64,000 nt of DNA from an uncultured Methanosarcinales archaeon (GTDB taxonomy: Archaea > Nanobdellota > Nanobdellia > Woesearchaeales > CAZOXR01). Below, piece by piece: positions 1 through 64,000 of the stretch. Position 1 is the stretch's first letter. Each line of letters opens with the position of its first letter. Below the pieces are notes generated by a model, which was given only the letters and a program-made list of their open reading frames with translations, was not told the DNA's origin and did no database searches. The stretch covers positions 247,751 through 311,750 of the forward strand of contig CAZMIO010000001.1 in the NCBI GenBank assembly GCA_964566535.1, given 5' to 3'. The translations under genes were made by a program, and so were the position numbers.

Positions 1-56
1 ATAGGTAAAATATAACATGAAAAAATTTTTAAATAATGGAATATTTATTACTTTTT

Positions 57-695
57 ATGAAAAAGTGGTTGTTATTGCTGGTGTTGTTGACTAGTGGATG
101 TAATCTTGTTGGTTTTGGAGTTGATGAACCGTATACCTTCGAGAAAGGATTCAATGAGATGTTGGGATTAGACGAGAAATATGGTGCTGATTTCTATAAT
201 GAGGCTTTAGATGTTGAGAATAGGTTTTCTGACGGATGGACATACGATTATGATTGGGAGAGAACATTAGTAAGTTTAGATGATATTGAGTCCATGATTG
301 AGGAATTAAAGGTTCTTGAGGAGAAAGTGGCTGGGATGGAAGAGACTGAAGATATAGGTCTTGTTCTTAGGTTACTTGATACTAGGGTAAAAATGCTAGA
401 ATCCGAGAGATTATATCAAGAGGGGCTTAAAGTAGGTAGTAGAGGAGATACTGATGATGGATTTAAGTGTGGAGATATGCCATTTATTCGAAGTTTAACT
501 GGGTTGTGGAATGAATCATCAATTGTTGGGCAAGAGGCGACTAAGGAGTGGGATGACTTTTTAACACACCACTCCCAAACTAGGCCATTTTTAAGCAGCG
601 ATAAACGACCTAAGTTCTATGATAGCCCTTTTTGGCCAATTAGGAGGTTTTCTGGGTGGAATATAGGTCGAGTAGAGAGATTTTGTGAAAAATAA
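57..695 (+). CDS. Putative lipoprotein, unknown function
   Basis: Second Met gives MKKWLLLLVLLTSGC (basic N-terminus, hydrophobic core, lipobox-like LTSGC); acidic remainder with no recognised domain. Confidence 0.6.
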   Translation: MKKWLLLLVLLTSGCNLVGFGVDEPYTFEKGFNEMLGLDEKYGADFYNEALDVENRFSDGWTYDYDWERTLVSLDDIESMIEELKVLEEKVAGMEETEDIGLVLRLLDTRVKMLESERLYQEGLKVGSRGDTDDGFKCGDMPFIRSLTGLWNESSIVGQEATKEWDDFLTHHSQTRPFLSSDKRPKFYDSPFWPIRRFSGWNIGRVERFCEK

Positions 696-841
696 CATCC
701 AGACTCCTGTGAGTAGAGAGATTTATGAACAAATAGTTGAATTTCATTCAAGAGTAGTAAAGAAAAATGATTATCGACGATAAAATGAAAAGAAATATAT
801 TGTACAAACTATATTTTAGAGTAAATATAGATACCGTAAAC

Positions 842-966
842 TTTAAATATGAATAATTGTTTTAGAGTAGTAGGTAAACAGCTCTATAGGAGAGGGTTTA
901 CTCAATGTTGTCTTTACAACATTAAAAAAAAGGTAAAGATAACCCAAAAACAAGAACACGGAGGTG
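842..966 (+). promoter_or_regulatory. S-layer gene TATA box, structured 5' leader and Shine-Dalgarno
   Basis: TTTAAATA at 842-849; hairpins GTAAAC..GTTTAC (874-901) and AATGTTGT/ACAACATT (904-923); GGAGGTG at 960-966 before ATG 977. Confidence 0.6.
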
Positions 967-976
967 TTTAGATAAA

Positions 977-3538
977 ATGAAATTAAGAAAAGTGGTGAAA
1001 AAAATAGTGGCGTTAGGTACAGGAGCTACTATGTTAGGAGCTACCCTTATGGGGGCAATGGCCGCAGATTTGGCGGATTACCCAGCACCGTTTATATCAG
1101 ATGGTAAGTTTTCTGGTGTGCTGATTATAGGAGATGATGCAAAGGTAGAAGATGTCGTTGGAGTTAGTGACATTGCTGTAAGTCTACAGTTTGCTGCAAC
1201 AAAGAAGACGGATACAACAGCTGGCTCAGCTGCCGGCATTACAGGGGATGTGTTTAAGATTGAAGCTAGTGGAGATGACTTGAACTTGATAGAAGGACTG
1301 AGCGATGTAAAAGATGTTTTGGACTCTAGTTCACTTCAGGCATTAGCTAGTGGAACTTTAACAAACGACAAGGGAACATACACTTATGACCAATATCTGA
1401 CACTTGGTAATTCATCAGTTGTGTTTGATGTATCTGAAGAGAGTGATGTTGAAGAAGACCCCCTTTTATACCTTAGAGTGAAGTCTGATTCAGCTACCGG
1501 AGACGCTTCAGATGGAACTGAAGTATTTAGGTATAAGCTATCATTCCCGACAGCACTAAAATCGGATGTTGACACAAGTAGAGACTTAGACGACTTGGAT
1601 AACAAGAAATTTGTAATATTAGGGAAAGAATACAGCGTTTTGAACACAGAATTTACAACTGGTTCTAAACTAACCATTGAAATGATGGGTGGAGCTGTTC
1701 TTGACACATTAGAAGAAGGAGAGACAAAAACATATACCATAAGTGGTAATGACTACGAGGTTACTGCTACAACGATTACAGATACTGCACCTTACAAGGT
1801 TAAGTTTGTAATTAATGGTGAGACGACAGACGCTTTGGAAACAACAAATACTGAAAACCTTGAAGATGGTACACAACTGGGTATTAAAGAAATTTTACCA
1901 AATGAAGCTGGAGATGTAACTGCTGATGTAGTTGAATTCTATCTAGGGGCACAAAAGTTAAAGCTAGTTGATAGTAACTCTAGTGCGGATAATACAGATG
2001 GAACTTTAACTATCGGTACAAATGATATCTCTGATGGAGTAGCTGACTTGGTATGGAGTAACACATCAAGTGAAGTAACGTTGAGCACAATACAAATTGC
2101 ATGGCAGTCAACAGATAACTATTATGTGCCTGTAGGTGGAAAACTTTCAGAGCATGTAGCTGATGACCAAGATGTTGTTGATTTGCTTAATACATTGAAC
2201 ATTGACTTCCAGTTTGCTAGTATGAGTACATCTGATTTGGATGAAATCAAACTAACGCCAAGTGGAAACAAAAAAATGAGACTACAGTACACAAACAAAG
2301 CTGGTCTTAAGTTGAGCCAAGAACTTTGGTATTACAACAACACTGATGCAGCACCAATTATTCTGTCTTCTGATGGGACTAGGCTTGTTGGTACATGTGA
2401 ACTAGGAGCTACAACAGAAAGTGATAAGTGTGGAGATGCTTTTGACCTTAACATTACAAATGTTAGGAGAAATGACTTTTTTGTTGTTGAAACAAACAAG
2501 TACTCCCACCTAATGCAGATAAAGAAGATGAGTAACAGCGATAATACAATAACATTGAAAGAAATCGGTGGAGATTCAGACCCGGTAAGTGTTGACTCAG
2601 CTGGAAAGGCAGAATTCTATAAAGATGGTTATTTATATGAATTAACTGTTGATGGAAGTTATGTGGATGCTAACTTGACAAAAATAGCTGGAGATACTAG
2701 CGATATAGGAAATGATGGAAGTGACGGAGATAAGAGAGCTGACTTGTGGACACAAAATGGACATAAGATTAGGTTGTTATCTAACGGAACTGAGATTTTG
2801 GAAGCTCCATCAATAACTAGGGATGATACATCGACTGATGCTGCTAAGAACTACGTAAATGTAAGTTTTACAGTAGTTAGCAGTAAGATATCTGCATCTG
2901 GTGTAACGACTAGTTCCCAAATAGCAGATACTGAAGATTGGACTGACAAAGATCCAGGAACAGCATTAGAGAGCGACAGTAATATGAAACATGGAATGAC
3001 CAAATGGGGTTCATTTATTGAGCACGACACAAGTGGTGATCAGGACTCTGTTGTGATAAACATTCCAGAGAAAGAAGCAATTGCTAATGTATATGTAACT
3101 GCTGGAGTGACTAAGTTAACTGAAGGGACTGCATCTGGAACTGACTCAGTAACCATACAAAAGATAGAAGTTGGAGCTACAAAGCTTGCTAAAGAAGTAA
3201 GTGATGTTAAGGCTCAGAATGCTATCTTAGTTGGTGGACCTTGTGCTAACAGCAAAGCTAGAGAAGCTCTAGGAAACCCTGCAGATTGTGCAGCAGGCTT
3301 CGAAGCTGGAAAAGGTAAGATTCAGTTGATTGAGCATGCTAACGGAAACGTTGCATTGTTAGTTGCTGGATATTCTGCAGCAGACACCAGAAAAGCATCA
3401 CAAGTCTTAGCTGATTATCAAGACTATGCTGATGACTTGAAAGGTGAACAAGTTGAGGTTACAACTGCAACAGGTACTGTTTCAGAAGTAACGGCAGCAG
3501 CTGTAGTAGATGACCCTGTAGTCGACCCTGAGGAATAA
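977..3538 (+). CDS. S-layer protein (Methanococcales/Thermococcales-type N- and C-terminal domains)
   Basis: MKLRKVVKKIVALGTGATMLGATLMGAMAADLADYPAPF signal/N-domain; C-terminal NAILVGGPCAN and LLVAGYSAADT motifs; Asp/Thr-rich with many N-x-S/T sequons. Confidence 0.9.
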   Translation: MKLRKVVKKIVALGTGATMLGATLMGAMAADLADYPAPFISDGKFSGVLIIGDDAKVEDVVGVSDIAVSLQFAATKKTDTTAGSAAGITGDVFKIEASGDDLNLIEGLSDVKDVLDSSSLQALASGTLTNDKGTYTYDQYLTLGNSSVVFDVSEESDVEEDPLLYLRVKSDSATGDASDGTEVFRYKLSFPTALKSDVDTSRDLDDLDNKKFVILGKEYSVLNTEFTTGSKLTIEMMGGAVLDTLEEGETKTYTISGNDYEVTATTITDTAPYKVKFVINGETTDALETTNTENLEDGTQLGIKEILPNEAGDVTADVVEFYLGAQKLKLVDSNSSADNTDGTLTIGTNDISDGVADLVWSNTSSEVTLSTIQIAWQSTDNYYVPVGGKLSEHVADDQDVVDLLNTLNIDFQFASMSTSDLDEIKLTPSGNKKMRLQYTNKAGLKLSQELWYYNNTDAAPIILSSDGTRLVGTCELGATTESDKCGDAFDLNITNVRRNDFFVVETNKYSHLMQIKKMSNSDNTITLKEIGGDSDPVSVDSAGKAEFYKDGYLYELTVDGSYVDANLTKIAGDTSDIGNDGSDGDKRADLWTQNGHKIRLLSNGTEILEAPSITRDDTSTDAAKNYVNVSFTVVSSKISASGVTTSSQIADTEDWTDKDPGTALESDSNMKHGMTKWGSFIEHDTSGDQDSVVINIPEKEAIANVYVTAGVTKLTEGTASGTDSVTIQKIEVGATKLAKEVSDVKAQNAILVGGPCANSKAREALGNPADCAAGFEAGKGKIQLIEHANGNVALLVAGYSAADTRKASQVLADYQDYADDLKGEQVEVTTATGTVSEVTAAAVVDDPVVDPEE

Positions 3539-3545
3539 AGAAATT

Positions 3546-3572
3546 AATTTTTTTCTTTTTTTTTATTTTTTT
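3546..3572 (+). terminator. Oligo-T terminator after S-layer gene
   Basis: Long T runs immediately after stop 3538, between convergent genes. Confidence 0.55.
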
Positions 3573-3630
3573 AAAATTTGTTAAATCTTTGTGATTTTTT
3601 AGATGTTTAGAATTCTTTTGATTTGATGTT

Positions 3631-4824
3631 TTAGACTGGTTCTCCGATGAATATGTTGTGTTTTGATCTGGTTATCCTTAGCTTGATTTGAGGAGCCTCT
3701 TTGTGATAATGAGGTATTGAGATGGATCTATTGTCAGATATGGCTATTCTTTCGCCCTTAAAACGTCCTTGACAGGCTATCTGGGCCTTTATTATATCTC
3801 CTTTTTTGAATGGTTTAGGTAATGGTTTGGTTTTAGTGATATTGAAGTCTGATTCTGTTTTTATTAGCTTTAAGTTGTATTTTTTCTCCCATCCCCTTAG
3901 CTTATCGAAGAATTTGTCGAAGTCGATTGATTTTACAGGATTTTTCCCGAATCTGTAAGGTAGGAAGTTTTGAATTCCCAGGTCTGCGCCTATCTTTTTT
4001 GCGAATTCTATTATTTTAGGCATTTCTTCCTCATTTATTCCTTTGAGGAGTACTGGTGTTATGATTATGTTGGTTTTTTTTGCTATGTATTCTGCTATTT
4101 CTTTGATTTTTTCTATGTTGTATGATTTGCCTGCTATTTCCTTTGTTATTTTGGAGTCTAGGGCGTTGATTGAGAAGTTGAATCTTGTTAGGCCAGCACT
4201 TACTAATTGGTCTACTTTGGCCTTTGTTAGGAGGACTCCGTTTGTGTCTATGGAGATTGTGGAGACTTGTGGTAGCTTTGAGATGCTTCTTATAAGGTCT
4301 GTTAAAGGTTCGTAAAGGAGGGGTTCTCCTTGGCTGGCTATATGTGCTTCAATGTTGTTTGAGTCTTTGAATTCTACTAGATTCTTGAACTCGTTTGATA
4401 AGTATTCTTCTTCAATTACAAAGTCTATTTCTCTTTTGTCTTGATCAACTGAGCAGTATATACATTCTAGATTACAGCTTGTTATGGGCTTTACTTCTAT
4501 GATATTGGTATTTCTGTCTACTAAACCGAAAGAGATATTGCCGATTAAGGGTATCCCCGAGTTTTGGTGTATGTATATGGTTGATTTATTAGTGAGTTTG
4601 TTTCTTAGGTGGCTGAATCCTTTCTGAAGGAGATTGTTTAGTTTTTTATTTGCTTTGTTTTCATTGATGTTTTTGAAGATAATGGCGTTTTTTTCTACTT
4701 TATTTGCGTCTATTTTGTTTAAGTCTTCCTTTTTTAGTTTGAAAGTGAACAATCTCTGGAAAGTTACCTCTATTTGATCTGCTTTTTCTTGGAACTGTAA
4801 GTCTTTAAACTCTATTTTTGCCAT
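3631..4824 (-). CDS. Radical SAM protein with C-terminal TRAM-like domain
   Basis: CNLECIYC (CxxxCxxC), GEPLLY, DTNG motifs; C-terminal beta-rich domain ending RITRSKHNIFIG. Confidence 0.85.
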   Translation of the reverse strand: MAKIEFKDLQFQEKADQIEVTFQRLFTFKLKKEDLNKIDANKVEKNAIIFKNINENKANKKLNNLLQKGFSHLRNKLTNKSTIYIHQNSGIPLIGNISFGLVDRNTNIIEVKPITSCNLECIYCSVDQDKREIDFVIEEEYLSNEFKNLVEFKDSNNIEAHIASQGEPLLYEPLTDLIRSISKLPQVSTISIDTNGVLLTKAKVDQLVSAGLTRFNFSINALDSKITKEIAGKSYNIEKIKEIAEYIAKKTNIIITPVLLKGINEEEMPKIIEFAKKIGADLGIQNFLPYRFGKNPVKSIDFDKFFDKLRGWEKKYNLKLIKTESDFNITKTKPLPKPFKKGDIIKAQIACQGRFKGERIAISDNRSISIPHYHKEAPQIKLRITRSKHNIFIGEPV

Positions 4825-4848
4825 ATGATTTATGATTTTTTGTCATTT

Positions 4849-4993
4849 TGTCGAAAACCACCATGCTAAATGAGTAGTATATTCCACATGCCACTAACAT
4901 ATGAGGTGGTTTTTGAGCATACTCAGAATACTGCTGAGGATATCTGTGATTTATGTAGTAAATCACCACTTTAGGAAGAGCAGTATTCTGATA
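4849..4993. repeat. Double-hairpin palindromic mini-element, copy 1 (expanded loops)
   Basis: TGTCGAAAACCACC..GGTGGTTTTTGA-GCATAC-TCAGAATACTGCT..AGCAGTATTCTGATA; same scaffold as 31075, 48620, 60438. Confidence 0.75.
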
Positions 4994-5063
4994 TATAATA
5001 TTTGCGTTTAAGTAACTAAAAATTTAAATAGACATTAGGTTTTGCTTTATTGAGGGAGATAAA

Positions 5064-5702
5064 GTGGATGAAACTAAAGAGATTGTTATTTCGTATGAGG
5101 CCCTTTTTGAGCTCTTAAGGAGGGAGAAGGATAGGGAGGCCTTACAGAAACTTAATGATTCTTTCTTCGAAGATGTTGTTAACTATATCCAGGATAAGAA
5201 AAAAAGTCTTTCTGAAAAAGAAGGTTCTTCGTCTTTGGGTGAAAGGGACAAGATAGATCAACAAATAAGGAATATTAAGAGAATCTTGAAGGAGTTGTAC
5301 GAGAGAAGGGAGAGGAAAATAATTAACCTTGCAATAGATAAAAGTAGGATTAAGGCTGAAGTTGATACTTCTATCTTACTGAAGGATGAAGAAGTTCTGT
5401 TCAAATCGATATTAAGTACGCTTAATGTTGGAAGGGAAGGGATTTTGAGTAATGTTCTTGAGGGCAAGGTTCCCGAGAATATCGAGGAGAAGAAGGAGGC
5501 TTCCGGGTTGGTAAAGGAAGCCAATAAAGGAGAGAAGAGAGATACTAAATTAATCAGATTTTTGCATGCTGTTCCTAGGTTTTTAGGCAAGGAGCTTGAG
5601 GAGTATGGTCCTTTTGAGGAAGAGGATGTTGCAAGCCTACCTTTTGAGATATCTAATGTGCTTATAGAGAAAGGGAGAGCTGAAGAGATTAGTGAGTATT
5701 GA
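5064..5702 (+). CDS. GINS complex subunit (Gins15-like)
   Basis: N-terminal helical A domain (LLRREKDREALQKLNDSFF, LYERRERKIINLA) and C-terminal B domain (IRFLHAVPRFLG..YGPFEEEDVASLP..LIEKGRAE). Confidence 0.8.
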   Translation: MDETKEIVISYEALFELLRREKDREALQKLNDSFFEDVVNYIQDKKKSLSEKEGSSSLGERDKIDQQIRNIKRILKELYERRERKIINLAIDKSRIKAEVDTSILLKDEEVLFKSILSTLNVGREGILSNVLEGKVPENIEEKKEASGLVKEANKGEKRDTKLIRFLHAVPRFLGKELEEYGPFEEEDVASLPFEISNVLIEKGRAEEISEY

Positions 5703-5727
5703 ACATAGGTTACGTTGATTGAATAAG

Positions 5728-7434
5728 ATGAGTTTAAGTGATACGATTGAAAAAAGAGCGAATTTTATTGTTGTGTTACTTCTTTTAGTATTGTTTACTT
5801 TGGCAATTACTAGTATTAGAGATAAATCAATTACTACGGACGAGATTAGTCATCTTGCTTCTGGTTACTCATACATTAAAACATGGGATTTTAGACTGAA
5901 TATTGAGGCTTTGCCCCTGATTGATATGATATCTACGGTTCCTTTGCTGTTCTTGGACCCAATATTGCCATTGAATAGTACAAATTGGGCGCTTGCTGAG
6001 GCTTATGAAAGTGAGGGGCAGTATCATTGGGAATTTGGGGAACAGTTTTTCTATGAATATGGTAATGATGCGGACAAGATATTGTTTTTTGGCAGAATTC
6101 CAATGATTTTGTTGGCTTTGTTATTGGGGTTCTATGTTTTTAAGTTTGCTAAGGAATTATTTGGAGTAAAGTCTGGGTTGTTTGCGTTGTTTCTTTATGT
6201 TTTTAGTCCAAATATATTGGCTCATTCCAGGTTAGCTACGATAGATCTGGGAGCTTCGTGTTTTATTTTTATCGCCGTCTATTATTTCTGGAAGTTTATC
6301 AATGATATTAGTGTTAAATCATTCGTTATTGCCGGTGTGACGTTTGGGTTGGCGCAGCTGTCTAAATTTACTGCATTGTACCTTATTCCAATTTATGTTT
6401 TGTTGATTTTAGTTGTTGTTGTATTGAAGAAGAAGGAAGATAGTTCGTTTTTTAATGTACTTAAGAGTAAGAAGGCCTTTATTTTGTATGGTATGGTTGT
6501 AGGGATTTTTATAATTGGTTATTTGGTAGTTGCTGGTGGGTATGGGTTCTTACATGTAGGAAAGTATGTAGAAGGTTTAACTTATGTTGTTTCTCACTCT
6601 AATGATGGACATCCAGGCTACTTGATGGGGATGTATTCCTCCCAAGGCTGGTGGTATTATTTTATTGTGGCTTTTTTGATTAAGACTCCAATAGTTACTA
6701 TTGTGTTAATGATTTTGTCCCTGGTTTATTTTAAGATGTTGAGGTCCCCTAATAAATTGGCTGATTATTTTTTGATTATTCCCCCTGCTTTTATCTTCTT
6801 TACGTTCTTTTTTAACCATATCAATATTGGTCTCCGGCACATATTGCCCATATATCCTTTTATTTTTGTATTTGTTAGTAGGTTGGCTCGGTTGCGTCGT
6901 GTTAAATGGTGGTTGGTTATTTTGAGTGTGTGGTATGTTGTTAGTTCGTTGATGGTATATCCTCACTATCTGGCTTACTTTAACGAATTTGTTGGTTCTG
7001 AGAATGGACATAAGTATTTAGCTGACTCTAACATTGATTGGGGGCAGGATTTGAAGGGACTTAAGAAGTGGATGGATGCTAATGATGTAGGGTTTATTAG
7101 GCTGGGTTATTGGGGATATGATAGACCAGAGTATAGAGGGATAAATTTTACTCAAGCTAATTGTTTTCCTGAAGAGGGGTTGATTGCTGTTAGTGTGAAT
7201 AATCTTGTTGGTCTTCGTGAGAGGGAGAAGTTTTGTTTGGAATGGCTTGGAGATTATTCTCCCGTTGATAATATTGGTTATTCTCTGTATATCTATGACA
7301 TTCCTGCTGTTGACCCTAATGATATAGCTGAAGAGTTTTGTGAAAATAGATGTAGAAGTGAGTGTGAGGGGAAGGGATTTAGTTATGGTGAGAGTATGTT
7401 GGTTAATGATTCTTGTGATTGTAGTTGTTTATGA
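5728..7434 (+). CDS. GT-C family membrane glycosyltransferase (ArnT/PMT-like)
   Basis: Multiple TM segments; TTDE motif after first TM, LAHSRLATID, SKFTA, DSNIDWGQD; start codon uncertain. Confidence 0.8.
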   Translation: MSLSDTIEKRANFIVVLLLLVLFTLAITSIRDKSITTDEISHLASGYSYIKTWDFRLNIEALPLIDMISTVPLLFLDPILPLNSTNWALAEAYESEGQYHWEFGEQFFYEYGNDADKILFFGRIPMILLALLLGFYVFKFAKELFGVKSGLFALFLYVFSPNILAHSRLATIDLGASCFIFIAVYYFWKFINDISVKSFVIAGVTFGLAQLSKFTALYLIPIYVLLILVVVVLKKKEDSSFFNVLKSKKAFILYGMVVGIFIIGYLVVAGGYGFLHVGKYVEGLTYVVSHSNDGHPGYLMGMYSSQGWWYYFIVAFLIKTPIVTIVLMILSLVYFKMLRSPNKLADYFLIIPPAFIFFTFFFNHINIGLRHILPIYPFIFVFVSRLARLRRVKWWLVILSVWYVVSSLMVYPHYLAYFNEFVGSENGHKYLADSNIDWGQDLKGLKKWMDANDVGFIRLGYWGYDRPEYRGINFTQANCFPEEGLIAVSVNNLVGLREREKFCLEWLGDYSPVDNIGYSLYIYDIPAVDPNDIAEEFCENRCRSECEGKGFSYGESMLVNDSCDCSCL

Positions 7435-8640
7435 TTTTTTATTTGCCTCAATTAATTTCTTTGTGTTTTCAATATTATCTTTTAAGTCTTTGTTGTCAGG
7501 CTCTATCTTTAATCCTTCGTTGAAGACTTCTATTGCTTCGGTTAGCATCTTTTTTTGGATGAACAGTATGCCTAGATTACTGTAGTTAGCGATGTCTTTT
7601 GGTTTAAAGCCCATCAATAGTTTCACTAAAGGTATAGCCTCATCAATCTTGTTATGTTTTACAAGTATTCTTGTGACATTACTATAAGCATCTACATTTT
7701 GTTTATTGTAATTGATTGCATGTTTGTATGATTCTAAAGCTGAACGGTCGTCTCTTACCATTTCGTAAGCTACTCCTAGGTTGTTATGTATGTTGCTATC
7801 TTTTTCATCTACTTTCTTTGCCTCTTCTAGGATTGCTATTGCTTCTTCGAACTTTTTTTGTTTGCAGTAGATGTTTCCTAAAGAGATATATGGGGCCGGC
7901 CATTGTTTGTTTAGCTCGATTGCTTTTTTTAGATTGGTAATTGCTTCATCGAATTTGTTTAAGACCATTGCTTGGACTCCTAATTCGTAATAGAATTTTG
8001 GTTTGTTTTCGTCTAATTTCTCTTTTCCGATTTCCATATACATCTCACCTTTTTTATTCATTTCTTCTTTTGATTTTGTTTTTCCATAATGATGGATTGG
8101 GATTTCTGTTGATTCTATCTTTCCTATTCTCTTTATTGACTCTTTTACTGTTTCGTGGACTGGGTATTCAAACTGAATTCTTTTGTCGTTTTTGAATAAT
8201 CTCGTGATTCCTGAGTATACCCAACCAGAGTATTGTTTTGATTCTTGGTAAGGATCATCTTTTGAAGAACTCCATTTTATCGACGAGGAATCGTTGGTGT
8301 AAGACCTTTGGATTAGCATGAAGCCTAGATGAGTGTTAGTTTCTGTTAGTTGTTTTATCTTATTATGGTCTTCTTTTGTTATTGTTTCGTCTGCGTCAAG
8401 GACTAGTATCCAATCTTTTGTTGCATGCTTTAAAGATTCGTTTCTTGCTTGGCTGAAGTCATTGTTCCATGGTTTTTTTACTATCTTTGCGTTGAATTTG
8501 TTTGCAATTTCTATTGTTTTATCGGTTGAACCTGTGTCCACTATAATTATTTCATCAACTAAGTCTTTGACAGAATTAAGGCAAGGTTCTAAGTATGCTT
8601 CCTCGTTTTTTGTGATCATGCAAAGTGATATTGTTGGCAT
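7429..8640 (-). CDS. GT2 glycosyltransferase with C-terminal TPR repeats
   Basis: ISLCMITKNE, VDTGSTD, ARN, LDADE, VHE; C-terminal TPR helices (HNNLGVAY, YSNLGILF). Confidence 0.9.
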   Translation of the reverse strand: MPTISLCMITKNEEAYLEPCLNSVKDLVDEIIIVDTGSTDKTIEIANKFNAKIVKKPWNNDFSQARNESLKHATKDWILVLDADETITKEDHNKIKQLTETNTHLGFMLIQRSYTNDSSSIKWSSSKDDPYQESKQYSGWVYSGITRLFKNDKRIQFEYPVHETVKESIKRIGKIESTEIPIHHYGKTKSKEEMNKKGEMYMEIGKEKLDENKPKFYYELGVQAMVLNKFDEAITNLKKAIELNKQWPAPYISLGNIYCKQKKFEEAIAILEEAKKVDEKDSNIHNNLGVAYEMVRDDRSALESYKHAINYNKQNVDAYSNVTRILVKHNKIDEAIPLVKLLMGFKPKDIANYSNLGILFIQKKMLTEAIEVFNEGLKIEPDNKDLKDNIENTKKLIEANKKS

Positions 8641-8691
8641 GGGTTTGTGGGGTAAGAATGGTTATTTAAGGTTTTTGGGTCTATAGAATAA

Positions 8692-9366
8692 CTACTCCAA
8701 CTCATTAACAACATCTAGAAGTTCTTTAATATTATTTATTTCAAAGTCAGCTCCTGAGGATTTTACTTTTCTGTTTCCGTATTTTGCGAAGCAAGTTTTC
8801 ATGTTTAGCTTTTTTGCTCCTTTTATGTCTCTTTCTGGCCAGTCGCCAAGCATCAAGCATTCTTCTGCTTTTAGGTTTAGTTTGTTTAATGCTGCTTCGA
8901 AAGGGAGTCTTGATGGTTTTGTTGTTTTGGTATCTTCGAATGTGACTACAACATCGAAGAAGTTATGGAGTTTCATCGATGTTAGTCTTAGCCATGCTTT
9001 TAGTCTTGGTGCATCAGTTACAATTGCTAACTTTTTGTTCTTCTTTATTAGTTCTAGGAGAACTTCGTGAGTGTTGGGGTATGCTTCAAGGAAGCCCCAT
9101 CTTACTCTTCTGTAAGCATTTATTCCATTTGCTAGTATTCTGTAGTCAATCTTTCCTAATTTTCTTTTTATGAACTTTTGGAATATTTGGGGTTCTTCTA
9201 AGCCGTGCTCGTCGTAAAGTTCGAATAAGTCCCTCATTCCTTCTGTGTGGTTGATTTCTAATCCTGCGTCTATCATTGCGGATAAAGCTGCTTCACAACT
9301 CATCTTTTTCATTGTCATGAAGTCTATCAATGTGTTGTCTAAGTCGAATAGAACTGCTTTGATCAT
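8692..9366 (-). CDS. HAD-superfamily hydrolase
   Basis: FDLDNTL motif I, KP motif III, GDWPERDI motif IV. Confidence 0.9.
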   Translation of the reverse strand: MIKAVLFDLDNTLIDFMTMKKMSCEAALSAMIDAGLEINHTEGMRDLFELYDEHGLEEPQIFQKFIKRKLGKIDYRILANGINAYRRVRWGFLEAYPNTHEVLLELIKKNKKLAIVTDAPRLKAWLRLTSMKLHNFFDVVVTFEDTKTTKPSRLPFEAALNKLNLKAEECLMLGDWPERDIKGAKKLNMKTCFAKYGNRKVKSSGADFEINNIKELLDVVNELE

Positions 9367-9470
9367 GATGGATTGTTTGAAGTGGTTGTTTATATAATTT
9401 GGGGTTTGGTGAGGTGTGAATAACTAACTTAAACAAAAACTTTAAAAATGCTTATCTTTAACAAAAAATT

Positions 9471-10541
9471 ATGGAGTCAATAGAGGCGTTGCAGTGGCTA
9501 AAAAAGAACAACCTCTTTACTGAGTGTGAGAGGAGTGCTGTCTTTCTGAAGAAGATATTTATTCCTTGCTTAGGTATTAGGGATGAGAAGATTTTGATAA
9601 TTGGAGATAAGGGGGAGAAGGGCAGAGATATTTCTGCTATCTTGTCTGGTGGTTATTATTTGGCTGCGAAGGCAATGAACATTAATGCTAAGCTGGTTAT
9701 TCAGGAGAAGAAGAAAAAAGGTTCTATTGCTGATAATGATGTTATTGAGTCTCTTGGTAGTCTAGAAGAGAATAATGTTGTTTTTATCAATACCTCGAAT
9801 ACGTTAGGGAGTATTAAGGAGTTAGGTAAGAGCTTTAGAAAGCTTTGTCACAAGAAAGGTTATAGATTTGTTTCGACTCCGGGCCTCGGGAACTTGGAAA
9901 GAAGTAAGATTGATTATATTCTGAATGCAATTAATGTTGATTATAGATTGTTGCAGGTTAAGCATAGGAAGCTTAAGGAGCAGCTTGATGATGCTAAAGA
10001 GATTCAGCTAAAGACACCGGCAGGAACAGACCTTTCTTTTAATGTTGAAGGGACTAGTGCAATTTCTGCTGATGGTAATTACATAACTCCTGGTTCAGGT
10101 GGGAATTTGCCTGCTGGGGAGGTGTATATTCCTCCGAATGGGAAGAAGGTTGAAGGGAAGTTTGTGATTGATGTTAGCTCTAGGAATAGGGAGAGAACTG
10201 TTATTGTTAAGGAACCGATTACGCTAACTATTGAGGAAGGGAGTATAACTAATATTGAGGGTGGAGATGAAGCTAAGGAGCTTAATGAAACTCTTGATTG
10301 GGCTGCTTCTGTTTCTAAACATCCTGCTTCTGTCAGAAGGATTGGGGAGTTGGGGATTGGGTTGAATCCTAACGCTAAGGTTGTTGGGGCTACAATAATT
10401 GATGAGAAGGCACTAGGTACTGCGCATATTGGTATTGGTTCGAATTATTGGTTTGGTGGTTCAATTTATGCTAAGATTCATCTAGATCAGATTTGTGCTG
10501 CGCCTGAGATTTTGCTTGATGGTGTGAAGTTGGTTATTTAA
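9471..10541 (+). CDS. M29/aminopeptidase T-like metallopeptidase
   Basis: GNLPAGEVYIPP, IGELGIGLNP, DEKALGTAHIGIG, IHLD motifs. Confidence 0.8.
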   Translation: MESIEALQWLKKNNLFTECERSAVFLKKIFIPCLGIRDEKILIIGDKGEKGRDISAILSGGYYLAAKAMNINAKLVIQEKKKKGSIADNDVIESLGSLEENNVVFINTSNTLGSIKELGKSFRKLCHKKGYRFVSTPGLGNLERSKIDYILNAINVDYRLLQVKHRKLKEQLDDAKEIQLKTPAGTDLSFNVEGTSAISADGNYITPGSGGNLPAGEVYIPPNGKKVEGKFVIDVSSRNRERTVIVKEPITLTIEEGSITNIEGGDEAKELNETLDWAASVSKHPASVRRIGELGIGLNPNAKVVGATIIDEKALGTAHIGIGSNYWFGGSIYAKIHLDQICAAPEILLDGVKLVI

Positions 10542-10581
10542 TTTAGAATTATTTTTATATGAGTAATGTCTAATTTCTTTT

Positions 10582-11067
10582 ATGGATGGAGTATATATTG
10601 AGCCGAGCAATAGTTTTGGAATTCCACATAGGCAGGCTGAATTTTCTAAACCTTTGACTGATATATTAGAGTCACCTGACGAATATTATGCTATTGAAAT
10701 AACATGGCATGCGGTTATGGCACCAAGAGATTCTAATTATCCATGGATTAGCGTTAGAAGTGATGGAAGAGTACTCTGTGATTATACAATTGACATGGGT
10801 AGATTAGATGAAGATGGGACTTTATATTATAGAGCAGTAGTTAACGGACCTTTTAACGGAAGAGATATTGCAATTGGAACCATTAGAGATGATGGAATTT
10901 TTGTACCTAGATACAGGGAAGAGCCAAGAGAACATGAGGCGTTGGCAGATGCATTAGAGTATGTTAGGAGACATGCAGGTATTGCTGAGGCTAATAGGGT
11001 GGCTGCTGAAGAAAGGAATCCGTTTGGAAGGTTTTTAAGGGCTGTTGATGATATGTTGTTATATTAA
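10582..11067 (+). CDS. Hypothetical protein (Lys-poor orphan)
   Basis: 161-aa ORF with own TATA (TTTATAT ending 10560); no recognised motif. Confidence 0.6.
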   Translation: MDGVYIEPSNSFGIPHRQAEFSKPLTDILESPDEYYAIEITWHAVMAPRDSNYPWISVRSDGRVLCDYTIDMGRLDEDGTLYYRAVVNGPFNGRDIAIGTIRDDGIFVPRYREEPREHEALADALEYVRRHAGIAEANRVAAEERNPFGRFLRAVDDMLLY

Positions 11068-11103
11068 GGTATTTTTATAAAGTCTAGATAATTCTTATTT
11101 ATT

Positions 11104-12369
11104 ATGGTAAAGAAACCAGAATTAATTGCACCTGCTGGAGATTGGGTTAGTCTTAGGGCTGCTATAGCTGCTGGTGCTGATGGCGTATATTTTGGTGTTA
11201 AGCAGCTGAATATGAGAGCTAATGCTAAGAATTTTGAGATTGGTGAAATTAGTCGGGTTGTTAGGGTTTGTCATGATAAGAATGTTTCTGCTTATCTTGT
11301 TTTGAATACTATAATCTATGATGATGAGATTGAGAAGGTTAGGAAGTTGTTGAAAGAGGCTAAAAAGGCTAAGGTGGATGCTATCGTTTGTTGGGATTAT
11401 GCTGTTATTGATGAATGTGAGAAATTGGGTTTAGGGATTCATTTGTCTACCCAGTCATCGATATCAAATTCCAATGAAATAACATTTTTAAAAAATAAAA
11501 TAAAGAAATTAGAAAGGATTGTGTTGGCTAGGGAACTATCATTGGATCAGATAAAAACTATCATTAAAAAAATAAAGAAAAATTCAATGGAAAAAAATAT
11601 CAATAAAAAAAACTCAATAAAAAATAAAGGAATTGGGGTTGAGACTTTTATTCATGGTGCTATGTGTGTTTCTGTGTCTGGGAGGTGTTTTATTTCTCAA
11701 TTTCTTTTTGATAAGTCGGCTAACAGAGGGGATTGTTTGCAACCTTGTCGTCGAGAATATGTTGTTAAGGATCCTGAGGAAGGGCATAAGTTGAAGTTAG
11801 ACAATAATTATGTTATGTCACCGAAGGATTTGTGTACATTGGGTTTTATTGACAAGTTGATTGAGTCTGGGAGTTCTGCTTTTAAGATTGAGGGGAGGAA
11901 TAGGAGTCCTGAATATGTTAAGACGGTTGTTTCGTGTTATAGGGCTGCTATTGATGCTTATTTTGATGGTAAGCTTACTGATAGTTTGAAGAAAAAGTTG
12001 GTTTTGAAGTTGAAGACTGTGTATAACAGAGGGTTTTCTTCTGGATTTTACTTGGGGAAGCCTAATGATGAGGATTGGAGTGAGGTTTATGGTTCTTCTG
12101 CTACGACTAAGAAGAAGTATGTTGGGTTTGTTCGAAATTTCTATAAGAAGGTTAAGGTTGCAGAGATTAAGTTGGAGGCTGGTGATGTGAAGGTGGGGGA
12201 TGAGATTATGTTTCAGGGTCCAACAACTGGTGTTGTGGAGGAAGTGGTTAAATCAATGGAGTTGGACCATAAGAAAGTTAGTAATGGTAAGAAAGGTCAA
12301 CATATTGCGGTTAAGGTTAGTGGTGTAGTTAGGGAGAGGGATAAGGTTTATTTGGTTGTTAAGTCATAA
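11104..12369 (+). CDS. U32 family protein (TrhP/RlhA-like Fe-S hydroxylation protein)
   Basis: PELIAPAG, GADGVYFG, HGAMCVSVSGRC, NRGDCLQPCR, SPKDLC, FKIEGR. Confidence 0.88.
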   Translation: MVKKPELIAPAGDWVSLRAAIAAGADGVYFGVKQLNMRANAKNFEIGEISRVVRVCHDKNVSAYLVLNTIIYDDEIEKVRKLLKEAKKAKVDAIVCWDYAVIDECEKLGLGIHLSTQSSISNSNEITFLKNKIKKLERIVLARELSLDQIKTIIKKIKKNSMEKNINKKNSIKNKGIGVETFIHGAMCVSVSGRCFISQFLFDKSANRGDCLQPCRREYVVKDPEEGHKLKLDNNYVMSPKDLCTLGFIDKLIESGSSAFKIEGRNRSPEYVKTVVSCYRAAIDAYFDGKLTDSLKKKLVLKLKTVYNRGFSSGFYLGKPNDEDWSEVYGSSATTKKKYVGFVRNFYKKVKVAEIKLEAGDVKVGDEIMFQGPTTGVVEEVVKSMELDHKKVSNGKKGQHIAVKVSGVVRERDKVYLVVKS

Positions 12370-12402
12370 TATTTATATAGCGTTTTTGCTTCTTCTTTTA
12401 CG

Positions 12403-13548
12403 ATGAATATCGCTGTTATTTTAGGTGGGGGTAAGGGTAGCCGAATGGGTGGTAAAGTGAATAAGATACTGCTCTCTTTAGCTGATAAGCCTTTAATCTA
12501 CCATACTATCAAAAAATTTGAAGATTGTTCGGATGTTGATGAGATAATTCTTGTGATTAATAAGGACGATATTGATGAGACGAAATTGTTGGTTAGTAAA
12601 TATAAATTTAATAAAATAAAGAAGGTAATTGAAGGTGGGGAAGAGAGGCAGGATTCTGTCTGTAACGGAATTAGAGCTATTGAGAACGGGATGGAGGAGG
12701 ATGTTGTGCTGATTCATAATGCTGCTAATCCTTTTGTTTCTGAAGAGAGTATTGTTGAAGTTATTAAAGCTGTTAAGGATCATGGAGCTGCTGTTGCTGC
12801 TCATAAGGCTAAAGATACAATTAAAGAAGTTGACCTTTATGGGTTTGTTGAGAGGACTCTTGAGAGAGATAAGTTATGGCAGATGCAGACCCCACAAGGA
12901 ATGAAGTATGGTGTTGCTTTGAAGGCTTTTGAGAAAGCCTATACTGATGATGTTTATGCAACTGATGATGTTGCACTGGTTGAGAGGATTGGCGGAAGAG
13001 TTAAGGTTATTGAGACTAATAAAGAAAATATTAAGGTTACTAATCCTTCTGATCTAGTTTTTGCTGAGAAAGTTATTGGAGATAGGATAGGGGTTGGGCA
13101 GGACAGCCATCGGTTTGAAGATGGAAAGAAGTTAATGTTGGGTGGAGTTGAGATTCCTTTTGGTAAGGGATTAAAAGGTAATTCTGACGGAGATGTGATA
13201 TTGCATTCTTTGTTTAATGCTTTGAGTCAGGCTATTGGTATGAGGTCTATTGGTTGTTATGCTGATAAGATGTGTTTAGAAGAAGGTATTAAAGATAGTA
13301 AAGAGTATGTTAAGTTTATTTTGGGGAAATTGTCTGAATATAAGATTAATAATGTCGGAATAATGGTTGAGGGGAAGGAGCCTAAACTTGAGGCGCATCA
13401 TGACATGATTAAAGAAGCTGTTGCTGAGCTGATTGGTGTTGAGGTTGGTGGGGTTGGACTTACATTTACTTCAGGCGAAGAGCTTACAGAATTTGGAAAA
13501 GGAATGGGGATGCAAGCATTTAGTGCTGTGCTGTTGTCAAGAAAATGA
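12403..13548 (+). CDS. ispDF: Bifunctional IspD-IspF (MEP cytidylyltransferase / MEcPP synthase)
   Basis: IspD: GGKGSRM, GGEERQDSV, QTPQ, TDD, NIKVT; IspF: IGVGQDSHRF, SDGDVILH. Confidence 0.9.
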   Translation: MNIAVILGGGKGSRMGGKVNKILLSLADKPLIYHTIKKFEDCSDVDEIILVINKDDIDETKLLVSKYKFNKIKKVIEGGEERQDSVCNGIRAIENGMEEDVVLIHNAANPFVSEESIVEVIKAVKDHGAAVAAHKAKDTIKEVDLYGFVERTLERDKLWQMQTPQGMKYGVALKAFEKAYTDDVYATDDVALVERIGGRVKVIETNKENIKVTNPSDLVFAEKVIGDRIGVGQDSHRFEDGKKLMLGGVEIPFGKGLKGNSDGDVILHSLFNALSQAIGMRSIGCYADKMCLEEGIKDSKEYVKFILGKLSEYKINNVGIMVEGKEPKLEAHHDMIKEAVAELIGVEVGGVGLTFTSGEELTEFGKGMGMQAFSAVLLSRK

Positions 13549-15188
13549 GTTCAATAAAACTAAAATCATATGCTAAGGTGAATCTTACTCTAGATATTCT
13601 GAGGAAGAGGGGAGATGGATATCATGATCTAGAGACAGTGTTTCAACAGATTGGACTTTGTGATGATGTTGAACTTACGTGGATTGATGGTGACAAGGTT
13701 GAGATTGAATGTAATGTTAAGGAGATTGAGAATACTAGAAATCTAGCTGTAAAGGCTGCTTTGATGTTGAAAGAGAAATGTGGAATAAGAAAAGGAGTTC
13801 ATATTAAGATTAATAAGAGGATTCCAATTGGTGCTGGCCTTTCTGGCGGGAGTTCAAATTCTGCTGCTGTTTTGAAAGGTTTGAATATTTTATGGGATCT
13901 TGGACTTCGTAAAGAGGATTTGATTAAGGTTAGTGAAGATATTGGGATGGATGTTGCTTTTCATATTTTAGGTGGGACTTGTTTTGGTAAGGGTCGTGGT
14001 GAGATACTTGAGAAGATTAAGGATTTGGATGAGTATCATGTTGTTTTGGTTTATCCTGGATTTTCTGTTAATACTTCCGATGCTTATGGTAATCTTGATT
14101 ATGGGGTTATTGGTAAGGAAATGAAATCTCAAAAATTAATTGAATCTTTTGATATTAATCACTTGCATAATGACTTTGAGCATTCTATCATTAAAAAAAA
14201 TCCAATGATTGAAACGGTTAAAAATAAAATTGGTGAGAATGCTCTGATGACTGGTTCTGGTTCTGCTGTTTTTGGTTTGTTTAAGGATGAGAGTGAGGCT
14301 CAAAAGAAGTTTAAGGAATTGAAGGAAGAGTTTAGTGATGTATATTTAACTAAGACTGTTAATAAGAATGTTGAATTAGCTAAAACAATGGGCTTTTGTT
14401 TTGGTGTTAAGAGGGCTGTTGATGAGATTGAGAAGCTTAAGAATGGAGAGGATGTTTTTGTTTTAGGAAAGTTGATTCACAATCCACAGGTTATTGAGCA
14501 GTTAGAGAGAGATGGAATAAAGATGATTGATAGTTTTGAGGGTGTTGATAAAGGAGTAGTTGTAATATCTGCTCATGGAGTTCCTGATAAGACTATTGAA
14601 GGAGTTAAGGAGAGGGGGGTTAAGGTTGTTGACCTTACTTGTCCACTTGTAAAGAAGGTGCATGACATCACGAAGGAAGAAGAGAAGAAGGGAAGGAAGG
14701 TTATCATATTTGGAGATGAGGGGCATACTGAAGTTAAGGGTATTGTTGGGAATCTTAAGAACTATAAAGTTATTAAAGATTTACTTGAGCTGAATGATGA
14801 GGATAAGAAGGGCAAGATTACTTTAGTTTCTCAGACTACTAGAGATGTTAAACAATTTAATGAGATTTCTGCTAAGATTAAAGAGATGAATCAGGATAGT
14901 GAGATTAAGGATACTATCTGTATTGCAACTAAAGATAGGCAGTCTAGTTCTATTGAGTTGGCTAAAAAATCTGAGCTGATGATTGTTGTTGGAGGCAAGA
15001 TGTCTTCTAACACTAAGAGATTGGCAGAGATATGCTCAAAGTTTTGTGAGACTAAATATATTGAGACAGAGAATGAGCTTGAGATGGATTGGTTTTTAGG
15101 TAAAGAGAAGGTAGGGATTACTGCTGGAGCTTCAACTTCATCTGATACGATTAATCGAGTTAAGGAGACTATTGAGAGGATAATATGA
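13545..15188 (+). CDS. ispE-ispH: IspE-IspH fusion (CDP-ME kinase / HMBPP reductase)
   Basis: IspE: AKVNLTLDIL, IPIGAGLSGGSSN, MTGSGSAVFG; IspH from ~aa 275: GFCFGVKRAV, LIHN, SAHG, DLTCPLV, SQTT, TICIAT, SSNT, TAGAS. Confidence 0.92.
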   Translation: MSSIKLKSYAKVNLTLDILRKRGDGYHDLETVFQQIGLCDDVELTWIDGDKVEIECNVKEIENTRNLAVKAALMLKEKCGIRKGVHIKINKRIPIGAGLSGGSSNSAAVLKGLNILWDLGLRKEDLIKVSEDIGMDVAFHILGGTCFGKGRGEILEKIKDLDEYHVVLVYPGFSVNTSDAYGNLDYGVIGKEMKSQKLIESFDINHLHNDFEHSIIKKNPMIETVKNKIGENALMTGSGSAVFGLFKDESEAQKKFKELKEEFSDVYLTKTVNKNVELAKTMGFCFGVKRAVDEIEKLKNGEDVFVLGKLIHNPQVIEQLERDGIKMIDSFEGVDKGVVVISAHGVPDKTIEGVKERGVKVVDLTCPLVKKVHDITKEEEKKGRKVIIFGDEGHTEVKGIVGNLKNYKVIKDLLELNDEDKKGKITLVSQTTRDVKQFNEISAKIKEMNQDSEIKDTICIATKDRQSSSIELAKKSELMIVVGGKMSSNTKRLAEICSKFCETKYIETENELEMDWFLGKEKVGITAGASTSSDTINRVKETIERII

Positions 15189-16264
15189 AAGAAGAACTAA
15201 AGAAGTATAAGGGATTAGTGGATGAAGAGCTTGAGAAGCTAGCTGGTTCTGTTAGTGGTAATGAGAGCGGTTTTTTGAAGGATAGTTATGATATGTTATC
15301 AGAGTATATCCTTAGAGGTGGGAAGAGGCTTCGGGCTATATCTTGTATTAAAGCTTATGAAGCGTTTAGCGGCAAGAAGGAGAAAAGGATTCTTTTGCCT
15401 GCAATAAGTCTTGAGTTGTATCATGCTGCATCTCTTGTTCACGATGATATTATGGATGAGGATGAAATTAGAAGGAATAAAGCAAGCATGCACAAATTGT
15501 ATCAGGATATGTTTCTTAAGAAGTTTTCTGAGAAGAAGTATAACGGAAGTGTGTTTAGTAGGGAGTCTGTTAGGTTTGGGGTTTCTTCTGGAATAATTCA
15601 GGGTAACATGATGTTTTCTTTGGTTTTGGATTGTTTAGTTAAGAGTAGTTTTTCAAGTGGGCTTCGGAGTGAGGCTGTTATGTTAATTCAGGACTCTTAT
15701 AGGAAGGTGAATGAGGGGCAATTACTTGATGTGTATAATGAATTTTCTTCTGAGGTTGGGGAGAAGGATTATTTAGAGATGGCTGCTCTAAAGACTGGTA
15801 ATTTATTTGCAACTTCGTTGGAGTTAGGTGGGGTACTAGCTGGGATTGGTGTGAATGAGAGGAAGTTGTTGCATGATTTTGGAGTTAATATTGCAATTGC
15901 TTTTCAGATACAAGATGATTTGATGGATATTGATTCAGATTCTAAAAAAGGTAATACATTTGGTTCTGATATTATGAAAGGGAAGATGACTTTGCTTATG
16001 ATAAATGCGCTTGGGAATTGTTCTGATTTGGAGAGGAAGGAGATTCTTAAGGTGTTTGGGAAAAATACTGCTACTAAATCAGAGATATTGAAGGTCGTTG
16101 ATGTGTTTGAGAAGACTGGTTCAATTGATAGGGCTAAAGAACTTGCTGAGATACATGTTGAGCAGGGCAAGGAGTGTTTGAAAGGTTTGGAGAAGAGGAT
16201 GAGTGCTGAGGGTTATTCGTTTTTTAGTAAGTTAGCTGAGTATATGACTGAGAGGAAGGTTTAG
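15185..16264 (+). CDS. Trans-polyprenyl diphosphate synthase (GGPP synthase-like)
   Basis: GGKRLR, first Asp-rich motif HDDIMD..RR, GQ, KT, second motif FQIQDDLMD. Confidence 0.9.
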   Translation: MKEELKKYKGLVDEELEKLAGSVSGNESGFLKDSYDMLSEYILRGGKRLRAISCIKAYEAFSGKKEKRILLPAISLELYHAASLVHDDIMDEDEIRRNKASMHKLYQDMFLKKFSEKKYNGSVFSRESVRFGVSSGIIQGNMMFSLVLDCLVKSSFSSGLRSEAVMLIQDSYRKVNEGQLLDVYNEFSSEVGEKDYLEMAALKTGNLFATSLELGGVLAGIGVNERKLLHDFGVNIAIAFQIQDDLMDIDSDSKKGNTFGSDIMKGKMTLLMINALGNCSDLERKEILKVFGKNTATKSEILKVVDVFEKTGSIDRAKELAEIHVEQGKECLKGLEKRMSAEGYSFFSKLAEYMTERKV

Positions 16265-16794
16265 CTTTCTTTGAGAATAATTTTTAACTTATCCCAATCC
16301 ATATCATTATTTATGCAGTTGTAATCATTAAGACGGAGAAGTTGAGGGATGACTTTCTTGTCTTTTAGTTCTAATCCTTTTGAATTTACTTTCTCGTTTT
16401 TCATCTCTTTGTTGATTTCGTAATCGCAAGTTGAGCCAATAACTGCCCTAATCTCTTTTCTTGAGATTAATCTTTTTGTAAAGCCCATACTAGGAGTTAT
16501 GTAGAACTGGTATCCTTCTTTTTGGCATAACTCCTTTATTTCTCCGCATCTGCACAATTTGCAGTTGATGCACAATACTCCCTCTTCTTTAGAGAACTTT
16601 GCAGGACAGTTTTTATGAATAAGGCAGTGAGGGAGAAGGACTGCTCTATCGTTTACCTGGATTTTTTTGAACTCGTCTTTGTAGTAAGTGTTTAGGATTT
16701 TTGAAATATCGTAGTTGATCCCTAGTCTTTTTAGGAGAGGGCTTACTCTAAATAATGCTAGCTTTGTGATAAACTTTAGTTTTCTTAGATTCAT
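16261..16794 (-). CDS. DUF116-like Cys-rich protein
   Basis: LLPHCL..CPAK..CINCKLCRCG..AVIGSTC..C pattern typical of DUF116. Confidence 0.7.
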   Translation of the reverse strand: MNLRKLKFITKLALFRVSPLLKRLGINYDISKILNTYYKDEFKKIQVNDRAVLLPHCLIHKNCPAKFSKEEGVLCINCKLCRCGEIKELCQKEGYQFYITPSMGFTKRLISRKEIRAVIGSTCDYEINKEMKNEKVNSKGLELKDKKVIPQLLRLNDYNCINNDMDWDKLKIILKES

Positions 16795-16912
16795 GTTAAA
16801 TCGATAGTGTAGAATCAGTTAAAAATGTTATGGTGGGGAAGTCCGAGGTATAATAAATTTTATAAATAAGTTGATATAACTTATTTTGTTTTTAGATGGT
16901 TGTAGGAGTTTT

Positions 16913-17770
16913 ATGGTAAAAATGTCAGAAATTGGAGATAAAGTGACTGGTAGCTATTATGATAAGCTTCAAATATTTTATGATCTGGTTTATTCTAAAA
17001 AAACAGCTGGAATGCATTATGGTTTTTGGGAAGAGGATACAAAAACTACTGAAGAATCTATTCTTAATACCAATAAATTTGTTGTTAAATGTTTGGATAT
17101 CAATGATGATGATATAATTCTTGATGCTGGTTGTGGGGTAGGTGGAACGTGCGTGCATATTGGAAAACGACATAATGCAGAAATTGTAGGCATTACTTTA
17201 TCAAAATTGCAAGTAAAAAAAGCCAGGAAGAAAACAGATAGGCAAGGGTTAAGTAATATCAGTTATTCTCAGCAAGATTATACAAGAACTACATTTCAAG
17301 ATAAATCTTTTACCAAAATATATGGGATTGAAAGTGTTTGTTATACACAAAATAAGTTAGACTTCTTTAATGAGGCTTATAGATTATTGAAGAATAAGGG
17401 GAAGCTGGTTATTTCGGATGGTTATCTTGCAAGAAAAGATCTTAATAGAAAAGAAAGGAAGGTATTGAAGAAATGCTTAATTGGATGGGGCTTGTCTACT
17501 GCACCTACAAAAGAAGATGTGTTTAATGATCTAAGAAAGGCAGGTTTTAAGAATATTAAATATCATGATAAATTTAAGTCAATCAGGAAAACAAGAAATA
17601 GGATTTATAGATTAGGTATAGGAATATATCTTTTTACTTTATTGCTGGACACATTCAGATTAGCACCTAAATGTATTCATGAGAACACTTTAATGTGTCT
17701 TAATCAGAAGCGATTATTTTCTGATAAAAATAATATTGCGACATATGGAGTTTTTGTTGCTGAGAAATAA
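16913..17770 (+). CDS. Class I SAM methyltransferase (tocopherol/sterol C-methyltransferase-like)
   Basis: MHYGFW, LDAGCGVGG, VGITLS..Q, IES motifs; AGGAG before ATG 16913. Confidence 0.8.
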   Translation: MVKMSEIGDKVTGSYYDKLQIFYDLVYSKKTAGMHYGFWEEDTKTTEESILNTNKFVVKCLDINDDDIILDAGCGVGGTCVHIGKRHNAEIVGITLSKLQVKKARKKTDRQGLSNISYSQQDYTRTTFQDKSFTKIYGIESVCYTQNKLDFFNEAYRLLKNKGKLVISDGYLARKDLNRKERKVLKKCLIGWGLSTAPTKEDVFNDLRKAGFKNIKYHDKFKSIRKTRNRIYRLGIGIYLFTLLLDTFRLAPKCIHENTLMCLNQKRLFSDKNNIATYGVFVAEK

Positions 17771-17785
17771 GGGAAGTATTTTTTT

Positions 17786-18898
17786 CTAGATTTTATTTAG
17801 TATCTTGCCTATGATCCATACTATTCTTGCCCTTAGTGGAACTTTTCCATCTACAATAAATTGTGATAGTTCTTTATCAGATGGTTTTTTTAATAAATAT
17901 TCCAGTTTATTTGATTTAGTGGCTAGTGACTGAAGGTCAAAAAATATCATACCTGCTTTCATTAATTTGCCAAAACTTTTTTTCCATGTTTTCTCATATG
18001 TTTTTAAGAAGTTTTCAGTATAGTTGTTATTTCTTATTGCTTTAACTGCTGTCTTTGCTGCTAGTATCCCTGATTCTAGGGCATAATAGATCCCTTCCCC
18101 AGTTCCAGCATAAACTTGGTTTGCTGAGTTGCCGCATACAAGCAGCCTATTTGAGTATGTCTTTTTAATGGGGCCTGAGCAAGAGATAATCCCTGCGTAT
18201 GGGCTTATTTGTTTTGCGTCGATACCATATTTTTTTAGAAGAGCAGTTAGTGTCTCTTTAACATTAATTCCTTTGTTTACTGTACCAAATCCAATATTAG
18301 AAGTGTTCTTATCTTTCGGAAACACCCATAAATAGCCCATATATTCATCATCAAAAAAAGCATGGAATTTGTCTCTTTCTAATTTAGATTCTTTGTAAAT
18401 TCCACCATAACACACAAAAAAGGTTTGTTTCTTTTTTACAAGATTGAATTTCTTTTGAATCTTATAATCGCAACCACAAGATAAGATTACCAGTTTTGCA
18501 TTAATTGTTTCTTTGTTTGTTTTAATTTCAACTAGGTTGTTTTTTATGTTGATATTGTTGCATCTTGTTCTCAATCTTAAACTATCTTTAACTGGGCCTG
18601 CTAGGAACTTTTCAAAATCAGGTCTGTCTAACTGTAGGAAATCTGCTTTAAAGCTCCTTTTAAAATTTTTATGATGTACTACATGCTCTTTTACTTTGTT
18701 TCTGACAAACTTAAAATCAGTATTGCCGAAGAATTTTATAAATTCGTCTTCCCTAATCCCTTCCCCACATTTTAGTGGGAGGCCTATTTCTTTTTTAGAG
18801 TCTATTCCTAAGAAGTTGATGTTGTTTTTTTCTAAGACTCTTGCTGCCATTAAGCCGGCTGGGCCTAACCCAACAATTACTACATCGTAGGAATCCAT
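17786..18898 (-). CDS. Geranylgeranyl reductase family FAD oxidoreductase
   Basis: VGLGPAG FAD motif, PLKCGEG, DR..F, GYLWVFP, GEGIYYALESG. Confidence 0.85.
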   Translation of the reverse strand: MDSYDVVIVGLGPAGLMAARVLEKNNINFLGIDSKKEIGLPLKCGEGIREDEFIKFFGNTDFKFVRNKVKEHVVHHKNFKRSFKADFLQLDRPDFEKFLAGPVKDSLRLRTRCNNINIKNNLVEIKTNKETINAKLVILSCGCDYKIQKKFNLVKKKQTFFVCYGGIYKESKLERDKFHAFFDDEYMGYLWVFPKDKNTSNIGFGTVNKGINVKETLTALLKKYGIDAKQISPYAGIISCSGPIKKTYSNRLLVCGNSANQVYAGTGEGIYYALESGILAAKTAVKAIRNNNYTENFLKTYEKTWKKSFGKLMKAGMIFFDLQSLATKSNKLEYLLKKPSDKELSQFIVDGKVPLRARIVWIIGKILNKI

Positions 18899-18906
18899 TT
18901 TAGGGT

Positions 18907-19362
18907 TTATTCTATGAAAATACTAGCGTTCTTTGAGTCGTATTTCCAATCTGAACTTAATCTTCCTGAGTTCTTATAATGTTTTACAAGTCTCTTAATT
19001 TTTGATTCAGTCAATTGCAGCCCTCTTTTTGATGTTTGGTCTTTAGTATTCTTTTGCCGATGTTTAAGTAGAGCTACGTTTTTTCTGATTAAAGCCTGAA
19101 GATCTTCTGGTAATTCAGGAGCTAGCTTCTTTTCTTTTAGAATAGCTGTTATTGATTTTTGAGTTAGAGTCTTTACATCAGGAACCCCATATGTGTCTCT
19201 TAAGACTATTCCTATCTGAGAACTTGTTTTTCCATCTTTTGCTAATTTGAATATTAAAAGTTCTACTTCTTTAGCTGTATATTTAGACCAAGTTGGTACT
19301 GCTTTCTTTAAAGGCTTTTTTGAGCCTGAAATTCCTCTCTTCCTTGAATGCATTCGTGCCAT
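18907..19362 (-). CDS. rps15: 30S ribosomal protein uS15 (S15P/S13e)
   Basis: MARMHSRKRGISGSKKP, IGIVLRDTYG, LPEDL, LTESKIKRLVKHYK. Confidence 0.97.
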   Translation of the reverse strand: MARMHSRKRGISGSKKPLKKAVPTWSKYTAKEVELLIFKLAKDGKTSSQIGIVLRDTYGVPDVKTLTQKSITAILKEKKLAPELPEDLQALIRKNVALLKHRQKNTKDQTSKRGLQLTESKIKRLVKHYKNSGRLSSDWKYDSKNASIFIE

Positions 19363-19545
19363 TTGTATAACCTCCTAGTTATAGGAACAGACAATATTTA
19401 TTGAACATTGTTGTCTGTTCTTAATAGTAAAGGCACATTTATGTTCAAATACTGTGTCCTTTACTATATCATGTTCATTAGGAAACTATGATAGAATTAC
19501 CATGTCCCCAGTATAAGCGAGCTAATGTTTAACCTGCTTATCCAT
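19363..19545 (-). promoter_or_regulatory. Long structured 5' leader of rps15
   Basis: Four inverted repeats between TATA (TTTATAAA 19573-19580) and SD (AGGAGG, 19371-19376); loops of two hairpins are complementary. Confidence 0.55.
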
Positions 19546-19651
19546 CGAATAGTAAGTGGGAGATTATGGGGATTTATAAAGGTTGTTGTTGAGTGAGTAA
19601 CAGCAAGCTTTAAATAGATGAGTATACTAGTATATCCTAGGTGGTAGGTGG

Positions 19652-21106
19652 ATGAATAAACTAATGAAATATTTTGCTATAATTCCTGTAATATTCCTGT
19701 TACTTGTTAGTGTAGTTAGTGCTGACAATCATACTTCTGAGAGTATTGTAGAGGATACATTTACATTTGAGTTAAATGCGGTTAAAAACAAGATTTCTGT
19801 TGAAGATTTAGCTGAGTTTGAGTTGAAGATTACTAATAAGTTGGATAAAGAGATTGAATATAGAGTTTATTCGTTAAGTTTTCCTAATTGGGAGATATTG
19901 ACAAAGCCGCTAGTTAACCCAATTATTGTAACTGTCAGCCCTTTGTCTTCTAAGGTTACTTCAATCTATCTTGATCCATTGAGTATAAAGGCTATTGGGA
20001 AATATTTAGTTGAAATAAATGTTAAATCTGGGGATAATGGTGAAACTTTAAAAGAGAATGCTGAAGTTGTAGTAAAATCTACTGGGGACTTGGTCGGAGG
20101 GTATTCTCCATCTGTAACTGTTAATGTTAATATGCCTAAGTCAATAGATCCGCGTGATGAGGTTCCTATCAGGATTGAATTGATAAATAACAATATAATT
20201 GAATATGATGAAGTTTTGATTCGTTTGGAAAGTGATACAATCAACAGGGAGATTGTTGATAAGCTAGGTCCTGAGGAAACTAAAACTATTGAAATAGTTG
20301 AGAAAATTGATGAATTCACATTACCTCAAGATGATGTTATCCAGATAACCTTAACATGGGAAGAAGAAATAATTAAGGGGCCTTTGATACAGCCTGTAGA
20401 GATTGTCGAGTATTCATCAGTTGAAGAAGATACTGATAAGAAGCCATTGGCTACACTTAAACAAATAATCGTTAAGTCAAATAACCCTGAGTTTACAGGT
20501 CCAATAAGAGTTGAGACTAGTAGATTAAGGAGTATGTTTACTTCCATACATCCAAGGGCAGAAATGATTAATGTGGATGGAACTGACTTTTTTGAATTTA
20601 ATGTTGAGTTAGAAGAGAATATGGCCGAGATAAGGATTAGTGAGAATTACCTTCCTTTGATATTAGTGGTTGTATTGGCAATAGTTGCTGTTATTCTATA
20701 TTTAATCTATAGAAGTCCATTAGTGATAAGGAAGAGTGCTCAGAACCTTGAGAGAAGTGAAGGTGGGATATCTCAGATGAAGATTATATTAACTGTTAAG
20801 AATAGGAGTAAAGTGTCATTACAATCAGTTGAGATTATTGATAAGGTTCCGAACATTGTTGATATTGAGAAAGAGGTTCACTTAGGAATTTTGCAGCCAA
20901 TACAGATATTAAGGCATGAGAACAAGGGTTCTGTTATTAAGTGGCTTATTGATGATTTGAATCCAACTGAAGAGAGAGTAATCAGCTATAGGATTAAGTC
21001 AGCTTTACCGATTATTGGAGAGTTTAGTTTGGAGTCTGCCTTTTCTAAGTTTAAGATGAATGGTAAGGAGAAGATTACTCATTCTAATACTTTGAGTGTT
21101 GCTTAA
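19652..21106 (+). CDS. Secreted/membrane-anchored beta-sandwich protein
   Basis: Signal peptide, Ig-like strands, single TM near aa 335, C-terminal DUF11-like beta domain. Confidence 0.65.
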   Translation: MNKLMKYFAIIPVIFLLLVSVVSADNHTSESIVEDTFTFELNAVKNKISVEDLAEFELKITNKLDKEIEYRVYSLSFPNWEILTKPLVNPIIVTVSPLSSKVTSIYLDPLSIKAIGKYLVEINVKSGDNGETLKENAEVVVKSTGDLVGGYSPSVTVNVNMPKSIDPRDEVPIRIELINNNIIEYDEVLIRLESDTINREIVDKLGPEETKTIEIVEKIDEFTLPQDDVIQITLTWEEEIIKGPLIQPVEIVEYSSVEEDTDKKPLATLKQIIVKSNNPEFTGPIRVETSRLRSMFTSIHPRAEMINVDGTDFFEFNVELEENMAEIRISENYLPLILVVVLAIVAVILYLIYRSPLVIRKSAQNLERSEGGISQMKIILTVKNRSKVSLQSVEIIDKVPNIVDIEKEVHLGILQPIQILRHENKGSVIKWLIDDLNPTEERVISYRIKSALPIIGEFSLESAFSKFKMNGKEKITHSNTLSVA

Positions 21107-21140
21107 AGTTATTTGTTATGTATGTTTTCTATACCCTTAC

Positions 21141-21260
21141 AAAAATCCCGCCAACCACGGCACAGACGGATTTTTCTTTGAAAAATCCTATTTCGCTTAC
21201 CATAACCGTATACTACGTATACGAACATGATAAGCTTCATCTGGCCATGGCTGGATTTTT
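21141..21260 (-). ncRNA. Candidate structured RNA/element (three-way junction, degenerate hammerhead-like core)
   Basis: Minus-strand stems CCAGCCAUGGC/GCCGUGGUUGG, CAGAUG/CGUCUG and GCUUAUCAU/AUGGUAAGC are fully paired only with G-U; also GGAUUUUUC/GAAAAAUCC and CGUAUAC/GUAUACG. Confidence 0.55.
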
Positions 21261-21337
21261 TAATTTAATTAAAAAATTGCCTTGTTCCTTTGATTAAATA
21301 ACAAAGCTTTTATATGATTTTAACTTAGATTTTCGTT

Positions 21338-22582
21338 ATGAAAATATTAGATGAAGTGCTAGCGGATGTTAAGCCTAGTGTGGAGGAAGACAGAAAGATC
21401 ATGGCTAAGGTAGATGAAATTCTATCTAAAGTTAAAAGTAATGTTTTGGATGCTAAGGCTGTCCTTGGCGGGTCTGGTGCTAAGGGGACTTGGCTTCGTG
21501 GTATGCATGATGCAGATATGTTTGTGTTGTTTGATTATGAAAAGTTTAAGGGAAGGAGTGAAGAGATATCTGACATTTTAGAGAAAAGTATTAAGAAGGT
21601 TTTTAAGAATTTAATTAGGCTGCATGGTTCTAGAGATTACTTTCAGTTGAAAAGAGATGGGTTTACTTATGAAATAATTCCTATTTTAGAAATAAAGAAA
21701 GCTAATGATGCCATGAATATAACGGACATTAGTCCGTTGCATGCTAAATGGGTTAACAAACATAAGAAGTTAAGAGATGAGATTTTGTTGACTAAACAGT
21801 TTTGTAAAGCTAATAATTGCTATGGGGCTGAGAGTTATATTAAGGGTTTTTCAGGGTATATATGTGAAATATTGACAATTTACTATGGTGGATTTTTAAA
21901 TTTGGTTAAGAATGCTGCTAAGTGGAAGGGTAAGGTTGTTATTGATGTTGAAGGTTATCATAAGGGAAAGGATGTTATGTTTGAATTGAATAAGTCTAAG
22001 ACTTACTCTCCAATAATTGTTGTTGATCCTGTGCAGAAGGAGAGGAATGCTTCTGCTGCTTTGAGTGAAGAGAAGTTTGAGGTTTTTAGGTCTAGGTGTA
22101 AGGAGTTTGTCAGAAAGCCATCTAAGAATTTTTTTGAGATTGAGAAGATTGATTTAGATAAGTTGGAGAAGAAGGCTGTTGGGAAGAACTTATTGATATT
22201 GGATGTTAAGGCATTGGAAGGGAAGGAGGATGTAGTTGGAGCAAAGCTTTTGAAGGTTTATGAGCATATTGTTAAGATGATGAAATTTTATGAGTTTAAT
22301 GTGTTGAGTTCTGGATGGGAGTGGGAGGAAGGTAGTGATGCTATGTTTTACTTTATAGTTGATAAGAAGGAACTTTCTAAGACTAAATTACAGATGGGGC
22401 CTCCTTTGAAGGTTAAAGAACATGTTAATGAGTTTAAGAAGAAGCATAAGAATGCGTTTGAGAAAAATGGAAAGGTGTATGCTGATGTTAAAAGGAAATT
22501 TGTTAATGTTATAGATATGGTTAAGGATGAAGTTGGTTCTGAATATGTTAAGGGGCGGGTTGGGGCTGTTAAGATAAGATGA
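21338..22582 (+). CDS. cca: CCA-adding enzyme (archaeal class I)
   Basis: GGSGAKGTWL..HDADMF, DISPLH, YGAESYIKGFSGYICE, VVDPVQKERN, GPP. Confidence 0.92.
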   Translation: MKILDEVLADVKPSVEEDRKIMAKVDEILSKVKSNVLDAKAVLGGSGAKGTWLRGMHDADMFVLFDYEKFKGRSEEISDILEKSIKKVFKNLIRLHGSRDYFQLKRDGFTYEIIPILEIKKANDAMNITDISPLHAKWVNKHKKLRDEILLTKQFCKANNCYGAESYIKGFSGYICEILTIYYGGFLNLVKNAAKWKGKVVIDVEGYHKGKDVMFELNKSKTYSPIIVVDPVQKERNASAALSEEKFEVFRSRCKEFVRKPSKNFFEIEKIDLDKLEKKAVGKNLLILDVKALEGKEDVVGAKLLKVYEHIVKMMKFYEFNVLSSGWEWEEGSDAMFYFIVDKKELSKTKLQMGPPLKVKEHVNEFKKKHKNAFEKNGKVYADVKRKFVNVIDMVKDEVGSEYVKGRVGAVKIR

Positions 22583-23256
22583 AAGCTATAATTCTTGCTG
22601 CTGGTAAAGGTACTAGAATGAAGGAGCTTACTAAGTATATTCCTAAGCCTTTGCTTAAGGTTGATGGAAAGGCCATACTAGAGCGTAATCTTGATCAGCT
22701 TAAAGGGTTGGTTAGTGAAATTGTGATTGTTGTTGGTTATCTGAAAGAAAAGATTATGGAGCATTTTGGGACTTCATATGATGGGATGAAAATTACTTAT
22801 GTTATTCAGAAACAGCAACGCGGTACGGGAGATGCGCTTTTGGCGGTTGCCGACTATGATGTTAATGTTTTGAAAGATAGGTTTTTGCTGATGATGGGGG
22901 ATGACTTATATTTTAAGGAAGATATTGAGGCTTGTTTAAATTTTGATAATTCTATTCTAGCTCAGAAGGTTGATGATCCATCTAGGTTTGGAGTTTTTGT
23001 TGTTGAAGATGGTTTGATTAAGGATGTTGTTGAAAAACCAAAGGAGTTTGTTTCGGATATTGCTAATGTTGCACTTTATGTTTTTGATGGAGTAGATATG
23101 GGGGAGTTAGAAGAGTCTGAGAGGGGAGAGATTGAGTTTACTGATGTTGTTTTGGATGTTGTTAACGGAAGGGACGTTCATTGTGTTATGGCTAAGAAAT
23201 GGATTCCAATTGCTGATGCTTCTGACTTGGCTAAGGCTGAGGAGTTGATGAAATGA
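22579..23256 (+). CDS. Sugar-phosphate nucleotidyltransferase
   Basis: ILAAGKGTRM..T..PKPL, GTGDA, GDD, VVEKP, SERGEIEFTD. Confidence 0.88.
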   Translation: MKAIILAAGKGTRMKELTKYIPKPLLKVDGKAILERNLDQLKGLVSEIVIVVGYLKEKIMEHFGTSYDGMKITYVIQKQQRGTGDALLAVADYDVNVLKDRFLLMMGDDLYFKEDIEACLNFDNSILAQKVDDPSRFGVFVVEDGLIKDVVEKPKEFVSDIANVALYVFDGVDMGELEESERGEIEFTDVVLDVVNGRDVHCVMAKKWIPIADASDLAKAEELMK

Positions 23257-24125
23257 ATTTAGTGATTTTCTTGAAAGGTTTTCTTATGGGTGTATGTGAT
23301 ATAATCCCTGGGATATCTGGCGGAACGATTGCTTTTATTACTGGGATTTATTCTAGATTGATTAATGCTGTTAAGAATATTTCTTTTAGGGTTGTTCTTG
23401 ATATTTTTGGTTATTTAGTTCACAGAGATGATGAGAGTTTAGGCAAGGTTAAAGAAGGATTTAAGAGAATGGACCTTGGTTTTTTGGTTGTTTTAGGGCT
23501 GGGTATTGGGAGTGCTGTTTTGATAATGTCCCGAGTTGTTAGTTTTTTGCTTGATAATTATTTTGGCTATACTATTTCATTTTTTGTTGGGTTGATATTG
23601 GCTTCTTCGAAGACTATCTATGATAAGATTGAGAGACACCATAGTGTTAATGTACTATTTGGTGTTGTTGGGTTAGTGATTGGATTGGTTTTAGCTGTTA
23701 TTAGACCTCTTGAAGTAACTCCAAGTTTAAGTTATGTTTTTCTAGGTGGGTTTTTAGCTATAAGTGCAATGTTTTTGCCAGGGATATCTGGGGCTTTTAT
23801 TTTGCTTATAATGGGTATGTATAAGTTTATGTTAGATGTGCTGCATGACATTACTGGGAATATTGGTTTCTTTTTGATGTTTCTTTTTGGTGCTGGGTTA
23901 GGCGCTTTTACAATATCTCACCTTATTGCTTTTCTTTTTAAGAAAGATAGATGCAAAACATTGTATGTTTTGTTAGGGCTGGTTATTGGAGCTTTGAGCA
24001 TTCCGGTGAAGGAAGTTGTTAGTGGCGGGAATTTGGACGTTATTATGGGAATCTTTTTAATATCTGGATTTCTATCAGTAACATTAGTAGGTAAGTTTGT
24101 GAAGGTTGAAAATGGAACAGAATAG
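23253..24125 (+). CDS. DUF368 family membrane protein (polyprenyl-phosphate translocase-like)
   Basis: KGFLMGVCDIIPGISGGTIAFITGIY and AMFLPGISGA repeats; multi-TM. Confidence 0.88.
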   Translation: MNLVIFLKGFLMGVCDIIPGISGGTIAFITGIYSRLINAVKNISFRVVLDIFGYLVHRDDESLGKVKEGFKRMDLGFLVVLGLGIGSAVLIMSRVVSFLLDNYFGYTISFFVGLILASSKTIYDKIERHHSVNVLFGVVGLVIGLVLAVIRPLEVTPSLSYVFLGGFLAISAMFLPGISGAFILLIMGMYKFMLDVLHDITGNIGFFLMFLFGAGLGAFTISHLIAFLFKKDRCKTLYVLLGLVIGALSIPVKEVVSGGNLDVIMGIFLISGFLSVTLVGKFVKVENGTE

Positions 24126-24684
24126 GGTAATATTGATCTTGTTGGGCATTATACTATTAGGTGCTAGTTTCTTAGTTGATAATGAAGTTCCTACTTTTGT
24201 TGAGTATGTGGAGAATCCTGTTTTTGACTATTTCTTTAGCGGTATTACCCATTTTGGGAATGTGTTTATTGTGTTGATTTTGATAACTTCTATGTTTTTG
24301 TGGAATGAGAGAAAAAGGGAATGGATAGGGCCATTGTGGAGTGCTTTTATTTCATCTATAGTTATCTCTTATATATTGAAGTTTTTGATTGCAAGGCCAA
24401 GGCCAATTGCCGATCTTAGTTTTGCAATAAGTGCATTTAATTTTTCTTTTCCAAGTACTCATGCGGCAGCTGCTTTTGCTGCTTTGCCGATATTAGACAA
24501 AGAATTTCCTAAATTTAAGTGGTTCTGGATAAGTTTTGTTATGTTGGTTGGGTTGAGCAGAATCTATTTAGGGATGCATTACCTTAGTGATGTGATTGGT
24601 GGAGCTTTGCTTGGGTATACAATTGGGTTTTTATTTGTTTATATTGAGGATAAGTATAAGTTGTTTAGGTTGAAGAAGTTTTAG
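24112..24684 (+). CDS. PAP2 family membrane phosphatase
   Basis: KFLIARPRP, SFPSTH, SRIYLGMHYLSDV. Confidence 0.9.
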   Translation: MEQNRVILILLGIILLGASFLVDNEVPTFVEYVENPVFDYFFSGITHFGNVFIVLILITSMFLWNERKREWIGPLWSAFISSIVISYILKFLIARPRPIADLSFAISAFNFSFPSTHAAAAFAALPILDKEFPKFKWFWISFVMLVGLSRIYLGMHYLSDVIGGALLGYTIGFLFVYIEDKYKLFRLKKF

Positions 24685-24723
24685 GTGAAAAGATTTAAAT
24701 AACTTGAATAGTTGCTGATTCTT

Positions 24724-25059
24724 ATGGATATGGATAAAGAAGCTTGGATTGAAGCTGCAGAACAGTATGCTCTACTGGCTGAGAGAGCTGTTCATCTTAG
24801 TTATGGTAGATGGAAATAGGATCTAGCTGGAGCAATGGCGGATGCAATATGTGAGGCCTTTGCTATAGCCCCTGGTGATTCAGAACGGGTGGACTCGTTT
24901 AGAGGGTCCCTTGATGAAGATCAGGTACCAATTGCTCAGGAATTGTTAGATGATGTTGGTAAATATAGGGGAAGTGCACCTGCTGAGTTGGTTGAGAGAT
25001 TAGATCCAACGTTAAGGAATATAGAGACAGTTTGTCAAAGTTATTTAGTGGCGGAGTAG
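24724..25059 (+). pseudogene. 111-codon orphan ORF interrupted by an in-frame TAG (24817-24819)
   Basis: TATA (TTTAAATA 24694-24701) then ATG 24724 MDMDKEAWIEAAEQY..GRWK*DLAGAMADA.., in frame with the 74-aa ORF at 24835. Confidence 0.55.
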
Positions 25060-25061
25060 TT

Positions 25062-25634
25062 TTATGAACTTCTTTTTGTCATAACAATTCCGTAATGGTA
25101 TGGTTTAAGGTTGTGTTTTTCTGGGTTATTGAATCCTGCTTGTTTTGCCCACTCAATGCATTGTTCTGGTTTTGGTCTTATATTCATTGGAGGGCCTCTT
25201 GGAGTTGTTTTGTCGTAGTTCCAGTGGATGATGCCTAGCTTTCCTTTTGGTTTTAGGATTCTATTTGCTTCTCTTAGTAGTTTTTCTGGGTTTTTTAGGT
25301 GTAGGATGTTGAATAACATGACATAGTCGATACTTTTGTCTTTGAGTCCTGATCCGTCTGCCATGAAATCTTTTTGAATTGCGATTATATTTGTTAGTTT
25401 GTTTTTTATTGCTTTTGTTTTTGTTAATTCTATCATTTCTGGTTCTATGTCTAATGCGTAGATATTTTCTCTTATTATCTTTGCTGTAGGGATTGTGAAT
25501 GTTGCGTATCCGCAGCCAAACTCTGCTACGTTTTTGATGTTGTTAGTTATGCCCATTGTTTTTAGAATGCTAACTGGATTGAAGAACTGGTTCCATCTTT
25601 CTTCTTCAGGCATACCGCTTTCTCTGATTTTCAT
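25062..25634 (-). CDS. Class I SAM-dependent methyltransferase
   Basis: AEFGCGY, YALDIE, RILKPKG, TPRGPP. Confidence 0.85.
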   Translation of the reverse strand: MKIRESGMPEEERWNQFFNPVSILKTMGITNNIKNVAEFGCGYATFTIPTAKIIRENIYALDIEPEMIELTKTKAIKNKLTNIIAIQKDFMADGSGLKDKSIDYVMLFNILHLKNPEKLLREANRILKPKGKLGIIHWNYDKTTPRGPPMNIRPKPEQCIEWAKQAGFNNPEKHNLKPYHYGIVMTKRSS

Positions 25635-25677
25635 CTTAATTGCTGTAGAATTTACTTCTAATATAAACGTTTAGGTT

Positions 25678-26124
25678 TTAGCTTCTTGCTTGTCTTAGAA
25701 AACTTTTGCTTCTCTCTAACTCTTGTGGTGTAGGGGAGAGTGTTATATGGTATTCAGTCTGATAAGGGTCTACTCCTTGATTAGAAACTACTACGTTAGT
25801 TAAACCTATACGAACTCCTACCTTACCGTTTTTATGCTCGTAATCAGGGCAGTATTCAAGTGCAGCTCTTGCGCAATCAAGAGCTTCTTCTCCTTCAAGT
25901 TTTGATGACTTATGAGCATAAAGGAATGCAATCATCTTACATAATTCTGTTGGGTCTGGTTGACCATCATCTATCATGTCAAAACTCCCTGATTTGATTG
26001 CGTGACGCAATCCTAATAAGTAGGCAAGAGCACTATCTTCTAAACCATTGATGGAGTAATCAATTACGCGAATTTCAGTCTCGTCATCCAACCGGTATTC
26101 TAAATCACTTTCTTCTTCGCTCAT
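25678..26124 (-). CDS. Hypothetical protein (acidic orphan)
   Basis: 148-aa ORF, no recognised motif. Confidence 0.55.
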   Translation of the reverse strand: MSEEESDLEYRLDDETEIRVIDYSINGLEDSALAYLLGLRHAIKSGSFDMIDDGQPDPTELCKMIAFLYAHKSSKLEGEEALDCARAALEYCPDYEHKNGKVGVRIGLTNVVVSNQGVDPYQTEYHITLSPTPQELERSKSFLRQARS

Positions 26125-26158
26125 CTAATGAAGGGATTTAAGATAGTTATAAAAAGTT

Positions 26159-27115
26159 TTAGAATTTCCAGAATTCTTTAAGATTGTTTTGCAGATTGTT
26201 TAATCTTTTGTTTAGTTCTTGTTTGACTTCTTCTGAAGATTTAGTTGGAGTTTCTTTGTATTTCATCGGTTTGTTGTTTATGCCGTCTGTGAAATTATGG
26301 ACGCATTGTGGAAGGAAGTCTATATCATAACCTCCTTCTAAGGTTGCGAAGATGTTTTTGAAGTTTTTCTGTAAAAGTTTTCCTACTTCATGGAATGTGT
26401 TTGTTGTTAGGTTAAGGTTTAGTAAGGGGTCTTTATGATGTGCATCAAATCCTGCTGAAACGCCAACTACGTCTGGGTTGAATTGTTTTAGTACTGGTAA
26501 AAATTGTTTGAAAGCTTTTAGGTATAGGTCGTCTCCTGTTGTTTGTGGTAATGGGATGTTGATTGTAAAACCTTTTCCTTCTTTTTCTCCAATTTGGTTT
26601 TCGTCTCCAAAAGAAGGGAATGCTGGATATTGGTGGAGAGAGAGGTACATTACTTTGTTTGTGTTGTAGAAGAATGTTTCAGTGCCATCACCGCAATGTC
26701 CGTCTATGTCTATTATTAGGACTTTTTTATTTTGGTTTGCTAGCTTTTGAGCTGCGATTGCAATGTTATTGAACAAACAGAATCCGGATGTCGGGTCGTT
26801 ATTAGCGTGATGTCCTGGTGGTCTGACTAAAGCAAAGTCATTTGATTTTGACGCCATGATTGCTGCGCCTACTGCATAGATTGCTGCTTTGTAGGAGCCT
26901 TTTGAAAGCATTGTTTCGGGATTTAGTTGTTGTCCTAGTTTGCATGATTTCTTTATTTGAGCAATGTATGGTTCTTCGTGTACGAAGTGGAGGTAGGGTT
27001 CTCCGCTGATTAATTTGGTTTCTTTTAAATCACCTAGTGAAAGAAGTCTTTGTATGCTTTCTGGATGCATTCCAGTGTCGTGTTCTAAGAATACTTTATT
27101 GTAGAGGAAGTTCAT
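26159..27115 (-). CDS. Histone deacetylase-family (Zn-dependent) deacylase
   Basis: HPE, RPPGHHA, GFCLFNN, DIDGHCGDGT, SLHQ, SAGFDAH..DPL, LEGGY. Confidence 0.93.
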   Translation of the reverse strand: MNFLYNKVFLEHDTGMHPESIQRLLSLGDLKETKLISGEPYLHFVHEEPYIAQIKKSCKLGQQLNPETMLSKGSYKAAIYAVGAAIMASKSNDFALVRPPGHHANNDPTSGFCLFNNIAIAAQKLANQNKKVLIIDIDGHCGDGTETFFYNTNKVMYLSLHQYPAFPSFGDENQIGEKEGKGFTINIPLPQTTGDDLYLKAFKQFLPVLKQFNPDVVGVSAGFDAHHKDPLLNLNLTTNTFHEVGKLLQKNFKNIFATLEGGYDIDFLPQCVHNFTDGINNKPMKYKETPTKSSEEVKQELNKRLNNLQNNLKEFWKF

Positions 27116-27233
27116 AATAAGTTGTTTTAATTTGTGTTATATTAAAAGTTTATCATTATTTTTCCAATACGTTTTTCACTGGTGTATCTGAAGATATTAA
27201 AAAGTTAGTATTTTAGAATATAATGCCTTAAAA

Positions 27234-27461
27234 TTATCTATTAGGATTAGCCATTACATATATCTCATCTGTAGGATCAAAGAGATCAGTATTAGGTGAC
27301 TTGTATTGGGAGTCAGTAGATTCTCTTTCAATTTCTATAGGTACTGGCACTTCTAATTCCTTAGGTGCTTGAGGACTAGTCCTACCGGCAGCCATAAGTG
27401 TTCCAAGTATAACTGCGTCAATAGCAAGATCTCTTATGAGTTCTTTAGTTTGTTTTTCCAT
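27234..27461 (-). CDS. Small hypothetical protein
   Basis: 75-aa ORF 3 nt downstream of the preceding gene; hydrophobic N-terminal patch. Confidence 0.45.
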   Translation of the reverse strand: MEKQTKELIRDLAIDAVILGTLMAAGRTSPQAPKELEVPVPIEIERESTDSQYKSPNTDLFDPTDEIYVMANPNR

Positions 27462-27464
27462 TTT

Positions 27465-28238
27465 TTATAGTACCTCTAAATCTAATGATCTTTCATTTAG
27501 GTCAAGCAGTCCCCTCATCTTTCTGTAAAAAGGTTGAACTTTCTCCATTGTTTCTTCATCTCTTCTATGATCAGCTACAATCTCATATAATGATGCACGA
27601 TGGAGTTGACCTATATCCATCATAGGACTTCTTTGTTGACGGATTGATAACCTTACATAAGGTGTATCTTCTAATGGAATCTGTCCCCTAACAAGAACTG
27701 GTCTATCGTGGAATAATCTTAATTTATTTAATTCTAAATAGTCATTAAGGGTAGCTACATCTCCCAACTTTGTTGCAGGTTGTAATGTTTCTGAATCAGA
27801 TAATTTTCTTGTGATTTCTTGATCTAGCTCGTTGCTATGTAGTCTCCATTTTGTTAAAACTAATGTTCCATTCTCGGAGTCTATACAACCAGAATGGAGT
27901 GATAGAAACGCATCCATATATGAATCAAACTCTTGAGTTGCAAAAGGAGTCCATCTTTGTAATCTTTGACCCGAATCCAATAATGGTTCGCCTAAACCCT
28001 TTCCCTGGTATTGTCTTAAAAGAGATCTATCCTGAACTACAGTATCACCCACATATACTTGCCCATCATTAACATAAAGTAGGAATCCTCCTTCGTCCTC
28101 CATCATTGGCCATGCTTGGACTCTGTCAACTACGTTAGGATCGGTTAATGCTTCTTGTAATGCACCTCTAATATTTCGTTTGCTATATTCATCAAGAAAT
28201 CTATCCCTTCTTGCTTCATAGCCATTTTGATCTGCCAT
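27465..28238 (-). CDS. Hypothetical protein (Arg/Asp-rich orphan)
   Basis: 257-aa ORF with own TATA (~28261-28268); no recognised motif. Confidence 0.6.
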   Translation of the reverse strand: MADQNGYEARRDRFLDEYSKRNIRGALQEALTDPNVVDRVQAWPMMEDEGGFLLYVNDGQVYVGDTVVQDRSLLRQYQGKGLGEPLLDSGQRLQRWTPFATQEFDSYMDAFLSLHSGCIDSENGTLVLTKWRLHSNELDQEITRKLSDSETLQPATKLGDVATLNDYLELNKLRLFHDRPVLVRGQIPLEDTPYVRLSIRQQRSPMMDIGQLHRASLYEIVADHRRDEETMEKVQPFYRKMRGLLDLNERSLDLEVL

Positions 28239-28299
28239 GACAAAAAGGGTGAAGAACTAGTATATAAGGTTTATTATTGATGTTACTTTAAAGTAGTAT

Positions 28300-30990
28300 C
28301 TATCTAACTGCATGATAATGATTTTTACTTTTTATAAACATCTTTCTTGCCTCTAAAATGAAGTATAGAGTTGAGGTGACTACTAAGACTAAAAGCCAAT
28401 CCATTCCGCCCAAAGGTACTGTTTTGAATGCTATGTTTAGTGGAGTGTATAGTACTGCAAACTGCATTAGGATTGAGACAATAACTGCGCCAATTACGAA
28501 TTTTGAGTTTGTCATGTCTATCATGAAGTTTTTTGCTCTGTATGTGAGTACATTGAATAATTGGAAGAAGATTAATGTTGTGAATGCTATTGATCTGGCC
28601 TTTAAGCTTTCAGTTCCGTAACCATAGAACATTGCCAAAGTTCCTATGCACATCACTATTCCCACTATTAGTATATTTTGGAGAACTCCTTTATCGATTA
28701 TCTTTTCGTTCTTTTTTCTTGGAGGACGATTCATTATATCTTTGTCGAATGGGTCTAGCCCTAATGCTAGGCCTGGTAGGCCATCTGTTAATAGGTTAAC
28801 CCATAGTATTTGGATTGCGATTAATGGTAGTGGCCAGCCAATTAGGATGGCTATGAATATGACTAGAATTTCACCTAAATTTGAGGAGAGTGTATATTGT
28901 ATGAATTGTTTTATGGAACTGTAGATACCTCTTCCTTCTTCAACTGCATTAACTATTGATGCGAAATTATCATCCGTTAGGACCATGTCTGAGGCTTCTT
29001 TTGCAACTTCCGTTCCTACAATGCCCATTGAGATTCCAATGTCGGCATTTTTTAGTGCTGGAGCATCATTTACTCCATCTCCAGTCATTGCAACTACATG
29101 GCCTTTCTTCTTTAATGCGTTTAGTATCTTTACTTTATGTTCTGGAGAGACTCTTGCATAAATGACTATCTTATCTACTATCTTTTCAAATTCATCATCA
29201 GTTAGTTTGTCTAGCTCTTCGCCGGTTAATGAAGCGTCTCCTCCTTTGTATAGGCCTAGCTCTTTTGCGATTGCAATTGCAGTTAATTGGTGGTCTCCAG
29301 TTATTAGTACTGTTCTTATTCCTGCTGTTTCGCATTTTTTGATTGCTAGTTTAACTTCTTCCCTTGGAGGGTCAATCATAGCTTGCAGACCTACGAAAGT
29401 TAGGTTCTTTTCAATGTCTTGCTCAGTTAGTTTGTATCCTTTTGTTAATGGTCTGTATGCAAAGCCTAGAACTCTTAATGCTCTATTTGCCATGTCTTTG
29501 TTTATTTGTAAGATAATGTCTTTTTCTTTTTCAGTTAGAGGTGAAATTTTTCCGTTTTTTAGTATTGTCTTGCATTTTTTTAGAAGTTCGTCTGGTGCCC
29601 CTTTAACATAGGCGAATTCTTCTCTTCTGACTGTATGGATTGTAGTCATGCACTTTCTTTTAGAGTCAAATGGGATTTCGTTTGTTCTTGGGTATTTTTT
29701 TTCTAGGTCTGGTCTGGTTAGGCCTGCTTTTCTTGCAGAAACTAGTAGTGCTCCTTCAGTTGGATCTCCGAAAATAGACCACTTTTCTTTTTTAATTAGT
29801 TTTGAGTCGTTGCATAATGCCCCGATGCTTAGTAATTGGCTAACTACTTTTGAGTTGACTAGTTGGCCTTCATGTTTAAACTGTCCTTCTGGAGTGTATC
29901 CCTCTCCAGATGTAGTTAGTAGTTGGTTGTTTAGGAATATTTCTCTTACTGTCATCTCATTTTTTGTGAGGGTTCCTGTCTTGTCTGAGCAGATTATATT
30001 AGTTGAGCCTAGTGTTTCTACTGCTGGTAATTGTCTTATTAGGGCGTTTTTCTTTACCATCCTTTGGACGCCCAATGCTAATGACATTGTTACAATTGCT
30101 GGGAGTCCTTCCGGGATTGCTGCTACTGCTAGTGCCACTGCTGCTAAGAACATTTCGTTAACAAATGCTATTTCAATTGAATTTGTTACGAAGTAATGTC
30201 TTCCCACTCCTATTAAGAAAACAATTGCAGATATTGCTAAAGTTACATATCCCAACCATTTTCCGAATTCTTTTAGTTTTTGCTGTAATGGTGTTAATTT
30301 TTCTTTTACTTCCTGGACCATCTCTGCGATTTTTCCAATCTGGGTGTTCATGTTTGTGGAAGTGATTACTGCACGACCGCGGCCTTTGGTTACTATTGTT
30401 CCCATGAAAGCCATGTTTTCCTGGTCATGGACAGAAGTTGTTTCTTTTAGTGTTTGAGTATGTTTTTTTGAGGGTACTGATTCTCCAGTTAATGAGGATT
30501 CATCTATTTGTAATGCAGCTACGTGCATTATTCTAGCATCTGCAGGGATTTTGTCTCCTGTTTCTAAAAGAACTATGTCTCCTGGAACTAGCTCTTTTGA
30601 GTCAACTTCTATTTCTTCTCCATCCCTTACTACTCTTGCTTTTAGAGCTGTTAGTTTTCTTAGTGCTTCGATTGCTTTTTCTGCTTTGTACTCTTGGATG
30701 AATCCAAAGATTCCGTTTATGACTACTATTATTCCAATTACTATTGCGTCTAGTCTTTCACCAATGGATAAAGAGATGATGATTGCTGCAATTAGGATTA
30801 TAACTATGAATGAAGTGAATTGTCTGAACAGAATCATGAGAGGGTGTATCTTCTTTGTCTGTTTTATTGTGTTTAATCCGTATTTTTCTAGTCTATCTTT
30901 TGCTTCATCTTTTGATAGTCCTTTATCAGAAGTGTTTAATAATTTTAGAGTGTCATTGACATCTAGAGCGTGAAAGTTTTGATTTGTCAT
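28300..30990 (-). CDS. P2A-type (Ca2+-like) cation-transporting P-type ATPase
   Basis: TGES, IPEGLP, DKTGTLT, KGAP, TGDGVNDAP, NLLTDG. Confidence 0.95.
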   Translation of the reverse strand: MTNQNFHALDVNDTLKLLNTSDKGLSKDEAKDRLEKYGLNTIKQTKKIHPLMILFRQFTSFIVIILIAAIIISLSIGERLDAIVIGIIVVINGIFGFIQEYKAEKAIEALRKLTALKARVVRDGEEIEVDSKELVPGDIVLLETGDKIPADARIMHVAALQIDESSLTGESVPSKKHTQTLKETTSVHDQENMAFMGTIVTKGRGRAVITSTNMNTQIGKIAEMVQEVKEKLTPLQQKLKEFGKWLGYVTLAISAIVFLIGVGRHYFVTNSIEIAFVNEMFLAAVALAVAAIPEGLPAIVTMSLALGVQRMVKKNALIRQLPAVETLGSTNIICSDKTGTLTKNEMTVREIFLNNQLLTTSGEGYTPEGQFKHEGQLVNSKVVSQLLSIGALCNDSKLIKKEKWSIFGDPTEGALLVSARKAGLTRPDLEKKYPRTNEIPFDSKRKCMTTIHTVRREEFAYVKGAPDELLKKCKTILKNGKISPLTEKEKDIILQINKDMANRALRVLGFAYRPLTKGYKLTEQDIEKNLTFVGLQAMIDPPREEVKLAIKKCETAGIRTVLITGDHQLTAIAIAKELGLYKGGDASLTGEELDKLTDDEFEKIVDKIVIYARVSPEHKVKILNALKKKGHVVAMTGDGVNDAPALKNADIGISMGIVGTEVAKEASDMVLTDDNFASIVNAVEEGRGIYSSIKQFIQYTLSSNLGEILVIFIAILIGWPLPLIAIQILWVNLLTDGLPGLALGLDPFDKDIMNRPPRKKNEKIIDKGVLQNILIVGIVMCIGTLAMFYGYGTESLKARSIAFTTLIFFQLFNVLTYRAKNFMIDMTNSKFVIGAVIVSILMQFAVLYTPLNIAFKTVPLGGMDWLLVLVVTSTLYFILEARKMFIKSKNHYHAVR

Positions 30991-31074
30991 TTAATCCTCT
31001 TTTTATCAATACGGTTAAATTTTTAATCCAATGGTTGAAATTTTTAATAAATAAAAAACGTGTTATATTGGCAT

Positions 31075-31128
31075 TGTCAGAAATCGAAGATTTCTGAACA
31101 TGCTCAGAAATGCCTTGCATTTCTGACA
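31075..31128. repeat. Double-hairpin palindromic mini-element, copy 2 (54-bp minimal form)
   Basis: TGTCAGAAATCGAAGATTTCTGA-ACATGC-TCAGAAATGCCTTGCATTTCTGACA. Confidence 0.85.
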
Positions 31129-31244
31129 TTCCTAGCCCTAAATAGTGAAGGGAAATTGCATATGGGAAATCTTGGATTCAAACTATATAAATATTGCCTT
31201 AAATACAAAACTTTATAAATTTCTAGGGGTTTTTTAGCTGTAAA

Positions 31245-31389
31245 CCCCATGTAGCTCAATGGCTAGAGCGTTCGGCTGTGACCAAGTAATTGGTGGCTAT
31301 AGATACGTTTTGACCATATGCGCAATGCAAGGGATGACTGGACGTCAGTCGTTACCGGAAGGTTGCTGGTTCAAATCCGGCTATGGGGA
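31245..31389 (+). tRNA. tRNA-Tyr(GTA) with two introns (35/36: 31280-31300; ~37/38: 31303-31353)
   Basis: Acceptor CCCCATG/TATGGGG with C1:G72 and A73; D arm GCTC/GAGC; T arm GCTGG-TTCAAAT-CCGGC; BHB removal of intron 1 restores CT-GTA-GA; TATA at 31212-31219. A single-intron reading would give His(GTG). Confidence 0.8.
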
Positions 31390-31393
31390 TATG

Positions 31394-31424
31394 AGGGACC
31401 ATGAGCAATCGTGGTTCCTTTTTT
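31394..31424 (+). terminator. Hairpin plus T-run after tRNA
   Basis: GGGACCATGA-GCAA-TCGTGGTTCC followed by TTTTTT. Confidence 0.6.
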
Positions 31425-31473
31425 ATTTCTTAAAACCATTAATTTTTTATTCTCCAAGTTTAGATATAATCTT

Positions 31474-32097
31474 ATGAGAATTAAAAAATTAAAACAAGGT
31501 TTTGAGAAATTGACAAAAGAGAAAGCGAGGATAATTGCTCATTCAATCGGTGATGGGGCTGTCTATATAACTAGGCATGATTATAATATCAAATATGAGG
31601 TAAGAGATGAAGAGTCGCTTAAGCAATTTAATGATGATCTTATTGAGGTGTATGGGCTTGAGCCATCATGGGAATGGAACACCTCTGGGATAACTGGTGA
31701 ACCAATTAAATTTGTTAGATTAAGGTCAAAGTTAGCTTATGAAGATTTATTGAGATATGCCACTTACTTTTCGAAAGATTGGAAAATAAATGATTTATTA
31801 ATGAATTCTAACAATGAAATCAAAAAAGAGTTTCTAAGGGCGTTGTTTGATGATGAAGGGAGTATAATTAAAGAAAGAAATAGGGGAATTATTAAATTGT
31901 ATTCTATAAACTCTGAGGGATTGGGTCAAATACAAAATATTCTATTAGAATTTGATATTTCAACCAAGCTGTATCCTGGTTATGGGTTAAAAAGAAATGT
32001 TTATGCCCTAATTGTAAGAGATTTAGAATTATTCAATAAACAAATTGGATTTGGTTTGAAAAGAAAGCAAGATAAACTAAACGAGCTTACAAGTTAA
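31474..32097 (+). CDS. Free-standing two-motif LAGLIDADG endonuclease-like protein
   Basis: IIAHSIGDGAV and FLRALFDDEGSI motifs; C-terminal FNKQIGFGLKRKQDKL as in intein/WhiA-type LAGLIDADG domains. Confidence 0.8.
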   Translation: MRIKKLKQGFEKLTKEKARIIAHSIGDGAVYITRHDYNIKYEVRDEESLKQFNDDLIEVYGLEPSWEWNTSGITGEPIKFVRLRSKLAYEDLLRYATYFSKDWKINDLLMNSNNEIKKEFLRALFDDEGSIIKERNRGIIKLYSINSEGLGQIQNILLEFDISTKLYPGYGLKRNVYALIVRDLELFNKQIGFGLKRKQDKLNELTS

Positions 32098-32144
32098 ATA
32101 GATTTTTAGAAAGGTTTTTAAATGAGGTAAATTTCCTTAGGACT

Positions 32145-32273
32145 ATGTCAAAAAGTAAACATTGGAAGGCGTATAAGACAAAGCATCCTGATAAGTATGA
32201 GATTAAGGAGATACCTTGTATTAGTACTAAGTTCCAGCATACTAAGAAGATAAAAATAAAGAAGAAAAGTTGA
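32145..32273 (+). CDS. Small basic protein, 42 aa (not in ORF track)
   Basis: MSKSKHWKAYKTKHPDKYEIKEIPCISTKFQHTKKIKIKKKS*; TATA-like TTTTAAA ~25 nt upstream; fills the intergenic gap. Confidence 0.45.
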   Translation: MSKSKHWKAYKTKHPDKYEIKEIPCISTKFQHTKKIKIKKKS

Positions 32274-32280
32274 TTTCTGA

Positions 32281-33363
32281 TTATCGAACTGTTATTCTTC
32301 CGCTTGCAATATCACCAAGGACTTGTCTTAGAGGGAATAGACGTCTATATTCAGGATTTGGATCTAAGGTCCACTCAACAGCTTCTATGGCGTTAGGGTG
32401 TATTCCATCTTCCACCATATTATCAAGAAGATTTAGGATGTCTTCTTTTAGAAGGTCTTTTCTTAAAACGGCCGAATCTATTTGCCTTACGCCTCCGACC
32501 TCTGTCATGAAATCTTCCCTTGGCCTTCCTCTAAGTAATATGTGATTTAGGTCTTTTCTGCCATCTCTACCCGTGAATAAAGTATAAGCCATAAGTCCCG
32601 CCTGGAACCAGTCTGTTTCAGACATAAGAGGGTCTCCTCTTGCTAGCTCAGGAGTTACCATACCTCTTGTCATGCCATGTGGTTCTGGATAAACCCATCT
32701 TCCTAATCGGTTTTTTTGAGAGGTTCCTTTTAATTTTAAGTATTTATCATCATCAAATGGCCTGTATGTTTCTGGAATTTGAGCAAGTTCAAAATCGACA
32801 ACAGATGCGCCATAAACCTTTCTTCTTCTTATTCTTCCAACCAGACTGCTATTCTTTATGTCTCCATGTAGTGCTTGCATGCCTCTCATGTCCTCAAGAA
32901 AAGTCGCTAAATCTCTCAGATATAATGCTCTACCTGTCATGGCAGGAAGCTTTGCAGTACCTTTTAGTCTGCCATCTAGGGGTTTACCTTGAACTCTACC
33001 CATTGAAATACAAGAGTATGCATCATCTCCGTGAGTTAACAAACAGTGTTCGTGATATTCAGGTATGTTTCGTACCCCATTATCATTGAGTATGTCTAAA
33101 ACTCTTGCTTCGTTTAATGCAAGATATGCTAACCCTGAGCGAACAGGTACTCCGTCTAGAGAATCTAATGATTTGACTTCAGTATAATCGTCTTCTTGGG
33201 GAGCTTCTCCATTGCCTTTATGGAAAGCCACTTGTGTTGCCTTGATAACTCTCTCTTTATGATCTGGGTCAAGGTAAATATTTCCGTGCGCTCCACTGCC
33301 TAGCCTCCCTTCTCTCGTAGCTATACAATAAGCTGCTCTTTCTGCTAAAGTTCTATCTGTCAT
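32281..33363 (-). CDS. Hanks-type Ser/Thr protein kinase-like protein
   Basis: LGSGAHGNIY, VIK, HGDIK, VVDFELA, TPE, TDWFQAG, PEYR. Confidence 0.75.
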   Translation of the reverse strand: MTDRTLAERAAYCIATREGRLGSGAHGNIYLDPDHKERVIKATQVAFHKGNGEAPQEDDYTEVKSLDSLDGVPVRSGLAYLALNEARVLDILNDNGVRNIPEYHEHCLLTHGDDAYSCISMGRVQGKPLDGRLKGTAKLPAMTGRALYLRDLATFLEDMRGMQALHGDIKNSSLVGRIRRRKVYGASVVDFELAQIPETYRPFDDDKYLKLKGTSQKNRLGRWVYPEPHGMTRGMVTPELARGDPLMSETDWFQAGLMAYTLFTGRDGRKDLNHILLRGRPREDFMTEVGGVRQIDSAVLRKDLLKEDILNLLDNMVEDGIHPNAIEAVEWTLDPNPEYRRLFPLRQVLGDIASGRITVR

Positions 33364-33443
33364 GGAGTATTTTATGCTATTTACCCCTATATAAAGCTTT
33401 CTATCTTTATTACTTAGAAGTGGTTAAAAATAAAGAAAAAGAG

Positions 33444-33854
33444 TTAATTTAACTTTCTAATCATCTTAACTACAGTTTCAGTTGATCTTTTAGCGTAGCC
33501 TTCTACTCTCCTTACACCATCTGCTCTGGTCATCTTTGGTCCTGAGACTCCTAATGAGACTGGCTTTCCTGATGCTACTGAGATGTCAACTATCTTTCTT
33601 GCTGTGTTTTGGGCAACAATTGTGTCATGGTCTGTATCTCCTTCAATAACAGCCCCTAATGTAACTACACCGTCTATTTCTTGTTTGTCAATAAGTTTCT
33701 TTGTAGCTAGCGGTATGTCAAATGCTCCTGGAACTACTAACACTTCTTTTACTTCTGCTCCAAGGAATTTTGCATGTTCTTGTGCTATTTTACTCATCAA
33801 GTGAGTTAAGTCTGCGTTGTAGTCTGAAACTACAAAACCTAGTTTTTCGTTCAT
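33444..33854 (-). CDS. ribH: 6,7-dimethyl-8-ribityllumazine synthase
   Basis: VPGAFDIP, LGAVIEGDTDHD, KPVSLGV. Confidence 0.93.
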   Translation of the reverse strand: MNEKLGFVVSDYNADLTHLMSKIAQEHAKFLGAEVKEVLVVPGAFDIPLATKKLIDKQEIDGVVTLGAVIEGDTDHDTIVAQNTARKIVDISVASGKPVSLGVSGPKMTRADGVRRVEGYAKRSTETVVKMIRKLN

Positions 33855-33874
33855 TTTACCATCCCCCGATTAAA

Positions 33875-34979
<1,105 letters not shown>

Positions 34980-35096
34980 ATTATGTTAATAATGAGTAGT
35001 TACTTATAAATCTTTTGCTTATCAAATATGGGTAACAGTTATAGTAAGTTTTTATTTATTTCAGTTAATTATTTATAGCTAAAAGTAAATTAACTT

Positions 35097-35417
35097 ATGA
35101 TGTTCAAGGTTATTGGAACTGACACTTATTTGGAAGAGATTGGTAATTGGCCTAAATCTGATAGGGTGATTGTTGAGAAATTTCCAAAGCAACTTGCAAT
35201 AAGTCCCCATAGTGGGAGTCCATTAGGATATCCATTTTTACGTGAGAAGAGAATAAGGGAAAAGAGAGTATATTATCTGATATATGATGATCTAAAATTA
35301 ATACTTTTAGTGGCTACAAGCAGTAAGAAGAATCAGCAAGATACAATAGATCATATAAAAGAACAATTAGATGAATTTAGAAGTGTAGCTGAAGATATTG
35401 CTAAGCAAGCCTTTTAA
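35097..35417 (+). CDS. RelE/ParE-like toxin
   Basis: Short protein with P..G.PLGYPFLREKRI..KRVYYLIYDD..LILLV..S.K..Q pattern of the RelE fold. Confidence 0.7.
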   Translation: MMFKVIGTDTYLEEIGNWPKSDRVIVEKFPKQLAISPHSGSPLGYPFLREKRIREKRVYYLIYDDLKLILLVATSSKKNQQDTIDHIKEQLDEFRSVAEDIAKQAF

Positions 35418-35535
35418 AACGACCTTGTCTAAGGTCTGTTAAGCTACTAGAAAACTGCCTAATAAGATCAAAGTCAAGTTTTTCTAATTTCTTGAGTTTT
35501 TCGTATTCTCCTTTTGGTATAGTGACTGTTTCCAT
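35401..35535 (-). CDS. Putative antitoxin, 44 aa (not in ORF track)
   Basis: METVTIPKGEYEKLKKLEKLDFDLIRQFSSSLTDLRQGRFKRLA*; resembles short archaeal RelB-like antitoxins; TATA (TTATATA) ~25 nt upstream. Confidence 0.65.
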   Translation of the reverse strand: METVTIPKGEYEKLKKLEKLDFDLIRQFSSSLTDLRQGRFKRLA

Positions 35536-35717
35536 TATACTATGTAGTGAGAGTAATACATATATAAGTTTTGCGGTATAAGTTTGGTTGATGGTCTTTG
35601 TGTAATAAAAATATACTTTATTAAATTTTGAGTTGGTACTGGTAACTAATAATAAAATATTAAAAGTGAATTGAATTTCTTAGTTAGATAGATATTCCAA
35701 AGTTAGGTGACGCAGTT

Positions 35718-36428
35718 ATGCAGACAGCGAATGCGTTGACGTTAGAGGAGACAAGTGGAGTAAGTAGTTTTAAGTTTGGTCAGGATATTCTCCGGTATGG
35801 TATTGGTGCAGTTGCTCACTTTGTTTTTATGAAGCTTGCTGAAGAGCAAATTGTTAAAGGAGGGATGTCCGTTGATTCATTTTTAGGAAAATATGAAGTT
35901 ACAGATGAGTTTTGGTTTGAAGGAGAATACGGATTTCCATTGGCGAGATTAGAAGATGAAGGGTTATTTATACCTTGGCAAGTGTATGCTCCACTTGAGA
36001 GGAAGAGTGATCTTGAGATAGGCTTATTTGAAGGAGACTATATGAATTGTTTTTTTTATGCAAAGGGAGACTCAATCGAATTCATTGCCCGTGGACTAAT
36101 TGGTAGAAACCATGATCTTCCAGAACTATTATCAAGCCCCGTTTATCTAAAGTATGGTGTTCAATTTGCACTCTACTTATGGGGGGTTTCTGTTAGTAAT
36201 TTTAGAACAATTTCACCAGGAGAAGAGGAAACCAAGTCCTTACCACTGCATGTTACAAGAATCGGAGAGGATTTAATTTCTTATTACGAGTCTATATTTA
36301 GGGTGAATGGTATCTCAGGAGACGAGATTGGTGGATTTGTTACACGTGCTGCCGGAAATATGGATAGACATGTTAAAGAACATGAAGAACTTGGTAAATA
36401 TCGCGATATGGATAAAGTGATACCATAA
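35718..36428 (+). CDS. Hypothetical protein
   Basis: 236-aa ORF, AGGTGA SD upstream; no recognised motif. Confidence 0.6.
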   Translation: MQTANALTLEETSGVSSFKFGQDILRYGIGAVAHFVFMKLAEEQIVKGGMSVDSFLGKYEVTDEFWFEGEYGFPLARLEDEGLFIPWQVYAPLERKSDLEIGLFEGDYMNCFFYAKGDSIEFIARGLIGRNHDLPELLSSPVYLKYGVQFALYLWGVSVSNFRTISPGEEETKSLPLHVTRIGEDLISYYESIFRVNGISGDEIGGFVTRAAGNMDRHVKEHEELGKYRDMDKVIP

Positions 36429-36480
36429 AAATTAGAATCTTAGAAAACTATATAAAACAGTAATTAAATAATAATTCTAA

Positions 36481-37665
36481 ATGGGGGAAAGACAATTACT
36501 TATTGCAGGTATAGATCCAGGGACTACTGCTGGTTATGCTATTATTGATTTAGAGGGGAATGTTGTTTCTGTTGATTCTTCTAAGGAGCTTGACATTAAT
36601 TCTTTAATTACTAAGTTGATTCCTTTTGGGAGGGTTGTGATTATTGGTACTGATAAGAAGAAGAATCCTGGGTTTATTGAGAAGTTAGGGATTAAACTGG
36701 GTGCTAAGGTTATTTCTCCTGATTACGACCTTAAGGTTGTTGAGAAGAGAGAAGTTGTTAGGAAGTTTAAGACGAAGAATCAACACGAAGAGGATGCTTT
36801 GGCAAGTGCTTTTTTTGCTTTGCGGAAGATGAGGCCTTTGTTGAACAAGGTGAATGTATATGTTGAGCACTATGGAAGGGAGAGTATTAAGGAACAGTTG
36901 TTGGAAATGGTTTTGAGTAAGGGTTTGAACATTAGGGATTCACTTGAGATGATTGATGAGTCTAGAAAGGGAAGGGATATTATTAGGGAAGTTATTGTTG
37001 AGAAGAGGGTTAAGGAGAAGGACTATATTGAACTTGAGAATAGTTTAAGGAGAGCTGTACGTGATAATGAAATGCTTAAGATGCAGAACTCTAAGTTGAG
37101 GAAGGAACTTTTGGATACTAAGGAAGGTTTTGAGTATATGTTTAAGAGAATGAATAAATCTAGTGTTGACAAAAAGATGAAGGAGCTTCTAGGGTTTAGG
37201 GATAGGAGGATAAAGGTATTTGATTCTAAGCTAAAGGGGAAGGATAAGGATATTGGTTCTTTGCAGGATGAAATAACTACTTTGATTTACTTTTTATCTA
37301 ATATTGGAGATAAGGTTTTGGTCAAGAAACTGGATAATTTAGGATTTAATGAGTTGAATGAGAAGAAAGACATGTTAAACATAATGGACGGAGATGTTTT
37401 ACTGGTTGAGGACCCTGATGTGATTAGTGAGAAAGCTATTGAAATCTTGAAGGAGAATGTTAAGGTTATTGTTTACAAGAAACCGGTCAGTAAGAAGGTT
37501 GAGAGTAGGTTGCCTTTTGTGTTTGTTGATTCTAAGAAGCTAAATATTGAAGAGAATGGTTATTTTGCTTTAGTTGATAAGAAAGAGTTTGATTTGGAGA
37601 AGAATAAGGTTAATATGTTGAGTAAGGTTATACAGGATTATAAGAACGAGAGGTTATTTAATTAG
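36481..37665 (+). CDS. DUF460 domain protein (RNase H-like fold plus coiled coil)
   Basis: IAGIDPGTTAGYAIIDLEG, GTD, P.YDL.V.EK, NQHEEDALASA. Confidence 0.82.
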   Translation: MGERQLLIAGIDPGTTAGYAIIDLEGNVVSVDSSKELDINSLITKLIPFGRVVIIGTDKKKNPGFIEKLGIKLGAKVISPDYDLKVVEKREVVRKFKTKNQHEEDALASAFFALRKMRPLLNKVNVYVEHYGRESIKEQLLEMVLSKGLNIRDSLEMIDESRKGRDIIREVIVEKRVKEKDYIELENSLRRAVRDNEMLKMQNSKLRKELLDTKEGFEYMFKRMNKSSVDKKMKELLGFRDRRIKVFDSKLKGKDKDIGSLQDEITTLIYFLSNIGDKVLVKKLDNLGFNELNEKKDMLNIMDGDVLLVEDPDVISEKAIEILKENVKVIVYKKPVSKKVESRLPFVFVDSKKLNIEENGYFALVDKKEFDLEKNKVNMLSKVIQDYKNERLFN

Positions 37666-38088
37666 CTCTTTATAATCAACTGTCACTTTCTTTCCAGTTT
37701 TTAATTCTTTCCCAAAGACTTTCTTTTTAACTGAGGTTATCTTTATTCTTTCATCCCTTACTGTTACTATGTCCCCTATTTTGAGGCCATGTAATCTGAA
37801 CATGACGTTTAACCTGTAGACATTTTTTGATGTTTGTCTGTTTTTGGTGAATAACTGAGGGCTTTCTTTTAGTTCTCCTCTGAACTTTCTTTTTAGTTTG
37901 TTTCCTAAACTTCTGAGGAATTTGTTTGAAGATAAGTATAAGTCGACTCCATTTGTTGTTTTTACAGTTCTTGCGATGAAAACTTTTTTGGATTCCTTTA
38001 CTGTTTTCTCTACGTAATTGATGATCTTTTCATCAGGGTTTCGTAATTGCAAAGTGCCTTCAAAATAATCGTTATTTTTGCCTTCCAT
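37654..38088 (-). CDS. NMD3-like protein (C-terminal domains only)
   Basis: YFEGTLQLR, NGVDLYLSS, LFTKNRQTSKNVYRLNVMFRL; no N-terminal Zn-binding CxxC. Confidence 0.7.
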   Translation of the reverse strand: MEGKNNDYFEGTLQLRNPDEKIINYVEKTVKESKKVFIARTVKTTNGVDLYLSSNKFLRSLGNKLKRKFRGELKESPQLFTKNRQTSKNVYRLNVMFRLHGLKIGDIVTVRDERIKITSVKKKVFGKELKTGKKVTVDYKELIK

Positions 38089-38141
38089 AGCATTAGTTAA
38101 AACCGATAAGTTTTTATTACTTTCGTCAAAAATAGAGAGTT

Positions 38142-38798
38142 ATGGAGAAAAAGGACTTTAAGGGGACATTAAAGAAGATATGGCAATTTATTTGGGAAGA
38201 AGACAGTATATGGAGCTGGATAGTAAATATTGTGCTTGCTTTTGTGCTGATAAAATTTATTGTGTATCCAGGTCTTGGGCTTGTACTAGCAACTGATTTT
38301 CCGATTGTAGCTGTTGTTTCTGGTTCAATGCATCATGATGAAGGTTTTGATGATTGGTGGGAAAAAGGTGGGAAGTGGTACACAGATAATGACATTACAA
38401 AAGAGGATTTTCTTGGTTATCCTTCCAAAAATGGGTTTTCAAAAGGAGATATTATGGTTTTGAATGGTAAAGAACCAAAAGATATAAAAATAGGGGACAT
38501 TGTTGTTTTTAAGAGTCATGCTGGAAGACCTAGACCAGACCCAATTATTCATAGAGTTGTGAAAAAATGGGATGAGGAAGGAGATTATTTTTTCCAGACT
38601 AAGGGAGATAACTATAGGACGAATAAAAACTCAATAAATAGTTGCGACCTAACCGGCTGTATTGATGAGACAAGGATAACTGAAGAGCAGATTTTAGGAA
38701 ATGCTCTGATTAAGGTTCCTTTCCTTGGATATGTTAAGATATGGTTTGTCGAGGCGGTTTGTGTGTTTAATGATTTTAACTTTTGTATAAGGTCATAA
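38142..38798 (+). CDS. Signal peptidase I (Sec11/ER-type)
   Basis: VVSGSM, GDIVVF, IIHRV, TKGDN, VPFLGY. Confidence 0.9.
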   Translation: MEKKDFKGTLKKIWQFIWEEDSIWSWIVNIVLAFVLIKFIVYPGLGLVLATDFPIVAVVSGSMHHDEGFDDWWEKGGKWYTDNDITKEDFLGYPSKNGFSKGDIMVLNGKEPKDIKIGDIVVFKSHAGRPRPDPIIHRVVKKWDEEGDYFFQTKGDNYRTNKNSINSCDLTGCIDETRITEEQILGNALIKVPFLGYVKIWFVEAVCVFNDFNFCIRS

Positions 38799-38817
38799 AA
38801 TGAAATGGTGATGTAAA

Positions 38818-39141
38818 ATGTTTTGCCCAAAATGTGGATCAATTTTGATGCCTAAGAAAGATGAAAAGAAAAAGAAGGCTTTAGTGTGTTCTTGTGGTTA
38901 TAAGACTAATAAATTTGAGAATGTTAAGATAAAGGAAGCTATAAGTGGTCCTGTAAAGGAAGTTGAAGTTATTGAGAAGAATTCTGATCTTGAGACGCTA
39001 CCAAAGACAAAGGTAGTATGTCCTAAATGTGCTCACAATGAGGCTTATTTTTGGCTTTTGCAGACAAGGGCTGGAGACGAACCTGAAACTAAATTCTTGA
39101 AGTGTGTTAAATGTGGGCATACCTGGAGAGATTATAATTAA
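38818..39141 (+). CDS. tfs: Transcription factor S (TFS/RpoM)
   Basis: MFCPKCGS; CPKC..QTRAGDEPET.F.KCVKCGHTWR. Confidence 0.95.
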   Translation: MFCPKCGSILMPKKDEKKKKALVCSCGYKTNKFENVKIKEAISGPVKEVEVIEKNSDLETLPKTKVVCPKCAHNEAYFWLLQTRAGDEPETKFLKCVKCGHTWRDYN

Positions 39142-39179
39142 CACAAAGCTTTATAAATGAGGAATATTTTCCACATTCT

Positions 39180-39566
39180 ATGGCAGTTAGTCAAACAATG
39201 TCAAAGAGAAAAGAAAGCGGTGGAAGGTATATTGCTTATAAGAAAGAAAAGCAGTATGAATTAGGAAGAGAACCATCGCTGACCAAAGTAGAGAAAAAGA
39301 AAAGGTCCATGAAGATAAGGACCTTAGGAAATAACAGAAAGATTAGATTGTTGAGTATTGATGAAGCTAATATTCTAGATCCTAAAACTAAGAAACATAA
39401 GAAAGTTAAGATAAAGACCATAACTGGTAGTCCTGCAAACAAACATTTTGTTAGACGAAATATAATGACAAAAGGTGCAGAAATAGACACAGAAATGGGT
39501 AAGGCTAAAATAACTTCAAGACCAGGACAAGATGGAACAGTTAATGCTGTTTTGATTTCTAAATAA
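39180..39566 (+). CDS. rps8e: 30S ribosomal protein eS8
   Basis: SKRKESGGR, ELGR, RRNIMTKGA, SRPGQDGTVNA. Confidence 0.97.
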   Translation: MAVSQTMSKRKESGGRYIAYKKEKQYELGREPSLTKVEKKKRSMKIRTLGNNRKIRLLSIDEANILDPKTKKHKKVKIKTITGSPANKHFVRRNIMTKGAEIDTEMGKAKITSRPGQDGTVNAVLISK

Positions 39567-39569
39567 ATT

Positions 39570-40229
39570 TTAAGTTCTTTGTGTGTTTCTGTCGTACATT
39601 CTTTTTAATCTATCAGAAATATGAGCTACATATTTTTTTCGTGCTGTATGGTCTTTTTTGCCTTCTATATCTGGGTTGTAAAGTGTACTATCTGGGTCTT
39701 GCTGTCCTCTGATTCTTCTTAGAGGTTGTTGTAATGATTCTGCAAATTGATCTCTTGCTTCATCGTCAATAGTAGCCATCCTTTCTTTTAATTGACCTGG
39801 ATTTGTAGGGTGGTCTGTAAATCCCCTTCTCCTCATTGTCCTTACCCCACTGTATGTTTCCATCCCATAGCCTACAAGTGAGGATATTTGGTCTTCAAAG
39901 TCCATTGCCATGAATTCTTCTTGATTCACTCCAGAAATATCGGAAGGTCTGTGATTAGGGTTTCTTAATTGACCAACACCAGCATACAAAGCTAGGATTT
40001 CAGCAGAATTTAACATAACTAGTATATCATGAGGTACAGTTGAGTTATTAAGTCCGGTAACTATTCTTTCTAGAGCGGCGTAGTTTTCATTGGCAATTTC
40101 ACTTCTAGAGGTTCCACTTCTAAATTGCCCCATACTTCCTTGTGTTATCCCGTAACCAGGTAGTGTATTAACTAATCCTCCCTCTCCATTATCTGGATGT
40201 ACTAAATCTAATTCTAATTGTTGTCCCAT
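39570..40229 (-). CDS. Hypothetical protein (Lys-poor orphan)
   Basis: 219-aa ORF with TATA ~25 nt upstream; no recognised motif. Confidence 0.6.
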   Translation of the reverse strand: MGQQLELDLVHPDNGEGGLVNTLPGYGITQGSMGQFRSGTSRSEIANENYAALERIVTGLNNSTVPHDILVMLNSAEILALYAGVGQLRNPNHRPSDISGVNQEEFMAMDFEDQISSLVGYGMETYSGVRTMRRRGFTDHPTNPGQLKERMATIDDEARDQFAESLQQPLRRIRGQQDPDSTLYNPDIEGKKDHTARKKYVAHISDRLKRMYDRNTQRT

Positions 40230-40315
40230 ATAAATAGGTATATTTGGTACTCTTATAAAAGTATGGTTTGGTGATTTTCAATAACATTTTATATTCTTTT
40301 GAGTTTGTTTTTTGT

Positions 40316-41728
40316 ATGGTAGAACGTCATTTATTGTATGGAGATGATGATAACGGGATAGTTGCAGTTGAACATGTTGGTCAGGAAGCTGTTTTGTTTA
40401 GACGAGATTCTATTGATGATTTAGTTACAGCTGAGAGACAAGAGTTTCATCCTTATGTTCTTGCTACTGATGCTGTTTTTGATAATGGTATATATGGGAG
40501 GATGAATGGTGGTGGATTGGTTGAAGGTGTTGACAGGTTACATGGTGAAGGATATGATAGAATTGTTTATCTTAGAGATATGGAAGCATGGGACTCTTTT
40601 GTTAGAGGTGTTATTGGTAAACGAAGTATTCCATCTATGCATAATCTTGCTCAAAGTGGTTTGGTCTATGGTGTAAATAGAAATCCAGTAATGCAGTTTA
40701 AGGTTAAAGAGGGTAAGACTGAGATGAAGGGTATTGAGTATAGTGATGTACGTAGGATGACAGTAGATGTTCAGGCGTTGAGTACGGTATATAGGGATGG
40801 TCTGAAGGAGCAGAATAGATTTATGAGGGAAGGTCCGGATAATATTGTTTGTATTAGTTTTGCTACAAAGGATTATACAAGTACAGTTAGGACGTATTCA
40901 TATTCACAAGGTGTTTCTGAAAAAGATCTGATAAATGTTTTTGTCAATTTAGTCATGGGTTATGATCCTGATGTTTTGGAGTTCACTAATCTTGATGACT
41001 TTAGATTATTGTGGGAGAGAGCTCAATTTTATGGTATGGATCTTTTTGTTGGAAGAGAGCTTCCTGGAGTTCCTGAACGGATGCTATTGCCACAGGTTGA
41101 GGTGGGTGGTTATGATGGTCAGTCAAGAGCCGCATTTAGAAGGCATGTTTTTGGGAGGCAAGTTGTTGAGACAAGGCCCGATGATATGGGTGATTTGTTT
41201 ATTCCTGACAGGATTGTTGAAGAAGGTATTGGTGAAAGGATTGGAGTTTACATGGATTATTTAAGGATGAGGAATTTGTTGTTTAGTAAGAGCGACAGTA
41301 TTGGGAATTTGTGGTTAAGGAGTTCTCAGGATGTAAAGGATTTTTCTCATGCTTCTGCTCTATCTGCTTTTGGGCTGAGTGAAGAGAGGCATGCTGTTAG
41401 GAAAGTGAAAGCTCAAATGAGTGCTGCTTCATTTGAGGGTGTTATGAAGTTTGGTGATGGGACTCATCTTAATCATATGGTTATGAGGGAGTATTTGAGA
41501 GCAGGATTAGCTATTCCTGTTCCTGAGCCGATAGTTAGGGGGAAGGATGAGAAGGTTGGAGGGGAGACTAGAGCTAGTGTTGGACTTTTTACTAATGGTG
41601 CTAAATATGATTTTGAAAGTCATTGGCCTAAGACTTCTATCATTAATGAGGAATGTCCTTCTACTGATGAGTTAGGTGTTCATCAGGGATTGAATCAACT
41701 GGAGGTAAAAGATCATCTACACCACTAA
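40316..41728 (+). CDS. Degenerate, C-terminally truncated family B DNA polymerase-like protein
   Basis: FHPYVL N-domain; exo-like RRMTVDVQ, SEKDLIN.F..LV..YDPDVL, GRQVV; motif A-like KYDFESHWPKTSII; ORF stops before motifs B/C. Confidence 0.65.
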   Translation: MVERHLLYGDDDNGIVAVEHVGQEAVLFRRDSIDDLVTAERQEFHPYVLATDAVFDNGIYGRMNGGGLVEGVDRLHGEGYDRIVYLRDMEAWDSFVRGVIGKRSIPSMHNLAQSGLVYGVNRNPVMQFKVKEGKTEMKGIEYSDVRRMTVDVQALSTVYRDGLKEQNRFMREGPDNIVCISFATKDYTSTVRTYSYSQGVSEKDLINVFVNLVMGYDPDVLEFTNLDDFRLLWERAQFYGMDLFVGRELPGVPERMLLPQVEVGGYDGQSRAAFRRHVFGRQVVETRPDDMGDLFIPDRIVEEGIGERIGVYMDYLRMRNLLFSKSDSIGNLWLRSSQDVKDFSHASALSAFGLSEERHAVRKVKAQMSAASFEGVMKFGDGTHLNHMVMREYLRAGLAIPVPEPIVRGKDEKVGGETRASVGLFTNGAKYDFESHWPKTSIINEECPSTDELGVHQGLNQLEVKDHLHH

Positions 41729-42125
41729 ATCTTCTTCTTAGTTCGTGATGAGATTTTACTGGTTCTCTTAAGCGACCTCCCCATAAATTGATATGTCTCT
41801 CTCTAGATTCATCAGGTTCTAATACGGCATTAATAGAAAAAGAATCTGGTGAATGAGTAAATTGCGCATATAGAGGAAAGTAAACTGTTGCTAAATAGGC
41901 TGATTCCCCTATTTTAATAGGAACTGTCATTCCAGTACTATCAACGTCTAAAGTGGGCAATCTAACGACAAGTCCTGCTTGGATTATATCTGTTAAGAGC
42001 GATAGTTCCTGTTCTGTTGCAGTTACTAATCCTTCTCCCCCAACTTTCTCCTGATATCTCTCTACTTGGATTGCTAACCCCATATGAATGTGTGCTCCTC
42101 CCATGCTATCTGCTGTATTTCCCAT
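41661..42125 (-). CDS. Hypothetical protein (Lys-poor orphan)
   Basis: ORF convergent on, and overlapping by 68 nt, the PolB-like gene; start uncertain. Confidence 0.5.
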   Translation of the reverse strand: MGNTADSMGGAHIHMGLAIQVERYQEKVGGEGLVTATEQELSLLTDIIQAGLVVRLPTLDVDSTGMTVPIKIGESAYLATVYFPLYAQFTHSPDSFSINAVLEPDESRERHINLWGGRLREPVKSHHELRRRFSGVDDLLPPVDSIPDEHLTHQ

Positions 42126-42238
42126 GGACAAAAGAATCTAATATTCTTTTAAAAGGTTTTTTATGATTAATAATTTGGTAGTGATTGAGAAAGATTTAAA
42201 TAACACTAAATAAATTGATATTTTAGAGGTGTTTTACT

Positions 42239-42712
42239 ATGTCATTTATGGATAAATTAATGTTCTGGAAGAAAAGTGATGATTTTGGAAAGGATTTAGA
42301 GATGGGTCTTGATAAAGGTCTAGCTGCTCACGATGCAGGGATGGGCGGACCTGGTGGACCTGGAGGTCCTGGTACAGAGATGGGTGGACATGATCCTGGT
42401 TTAGGCGGGCAAGGTATGGGTATGGGTGGACATGATCCTGGTTTTGGTGCTCCACCACAGCAACCTTCATATGGTCAGTCTCCTTCGATGGGGCAACCAC
42501 CACAACAAATGGCTCCACCTCAACAATTTCAACAACCTGCTCCTCCGATGATGCCTCAGCAACAAGGGGGACAAGAAGTTGTTGGTAAGGATTTTGAGAT
42601 TGTATCCAGCAAACTAGATGGTTTAAGGGCTACACTTGAGAGTATTAATCAGAGACTAGCTAATTTAGAAAGAGTTGCGTATGGTGAGCATGATAGAAAA
42701 AAAGAGTGGTAA
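42239..42712 (+). CDS. Gly/Pro/Gln-rich low-complexity protein with C-terminal coiled coil
   Basis: GAGGTG SD; MGGHDPG repeated twice; C-terminal IVSSKLDGLRATLESINQRLANLE heptads. Confidence 0.75.
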   Translation: MSFMDKLMFWKKSDDFGKDLEMGLDKGLAAHDAGMGGPGGPGGPGTEMGGHDPGLGGQGMGMGGHDPGFGAPPQQPSYGQSPSMGQPPQQMAPPQQFQQPAPPMMPQQQGGQEVVGKDFEIVSSKLDGLRATLESINQRLANLERVAYGEHDRKKEW

Positions 42713-43139
42713 AGCCAAATTTGTTTTTTTTAGTGCTTTAATTGTTTTAGTTCTTGACCAAATTACTAAATATTTTGTTTCTGTGAATATAACTGGTCCA
42801 ATCCCTGTGATTTTAGGTGTTTTTCATTTAGTTTTTATTAAAAATACAGGTGCTGGTTTTGGGCTCTTTAAAGGTCAGCAAGGATTATTGATATTTATTT
42901 CTGTTTTTGTTGTTGGACTGATACTTTATTATTATAATAAGATTCCTGCTAAGGGTTATGTTCCACTGTCTGTTGGTTTGTTGTTGGGTGGGACTATTGG
43001 GAATTTAATTGACAGAATAAGGTTAGGTTATGTTATTGATTTTTTAGATTTTAGAATATGGCCTTCATTTAATGTTGCTGATTCTGCAATTACTGTTGGT
43101 GCTATTATGTTGATGGTTTATTTTATGAAGAAGGAGTAA
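42690..43139 (+). CDS. lspA: Lipoprotein signal peptidase (signal peptidase II)
   Basis: LDQITK, NTGAGFG, GGTIGNLIDR, VIDF, FNVADSAI with both catalytic Asp; four TM segments. Confidence 0.92.
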   Translation: MIEKKSGKAKFVFFSALIVLVLDQITKYFVSVNITGPIPVILGVFHLVFIKNTGAGFGLFKGQQGLLIFISVFVVGLILYYYNKIPAKGYVPLSVGLLLGGTIGNLIDRIRLGYVIDFLDFRIWPSFNVADSAITVGAIMLMVYFMKKE

Positions 43140-43228
43140 AATGAATTGTTGTTGAGTTTTCTTAGTAATTATCCAAAAGTAGTAACTGATCAAAAACCTT
43201 TATAAATTAACATTCATTTCTGGCTGTA

Positions 43229-44476
43229 ATGCAATTAGCTAAGAGATCAGAAGATCAAGATAAACTAGTAGATATGATTAGAGAATACTTAGCAATTGCT
43301 GGTGGAGTAGTTGAGCAGACTTTAGATAATTTGGATATTGATGAAGGAAGGCTTCATGATATAGTAAGGGAAGGTAGAGTAAAAATAAGAGAAGCAGATC
43401 CGAAGAATGGTGTTTTCTTGGAACAAAATGCACTTCAAACTAGATTGGTTGAATATTTGGCGAGTAATCTCCCATTATTCGGTAGTCCAGATTGGTTTGC
43501 TGATGAATCAAGAGTTCCATTTTATGATGAATTGAGCAGATTAGAACGGATTCGTTTAGATATTGTAATGTCTCTTGAAGATCACAGATTAGCCAATTTT
43601 GTAGGTCATGATCTGAATCAGGTGCGATCAGATTCGTTTCTACCACTTTTTAATACTGGGCCAAATGGTTATGTGGATCATTTCATTGCTGAGGGTCAGG
43701 AAGTAGATTTAGATATGAGTATAAAAGAATATGAGCATAATTGTAGACAATCACTTGATATTGTTAGTTTTCCATTTGAATTTCTTCTTGAACTAGCAAC
43801 AGGTGAATCAAGAAGTACATTTACACCAAGAGAGATGGCGGATAAAGTAGGTGCTGCCTTAAAAAACAGATTCTGCCATATCACTTATGGGGGGGGAGTT
43901 GAGATAGTCAATAATATTCCTGAAGATATTGAATTAACAAGAAACCACCTTAGTTACCTTTCTTTTATTCAAAACACCCTGAAGAATGCTTTGTACCGTG
44001 CAGAGAATTTATGCGGTTATTCTAATGAAGATCAAGAACGTTATGGACTTCCTCCTTTGAATCATGACTTAAAATACAGGATTGAATTTAGTGTGGTTGA
44101 ACGTGGAGATGGAGTGAGTACTTTAGTCTGCTCACAAAATTTCCCTGGGCCAGATCTTTACAATCTTTTAGCACGTGGAGGAGAACTAGTGGAATCTGGT
44201 CATGAGACTACTCTAGATCTTGAATCTGTTCAGAGGTACAAACGGTGGGTAGCAGACGAGTTAGGTATGCCGTTCTTGGACCTTACGTTTGGTGATGCGG
44301 TTGAGATAATGTTTGAGGAAGGGATGACACTAAGTGAATATCCTGTTGCAAGTTCTGGTACTGGTCTTTTTGCTGTAAGAAATATCCATGGTGGGATTGT
44401 TGGCGGAAGAGTTGGATGTTGTTATGATAAAGAAAGGATATTTAAGTTCTTTATGGATATGCCTGATGCTGCTTAG
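43229..44476 (+). CDS. Orphan with degenerate HATPase_c-like C-terminus
   Basis: N-box-like QNTLKNA, G2-box-like SSGTGL; no clear H-box. Confidence 0.5.
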   Translation: MQLAKRSEDQDKLVDMIREYLAIAGGVVEQTLDNLDIDEGRLHDIVREGRVKIREADPKNGVFLEQNALQTRLVEYLASNLPLFGSPDWFADESRVPFYDELSRLERIRLDIVMSLEDHRLANFVGHDLNQVRSDSFLPLFNTGPNGYVDHFIAEGQEVDLDMSIKEYEHNCRQSLDIVSFPFEFLLELATGESRSTFTPREMADKVGAALKNRFCHITYGGGVEIVNNIPEDIELTRNHLSYLSFIQNTLKNALYRAENLCGYSNEDQERYGLPPLNHDLKYRIEFSVVERGDGVSTLVCSQNFPGPDLYNLLARGGELVESGHETTLDLESVQRYKRWVADELGMPFLDLTFGDAVEIMFEEGMTLSEYPVASSGTGLFAVRNIHGGIVGGRVGCCYDKERIFKFFMDMPDAA

Positions 44477-44477
44477 G

Positions 44478-45344
44478 TTAATCTTCCCCTTCGAACTGTT
44501 CATGGGGTTTGATATCTTCCCATAGCTTTCTTGCCCTTTCTAGCCTTTCCATGTTACCGGTGTCGAACCATTGTCCTGCGAATGGGAATCCTCTTAATCT
44601 GCCTTCTTCAGCTAGTTTTGGGAAGACGTCTTTTTCTAACATGGAGAATTTGTTTTCTGGAATCATATCAAGGACTTCTGGTTCTAGGATGTAGAACCCA
44701 GAATTGATTAGATTTGAAGGTGCTTCTTCTTTTTTTGGTTTTTCTACAAACTCTAATATTCTTGAGCCGGATAGTCTTGCAACACCATATTGTGTGGAGT
44801 CATTAACTGTTGTTAATGCTATTGTTGCTAATGCGTTTTTTCTTTTGTGGAGTCTAAACATTCTTGGGATGTTGATTTTCTTTAATTCGTCTCCATTAGA
44901 ACAGATGAAGCTGTCAGTTAATTGGTCTTTTGCCATCTTTAGTGGTCCTGCTGTTCCTAATGGTTTTGTTTCTTCAATATAATTTACATTAACTCCAAAC
45001 TTTGATCCGTCTTGATAGTAATCTTTAATTGTTTCTCTTAGGTGGCCTACAGCTAAAGTAACATCACGTATACCATACTTCTTTAGTAAATCGAAAAGGT
45101 GTTCTGTTAAAGTTTTTCCATGAATATCAATTAATGCTTTTGGTGTTTTAAGGGTTAATGGTCTTAGCCTTGTGCCAATGCCTCCTGCTAAGATCACTGC
45201 TCTTTTTGGAATTTGAGTGCCTAATGCTTCTTTTAGGATTAGTTCAATCTCTTGAGATCTGTTCTTTATCTCTTCTCCGTCAACTCTCTTGTCTACTTGA
45301 GCTAGAAGGTCGGTATCCAAAGTTATTGTAATTCGCTCTTTCAT
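44478..45344 (-). CDS. Ribbon-helix-helix domain fused to sugar-phosphate nucleotidyltransferase domain
   Basis: N-terminal MKERITITLDTDLLAQVD..NRSQEIELILKEAL (CopG/NikR-like RHH); ILAGGIGTRLRPLT..PK, PLGTAG, NGD, FVEKP, WFDTG. Confidence 0.85.
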   Translation of the reverse strand: MKERITITLDTDLLAQVDKRVDGEEIKNRSQEIELILKEALGTQIPKRAVILAGGIGTRLRPLTLKTPKALIDIHGKTLTEHLFDLLKKYGIRDVTLAVGHLRETIKDYYQDGSKFGVNVNYIEETKPLGTAGPLKMAKDQLTDSFICSNGDELKKINIPRMFRLHKRKNALATIALTTVNDSTQYGVARLSGSRILEFVEKPKKEEAPSNLINSGFYILEPEVLDMIPENKFSMLEKDVFPKLAEEGRLRGFPFAGQWFDTGNMERLERARKLWEDIKPHEQFEGED

Positions 45345-45389
45345 GAAGATTTATAGTATATTAGAGAGTATTTAAACCTTTCTATTTTC

Positions 45390-45407
45390 GTATGATAGTG
45401 TATGATA
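45390..45407. promoter_or_regulatory. Tandem direct repeat GTATGATA x2, candidate operator in divergent promoter
   Basis: GTATGATA at 45390-45397 and 45400-45407, between TATA boxes at ~45369-45376 and 45417-45424. Confidence 0.5.
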
Positions 45408-45453
45408 ATCGAAATATTTAAATATTAGGTGTATTTAGGATTAATTAGGTAAA

Positions 45454-46389
45454 ATGGACAGAAACCTAGCATTGGAATTTGTAAGGGTTACAGAAGCTGC
45501 AGCTATAGCCTGCTCTAAGTGGATGGGTAAGGGTGATAAGATATCTGCTGATAAAGCTGCTGTGGATGCTATGAGGTCTAGATTTAATTCTGTTGATTTT
45601 GATGGAGAAGTTGTTATTGGTGAAGGGGAGAAGGATGAGGCTCCATTGCTGTTTATTGGGGAAGAAATAGGCACTAAGAAAGGTATTAAAGTTGATATTG
45701 CAGTTGATCCTCTTGAATGTACTTCTAATTTAGCTAAAGGCAAGCCAAATGCTATATCTGTTCTTGCTGCTGCTCCTAAGGGTTGTTTGTTAAAGGCTCC
45801 TGGAACTTACATGGACCAATTATGTGTTGGGCCTCAGGCTAAAGGTGTTATTGATATTAAAACTGATGTTAAGACTAATCTTACTAATGTTGCAAAAGCT
45901 CTTGATAAAGAAATTGGAGAAGTTACAGTTATATTATTAGATAGGCCTAGGCATGAACAATTGGTTAAGGACATTAGAGATGCTGGAGCAAAGATTAGAT
46001 TAATCGGACATGGGACAGTTTCTGCTGGTGTTGCAGCAGCTCTTCCTGATTCTGGAATAGATGTTATGATGGGGATTGGTGGTGCTCCTGAGGCCGTTAT
46101 TACTGCTGCTGCTTTGAAGAGTTTAGGTGGAGATATGCAAGGAATATTGAAGCCGCATGATGATAAATGTATTAAGCAGGCTGAAGAAATGGGCATTAGT
46201 GCTGAGAAAGTTTTTGGGCTAGAAGATTTGGCTAAGGGCGATGAGGTTATGTTTGTGGCTACTGGTATTAGTGATGGGCCATTGCTAAAAGGAATTGTTG
46301 TAGGGTGTGATGATATTACTACTCATTCAATTGTTATGAGAGCTAAGACAGGTACAATTAGGCATGTTGAAGCTAAACATAGATGTTAA
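45454..46389 (+). CDS. glpX: Fructose-1,6-bisphosphatase class II
   Basis: RVTEAAA, VVIGEGEKDEAP, DIAVDPLE.T, LDRPRH, GIGGAPE, ATGISDG. Confidence 0.93.
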   Translation: MDRNLALEFVRVTEAAAIACSKWMGKGDKISADKAAVDAMRSRFNSVDFDGEVVIGEGEKDEAPLLFIGEEIGTKKGIKVDIAVDPLECTSNLAKGKPNAISVLAAAPKGCLLKAPGTYMDQLCVGPQAKGVIDIKTDVKTNLTNVAKALDKEIGEVTVILLDRPRHEQLVKDIRDAGAKIRLIGHGTVSAGVAAALPDSGIDVMMGIGGAPEAVITAAALKSLGGDMQGILKPHDDKCIKQAEEMGISAEKVFGLEDLAKGDEVMFVATGISDGPLLKGIVVGCDDITTHSIVMRAKTGTIRHVEAKHRC

Positions 46390-46408
46390 ACAAAAAAGGG
46401 TGGATATA

Positions 46409-47539
46409 ATGAATGAACCTATACCAAGTAATAGGATATTTAAGGCTTTGAAAGATAAGGGGTGCATAATACTTGCGTGCAATACTCGGATTACAATAGG
46501 TGTTGCAAAAGGTATTTTTAGGGCGGCTAAGGATTTAGATGCTGCTTTAATTACAGAATTGGCAAGGACTGAATGTAACCAACATGTTGGTTATTCTGGG
46601 TTGACTCCAGAAACATTGGCTAGGAATTTGAAAGAGGCTAATGAAGAAGTTGGACATGATATATGGGCACTACATGCTGACCATATTGGGATAAAGAAAG
46701 GAGATGCACAGGACATTTCGGATACAAAAGAGTTAATTGAGGCTCAGATTAAGGCAGGGTATACAAGCTTTGCAATTGATGCTTCGCATCTGTTTGATTT
46801 TGAAGGAAAAACAGTTGAGGAGGAGTTGGCGCCTAATCTAGCGGCAACTATTGAAATAGGGAAATTTATTCAAGAAAAAATGGCAGGCAATGAATTTGGT
46901 CTTGAGGTTGAGGTTGGAGAAATTGGTAGAAAGGGTGCCGAAGGTATGATACTTACAAAGCCAGAGGAAGCAGTTACTTATATTACAAAACTGCATGAAG
47001 CTGGAATTTCGCCAAATGTTATTGCTATTGCAAATGGTTCAACTCATGGAAATATTTATGATGGGGATGGCAAGCCAGTTGCTCAGGTTACAATTGATAT
47101 TGAGCAGACAAAAGCGGTTGCTGCGGCACTTAGAGATAATAAATTTGATGTTAGGATTGCACAGCATGGAATAACTGGAACTCCACTTGAGATCATTAAG
47201 GATAAGTTCCCACACGGAGATATTTTGAAAGGGAACGTTGCAACTTTGTTTCAGAACATTGTTTTTGACAATCTGAAGAAGTTCCATCCTGAACTGCATC
47301 AAGAGATGGTTGATTGGGTGCTTGAGAATAAGCCGATGGAAGGGAAAAACCCTGAGATGGTATTTGGAAGGAATGGTAAGTATGCTACAAAGGTGTTTTT
47401 TGACAAGATATATGCAATGAGTGATGAATGTAGAGCAGCTATTGAGGAAGAGTCATATAATGCTGCTTCAGATCATATTAAAGCGTTTAAGTCAGAAGGT
47501 AGTGCAGCTATTGTTAGAGAAGCGATGAAGAATGAGTAG
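46409..47539 (+). CDS. fba: Class II fructose-bisphosphate aldolase
   Basis: LHADH, IDASH, EVEVGEIG, NGSTHG, AQHGITG, KGNVAT. Confidence 0.88.
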   Translation: MNEPIPSNRIFKALKDKGCIILACNTRITIGVAKGIFRAAKDLDAALITELARTECNQHVGYSGLTPETLARNLKEANEEVGHDIWALHADHIGIKKGDAQDISDTKELIEAQIKAGYTSFAIDASHLFDFEGKTVEEELAPNLAATIEIGKFIQEKMAGNEFGLEVEVGEIGRKGAEGMILTKPEEAVTYITKLHEAGISPNVIAIANGSTHGNIYDGDGKPVAQVTIDIEQTKAVAAALRDNKFDVRIAQHGITGTPLEIIKDKFPHGDILKGNVATLFQNIVFDNLKKFHPELHQEMVDWVLENKPMEGKNPEMVFGRNGKYATKVFFDKIYAMSDECRAAIEEESYNAASDHIKAFKSEGSAAIVREAMKNE

Positions 47540-47594
47540 AATTTTCGGAAATTTATAGAAAAAACATATATACATAAAACTGGAGGAGAATAGA

Positions 47595-48617
47595 ATGGCA
47601 ATAAAAGTTGGAGTTATTGGATATGGGACGATTGGTAAGAGAGTAGCGGATGCTGTCAAGTTACAGGATGATATGGAATTAGTTGGAGTTACTGCTCATA
47701 GTTATAATTATAAAATGTTGGTGGCGGTTCAGAAGAAGATTCCAATCTATTCAATGAATGGTAAGGAAGAGATTGAAAAGAATGGGGTTGTATGTGTGGG
47801 GGATGTTAATGATTTGATTAAACAGGTAGATATTATTGTTGACTGTACTCCTAAAAAGATTGGGAAGGAGAACAAGGAGAAATATTATGTGCCAAGTAAG
47901 GTCAAGGCAATATTCCAGGGTGGGGAGAAAGCGGATATTGGTGAAGTAAGTTTTACTGCACAATGCAATTATGATAGTGCTGTTGGAAAGGATTACATAC
48001 GGGTTGTTAGCTGTAATACTACTGGACTTGCTAGGACTTTGAATGAAGTTCACAAAAAGTATGGCATTAAGGAAGTGCAGGCAACAATGATTCGGAGGGG
48101 AGCTGATCCGTGGGATATTTATCATGGACCGATTAATGCAATTGTTCCTGTTTTGGAACTTCCTTCGCACCATGGACCTGATGTTAGGACAGTATTGGAC
48201 GTTGAGATATTTACAACTGCAATAAGTGTTTCATCTACTTTGATGCATTTGCATACTTTGATAGTTGATTGTGAAAGAGAACCTAATGTTGAGGAAACTA
48301 TTAAGATGTTTCAGGATGCTACTAGAATAAGGGTGGTTGACAATGCGTCTAAGGTTAGGTCAACTGCAGAGATAATGGAGTTTGCAAAGGATCTTGGAAG
48401 AGACAGAAGCGATATGCCTGAGATTGTTGTCTGGAAGGAAGCAATTGGAGTTCATAAGAACAAGTTACTCTATATGCAGGCTGTACATCAGGAAAGTGAT
48501 GTTGTTTGTGAGAATATTGATGCTATCAGAGCAGCAACTGGATTTACAGATGGTCCTAAGTCAATAGAGATGACAAACAAGACATTATGTATTGATGAAT
48601 GTAAGAAGTTCTTTTAG
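47595..48617 (+). CDS. gap: Archaeal (type II) phosphorylating glyceraldehyde-3-phosphate dehydrogenase
   Basis: GYGTIGKRVADA, FQGGEK, VVSCNTTGL, SHHGPDV, VHQESDV..ENIDAIRA. Confidence 0.95.
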   Translation: MAIKVGVIGYGTIGKRVADAVKLQDDMELVGVTAHSYNYKMLVAVQKKIPIYSMNGKEEIEKNGVVCVGDVNDLIKQVDIIVDCTPKKIGKENKEKYYVPSKVKAIFQGGEKADIGEVSFTAQCNYDSAVGKDYIRVVSCNTTGLARTLNEVHKKYGIKEVQATMIRRGADPWDIYHGPINAIVPVLELPSHHGPDVRTVLDVEIFTTAISVSSTLMHLHTLIVDCEREPNVEETIKMFQDATRIRVVDNASKVRSTAEIMEFAKDLGRDRSDMPEIVVWKEAIGVHKNKLLYMQAVHQESDVVCENIDAIRAATGFTDGPKSIEMTNKTLCIDECKKFF

Positions 48618-48619
48618 TT

Positions 48620-48711
48620 TGTCGAGAATCGCCAGTCATATTTCAGTGGAATATTGCTGATTGTATCAGGCGATTCTTGAGCATGCTCAGAATTTTCTGA
48701 AAATTCTGACA
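48620..48711. repeat. Double-hairpin palindromic mini-element, copy 3 (expanded left loop)
   Basis: TGTCGAGAATCGCC..GGCGATTCTTGA-GCATGC-TCAGAATTTTCTGAAAATTCTGACA, between convergent genes. Confidence 0.82.
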
Positions 48712-48720
48712 TTTTATTTC

Positions 48721-49629
48721 TTATTTTTCTTCTAAATGGGTATTGAAGAAACCCACTACTTTCTCTTCATACTCTTCCGGGTAGTATTCATATGACTTTC
48801 TATGATCTGCTCCCTCAGTGATCCATATTTGTTTTGGCTGGTTTGCTTTATCGTATAGTCTCCTTGCTTCTTCGATGAATACCAATTTATCTGAGTCTCC
48901 TTGAATCATGAATATGGGGATGTTAACTTGGTCAATGTATCTTAATGGTGCCAAATCAAAAGCGTTGAAATCATTTAGTAGGCCTCCGAAGAATGTTAAG
49001 AGTGTTGCTAGAGGATATTTTGGCAGATTGTGAGTTCTTTTAAATCGTCTTCCGGTTACTTGGTGGATTGTTGCATAACTGCTGTCTAGGATTATTGCTT
49101 TTAGGTCGTTGGTTTCAATTGTTGCTAGAACTAAAGATGCTGCTCCCATTGATTGTCCTAATGCACCTAAGTTTTGGTTTATGTCATCTCTTGATTTTAT
49201 GTAATCAATTGCCCCAAGAACGTCGTTCTTTTCAAAATAACCTAGTGAGGTGAAGTCCCCATCACTATCTCCGAATGCGCGTAAGTCGAAGAGTAGGGAA
49301 CTGTAATTGTTTTTGTAAAGGTATGCTGAATGGTTTAGTAAGTCTTCTTTTGTATCGTTCCAGCCGTGGATTAGAAGGATTGTGCCTTTTGAATTGTCAT
49401 TTTTGATAAACCAACCTCTTAACATGATATTGTCTCTGCTTTTGAACTCAATGTCTTCGTAAGGTAATTGATGATCTTTCGGATGGCGGTTATTTGAGAA
49501 ATCTGCTGATCTTTTTGGATGTGTGAATTTATATGCTTGCTGGATTGAAACTATGATGAGTAGGATGAATAATATTAGGAAAATGTATAGAACTAAGTGG
49601 TTCTTCTTGTCTCTACCTCTTTTTTTCAT
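48721..49629 (-). CDS. Membrane-anchored alpha/beta hydrolase
   Basis: N-terminal TM; IHG, DLRAFGDS, GQSMG nucleophile, QGDSD, GADH. Confidence 0.88.
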   Translation of the reverse strand: MKKRGRDKKNHLVLYIFLILFILLIIVSIQQAYKFTHPKRSADFSNNRHPKDHQLPYEDIEFKSRDNIMLRGWFIKNDNSKGTILLIHGWNDTKEDLLNHSAYLYKNNYSSLLFDLRAFGDSDGDFTSLGYFEKNDVLGAIDYIKSRDDINQNLGALGQSMGAASLVLATIETNDLKAIILDSSYATIHQVTGRRFKRTHNLPKYPLATLLTFFGGLLNDFNAFDLAPLRYIDQVNIPIFMIQGDSDKLVFIEEARRLYDKANQPKQIWITEGADHRKSYEYYPEEYEEKVVGFFNTHLEEK

Positions 49630-49665
49630 TTAGAGTTAAATAGAAATAATATAATATAAACCTTT

Positions 49666-50556
49666 CTATATATTGTCTGTTGATTCTTCTGCTACATTTG
49701 ATGGTAATGCGAAGCCAATTCCTTCTCCGCCAGTTACTTTAAAGTTTGCTATGCCTATGATTTCTCCTGCTGTATTTAGGATTGGGCCTCCTGAATTTCC
49801 TGGGTTAATTGGGGTGTCTATTTGGATGTATGAGAATCCATTTGATGCTGTTCTTCTTGCACTGACAATCCCTTGTGTAACTGTGAAGTCTAGGCCTAGT
49901 GGATTACCTAATGCGATAACTGACTCTCCAACTCTAACATCATCTGAATCTCCGAAGAATAATCTGTTGAATTGAGTTTCGTTAGTGTCAATCTTTAATA
50001 CTGCAATGTCAGCTTTTGCATCAATCCCTAGTATGATTGCTCTGTGGATAGTTTTATCGTATGTTAAGATGTTTACTGTTGATGCACCATCAATTACATG
50101 GAAATTAGTTACAACTCTTCCATCTCTTGTGAAGATTGCTCCTGAACCTTGGCCTTTATCTGTTAATACAGATACTACCGATTCTAATGATTCATCAACT
50201 ATTTTTGAGAAGTCTGTTGATAGGGTTTCTATTGAAGTTATCTCTTTTTCTAACTCTTCTTTTGCCTTTTGTATTGATTCTTGTGATTCTGTCTGAACTG
50301 TAGTTATTAAGTCTAAGAGATCTTTATTGGTTTTCTTTGTTTCTTTATCTAGGTTTGAGATCAGATTTTGTAGTAAAGTCATATCGCTTTCTAGGAGTTC
50401 ATTAAGTTCAGAGATTTTTTGATTAGATTCTGTTTGTTGTTGTACTAGTTCTTGTTGGAGGAGGGTGATGTTGTTATAACCAATTACTGATAAAGATGAG
50501 ACTAGGACTACAGTGACTACGAGACTATATATGAATAACTTTTGGTGTTCTTCCAT
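49666..50556 (-). CDS. Trypsin-like (HtrA-type) serine protease without PDZ domain
   Basis: TM plus coiled coil; GSG, TNFHV, DIAVL, INPGNSGGP. Confidence 0.9.
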   Translation of the reverse strand: MEEHQKLFIYSLVVTVVLVSSLSVIGYNNITLLQQELVQQQTESNQKISELNELLESDMTLLQNLISNLDKETKKTNKDLLDLITTVQTESQESIQKAKEELEKEITSIETLSTDFSKIVDESLESVVSVLTDKGQGSGAIFTRDGRVVTNFHVIDGASTVNILTYDKTIHRAIILGIDAKADIAVLKIDTNETQFNRLFFGDSDDVRVGESVIALGNPLGLDFTVTQGIVSARRTASNGFSYIQIDTPINPGNSGGPILNTAGEIIGIANFKVTGGEGIGFALPSNVAEESTDNI

Positions 50557-50579
50557 AGAATATCTAATATATTGAAGAT

Positions 50580-51875
50580 TTAAATAGTCTGCCTTATAAT
50601 TTCTGCCCTTAGGTCAAAAGTAGTGATATTGTTTATTCTTGCATTCACTGTTTGGCCTAATTTTAGGTCTCCTTTTACAATAACTGGTTTGTAGGCAAAG
50701 TTTCTGCCAACCCAAGTGTTGTCTTTTCCCTTTTCGTCTATTAGAATAGGTCCTTCCCAGTTGTGATACCGTTCATTCTGCATTCTTGAGATGTTATGGA
50801 ATATGTCAGTTAGCATTCTTGAGCGGTCCTTTATTGTGTTTATGTCTAGCTGTGGGAGGTCTAGTGCTTTGGTGTTTGGACGAGGTTGGAATTTTGAGAT
50901 GTTTATTACGTCTGGTTTTATTTCTTTTATTAGGTTTAATGAATCGTCGAATTGTTCGTCTGTTTCTGTTGGGAATCCTACAATTATATCGGTTGCGATT
51001 GTGATATGAGGGATTTGCTCTTTGAATTTGTTAACTATGTCCTTGAATTGTGCTGTTGTGTAAGACCTGTTCATTAGTTTTAATACTTCGTCGTTTCCTG
51101 ATTGTACTGGGATGTGTAGAAATTTGAAAACTTTGTCGTTTTTATAGATATTTATTAAGTCATCTAAGATTGGGAGGACATTTCCTGGATTCATCATACC
51201 AAGTCTTAATTTGAACTCTCTGTTTGGCTCTAGAATCTGGTTTAGTAATGCAGGTAGGGTTGATGGGTGTTTGTTTTCTAATCCATATGCTGCATTATCT
51301 TGTGAAGTTACCCATAATTCCTTGCAGTCATTGTTTATTGAGTTTCTTACTTCTTTTAGGATCTCTTCAACTGGGTATGAAATCAAGTCTCCTTTTATTA
51401 GTTTTACAGAACAATAGGCACAAGATGAGTTGCAGCCTGAGAGGATTGGTATTATTCCTACTGTGCTGTTTTTTCTTATTCTTGGTAAGTTAAGTTTTAT
51501 TTCGTCTTCGTCTTTTGCAACTATGTCTATGAGGTTGTCATGAATCATCTCTTCAACGACTTCTGAGATTTTCTTTATGTTATGTGTTGAGATTAATGAT
51601 ACGTCTTCTGTTATTTCTCTGATCTTAGGTATTAATTCTGGTGGTATACATCCTGCTACGATTAATTTTTTGTCTCCATGTTCTTCGTTTAATTTTCTTA
51701 GTTCTCTTAATGCTGTTTTTTCTCCTTTTGCTGTGCAGATGTTTAATACTATTATGTCTGCTTCTTCTTTATCTTTGATTATGTTGAATCCTGAAGTAGT
51801 TAGGATGCCTTGCATTACTTCTGATTCTGAGAAGTTTGTTGAACAGCCATGGGTCTGGAAATATATCTTTGTCAT
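50580..51875 (-). CDS. tRNA t6A37 methylthiotransferase (archaeal MtaB/MiaB-like)
   Basis: THGC..N, CNSSCAYC, HIPVQSG, DIIVGFPTET, C-terminal TRAM. Confidence 0.88.
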   Translation of the reverse strand: MTKIYFQTHGCSTNFSESEVMQGILTTSGFNIIKDKEEADIIVLNICTAKGEKTALRELRKLNEEHGDKKLIVAGCIPPELIPKIREITEDVSLISTHNIKKISEVVEEMIHDNLIDIVAKDEDEIKLNLPRIRKNSTVGIIPILSGCNSSCAYCSVKLIKGDLISYPVEEILKEVRNSINNDCKELWVTSQDNAAYGLENKHPSTLPALLNQILEPNREFKLRLGMMNPGNVLPILDDLINIYKNDKVFKFLHIPVQSGNDEVLKLMNRSYTTAQFKDIVNKFKEQIPHITIATDIIVGFPTETDEQFDDSLNLIKEIKPDVINISKFQPRPNTKALDLPQLDINTIKDRSRMLTDIFHNISRMQNERYHNWEGPILIDEKGKDNTWVGRNFAYKPVIVKGDLKLGQTVNARINNITTFDLRAEIIRQTI

Positions 51876-51964
51876 AGGTTTTGGGAGTTAGAACAGGGGT
51901 TATAAATGTTACTGGAAGTTGAATAATTTGTATAGGACTACCTAACCACATTAGAACTAAATTG

Positions 51965-52090
51965 TTAATCTATTACAAAGCCGCACTTTTTACAGTATCT
52001 TTCGGCTTTATCCCTGATTATCTCTTCTGAGCCGCAATCAGGGCATTTCTTTACTTCTTCTATTTTTGGTCTTTGTTGTATTTCTTGCAT
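51965..52090 (-). CDS. Stand-alone TFIIB-type zinc ribbon protein, 41 aa (not in ORF track)
   Basis: MQEIQQRPKIEEVKKCPDCGSEEIIRDKAERYCKKCGFVID*. Confidence 0.75.
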   Translation of the reverse strand: MQEIQQRPKIEEVKKCPDCGSEEIIRDKAERYCKKCGFVID

Positions 52091-52194
52091 TTTTAGTAGG
52101 TTTTACCCAGTTCCAGCTATCTCTTTTTTTATCTTAGGATAAGTCACCCTTACCTAACTCTGAAACCACCTTTCACCCGCTTAAAGTATCAAAT

Positions 52195-53583
52195 TTAGGT
52201 ATTTATAAATGTTTTGCCTTCCTTAAGGAGTAACTCTGCTTTTTCTTTAGACTTAGAATCTGCCATTATTCTTAGAATTCCTTGCTCTGTTTTAGACTGT
52301 CTGAACCACAGAAAAGCGTCTTTTGTTATAATCTTTAGGCCACCTGTTGGTCCTGTTTCTTGGATTCTGAATCCTTTTTTTAAGTAGAATTGTTTAATCT
52401 TTTTCTTTATTTCTGCTGTTTTTTCTGGATTTATGCTTACTTTGTCTTTTAGAGTGTAGTAGACAGGATAATCTTTGATTATTTCGTTTAATGGCTTTTT
52501 TCTTTTTGCTATTAGCTTTAGGATTGATAGGAGAGTTAGAATTCCGTCTCTGCATCTTGAAGAGGGGATTATTGCACCTGCTGACGAGCCTTCCCCACCA
52601 ATTGGAGAGTTGTTTATGACCATTGCGTTAACTACATTAATTTCCCCAACTTCTGTTTCTACTAGTTTAGTCTTATATTTATCTGCGATTTCCTTTACTA
52701 AGTAGGATGTTGCATCGTTTACTGCAATTGTTTGCGATTCTGGGTTTTTTTGTTCTTCTAGGATTTGGTCAACCACTAATGCCAATACATATTGACCTGA
52801 TACCATATTTCCATCTTTTAGTAGAATTTCAACTCTATCTGCATCGCAGTCAAAGCCAGCTGCGAAATCTGCGTTAAGTTCATTTAATTTGGTTTTTAAT
52901 GATTTTAATGAGGATTCGTTTGGTTCGATTGTTCTTTTGAATTCCCCCTGTTTTGTGTTGATTGCAATGAAATTTTTGTTTATTTTTTTTAATATGTCAA
53001 TATTTGTAATTCCTGCTCCGCCGTTTGGGTCTAAGAGAACTTTTATGTTTAGTTTTTTTATTTGTTCGATGTGTTTTTTCCCTATTGTTTTGATTATGAA
53101 ATTGTAGTAACGGGCTTTTATGTCTTCGTGTTGCTTTTGGATTTCGTGGACTGTAGGGTCTTTTTTATGGATGAGGTCTAAGAACTCTTCTTCTTTTAGG
53201 TCTTTTATCTTATGGAAGTTTTTTATTACTTCTGAGGCTTTTTTTGGGTCTAATACTGCACCATCGCTGTCTAGGAACTTAAAACCATTCCATTCTGGTT
53301 CGTTATGGGAGGCAGTTATTATGATTCCTCCGTCTGCCTTATATTCTCTCACTGCTAATTCTGTCATTGGTGTTGTTGCAACTTCTAAATCTATTATATT
53401 TTTGAATATGTCAAAGATTGCTTGTTTTAAGGGTTCTGCTGAGGCCCTTGTGTCTGTTCCGATAACTACTTTAGGGTCTTTTTTTAGTGTTTGAGAATAA
53501 GCATACGCGTACTTTCTAGTTATGTCTTCATTTAGGTCTTTTTTGTAGATTCCCCTTATTCCTGAAAATGATTCTACTAGCAT
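52195..53583 (-). CDS. Phosphohexomutase (PMM/PGM/GlmM family)
   Basis: SGIRG, ITASHNE, DCDADR, GEGS, RQSKTE; start set at MLVESFSG. Confidence 0.9.
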   Translation of the reverse strand: MLVESFSGIRGIYKKDLNEDITRKYAYAYSQTLKKDPKVVIGTDTRASAEPLKQAIFDIFKNIIDLEVATTPMTELAVREYKADGGIIITASHNEPEWNGFKFLDSDGAVLDPKKASEVIKNFHKIKDLKEEEFLDLIHKKDPTVHEIQKQHEDIKARYYNFIIKTIGKKHIEQIKKLNIKVLLDPNGGAGITNIDILKKINKNFIAINTKQGEFKRTIEPNESSLKSLKTKLNELNADFAAGFDCDADRVEILLKDGNMVSGQYVLALVVDQILEEQKNPESQTIAVNDATSYLVKEIADKYKTKLVETEVGEINVVNAMVINNSPIGGEGSSAGAIIPSSRCRDGILTLLSILKLIAKRKKPLNEIIKDYPVYYTLKDKVSINPEKTAEIKKKIKQFYLKKGFRIQETGPTGGLKIITKDAFLWFRQSKTEQGILRIMADSKSKEKAELLLKEGKTFINT

Positions 53584-53674
53584 AAGCGGTTGAGAGAGTG
53601 TATGATTTATAAGGTTTTCTTTGAGATTGTGTTTTTCAATAGATTTAAATACATTAAATTTAATGAGATAGTTT

Positions 53675-54112
53675 ATGGCGAAAAAAGTCAAACAAAAAAA
53701 GAGTAAGAAATATGTTAGGGTTTGTCCGAAGTGTAAATCTGGTAGCGTTAGGATGGACAAATCTACTCTGCAGCAGACTGGTGCTCTTCCAACCATGTAT
53801 ATCTGTGGAAGATGTGGGCATTCTGGTAATAGTTTTCCTGAAGTTGAAATATCTAAGTTAAAGGGGTTTGAGAAAGAGGTTGATAAGAAACATCTTAGGT
53901 TTACAAAGAAAGATAAAACTGAGTTGATTGATACTTCTTATGGTGAGTTTGAAGTTAAGATTATATGGAAGGTTTTGTCTATTGTATTCTTTTTAGCAGG
54001 TATTTTTTATCTTACTGTAGAATCAGTTTCTGGAGCTATCTTACTCCTAATTGGAATATTTATGTTCTATATCACTTATTTTGAGAAAAGAAAATTAAAA
54101 AGAACTAATTAG
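53675..54112 (+). CDS. Zn-ribbon protein with two C-terminal TM helices
   Basis: CPKC..CGRC; two hydrophobic segments. Confidence 0.65.
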   Translation: MAKKVKQKKSKKYVRVCPKCKSGSVRMDKSTLQQTGALPTMYICGRCGHSGNSFPEVEISKLKGFEKEVDKKHLRFTKKDKTELIDTSYGEFEVKIIWKVLSIVFFLAGIFYLTVESVSGAILLLIGIFMFYITYFEKRKLKRTN

Positions 54113-54696
54113 ATTTTACCTTTTGTAGAAGGAATGTCATCTAATGCTCTCTTGTCTTTTGAGCATGCCATTTTCATTGCTTTTCCAAAAGCTTTGAAGA
54201 TTGATTCTGCTTTGTGGTGGTCTGTTCTAGCCTCAAATGATTTTACATGGATATTTGCTTTTAGTTCGTTAGCGAAACCTTGGAAGAACTCTGAGATGCA
54301 GTCTGATTCTAGGTTGTTGATTTTTTCTTTTTTGAATTCTGCTTCGAAGTTAAGGTATGGTCTGCCAGCTATGTCAACTGCGAAGATTGATAATGTTTCA
54401 TCCATGGGAAAAGCAAAAAAGCCAGTTCTGTTGATGCCTTTTTTGTCAGCTAGGGCTTTTCCGAATGTTTGCCCTAGTACAATTCCAATATCTTCTATTG
54501 TGTGGTGCTGGTCAACTTGTAGGTCTCCTTTTGCATCCACTTTTAGGTTGAATAATCCGTGTTTTGCGAATAATTCTAGCATGTGATCTAGAAATCCGAT
54601 TTGAGTGTTAATTTTTGATGTGCCTTTGCCGTCTATATTTAGCTCTACTTTAATCTGTGTTTCTTTTGTTTTTCTTTCGATTGTTGCTTTTCTCAT
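54109..54696 (-). CDS. hisB: Imidazoleglycerol-phosphate dehydratase
   Basis: RKTKET, GFLDHML, DQHHTIED, PMDE, DHHKAES.FKA, PSTKG. Confidence 0.96.
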   Translation of the reverse strand: MRKATIERKTKETQIKVELNIDGKGTSKINTQIGFLDHMLELFAKHGLFNLKVDAKGDLQVDQHHTIEDIGIVLGQTFGKALADKKGINRTGFFAFPMDETLSIFAVDIAGRPYLNFEAEFKKEKINNLESDCISEFFQGFANELKANIHVKSFEARTDHHKAESIFKAFGKAMKMACSKDKRALDDIPSTKGKI

Positions 54697-55358
54697 TTTA
54701 CTACTTTTATTATGTTGTTTATGTTAGATATGGTATGGTCTGCACTTTTAAATACTTTCCTTAATTTCTTCTTATCTCCGTAAGGTGGGATGACTCCAAT
54801 AAATGGAATCTTTGCTTTTTTTGATGCATTGAAGTCGTCTATTGAGTCTCCAACGTAAAATGTCTTTTTTGGTTTAACTGAGTTTATAATCTTTTTTATG
54901 CCTTCTGGGTTAGGTTTTTTCTTTTTGACATCATCTACTGTGATTATTTTTTTGAAGTATTTTTTTAGTTTATAGTGTTTTAATGTGAATGAAAGTTCTT
55001 TTTTTGACCTGCCTGTGAATATGGCTAATGTGTTGTTTTTAGCTAGTTTCTTTATTACTGATGTTTTTAGGAGAAGCTTTTCTTTTCTTATCAATCCGTT
55101 GAAGTTTCTTCCTAGATAGTATTCCTCGAATTTTTTGATTATTTCTTTTCTTTTGATTCTTTTCTTGTGTTTCTTTAGGATTGCGTCTGTGCAGTCAAAA
55201 TCATCATTGAATCCAGTCTTTAGTTTTTGTTGATAAACTTCTTTCATGTCTATCTTTTTCTCTAGGAAGAATTCTACTGTCTTTTTTGTTGCAACCCTAA
55301 ATGATCTAGATACATCTATTAGGACTCCGTCAACATCGAATATGATTAATTGTTTCAT
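54693..55358 (-). CDS. HAD hydrolase, candidate histidinol-phosphatase
   Basis: FDVDGVLID, FTGR, KP.PEG, VGDSIDD; translationally coupled to hisB. Confidence 0.75.
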   Translation of the reverse strand: MKQLIIFDVDGVLIDVSRSFRVATKKTVEFFLEKKIDMKEVYQQKLKTGFNDDFDCTDAILKKHKKRIKRKEIIKKFEEYYLGRNFNGLIRKEKLLLKTSVIKKLAKNNTLAIFTGRSKKELSFTLKHYKLKKYFKKIITVDDVKKKKPNPEGIKKIINSVKPKKTFYVGDSIDDFNASKKAKIPFIGVIPPYGDKKKLRKVFKSADHTISNINNIIKVVK

Positions 55359-55365
55359 TTTAATG

Positions 55366-55785
55366 TTATTTCTTGAACAGGCTTTTAAACTTTTTGTATC
55401 CTTCTTTTTCTAGGTCTTCTTTTGGTATGAAATTTAGTGAAGCTGAATTTATGCAGTATCTTTTTTTGGTGGGAGGTGGGCCGTCATCAAAGACGTGGCC
55501 GAGATGTGAGGATGCTTTTTTGCTCTTAACTTCAGTTCTTGTCACCCCTAATGTTTTGTCTTGCTTCTTTACTACGTTTTTTTGGTCTAATGGTTTGGTA
55601 AAGGATGGCCAGCCGGTTCCTGATTTAAATTTGTCTGTTGAGCTGAATAATGGTTCTCCTGAAACAATATCGACATAAATTCCTTCTTTCTTGTTATTCC
55701 AGTATTCGTTTTTGAAAGGTGGTTCTGTACCGCACTTTTGGGTTACTTCCTCTTGTAGAGGTGTTAATTTTGGTTTCTTTTTCAT
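55366..55785 (-). CDS. msrB: Methionine-R-sulfoxide reductase
   Basis: [33 protein letters not shown]. Confidence 0.95.
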
Positions 55786-56393
55786 TATCCCCAGATTCTT
55801 TTTAATGTTTGTTTTCTGCCAGAGCCTGCTTCATAGATCTTATATTGGACTGTTCGTTTTTGAGAGTAATCTTGATGGTATTCTTCTGCTTTGTAGAAGT
55901 CTTTTAGTGGCAGAATCTTAGTTACAACTGGTTTTTTGAGTGTTCCTGATTCGTCTAAATCTTTCTTTGATTTTTCAGCTGCTTTCTTCTGGTCTTCAGT
56001 ATGGTAGAAGATTGCTGTTTTGTACTGTGAGCCACGGTCTACAAACTGGCCTTCATCATCAGTTGGATCTATTGATTTCCAGAAAAGATCGAGTAATGTT
56101 TCGTATGTGGCGATTTTAGGATCGTAGACAATTTGGATTGCTTCATGGTGTCCAGTTGTGCCAGTTGTAACTTCTTCATAAGTCGGGTCAACTTTATCTC
56201 CACCAGTATATCCGGAATAAACATCTATTACTCCTTCGCTGCCTTCGAAAGCAGCTTCTGTACACCAGAAACATCCGCCTGCAAATGTTGCAACTTCATA
56301 ATCTTTGATGTCGTACTCTTTTTTTGGTTTTTGTTCCATGTCTGTACACCCCGTTAAGATTATTAATAGTAAGATTAATGGTAAATATCTCAT
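55785..56393 (-). CDS. msrA: Methionine-S-sulfoxide reductase with lipoprotein signal
   Basis: [30 protein letters not shown]-terminal [16 protein letters not shown] lipobox. Confidence 0.95.
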
Positions 56394-56527
56394 TTTTTAT
56401 CTTGTTTCTCTTCTGCTTTCCTTTCGGCTTCCCTCATCACTTTATTATGATTCCATTGTCCGAATAAAATCCAATATAGGGCTAGGAAGCCAGTTAATGA
56501 TAGAAATATCAATAATCCGTTATTCAT
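56390..56527 (-). CDS. Small single-TM protein, 45 aa (not in ORF track)
   Basis: [49 protein letters not shown] overlaps with both the hisC stop and the msrA start. Confidence 0.75.
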   Translation of the reverse strand: MNNGLLIFLSLTGFLALYWILFGQWNHNKVMREAERKAEEKQDKK

Positions 56528-57582
56528 TTTCCAAGGATTTCCCTTAGTGTCTGGATGAATTGTTTTGCTTGTGAGCTTGTTCCAATGCTTACTCTGAGGC
56601 AGTCTTTTAGTAAAGGTAAATGACTTCTGTCTCTGACTAGGATTCCTTTTTCTTTAAGTTGGTCTTTGATTTCTATTGCTTTTTTTCCGAAGTTTGCGAT
56701 TAAGAAGTTACCTGTTGTTGGGAATGTTTTTATTTTGAGTTGTTTTAATCCTTCTTCGAGCACTTTCTTTCCTTTCTTTACTTCACCCACATACCACTTT
56801 AAGTAATCCTGGTCATCTATTGCTGTTGATGCTGCAACCATTGCTGCTGTATTTACTGAATAAGGTGAAGCTACTCTTTTTAGGTTTTTAATGTTATCTG
56901 GGTCTGATGCAATGTAGCCCAATCTTAATCCTGCTAAACCATATGCTTTTGAGAATGTTTGAAGAATGAATAGATTGTCGAATTTTCCTATTAGGCCAAG
57001 TGCTGTTTCTTCGCTGAATTGGTAATAAGCTTCGTCTATGATTACTATGGTTTCTGTTTTTGCTGCCTTTTCTACAATCTTGAATAAATCTTTTTTTTCA
57101 ATTGGAGTTCCTGTTGGATTATTTGGGTTAACTAAGATTAGTATTTTTGTTTTTTTAGTTATTGCGTCAAGTACTTTTTTTGTTGGGAATGTAAGGTTTT
57201 TTGCGTATGAAACACTCTTTACCTTTGCCTCTGCAATATCTGCATAAACTCTGAACATTGTAAATGTGGGTATTGGGATTACTATTTCGTCTCCTTTTTC
57301 TATGTAAGTATCGTATATTACTTTGATTGCTTCGTCGCTTGCGTTTGTTAACAATATTTCTTGAGGCGATACGTTTATATTTGATGCTATTTTGTTGATG
57401 AACTTAGTATATTCTGGATAGCAGGCAAACTCGTTGTCATTTAGCTTTTCTAATGCTTTTAGAACTCTTGGAGAAGGTCCTACTGTGTTTTCGCTGAAGT
57501 CTAATCTAAGTTTATCTCTTCTTCCCTCTAATGGGGGGTCGTAAGGTTCCATTTCCTGTACTGCTTTTTTTGGTAAAATCAT
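56524..57582 (-). CDS. hisC: Histidinol-phosphate aminotransferase
   Basis: NPNNPTG, DEAY, TFSKAYGLAGLRLG, LRVSIG. Confidence 0.93.
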   Translation of the reverse strand: MILPKKAVQEMEPYDPPLEGRRDKLRLDFSENTVGPSPRVLKALEKLNDNEFACYPEYTKFINKIASNINVSPQEILLTNASDEAIKVIYDTYIEKGDEIVIPIPTFTMFRVYADIAEAKVKSVSYAKNLTFPTKKVLDAITKKTKILILVNPNNPTGTPIEKKDLFKIVEKAAKTETIVIIDEAYYQFSEETALGLIGKFDNLFILQTFSKAYGLAGLRLGYIASDPDNIKNLKRVASPYSVNTAAMVAASTAIDDQDYLKWYVGEVKKGKKVLEEGLKQLKIKTFPTTGNFLIANFGKKAIEIKDQLKEKGILVRDRSHLPLLKDCLRVSIGTSSQAKQFIQTLREILGK

Positions 57583-57616
57583 TTTTTGGTTAATATTATC
57601 ACTATCAGAAGTGGTA

Positions 57617-58879
57617 CTATTTAAACCTTACTTCTATTGACTTTCTGTGTGCATCTAGGCCTTCTGTTTTTGCTATTGTGGTTATTGTTTCTTTTAGGCT
57701 GTTTAATGCTTCTTTTGTTAAGTGTTGGAATGAAGGTGTTTTTATGAAATCTAGGGTGCTTAATCCTGCCCTGCTTTTTGCAAATTGTCCTGTTGGTAGG
57801 ACGTGGTTGTTTATAGCATAGTCTCCTACTGCTTCTGCGCTGTAGGGGCCTAGGAATATTGCTCCTGCGTTGTTTACTTTTTTTAGTAGCTCTTGGTCGT
57901 CGCTTATGATTTCTAGGTGTTCAGGAGCAAAATCATTGATCAAATCGAATGCTTGGTCTATATTGTCTGCTATGATTATTGCTCCGTAAGTGTTGATTGA
58001 TTTTGAGGCTATTGTGGATGTTGATAGGTTGTTTAATTGTGATTTGACTTCGTCTTTTACTTTTTCTGCTAGTTCTTTGTTTGTTGTTACTAGTATGCTT
58101 GATGCTAAGACATCGTGTTCTGCTTGTGAGATAAGGTCAGCTGCGATTATTTTTTCATCTCCTTGTTCTGCGAATATCATTATCTCTGAAGGGCCTGCTA
58201 GGAAATCTAATCCTACATCTCCGTAGACTAGTTTTTTTGCTGCTGTTACAAAGATATTTCCTGGACCAACTATTTTGTTAACTTTTGGAATTGTTTCTGT
58301 TCCGTAGGCCATTGCTGCAATTGCTTGTGCGCCACCTACTCTGAATATTTTGTCTGCTCCTGCTATGTCTGCTGCTACGATTATTGTGTCAATGTTTTCC
58401 TTTGGTGGAGTGCAGACAATTATTTCTTTAACTCCTGCTACTTTTGCTGGGATTACTGTCATTAAAGCAGTTGATGGTAAGGGGAAGTTTCCTCCAGGTA
58501 CGTAGCATCCTACGCTGTCAAGAGGTCTTATTAATTGTCCAACAGTTATCCCTTTTCTTATCTGCTTTTTCCACTCTTTTGGTAATTGTAATTCTGCGCA
58601 CTGTTTGATTGTTTCTTTTGCTTGCTTTATTGCTTTTATGATGTTTTTGTCAACTTTTTTGTATGCTTTTTCAATTTCTTGTTTTGAGACTTGAATTTGG
58701 CTTTTTGTTAATTCTGCTGAATCGAATTTTTTGGAGTAGTTAATTAGTGATTTATCTTTGAATGTTTTTACGTCCTTAATTATTGGTTTTACTTTATTTA
58801 GAGCTAACTCTAAGTTTTCTTTTGATCTTTGCTTTATTTTTTCTATTTCTTGTTTGTCTTTTGAGGTTATTATGTTCAT
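57617..58879 (-). CDS. hisD: Histidinol dehydrogenase
   Basis: YVPGG, GGAQAIAAMAYG, GPGN.FV.AK, AGPSE, SQAEHD, APEHL, NHVLPT. Confidence 0.96.
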   Translation of the reverse strand: MNIITSKDKQEIEKIKQRSKENLELALNKVKPIIKDVKTFKDKSLINYSKKFDSAELTKSQIQVSKQEIEKAYKKVDKNIIKAIKQAKETIKQCAELQLPKEWKKQIRKGITVGQLIRPLDSVGCYVPGGNFPLPSTALMTVIPAKVAGVKEIIVCTPPKENIDTIIVAADIAGADKIFRVGGAQAIAAMAYGTETIPKVNKIVGPGNIFVTAAKKLVYGDVGLDFLAGPSEIMIFAEQGDEKIIAADLISQAEHDVLASSILVTTNKELAEKVKDEVKSQLNNLSTSTIASKSINTYGAIIIADNIDQAFDLINDFAPEHLEIISDDQELLKKVNNAGAIFLGPYSAEAVGDYAINNHVLPTGQFAKSRAGLSTLDFIKTPSFQHLTKEALNSLKETITTIAKTEGLDAHRKSIEVRFK

Positions 58880-59478
58880 TTTCTTTTTTTATAACGTCCT
58901 CTGGTTTCTACTACTTCTAGTCTTTTTAAAACTTCCTTTCCTTTCTCTGATTCTTTTTGGTATGTTTTTATTATTGTGTTGAAGGATTTTTCCCAGATTT
59001 TGTGATGTTTTGATTCTAATGCTTGTCTTAATAGGTGTAGGTCAATTGCCATGTCTTCTACTTTGTATGAGGTGAATGATAAGCCGAAATCTATGAAGTA
59101 TATTTGGTCTTGGTATATCATGTTTGAGGTTGTTAGGTCTCCGTGGATTAAGTTGTTATTGTGTAGGGTTGCTACTTTTTTTCCAATTTCTTCTGAAAGT
59201 TTGATGTAATTGCCTTTTTCTAAGACGTCTTTTAGTTCTTCCCCTTTTAGGTATTCCATCTCTAATGTTTGTTTGTCATCTGAGGATATTAGTTTAGGGG
59301 CTGGGAAACTGATAAGGTTAAGTTTGTCAAGGATTTTTGCTTCTTTTTTTGTTCTTGACTTTCTTAGTTTGTTATCTATTTCTTCTATCCTGTATGTTTT
59401 CCTGAATCTGTCTTTAGTTATTGTGCTTTTTTCTAGGAAAATCTTTGCTTCTGCTCCTTGTGAAATTAACTTTTTCAT
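58876..59478 (-). CDS. bud32: KEOPS complex kinase Bud32
   Basis: QGAEA, HGDLTTSN, IDFGL, EDMAIDL, RGRY. Confidence 0.93.
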   Translation of the reverse strand: MKKLISQGAEAKIFLEKSTITKDRFRKTYRIEEIDNKLRKSRTKKEAKILDKLNLISFPAPKLISSDDKQTLEMEYLKGEELKDVLEKGNYIKLSEEIGKKVATLHNNNLIHGDLTTSNMIYQDQIYFIDFGLSFTSYKVEDMAIDLHLLRQALESKHHKIWEKSFNTIIKTYQKESEKGKEVLKRLEVVETRGRYKKRK

Positions 59479-59562
59479 GATAGATTATAGAATTCTTGGA
59501 TGTTTTTAATCTTTTGTATTTTGGGAAAGTTTTTAAATGTGATTTTAATACTTTTATGTTAT

Positions 59563-59716
59563 AGCCCTATAGTCTAGTGGTCAAGGATAAGAGGTTCTGG
59601 GCCTTTTGGCGGCAGTTCGAACGACTGATTACGCTCGGTCGACACGCAAGGTGCGGCATAAAGCCCCACGTGCTCGCTAAACGCTCGCAATCAGTGCGAA
59701 AGTCTGCCTAGGGCTA
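59563..59716 (+). tRNA. tRNA-Gln(CTG) with 81-nt intron at position 59/60 (59622-59702)
   Basis: Acceptor AGCCCTA/TAGGGCT with A73; anticodon arm AGAGG-TT-CTG-GG-CCTTT; T arm GGCAG-TTCGAA|T-CTGCC; BHB with central TTCG/CGAA; TATA at ~59531-59538. Confidence 0.88.
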
Positions 59717-60253
59717 TTTTTCCTTCTTGTAAGTTCCCATCAATTCAGCTTTTGCTAGGGTATGTTTTTCTATCTTTTCTAAGAAGTTGTCTTTTGTCAC
59801 GTCTGTTAATGATTCTATGTCTAATGCGTAGAGCTTGAAGAAATACCTGTGAGTTCCTGTTGGTGGACATGGACCTCCGTACTCTTCTTTTCCTAAATCA
59901 TTTGTAACTTGTTTACCTGGAACTGAGTTTTGAGGTATCTGCGCTACATCTGCTGGAATGTCATAAACTAACCAGTGTGTCCATGTACTGGTTGGAGCAT
60001 CTGGGTCATCTACAATTAATGCGAAGCTTTTTGTTTCCGATGGTGCGTCTTCCCACTTTAAATGTGGATTTTTATTTGTACCCTGACATGTAAAATCTTT
60101 CGGGATTTGATCTTCATTCTCAAAGTCTTTGCTTGTTAGTATCATAGTTTTGGCCTCCTGTTGGATTGTGATTGGTTCGTTGGTATTGGTTTGTTCGGTT
60201 GAACAAGATGTTAAAAACAGCACTAGTATTGCAGTTAATAAAATTTTATTCAT
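59714..60253 (-). CDS. YbhB/YbcL (PEBP family) protein with lipoprotein signal
   Basis: FLTSC lipobox; DDPDAP..WTHW, YGGPCPP.G.HRYFF.LYALD. Confidence 0.9.
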   Translation of the reverse strand: MNKILLTAILVLFLTSCSTEQTNTNEPITIQQEAKTMILTSKDFENEDQIPKDFTCQGTNKNPHLKWEDAPSETKSFALIVDDPDAPTSTWTHWLVYDIPADVAQIPQNSVPGKQVTNDLGKEEYGGPCPPTGTHRYFFKLYALDIESLTDVTKDNFLEKIEKHTLAKAELMGTYKKEK

Positions 60254-60288
60254 ATAAGTATAATTTAGATGATGGTTAATAAATATTA

Positions 60289-61212
60289 CTATTCAGAACT
60301 AGGAGCTTCTTCGGATTTTGGTTCTGTTCCTGAGCTTTCTTCTACTGGTGATTGTTCTGGTTTTTCTTCTGGTTTTTCTTCTACTGGTTCAGCTTCTTTT
60401 TTCTCTTCTTTTTCTGATCTTTGAGAATCTTTAGGCTTGTCTGAAATCGAAGATTTCTGAGCATGCTCAGAAAAGCTTCGCTTTTCTGACATCTCTAACC
60501 CTTTCTCGTTTTCACTCGAAAGTTTTGATTCTTCTTTTGTCTCTTCTTGTTTCTCTTCTGCTGGCTTGGTCTCTTTTGGTTCTTCGTTATCTTCAACTAT
60601 CTCAACTTCTTCTTCTAATCCTTCAATCTTTCTTAGTTCTTCAATTGCTAGGTACCTTATTTCACAGATACCTAAAGGATAAATCTTTCTTAAGTGTGAT
60701 TTTAAGAAACTTTGAAGTTTGTGAGAAACTAGACCGTTTAAAATGTCTTCATAACTTGATTTCTTTAAGGTTTTAGTCAAGAAATCAACTGTCTCTTTTC
60801 TTAAACTTGTTTCAGTAGAACCTTTTGTGGTGATCTTGATTAATAGGATTGGCTTAACTCTTATTCTCTTGTTATCTGATGTGTGGCAAATGAATGAGAT
60901 GTCCACCCGTTTTTTACCCTTTCTGATAAGTCTCTTTAGAGAAGCAGGGATTATTTCATAACCTATAATTTCAGTTAATGCTTTATCTTCTTTAATTGAT
61001 TTTATCTGGAATTTGATGTTGATGTTTTGTTTTTTTGAATCATTAATAAGATTCATTAGATTTACGCTTACAGTTTTACCAATAAGTTCGTTTGGTTCGT
61101 TGGCTAGTGTTTCCCCTAGTGGATTCTCCCTAAGTAGCTTAGGTGCAATAATCTGGAACCATTTCTTATGCTTTACTTTTAATATTTTCTTCTCTTCTTT
61201 AGTTTCTGCCAT
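60289..61212 (-). CDS. rps3ae: 30S ribosomal protein eS1 (S3Ae) with Glu/Lys-rich C-terminal tail
   Basis: KKWFQIIAP, LGET.A..P..LIG, KIYPL..CEIR; long acidic tail. Confidence 0.9.
   Translation of the reverse strand: MAETKEEKKILKVKHKKWFQIIAPKLLRENPLGETLANEPNELIGKTVSVNLMNLINDSKKQNINIKFQIKSIKEDKALTEIIGYEIIPASLKRLIRKGKKRVDISFICHTSDNKRIRVKPILLIKITTKGSTETSLRKETVDFLTKTLKKSSYEDILNGLVSHKLQSFLKSHLRKIYPLGICEIRYLAIEELRKIEGLEEEVEIVEDNEEPKETKPAEEKQEETKEESKLSSENEKGLEMSEKRSFSEHAQKSSISDKPKDSQRSEKEEKKEAEPVEEKPEEKPEQSPVEESSGTEPKSEEAPSSE
60438..60491. repeat. Double-hairpin palindromic mini-element, copy 4 (54 bp, in-frame in rps3ae)
   Basis: TGTCTGAAATCGAAGATTTCTGA-GCATGC-TCAGAAAAGCTTCGCTTTTCTGACA; encodes MSEKRSFSEHAQKSSISDK. 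Confidence 0.88.
60501..60522 (-). repeat. Tandem-GA mini-hairpin inside rps3ae
   Basis: Minus strand CTTTC-GA-GT-GAAA-AC-GA-GAAAG. Confidence 0.5.
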
Positions 61213-61321
61213 CTGGGTAGTGAAAATTAGGAGCATTTAAAAACTTTTCCTTCTTGGCTGAAAAAACAAAACATAAGTTATATAAATGGAGGGGGGTTAA
61301 AATCGATTTAGGGGGAGAAAT

Positions 61322-62317
61322 ATGAACGTACCTGAATGGTTTGAGAAGTACAGATTTAAGGCTTCTAGTTTTTCAAATATTAAGAGATTGGTTGAGCTTA
61401 AAAATAAGCAGAAGCAAGTTATTAGTCTAATTATCCCCACTTTAAATGAAGCTGATACTATTGGAAAGGTTATTTCTGTCCTTAAGAGTAATTTAATGGA
61501 TAAACATGGACTAATTGATGAGATAATTGTTATGGATTCTGGAAGTACTGATGAGACTTTAGACATTGCAAAGAAGCATGGAGTAATTGCTATTGCGGCT
61601 TCTGAGGTTCTAAAAAAACAAGGAGATTTCAGAGGTAAGGGAGAAAATCTTTGGAAGGCTCTGCATGTTGCTAAAGGAACTATTGTCTGCTGGGTTGATG
61701 CTGATATTAAGAATATTCATCCGAGGTTTGTTTATGGGTTGGTTGGGCCTTTATTGACAAATGATAAACTTAAGTTTGTTAAACCATTCTACAAAAGACC
61801 AATCAAAATTGGTGATAAATTAGAGTCATTAGGTGGTGGCAGAGTAACTGAGTTGTTGATAAGGCCATTGTTTAATATGTACTTTCCTCGGTTAGCCGGT
61901 TTTATTCAGCCTTTAAGTGGGGAAGGTGCTGGAAGGAGAACTGCTTTTGAGAAGATACCTTATTTTACAGGATATGGTGTTGAAACAGCTATGCTTATTG
62001 ATATGAGGAAGAAGTTTGGATTAAGGGCTATGGCTCAAGTTGATTTACTTCGGAGAGTTCATAGGAATCAGAGTTTAGCTAGTTTGAGTAGGATGGCGTT
62101 TGCAATTTTAGGTGTTTTTGCTAAGAGAGCTAATACTCTTGGGAAATTGATACATGTTGGGAGTATTAAGACTATATATAAAATCATTACAACTGATAAA
62201 GAAAGTAGGTATTATCTTAAACATATGAAGATAATTGATAAACAAAGGCCTCCAATAATTACTATACCTGAGTATAGAAGAAAGTTTAAGAAGAATCCTT
62301 CGTGGATGGCACTTTAG
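61322..62317 (+). CDS. gpgS: Glucosyl-3-phosphoglycerate synthase (GT81)
   Basis: IPTLNE, DSGSTD, GKGENLW, DAD, GGGRVTEL..RP, QPLSGE, GYGVE, RVHRNQ. Confidence 0.88.
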   Translation: MNVPEWFEKYRFKASSFSNIKRLVELKNKQKQVISLIIPTLNEADTIGKVISVLKSNLMDKHGLIDEIIVMDSGSTDETLDIAKKHGVIAIAASEVLKKQGDFRGKGENLWKALHVAKGTIVCWVDADIKNIHPRFVYGLVGPLLTNDKLKFVKPFYKRPIKIGDKLESLGGGRVTELLIRPLFNMYFPRLAGFIQPLSGEGAGRRTAFEKIPYFTGYGVETAMLIDMRKKFGLRAMAQVDLLRRVHRNQSLASLSRMAFAILGVFAKRANTLGKLIHVGSIKTIYKIITTDKESRYYLKHMKIIDKQRPPIITIPEYRRKFKKNPSWMAL

Positions 62318-62336
62318 AGAAAAAAGAAGAGGTAAG

Positions 62337-63590
62337 ATGGTGATAAGGAACCTTAAGAAGTTGGGTTCTAGCTCTTTACGGAAGAAAGGGTTAGAGATAA
62401 TTAATTCTGGATTAGATGCAATTAATACTGAGAGGATTATTAGGGATAAAGTTAACTTGAAGAATAATAATTTAATTGTTAAAAACTTTAAGAATAAAAT
62501 TAGGAAAATAAATCTTAAGAAATATAAGAGAATAGTTGTGGTTGGTTTTGGTAAGGCTTCTTCTTTGATGGGGAAGGAGTTGGAGAGGATAATGGGTGGG
62601 AAGATTGATGATGGGATTATAATTTCTACTAAGAAGATTAGGTTGAAGAAGATAAAAGTTATTAGAGGGACTCATCCTGTGCCTACTTTGGGGAATGTTA
62701 AGGGTACTAAGAAGATTGTTGAGTTGGTTAAGGGGTTAAGTGAGGATGATTTGGTTATTTGTTTGGTGTCTGGTGGAGGTTCTGCTTTACTTTGTTATCC
62801 GAATATTGGTTTTGAGAAGTATTTGAGTTCTGTGAATAAGCATTTTAGTTCTGGGATTGATATTAATAGGTTGAATATGATTCGTAAGGGATTGTCTAAT
62901 GTTAAGAGTGGGAAGTTGGCTAAATTAACTAAGGCTAAGATTGTTTCTTTGATTTTTTCTGATGTTGTTGGTGACTCCCTTAGTACAATTGCATCTGGAC
63001 CAACTGTTGGTAAGGGTTTAGGGAATGTTGATAATATCTTGTTGTTGAATAATACGGTTGCGCTTGAGGGTATGAGGAAGAAGGCGTTGTTGTTGGGTTT
63101 TAAGCCGGTTGTTTTGACTAATACTTTGAAGGGTGAGGCAAAATTAGTTGGAAAAAATTTAATTAAAAAAATAATCAATAAAAAAATACCATTAAATGAA
63201 AGATCTAATAAATCGTTAGAAAATAAGAAAATAAGAAAAAGTAATGGAATTGCTTATTTGTTTGCTGGTGAGACTACGGTTACGGTTAGAGGTAAGGGGA
63301 AAGGGGGTAGGTGTCAGGAGTTGTGTTTAGGTGCTATACCTGAGATTTCTAAGTTGGATGATTCTGTTTTGATTTGTATTGGTTCTGATGGTATTGATGG
63401 GCCTACTGATACTGCTGGTGCTGTTGTTGATGGTAAGTCTCTTGAGAAGGCTAATCGGTTAGGGTTGGATGTTAATAGGGCTCTTAGGGAGAATAGTAGT
63501 TATGCTTTTTTTAAGAAGATGGATGATTTAGTTTTTACTGGTTTGACTGGTAGTAATGTTGCTGATATTGGGGTTGTTATTAAGTTATAG
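62337..63590 (+). CDS. Glycerate 2-kinase (MOFRL family)
   Basis: GFGKAS, THP.P, SGGGSAL, SDVVGD..IASGP, GETTV, GGR.QE, SDGIDGPT, TGSNVAD. Confidence 0.88.
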   Translation: MVIRNLKKLGSSSLRKKGLEIINSGLDAINTERIIRDKVNLKNNNLIVKNFKNKIRKINLKKYKRIVVVGFGKASSLMGKELERIMGGKIDDGIIISTKKIRLKKIKVIRGTHPVPTLGNVKGTKKIVELVKGLSEDDLVICLVSGGGSALLCYPNIGFEKYLSSVNKHFSSGIDINRLNMIRKGLSNVKSGKLAKLTKAKIVSLIFSDVVGDSLSTIASGPTVGKGLGNVDNILLLNNTVALEGMRKKALLLGFKPVVLTNTLKGEAKLVGKNLIKKIINKKIPLNERSNKSLENKKIRKSNGIAYLFAGETTVTVRGKGKGGRCQELCLGAIPEISKLDDSVLICIGSDGIDGPTDTAGAVVDGKSLEKANRLGLDVNRALRENSSYAFFKKMDDLVFTGLTGSNVADIGVVIKL

Positions 63591-64000
63591 TCTATCTAAA
63601 AGGTAGTGGCGCTGTTTGAAGAATTCTTTTGCTTGGTTTTGTACAAAGATATCTGCTTTTTCTGTATTCATGTCAATTGTATCATTGATGAATGAGTAGA
63701 TACGTGCAAACCATAATGGGGTAAATGATTGAAGTATTTCTGAGGAGTTTGATTCATATTTTTTATATGTAATGATATAGTCGTAAACAATTTTTGTCCA
63801 TAATTCTTGAGGTAGGTAGACTTTGTTATGATAGGCGCATCCCCATACTTTTGCGAAGTCTTCTTTTGATATGCACTTTTTGATTAAGTCTTTGTGCTTA
63901 GCAAAGCCGCTGATGAATCTTTTTTTGGTGCTTTCAATATCAACATAAAATTCTTCTGGAGCTACTTTTTTAGAGTTTCCCAAGAGAGGTACTTTTTTTA
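63585..64000 (-). CDS. 3' end of a glycosyltransferase, probably glucosylglycerate synthase-like (runs off window)
   Basis: LWTKIVYDY..PLWFARIYSF..QAKEF.K..YL resembles the C-terminus of Ggs-type GT2 enzymes; sits next to gpgS and glycerate kinase. Confidence 0.5.
   Translation of the reverse strand, partial: KKVPLLGNSKKVAPEEFYVDIESTKKRFISGFAKHKDLIKKCISKEDFAKVWGCAYHNKVYLPQELWTKIVYDYIITYKKYESNSSEILQSFTPLWFARIYSFINDTIDMNTEKADIFVQNQAKEFFKQRHYLLDRL

Follow-up and report, generated by a model that had tools for sequence, protein, structure and literature searches.

How palindromic repeats that encode no protein and duplicate no target (SMRs, RPEs, CGTC REPs, REPINs) move within genomes is a long-standing gap, and four short copies of such a repeat raise this question in the DNA analysed here, a stretch of 64,000 nucleotides (the window) from a 1.4-Mb archaeal genome that is 91% complete (G000; C-numbers below denote its contigs). 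The family is a case of selfish DNA doing well in the reduced genomes of DPANN archaea, and it makes an unusually sharp substrate for study: its ends and empty sites are exact, its target rule is one-sided, and its minimal form of 54 nt can be ordered as an oligonucleotide; candidate enzymes, moreover, are few in a genome of 1.4 Mb. All four copies reported in the initial annotation were found at their places (Table 1).

Table 1. Copies of the element and neighbouring features in the window (^ marks a junction or cut, here and in the text)
Feature	Position	Strand	Description
Copy 1	4849-4993	- (B-first strand)	145 bp, long A/B form, intergenic
Copy 1, TG	4849-4850
Copy 1, hairpin A	4851-4916
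Copy 1, centre	4917-4922		GCATAC
Copy 1, hairpin B	4923-4991
Copy 1, TA	4992-4993
Radical SAM gene	3631-4824	-	copy 1 lies 24 bp before its start
Copy 1 target half-site	4994-5001	-	...ATA^ on - strand, fits ANA^
Copy 2	31075-31128		minimal 54-bp B/B form, centre ACATGC
P-type ATPase gene	28300-30990	-	neighbour of copy 2
tRNA gene	31245-31389	+	neighbour of copy 2
Dispersed host repeat	30991-31175		split by copy 2
Copy 3	48620-48711	-	92-bp A/B form; target flank AAA^ on - strand
GAPDH gene	47595-48617	+	copy 3 lies between the convergent stops of this gene and the next
Gene	48721-49629	-	neighbour of copy 3
Copy 4	60438-60491	-	minimal 54-bp B/B form, in frame in S3Ae gene
Ribosomal protein S3Ae gene	60289-61236	-	315 aa; NF003142, E 8e-47, below model cut-off
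Repeat hosting copy 4	60419-60527	-	in-frame coding repeat, peptide KLSSENEKGLEKPK...

Across the family the element reads TG-hairpin-GCATGC-hairpin-CA and measures about 48-165 bp, most commonly 54, with clear A/B polarity and both A/B and B/B forms. TG opens 215/215 copies and CA closes 211/215, within 8-bp terminal inverted repeats (TGTCRRAA...TTYYGACA); the base at -1 is A in 192/215, and that at +1 is free. All four window copies are exactly TGTC...GA(C/T)A, the leading T and final T of the consensus first proposed (TTGTC...YAT) being flank outside the element; the left hairpin, said to end in TTYTGA, ends in TCTTGA in copy 3. Hairpin stems start with RR, the tail is GAGCA, and loops range from 3 to about 100 nt. 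The C-GAA-G loops emphasised earlier do occur, but as a minority and not as a family trait (39 of 220 short hairpins have C-GNA-G and 7 have GCGAAGC); the loop met most often is CAAAG/CTTTG. Among 261 long arms, 43 carry CTTYAG loops of the IS200/IS605 type, 35:5 on the B-first strand. These long arms are nested palindromes without a match elsewhere in the genome, and the idea of variable loop cargo is not supported, as 0/30 long loops from G000 find a match elsewhere in that genome.

The folding itself is well marked. All eight strand-folds of the window copies have z-scores of -3.9 to -5.7, and 0/200 shuffles fold equally well. In 110 short copies, chosen blind to structure, the local hairpins are 97.3% Watson-Crick paired vs 72.8% for a rod formed by pairing end to end; the two local hairpins covary, as had been surmised from the window alone, and the local fold is favoured over the rod. 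Read from each TG end, the wobbles are G·T in 45 cases vs A·C in 8 (hairpin A 20:1, hairpin B 25:7), which suggests that each hairpin folds on its own strand, A and B on opposite strands, and points to a single-stranded DNA form of the element.

The family extends beyond the window, with about 40 copies in G000 (39 double-hairpin calls); its centre motif, allowing at most one mismatch, occurs at 41 places there but nowhere in five genomes simulated with an order-4 Markov model. It is present in 62/401 genomes of the order Woesearchaeales and in 0/130 from other orders of the class. A second host phylum, seemingly indicated by records titled 'Methanosarcinales', was discarded, two of these records holding the same loci as genomes of the Woesearchaeales. 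The viruses of IMG/VR gave 0 matches with two patterns and the plasmids of PLSDB none; in the window, Rfam matched a tRNA and nothing in the element above gathering score. No published description of the family was found in the literature covered, outside which lie ISfinder and most subscription papers. Long copies 99-100% identical stand at unrelated loci, and whole copies have spread recently; together with the empty sites described below and the host range, this bears out the earlier view of a lineage-restricted, non-autonomous mobile family, and none of the conditions named at the outset as refuting that view came about.

The orientation shared by the four copies is a local property of the window, since genome-wide, on the 12 contigs tabulated, 22 centres lie on the + strand and 17 on the - strand. 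The strand bias relative to GC skew that the initial annotation had proposed to look for was not found (18/39; 12/25), which counts against movement as single-stranded DNA by a Y1 transposase. On contig C7 of genome G159, whose skew is uninformative, six copies run one way and then five the other way. Nor does orientation follow transcription, co-oriented gene pairs giving 23 vs 19. This speaks against the reading that the element functions as an RNA, be it a terminator, a stabiliser or a small RNA, and spreads via reverse transcription, for example by DGR enzymes, as do the G·T wobbles, which favour opposite strands for the two hairpins, the finding of one reverse transcriptase among the 112 neighbouring ORFs scanned, and the lack of an Rfam match. 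Most copies, it is true, are intergenic and near gene ends, and one is located within a DGR, upstream of its template repeat; even so, we regard an RNA-based spread as highly improbable.

How the element enters DNA can be read from its empty sites. Copies 2 and 4 both lie inside other dispersed repeats, and copy 4 lies in frame in a gene, features that the first description had missed. The repeat hosting copy 4 has empty paralogues at C1:2117, C13:20050, C10:8400, C14:484 and C11:12080, which place the insertion exactly at GAGA^AGCC, without duplication. Further exact empty sites without duplication were obtained for uL3, for L060/L126/L127 vs C20:7343, L123 vs C2:32277, L032 vs L097 and L059 vs L026/L109; precise insertion is thus seen at several loci, with no target-site duplication. 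Unsplit relatives of the repeat hosting copy 2 (C10:15155, C6:21830, C1:189720, C16:14441) differ by 1-2 bases at the junction and therefore do not give an exact empty site. Contigs of runs X6, X9 and X12, none of them flagged as source, span copy 3 without a single difference, and the four runs compared over window positions 46500-62000 contain no empty allele of copy 3. Two of the runs have a joint that skips copy 4 (side of 26 bases), which is read as the empty paralogous repeat rather than an excision.

The same empty sites, being without duplication, largely refute a MITE mobilised by a DDE transposase with TG...CA ends (IS481/IS3-like). The invariant TG...CA termini and the 8-bp terminal inverted repeats would suit such an element, and a Woesearchaeota genome ranks among the most MITE-dense archaea surveyed, according to a passage of PMC11602168. 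Nevertheless, tandem junctions are abutted, the target is one-sided, the covarying positions fit local hairpins better than a pairing between the two ends, and the rve family was detected in 1/5 carriers and not in G000, so that we consider a MITE very unlikely.

The target is one-sided. The element sits directly 3' of a T-rich RAWA site (TTTT-RAWA^); ANA is found in 160/194 B-first heterodimers, and TNT at the other end in 39/194, against a background of 9%. Out of 8 positions, the left target agrees with TTTTGACA at 4.5, compared with 3.0 in the other flank, and judged by these matches the target resembles the element's own right end. Strong hairpins are re-formed at 32/235 rejoined sites (13.6%), vs 4.4% of shuffled pairs and 8.5% of contiguous DNA; no fixed target hairpin and no fixed register was seen across the rejoined sites. 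Tandem copies exist and have GACA^TGTC junctions.

Our tentative preference, which we hold to be a real possibility rather than a probability, is that this is a non-autonomous element of the REPIN/SMR kind, mobilised in trans, in single-stranded form, by an IS200-type HUH (Y1) transposase. The enzyme would bind the folded hairpins and make its left cut at ANA^TG and its right cut at the element's own ACA^, both of which fit ANA^; the cut element would be released as a circle with a GACA^TGTC junction and joined 3' of a site resembling its right end (TTTTGACA), and insertion behind an existing copy would produce tandem arrays. In passages of PMC3201880, IS608 is described as inserting 3' of a short target, where bases are neither gained nor lost, and as forming a circle in which its ends abut, and the archaeal TnpA reports in the relevant part of PMC6006769 are of the IS200 type only. 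The invariant ends with free flanks, the exact empty sites, the one-sided target resembling the element's end, the IS608-like insertion, the locally paired hairpins with their wobbles, the CTTYAG loops and an enrichment of Y1 genes in carriers support this preferred reading; it is weakened in that G000 has no Y1_Tnp match, no Y1 gene was found linked to the element, and the enrichment drops within families. Y1_Tnp (IS200 TnpA) is found in 35/62 carriers vs 101/339 other genomes (OR 3.1), which leaves 27/62 carriers without a match, and within the 22 families holding both kinds of genome the enrichment is not significant (OR 1.9, p 0.14). A TnpA clade that seemed confined to carriers occurs in 7/62 of them but also in 12/339 others.

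The earlier proposal of mobilisation in trans as single-stranded DNA by an HUH/Y1 enzyme is supported as regards the single-stranded form, by the strand-specific hairpins, but not as regards the enzyme. Y1_Tnp has no match in G000 at its 91% completeness, and 0 hits among 1237 ORFs of 241 element loci, taken from incomplete assemblies; clustering of these ORFs revealed no recurring enzyme. Conversely, 0/30 Y1 loci are flanked by the element and none matches its core arms, a few 14-15-nt matches being seen between long arms and IS200 loci. A Pfam scan covered 112/242 adjacent ORFs, with one taken per cluster from those lacking a G000 homologue and a few spurious frames omitted; it returned no transposase and one DGR reverse transcriptase, and no autonomous IS with the element's ends was seen among neighbouring ORFs. 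In five carriers, IS110 was found in none and resolvase in two, G000 lacking the latter. Local IS200 ends appeared to share the ANA^ target (18/20); with the right end placed by the IS608 positions given in part of PMC3201880, this match is largely void because the last base of an IS608-type right end belongs to the IS itself. TGCT/GACA, read as guide sequences, do not obey the published pairing rule, and no fitting guide was found.

Like PATEs and IS200/IS605 elements, as portrayed in passages of PMC3119063, PMC3201880 and PMC5934647, the element has two hairpins, no target duplication, a one-sided short target, abutted ends and, in some long arms, the CTTYAG loop motif. PATEs, in those passages, have no terminal inverted repeats and originate from IS605 ends, whereas the element has terminal inverted repeats, and unlike both groups its hairpins lie 2 nt from the ends, apparently on opposite strands, with no parent IS found. 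IS608 hairpins lie 19 and 10 nt from the cuts, and peel-and-paste transposition uses one strand; both differences tell against the Y1 reading.

The short-arm folds, which are predicted to continue through the TG/CA pairs and to hold one bulged base, lend themselves to a different account, in which the folded single strand is an attC-like recombination site for a host tyrosine recombinase (XerA- or integron-integrase-like). The gCATGc centre would pair with the TG and CA ends, leaving one G and one C unpaired, and TTTTGACA would be a binding arm imitated by the target half-site; indeed, the target resemblance spans about 8 bases, more than a tetranucleotide. We take the element's arms (GTCRRR/YYYGAC) to resemble the integron core (GTTRRRY/RYYYAAC), in favour of this account. 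Genes of the XerA family (NF040815, above cut-off) are near-universal across the order (19/22 carriers, 18/22 non-carriers), which would explain why no gene is linked and why the element is confined to one order. However, tyrosine recombinases cleave at the border of a spacer of 6-8 bp, and the crossover falls in the middle of the folded duplex, which counts against them. attC varies in its centre, the element in its arms; attC repeats space cassettes beside an integrase, while the copies are dispersed and lie beside neither of the two G000 integrases, the second of which has close homologues in 2/22 carriers and 1/22 non-carriers. A tyrosine recombinase is, on balance, unlikely.

Each half of the element, TGTC plus stem-loop plus short tail on its own strand, head to head with the other, recalls the CGTC/TGTC REP dimers of PMC3733652, in the part that describes them, and a passage of PMC11893778 has SsnA cutting single-stranded DNA just 5' of such a tag, on one strand only. 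A hairpin-specific nuclease (Ssn-like or other) could accordingly nick beside the TGTC tag, with host repair or template switching copying the element, a route already proposed for REP dimers with CGTC/TGTC tags, and the long arms, nested palindromes unmatched elsewhere, would suit this as well. Yet ends as exact as these are hard to obtain by repair, and small GIY-YIG proteins like the 94-aa Ssn proteins are missing from five carriers, 2/5 having GIY-YIG frames of 507-530 aa only. Ssn-linked REPs, in the portion of the literature concerned with them, have an 8-9 bp stem starting with AT, a loop of 4-5 nt and an unpaired CCA tail, and the element differs in stem start, tail and loops. We judge copying by nuclease and repair to be quite improbable.

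The wider likeness to REPINs and CGTC/TGTC REP dimers covers, as far as the passages of PMC3337134, PMC3733652 and PMC11893778 on them go, two inverted tagged hairpins with the tags outside, strand-specific G·T pairs, tandem or mosaic clusters, intragenic copies and insertion into host palindromes. Its two inverted hairpin units move as one, as those of REPINs do. Differences from these accounts are that only GCATGC serves as spacer, that the tag's TC pairs into the stem, that no RAYT or Ssn gene is flanked, and that there is A/B polarity with a one-sided target; REP-associated TnpA subclasses, moreover, are not seen in archaea according to part of PMC6006769.

There is also the possibility, which we regard as doubtful, that the 54-nt DNA is solely its own recombination substrate, a bulged rod formed by pairing of its centre with both ends and inserted beside end-mimicking sites by a housekeeping or unrecognised Woesearchaeota enzyme outside the described transposase families. 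If so, it would be among the smallest replicating genetic parasites known and one of a wider set of nesting modular hairpin elements, which would inactivate genes for IS200 transposases and lengthen essential proteins by added peptides. Divergent relatives of the element do interrupt IS200 tnpA genes.

By description, a close archaeal parallel is SMR-A of Haloquadratum walsbyi, which in the SMR-A passages of PMC3119063 is about 110 bp long, >95% conserved and targeted mostly to PATE/IS605 palindromes, its three families (HqIRS42/43/55) sharing no sequence among themselves. As portrayed there, both are archaeal and non-coding, have terminal inverted repeats unrelated to known transposons, duplicate no target and reach tens of copies per genome; SMR-A inserts into other palindromic mobile DNA, and copies of the element, too, sit in other repeats. 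In contrast to SMR-A, the element has variable arms and a length of about 48-165 bp, and the share of rejoined sites re-forming a strong hairpin (given above) may fall short of such palindrome targeting; the two-hairpin core, the one-sided target and in-frame insertion, all three present here, do not figure in those passages.

About ten copies, copy 4 included, stand in frame in proteins. Read in the MSEK...ISD frame, copy 4 makes ribosomal protein S3Ae 18 residues longer in its acidic C-terminal tail, beyond the S3Ae domain (residues 10-215), and 18-residue gaps in uL3, GatA and GatE likewise mark empty sites without duplication. Rickettsia palindromic elements (105-146 bp, in the part of PMC3184786 that describes them) are likewise palindromic and enter unrelated, often essential genes in frame, adding the same peptide; compared with them by description only, the element is shorter (18 residues), archaeal, built on a two-hairpin core and mostly intergenic. 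Ribosomal and tRNA-related proteins are lengthened by it by 17-38 residues.

The four copies lie where the initial annotation placed them, with coordinates corresponding exactly to TGTC...GA(C/T)A, and no fifth copy was found within the 64-kb window. All eight strand-folds (8/8) were better than 200 shuffles (z -3.9 to -5.7), and a tRNA was the sole Rfam match there, with no element family. Further copies do occur in the 1.45-Mb source genome (G000; 35.5% GC, 91% complete; window at C1:247751-311750, C denoting contigs), where TTYYGA-RCATRC-TCRRAA, the centre motif, was found at 41 places when up to one mismatch was allowed. Five order-4 Markov genomes gave 0 each, and a double-hairpin finder made 39 calls in the real one.

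The layout is TG-[TCRRRA...TYYYGA]-GCATGC-[TCRRRA...TYYYGA]-CA, an A arm (TCRAAA) being paired with a B arm (TCRGAA) in 194 of 266 non-redundant copies, and 54 bp being the modal length (44 of 266). When 215 copies were read B-first with unconstrained ends, all started with TG (215/215) and 211 ended with CA; base -1 was A in 192, and base +1 was free. The proposed covariation was borne out by A-T/G-C swaps at stem positions in short copies, and across 110 short copies picked irrespective of structure, Watson-Crick pairing reached 97.3% for two local hairpins vs 72.8% for a single rod. Each arm, taken from its own TG end, favoured G·T over A·C (A 20:1, B 25:7, drawn from 16 and 15 sources, with a p value that overstates because the copies are related), and we infer that selection acts on each hairpin in its single-stranded form, the two on opposite strands. 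Spread by an RNA route is very unlikely. As for the C-GAA-G triloops pointed out earlier, C-GNA-G occurs in 39 of 220 short arms and GCGAAGC in 7, but CAAAG/CTTTG is the commonest loop. Long arms are nested palindromes, and the idea of variable loop cargo is not supported, as 0/30 long arms of the source genome match the masked genome. CTTYAG, a loop motif of the IS200 ends in this analysis (an IS200/IS605 motif), is present in 43 of 261 long arms, 35:5 on the B-first strand.

Precise empty sites were found within the source genome and among relatives, and with recent copies they make it very probable that the family is a mobile, non-autonomous element; no enzyme could be linked to the movement in trans as ssDNA that the initial reading proposed. 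Copy 4 occupies a second dispersed repeat, also coding, and paralogues of that repeat lacking the element have GAGA/AGCC at the junction; in alignments of uL3, GatA and GatE with their G000 orthologues the gaps are exactly 18 residues long. In the search for exact empty sites 27 queries had a hit, but many hit themselves or low-complexity sequence and were left uncounted. There is no target duplication at the empty sites, whereas duplication is a defining feature of a DDE MITE, and this explanation of the dispersed copies is therefore very unlikely. In two other genomes of the order (G330, G159), unrelated loci carry long copies that are 99-100% identical over their whole length, so that the arms travel with the element and its spread there is recent. 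A long copy in G159 (C7; L193:12560-12710) breaks a small gene into two separate frames, which points to recent insertion.

The target consensus is one-sided, T-T-T-T-R-A-W-A lying 5' of the B end; ANA adjoins that end in 160/194 and TNT the other in 39/194 (background 9%), and the target is similar to the A end of the element itself, TTTTGACA, agreeing at 4.5 of 8 positions vs 3.0 for the other flank. When sites are rejoined, a strong hairpin forms again in 32/235 (shuffled pairs 4.4%, contiguous DNA 8.5%) with no fixed hairpin register across them, a modest preference for insertion into other palindromes.

Precise 3' insertion, no duplication, abutted tandem ends, a self-like target and strand-specific hairpins together make it the favoured reading, although we hold this tentatively, that a Y1 HUH enzyme supplied in trans would move the element; all five features are expected of IS200/IS605 single-strand transposition (PMC3201880, PMC5934647). 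Against a Y1 enzyme stand the hairpins, 2 nt from the cuts rather than 19 and 10 as in IS608, the absence from the element of a guide sequence fitting IS200/IS605 pairing, the opposite-strand wobbles and weak co-occurrence. Y1_Tnp was found in 35/62 genomes having the family (carriers) vs 101/339 others (OR 3.1, not controlled for general mobile-DNA load), 35/59 vs 99/337 without five unpublished genomes, and at OR 1.9 (p 0.14) within 22 mixed families. In 241 element loci none of the 1237 ORFs gave a Y1 match, and the element flanks 0/30 Y1 loci. The source genome (91% complete) gave no Y1_Tnp, IS110, small GIY-YIG, resolvase or rve match, and spread by a nicking nuclease plus repair is rather improbable. 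In predicted folds the TG and CA ends are base-paired to the centre, with one G and one C bulged, and a host tyrosine recombinase acting on an attC-like fold is conceivable, if unlikely. Two tyrosine recombinases are encoded in G000, neither with an adjacent copy, and XerA-family genes are near-universal (19/22 carriers vs 18/22 non-carriers). Between two element clusters (G000 C25:1814-3292) lie a small ORF, presumably ribbon-helix-helix-like, and a gene pair that we take from its motifs to be HEPN/nucleotidyltransferase-like.

The shared orientation of the four copies proved local to the window, centres on 12 tabulated contigs being 22 + and 17 -, and no bias relative to GC skew emerged, with A-first on the G-rich strand in 18/39 despite strong skew (12/25 elsewhere) and a split of 23 vs 19 relative to co-oriented genes. 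One-way runs nevertheless occur (G000 C2, 11/13; G159 C7:7147-641966, 6 then 5), and GC skew does not explain them. C1-C3 of G000 carry a very strong third-position strand skew of about 0.3-0.5, uniform over whole contigs and unlike most relatives sampled.

The exact centre pattern is present in 62/401 same-order genomes of at least 85% completeness (1-23 matches per carrier; reversed-pattern controls, 0), patchily scattered within families; the 62 include three unpublished genomes (G125, G188, G305) used for this tally only. Outside the order but within its class it occurs in 0/130 genomes, and the element pattern in 0 IMG/VR contigs and 0 plasmids. Named records with the element are titled Woesearchaeota, Nanoarchaeia/Nanoarchaeota, Pacearchaeota (once) or 'Methanosarcinales'; the last are not read as a second phylum because two share loci with genomes of this order, and from the distribution across genomes and records we infer a Woesearchaeota-type host.

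Open frames of at least 40 codons on both sides surround 12/266 copies, with length divisible by three in 11, although two (L071, L088) look spurious. In-frame insertions total about a dozen and add 17-38 residues; almost all of them are read in the SEHAQK frame, and they include S3Ae and a protein we take to be DUF371-like. In G133 and G241 (L237:110-860, L226, L230), IS200 tnpA genes are interrupted by between one and three divergent hairpin elements, some of them arrays of four hairpins with other spacers; the double-hairpin family belongs to a wider set. A DGR (L015:631-3073) comprises a target gene with variable repeat, a template repeat and a reverse transcriptase, with an element copy upstream of the template repeat.

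Judged by their descriptions, Haloquadratum SMR-A repeats and PATEs work like this element, and their sequences may bear on relatedness, but the element differs from a PATE in having terminal repeats (PMC3119063). REPINs, as outlined in PMC3337134, also work alike, but the element has no RAYT; REP-type TnpA is, in the account of PMC6006769, not seen in archaea. CGTC/TGTC REP dimers likewise work alike, but the element differs in stem and tail and is without ssn (PMC3733652, PMC11893778, as far as their descriptions go). Rickettsia palindromic elements, as portrayed in PMC3184786, share coding insertion. No published description was found in the literature searched; a MITE survey reports one Woesearchaeota genome as MITE-dense, and its catalogue could hold copies (PMC11602168). 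The family is real and mobile, consists of protein-less hairpin elements and is apparently not in print.

Positions of element arrays, empty sites and other dispersed repeats (slash, junction)
Feature	Position	Remark
Tandem 54-bp units	C9:37312-37473	GACA/TGTC junctions
Mosaic of copies	C10:23620-23895	
Exact empty sites, three copies		TAATA/AG in another double-hairpin repeat
Further exact empty sites	uL3; L032 vs L097; L059 vs L026/L109; L123 vs C2:32277	L, extracted loci
Second repeat	window 60419-60527; G000 C1:2117, C10:8400 and 8459, C11:12080, C13:20050, C14:484 and 564	
Third family	window about 19380-19470; G000 C20:7341-7440, C2:4443, C8:14250 and 21633	
Fourth dispersed repeat	window 30991-31175	hosts copy 2; about a dozen partial genome-wide matches

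The second repeat consists of two small hairpins and is read in frame, as the peptide KLSSENEKGLEKPK..., where several proteins have a charged tail; the third, a double-hairpin family of the form TATAG-hairpin-TCGTAATA-hairpin-CTATA, hosts the element of this study in several genomes. A tRNA gene at window 31245-31389, called by Rfam and missed by ARAGORN, is 145 bp long and therefore has an insert of about 70 nt. Behind it, a 228-aa ORF (31411-32097) weakly matches a GyrA model that contains an intein, within the intein part (E 5e-11), and is possibly a homing-endonuclease-like domain.

Follow-up and report, generated by a model that had tools for sequence, protein, structure and literature searches.

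The C-terminal tail of ribosomal protein eS1 in the 64,000-nt window analysed here contains a nested pair of 18-codon double-hairpin elements, A and B, of which the outer one, B, is restricted to genes and concentrated in ribosomal-protein tails. The window corresponds to C1:247751-311750 of the 1.45-Mb Woesearchaeota-type genome of a tiny marine archaeon (G000; 37 contigs, 35.5% G+C, 91% complete). We assign a probability of roughly 85% to the reading that positions 60418-60525 consist of two gene-less 54-nt repeats that were inserted into the gene, A within B, stay in the mRNA and contribute 36 additional translated residues to a disordered tail.

Two nested elements in the eS1 tail

A Pfam search assigned residues 14-195 of the eS1 product to the Ribosomal_S3Ae domain (PF01015, E = 1e-40), so that residues ~200-315 form an E/K/P-rich tail of about 115 residues. 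Public collections contain a protein identical to the 315-residue sequence. A first-pass annotation had placed a palindromic element in frame within this tail, and it is indeed there, as a unit of 54 nt or 18 codons that belongs to a family of 35 genome copies. The range given there, 60438..60522, is corrected to 60438-60491 for element A (Table 1). Likewise, 18 of the 19 residues listed as inserted are those of A (M249-D266, MSEKRSFSEHAQKSSISD; codon-aligned positions 60439-60492), while the final lysine belongs to the next codon. The boundaries were set with copies of B that lack A and with the loose ends of other copies at 60437/8 and 60492. On the plus strand A reads TG, 21-nt hairpin, GCATGC, 23-nt hairpin, CA; in the coding sense the 23-nt hairpin comes first and the 21-nt hairpin second. 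A scan of the window with the 20-nt core, allowing up to three mismatches, returned 8 strand-matches at 4 sites against 0.02 expected, a number reached in none of 100 shuffled windows.

Table 1. Positions of the elements, their parts and related features, counted from the first letter of the window
Feature	Position	Strand	Basis or remark
Ribosomal protein eS1 (S3Ae) gene	60289..61236	-	ORF list, 315 aa
Element B, downstream half in coding sense (KPKDSQR)	60418..60437	-	3' arm and loop of hairpin 2
Element A, 54-nt double hairpin (TG..CA)	60438-60491	- (host gene)	sequence and inverted repeats
Element A, 21-nt hairpin	60440-60460	+ (reading)	TCTGAAATCGAAGATTTCTGA
Element A, GCATGC linker	60461-60466	.	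centre of the family's invariant palindrome TGAGCATGCTCA
Element A, 23-nt hairpin	60467-60489	+ (reading)	TCAGAAAAGCTTCGCTTTTCTGA
Element B, upstream half in coding sense (KLSSENEKGLE)	60492..60525	-	hairpin 1 with tandem G.A/A.G, and start of hairpin 2
Tandem-GA hairpin (hairpin 1 of B)	60501-60522	-	coding CTTTCGAGTGAAAACGAGAAAG, peptide LSSENEK
Intergenic copy of A, 54 nt	31075-31128	.	between a minus-strand gene start and a putative tRNA gene (by eye)
Larger family member, 59-nt left and 23-nt right hairpin	48620..48711	.	ends approximate; TG..TGA-GCATGC-TCA..CA frame
Larger family member, 66- and 69-nt hairpin modules	4849..4993	.	ends approximate; core GCATAC

Both junctions of A are real and not artefacts of assembly, since a 1892-nt contig from an independent marine run (X9, record 25) matches positions 60100-60524 with zero differences. 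An apparent empty eS1 allele in the metagenomes, suggested by a skip of 55 nt plus one letter in X9 and by loose ends at 60492, was rejected, because these signals come from paralogous B copies of the same genome (on contigs C14, C13, C10 and C1) and do not represent a population polymorphism. No near-identical strain with an empty eS1 site was found among the contigs of the four marine runs compared.

The second element, B, is also a double hairpin of 54 nt, with the coding sense AAACTTTCGAGTGAAAACGAGAAAGGGTTAGAGAAGCCTAAAGNTTCTCAAAG and the translation KLSSENEKGLEKPKxSQR. The tandem-GA hairpin that had been noted as a separate neighbour of A does lie 8-9 nt away from it; it is not a separate item, however, but half of B. 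Across 10 copies of B, 95.4% of 130 stem cells are paired, compared with 36-58% when the partner column is slid, and 13 double-sided changes occur against 3.6 in shuffles (0 of 500). The G.A/A.G pair of hairpin 1 is near-invariant. A K-turn was considered for this hairpin and dismissed, as inspection by eye showed no 3-nt bulge.

The relationship between the two elements is defined by five B copies in the genome that are uninterrupted by A and have contiguous halves, in which ...TTTAGGCTT runs directly into CTCTAACCC... (the joint can also be written as ...CTTTGAGAAnnTTTAGGCTT followed by CTCTAACCCTTTCTCG...). In eS1, A occupies exactly this joint. Compared with the five uninterrupted copies, eS1 carries precisely 54 additional nucleotides (60438-60491, with a one-base ambiguity) and no duplicated flank; A therefore sits in the 5' arm of hairpin 2 of B, and inserts without target duplication. 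The order B-left, A, B-right recurs in two further eS1 proteins (P0004, P0041), at the N-terminus of an endonuclease V (P0144) and beside trpA in another genome (G377). A may have a preference for this position in B, or A and B may travel together as one composite.

Copies of B outside eS1 are found in the same genome in the tails of eS6, eS19 (two copies) and P0, in a 398-residue protein without Pfam match (two copies) and, as a weaker copy, in the N-terminal tail of AglB, all of them in frame. A profile of B matched 11 of the 401 genomes of the order, and all 18 matches lie in open frames of 103-704 residues; hosts that were checked comprise the tails of uL22, uS4 and eS24, as well as LplA, a methyltransferase and MetRS. 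In one genome (G256), eS28 has an N-terminal extension built from five or more decaying tandem B units. B was thus found only inside genes, mostly in ribosomal-protein tails, whereas matches to A lie mostly in short frames.

Architecture, reading frames and spread of the A family

The palindromic 12-mer TGAGCATGCTCA occurs 28 times exactly in the genome and 0, 0 and 0 times in three shuffled versions. Allowing one mismatch raises the count to 39, with 1-4 one-mismatch occurrences in the shuffles. Of these 39, four lie in genes and are simply due to chance, and the other 35 share one architecture, namely (W)TG, TCARAA..hairpin..TTYTGA, GCATGC, TCARAA..hairpin..TTYTGA and CA(T), in which hairpin modules of 20-78 nt are freely combined. 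All but two of these copies (33 of 35) are located in spacers, near gene ends, in every arrangement of neighbouring genes (divergent, convergent and tandem); the two exceptions lie inside the long reading frames of eS1 and an epimerase. Three 54-nt units stand in tandem on contig C9, directly upstream of the SRP RNA gene. The intergenic copy listed in Table 1 is 54 nt long and open in the equivalent frame, as the first-pass annotation had stated, and its DNA fold has a z-score of -5.35.

For a closer description we compared short copies from G000 and more than 20 further genomes; the 38 rows comprise 34 distinct copies and 4 duplicate loci. Exactly 54 nt were measured for 22 of the distinct copies and 51-59 nt for the others; 33 start with TG and 32 end with CA. 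In a gap-free alignment of twenty 54-nt copies, 98.2% of 380 stem cells are paired, a fraction that drops to 24-53% when the partner is slid by 1-3 columns. The stems contain 30 double-sided changes compared with 8.2 in shuffles, none of 500 of which reached 30; the aligned copies are related by descent, so that the shuffle count is not a probability, while the slid controls preserve this relatedness. No flank repeats were seen by eye among the 38 listed copies, which show only a weak preference for A before the opening TG and T after the closing CA. Several genic copies are preceded by GAYA, and several flanks contain CTAAGCC-like words.

The short form had been proposed to be frame-preserving, and the length of 54 nt and the presence of an open frame bear this out; the number of open frames is not one per strand. 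In the 23-then-21 orientation of the consensus both TGA triplets share a frame, which leaves two open frames, MSETQSVSEHAQKSSISD and CQKRKAFLSMLRNLRFLT, and the opposite orientation has one, CQKSKISEHAQKRFAFLT. Three of the six frames are therefore stop-free, and only the fully hydrophilic ...SEHAQK... reading (the MSETQSVSEHAQKSSISD frame) was seen in genes.

An 18-mer from the core, TTYTGAGCATGCTCARAA, is present in 54 of the 401 sampled genomes of the same GTDB order, at 1-30 sites each, and its reversed control in none of the 401. These order-wide tallies, like those for the A and B profiles and for Y1_Tnp, include the unpublished genomes G132, G207, G374, G121, G205 and G315, which contribute to the counts alone. 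Among the matches listed (at least 117), most named holders of the core are MAGs of Candidatus Woesearchaeota, Nanoarchaeota/Nanoarchaeia and Pacearchaeota, the core is also present in several bins that bear the label 'uncultured Methanosarcinales', and single bacterial matches are consistent with the ~35 chance matches estimated for 596 Gb. IMG/VR viral contigs gave 0 matches to the core. Copies of A from different GTDB families (G002 and G075) differ at 2 of 54 positions; the eS1 proteins of other genomes of the order, that of G002 included, share at most 45% identity with eS1 of the window.

The near-invariance of the 12-nt palindromic core and of stem bases across families, together with the covarying stems, could also be understood if the double hairpin were a signal selected by the host at the nucleic-acid level (a DNA site that forms a cruciform or binds a dimer, or a regulatory RNA structure) and the coding copies its by-products. 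The prevalence of spacer copies near gene ends, the tandem units upstream of the SRP RNA gene and the failure to find a mobilising enzyme in G000 point in the same direction. We nevertheless regard this explanation as improbable: the distribution over genomes is patchy, copies are found in divergent, convergent and tandem spacers, and some lie within unrelated proteins, at sites that are not homologous, or are nested within other repeats or within one another. Rfam covariance models, moreover, did not match the eS1 locus, and on the tandem array returned only sub-threshold chance matches (32.7 bits compared with a gathering score of 100).

Presence and absence of the inserts in host proteins

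The first-pass annotation anticipated that the segment would not be conserved in all orthologues, and that it would leave a searchable peptide signature in other proteins. In an alignment with nine distinct eS1 relatives, six (P0003, with 62% identity, P0005, P0006, P0007, P0030 and P0039) are without the segment. The other three contain related segments. P0002 (75% identity) carries MSETQSVSEHAQKSSISD at the equivalent place of the tail, and its left stem, as judged from the peptide, differs from that of the window copy by one compensated pair. This copy may be orthologous, converted or independently inserted, and its compensated hairpin at a shared position could be due to repeated targeting, to gene conversion or to selection that acts on the stem. 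The tail of P0004 contains a decayed copy followed, at the C-terminus, by VSETQRVSEHAQKSTISD, and P0041 has a decayed form of A elsewhere in the tail. The core was counted at the DNA level at 29 further eS1 loci of other species representatives and found at none (0 of 29). The segment in eS1 is thus neither ancestral nor conserved.

That related segments are present in four eS1 lineages (the window, P0002, P0004 and P0041), once at an equivalent position, might be taken to indicate an old protein-level feature of the tail, such as a short linear motif, that was lost in some lineages. This view is already contradicted by the eS1 alignment and the eS1 loci without the core, as well as by the 33 occurrences of the same 54 nt outside genes in G000 and its presence in many unrelated proteins, and the segments of P0004 and P0041 lie at other places of the tail; we give it almost no credence.

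The second genic copy in G000, VSKMQSIFEHAQKSSISD, lies in frame in an ADP-L-glycero-D-manno-heptose 6-epimerase-like enzyme. Among orthologues with 67-76% identity, five have no insert (P0148, P0150, P0152, P0157 and P0176) and P0149 has an A-type insert at the identical site. A second site, about five residues further on, is occupied by an A-type insert in P0147, by a B-type insert (LSNDGEKGLEKLKTFQK) in P0168 and by an unrelated 18-residue insert in P0174. One loop of one enzyme has thus received several insertions. Most of the 120 listed homologues are 293-305 residues long, compared with 315 in G000, and orthologues with and without the element differ by exactly 18 residues. Alignment to PDB structures was discarded as proof of insertion for the epimerase and for uL3, as it was ambiguous because the solved homologues have different loops there; for the epimerase, the close orthologues resolved the question.

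A profile of the A peptide matched 68 of the 401 genomes of the order, most matches lying in short frames, and unrelated proteins are among the hosts, so the expected signature can indeed be searched for. Of eight profile-matched loci that were checked, six proved to lie in frame within genuine genes, namely uL3 (G002), a DUF371 protein (G075), the G domain of SRP54 (G187), an Lhr-type helicase with a decayed copy (G306), the acidic tail of ScpB (G266) and the N-terminal edge of PEP synthase (G076). The remaining two were the copy adjacent to trpA, which contains a stop, and a copy in a 93-residue frame. The structural comparison was clear for SRP54 of G187, which has 16 extra positions at the insert relative to the P. 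furiosus SRP54 structure. Searched against 1.84 billion cluster representatives, the profile retrieved 39 proteins with E <= 0.001, most of which are short ORFs called over spacer copies. Ten of these proteins were scanned against Pfam, and eight of the ten were inspected as well. The scan identified two P0 proteins (one of which carries two copies), a fusion of Asn synthase and diphthamide synthase, and an endonuclease V; for two further long hosts all matches were below threshold, and for the last four there was no match.

Every verified genic copy of A reads ..EHAQ/EHDQ.., and genic copies retrieved with the peptide profile are biased towards the frame that it models. Because a peptide search favours one frame, we also examined 29 loci chosen by DNA alone. 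Two of these copies are genic, and both are in frame, one in uL3 and one, a 51-nt variant, in a ChlI-type AAA ATPase; the other 27 lie outside recognisable genes, as concluded from reading three of the spanning frames and, for the rest, from their length (116-138 residues at most). In the sets free of this bias the genic copies measure 54, 54, 54 and 51 nt, all multiples of three with a stop-free frame. Decayed genic copies that have lost the core palindrome (VSDDDQK, VSDDAQK) are still in frame.

From the multiple-of-three lengths, the open hydrophilic frames and the decayed copies that keep their frame, we infer translation of the eS1 insert, not its removal. RNA runs were absent from the list of data sets that contain the locus. 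Introns of the bulge-helix-bulge type are spliced in archaea, and the eS1 region is strongly structured as RNA (z = -3.0); the element might instead be excised ahead of translation in the manner of an intron, or skipped through programmed bypass, yielding eS1 without the 18 residues. The predicted folds, however, contain either a pair of plain hairpins or one central hairpin, and inspection by eye showed no two 3-nt bulges separated by 4 bp. Removal would moreover require neither the multiple-of-three length nor the stop-free frame that all examined genic copies possess, and it sits poorly with the decayed copies still in frame. Removal therefore appears very unlikely, and we favour retention and translation of both elements.

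Relation to known elements and implications

A is probably mobile. Searches of the 91%-complete genome for seven transposase families (Y1_Tnp, the TnpB domain, DDE_Tnp_1, rve, DDE_3, Transposase_mut and IS110) returned no match. In the order as a whole, Y1_Tnp (PF01797) is present in 132 of the 401 genomes, and its association with the element is weak: a hand tally, in which relatives are not independent, gives 25 of the 54 element-bearing genomes and 107 of the 347 others, a loose enrichment. Carriers of A without Y1_Tnp include G076, G325, G050 and G072, of which G076, G325 and G072 are well assembled. The lack of duplication and the hairpin ends suggest a nuclease that recognises hairpins or cruciforms, as for IS200/IS605, REP and mitochondrial double-hairpin elements. 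The A family behaves as non-autonomous mobile or selfish DNA of Woesearchaeota-type DPANN archaea, perhaps moved (this is a guess) by such a nuclease acting on single-stranded or cruciform DNA. In this reading its copies land mostly between genes; the few that persist within genes are divisible by three in length and lie in the frame in which the host reads E-H-A-Q from the core, providing a hydrophilic Ser/Glu/Lys-rich loop at a tolerant site such as a tail or an exposed loop on the surface.

For 25 years, in-frame palindromic elements counted as a peculiarity of Rickettsia. The Rickettsia palindromic elements (RPEs) are described as gene-less, located between genes and, with unusual frequency, in frame in unrelated housekeeping genes, and without known transposase (PMC10969869); the host protein gains a conserved peptide and is not destroyed (Ogata et al. 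2000, as cited in PMC10969869). According to the same account they measure ~100-150 bp, form ten families and are confined to Rickettsia; the review gives a length of about 150 bp and 44 insertions in genes of R. conorii. The first-pass annotation had drawn this parallel, and it is sound in so far as A is likewise a palindromic repeat that resides in frame in unrelated protein genes and is absent from orthologues. Unlike RPEs as described there, A is archaeal, 54 nt long, built of two hairpins around a 12-nt palindrome, modular in hairpin length and nestable. By description, host (archaeal eS1, P0 and eS19) and length it stands apart from RPE-1 to RPE-10.

Double-hairpin elements of chytrid and Schizosaccharomyces octosporus mitochondrial DNA (Paquin et al. 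2000; Bullerwell et al. 2003; both as cited in PMC10085805) resemble A in being short, protein-less and presumably mobile, and in having two adjacent hairpins that are found in spacers and occasionally in genes (rnl in the mitochondrial case). In contrast to A, they are presented in that source as GC-rich, mitochondrial and few per genome, and the description drawn on here mentions neither in-frame copies within protein-coding genes nor a palindromic linker that is conserved. The element thus works like RPEs or mitochondrial double-hairpin elements and belongs to neither.

With REP/REPIN-RAYT systems and IS200/IS605-derived PATEs the family shares a hairpin-based design, subterminal hairpins with insertion free of target-site duplication, small size, dispersal mainly outside genes and occasional clustering or tandem arrangement. 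REPs are defined by a conserved tetranucleotide tag (GTAG/CGTC) at one end of a single 20-40-nt palindrome in the description of PMC3733652. A, in contrast, has no tag of this type, ends in TG and CA and is a doublet around GCATGC, whose two hairpins resemble inverted copies only at their bases. For Y1_Tnp, G000 gave no match, while 25 of the 54 element-bearing genomes have the gene. As in MITEs, copies of A are small, non-autonomous and numerous, have terminal inverted repeats (TGTCARAA...TTYTGACA) and are ~90% intergenic. Unlike MITEs they have neither a target-site duplication nor a parent insertion sequence, the seven transposase families searched having no match in G000, and 54 nt is at the bottom of the quoted range of 50-800 bp. 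One census reports a 'Woesearchaea genome' with 105 MITEs per Mb (PMC11602168), and its MITE lists may include this sequence; the archaeal MITEs named in the review PMC10969869 are only those of Sulfolobus, Halobacterium, Haloquadratum and Desulfurococcus. The plain hairpins of the RNA and DNA folds (by eye) also differ from archaeal bulge-helix-bulge introns. The full-text literature searches made here found neither the A family nor in-frame palindromic elements in DPANN archaea.

The RPE-like phenomenon thus has a counterpart in DPANN archaea in a smaller and cleaner form, with 18 codons, two hairpins and no duplication, and it reaches highly conserved proteins such as eS1, uL3, P0, SRP54 and MetRS. 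The mover of a 54-nt hairpin pair in genomes without a recognisable transposase becomes a mechanistic question in its own right. The peptide and DNA signatures allow annotators to spot inserts that would otherwise resemble lineage-specific loops, and they call for caution, as such segments may be misread as functional motifs or as phylogenetic characters in trees of DPANN ribosomal proteins. The inserts also serve as naturally occurring insertion scans, showing where essential proteins are permissive. We can imagine, tentatively, that 54-nt (18-codon) units of the A and B kinds, and perhaps of further families, go beyond passengers that the cell tolerates and are a main source of the long Lys/Glu/Ser-rich, lineage-specific tails and loops that ribosomal and other housekeeping proteins of Woesearchaeota possess. 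Selfish DNA would in that case add new protein sequence to the translation machinery in steps of 18 residues, and older copies would decay into low-complexity tails. Hints in this direction are the two copies of B each in the eS19 tail and the 398-residue protein, the eS28 extension of G256 with its decaying B units, the P0 tails with one or two decayed copies of A, and the epimerase loop, which A (at two sites), B and another 18-residue insert entered independently. With A nested in B and B confined to coding sequence, the origin of disordered ribosomal-protein tails becomes directly testable.

Element B in coding DNA

The peptide KLSSENEKGLEKPKxSQR is that of element B, a second 54-nt double-hairpin element. 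All eight copies in the source genome lie in open frames, as do all 18 matches found across the order, in 11 of the 401 genomes, and the main hosts are the tails of ribosomal proteins (eS1, eS6, eS19, P0, uL22, uS4, eS24 and eS28). Such confinement to coding DNA is unusual for a mobile element. At the N-terminus of one eS28 (L213, G256:C3), decaying tandem B units, which read KLPKLSSGNEKLPKLSSENEKGLEKLKTSQREGLENPKDSQKDLGKSKTSQREGLGNPKDSQK..., make up nearly all of an extension of ~100 residues.

Nested and tandem copies of element A

In loci L058 and L082 of genome G170 and L039 and L069 of genome G072, larger members of the family and other repeats contain short copies of element A, the 54-nt double hairpin centred on GCATGC, inserted into their palindromic core or at the same point. 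These copies, flanked as ...GGTTCTTGAG|..|CACACTCAGAATTCC..., are a case of element-in-element nesting. A B-left/A/B-right composite stands at the downstream end of a trpA-like ORF (L081, G377:C1); its first hairpin contains TGA, and a 20-nt direct repeat, ATCAAAGRTTTTTCAAAAA, lies on either side of it. In the source genome, the gene for the archaeal SRP RNA (Rfam RF01857, 137.6 bits) is preceded by a tandem array of A units, ~30 nt upstream. The intergenic A copy is followed downstream, after ~110 nt, by the start of a putative tRNA gene, read by eye.

Coordinates of element copies and neighbouring RNA genes in the source genome
Feature	Position	Equivalent or detail
Element B, eS1 copy	window 60418-60437 + 60492-60525	
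Element B, further sites	C1:2095-2193; C10:8385-8535; C13:20038-20136; C14:403-560; C2:155924	
Three A units	L032 1813-1974	C9:37312-37473; 54 nt each, head-to-tail, period 54
SRP RNA gene	L032 2006-2278	
Putative tRNA gene	window 31240-31300	

A third epimerase insert and the reach of the core

One ADP-L-glycero-D-manno-heptose 6-epimerase-like protein (P0174) carries a third type of insert of exactly 18 residues, LLEVEEETRRGWREGKSS (residues ~61-78), in the loop where other orthologues have A or B; this insert may represent a further element family. Among the matches listed, several TPA bins named 'uncultured Methanosarcinales archaeon' have many copies of the element A core (loci L103, L142, L143, L150, L152, L163 and others); either these bins are mislabelled or the family extends beyond DPANN.
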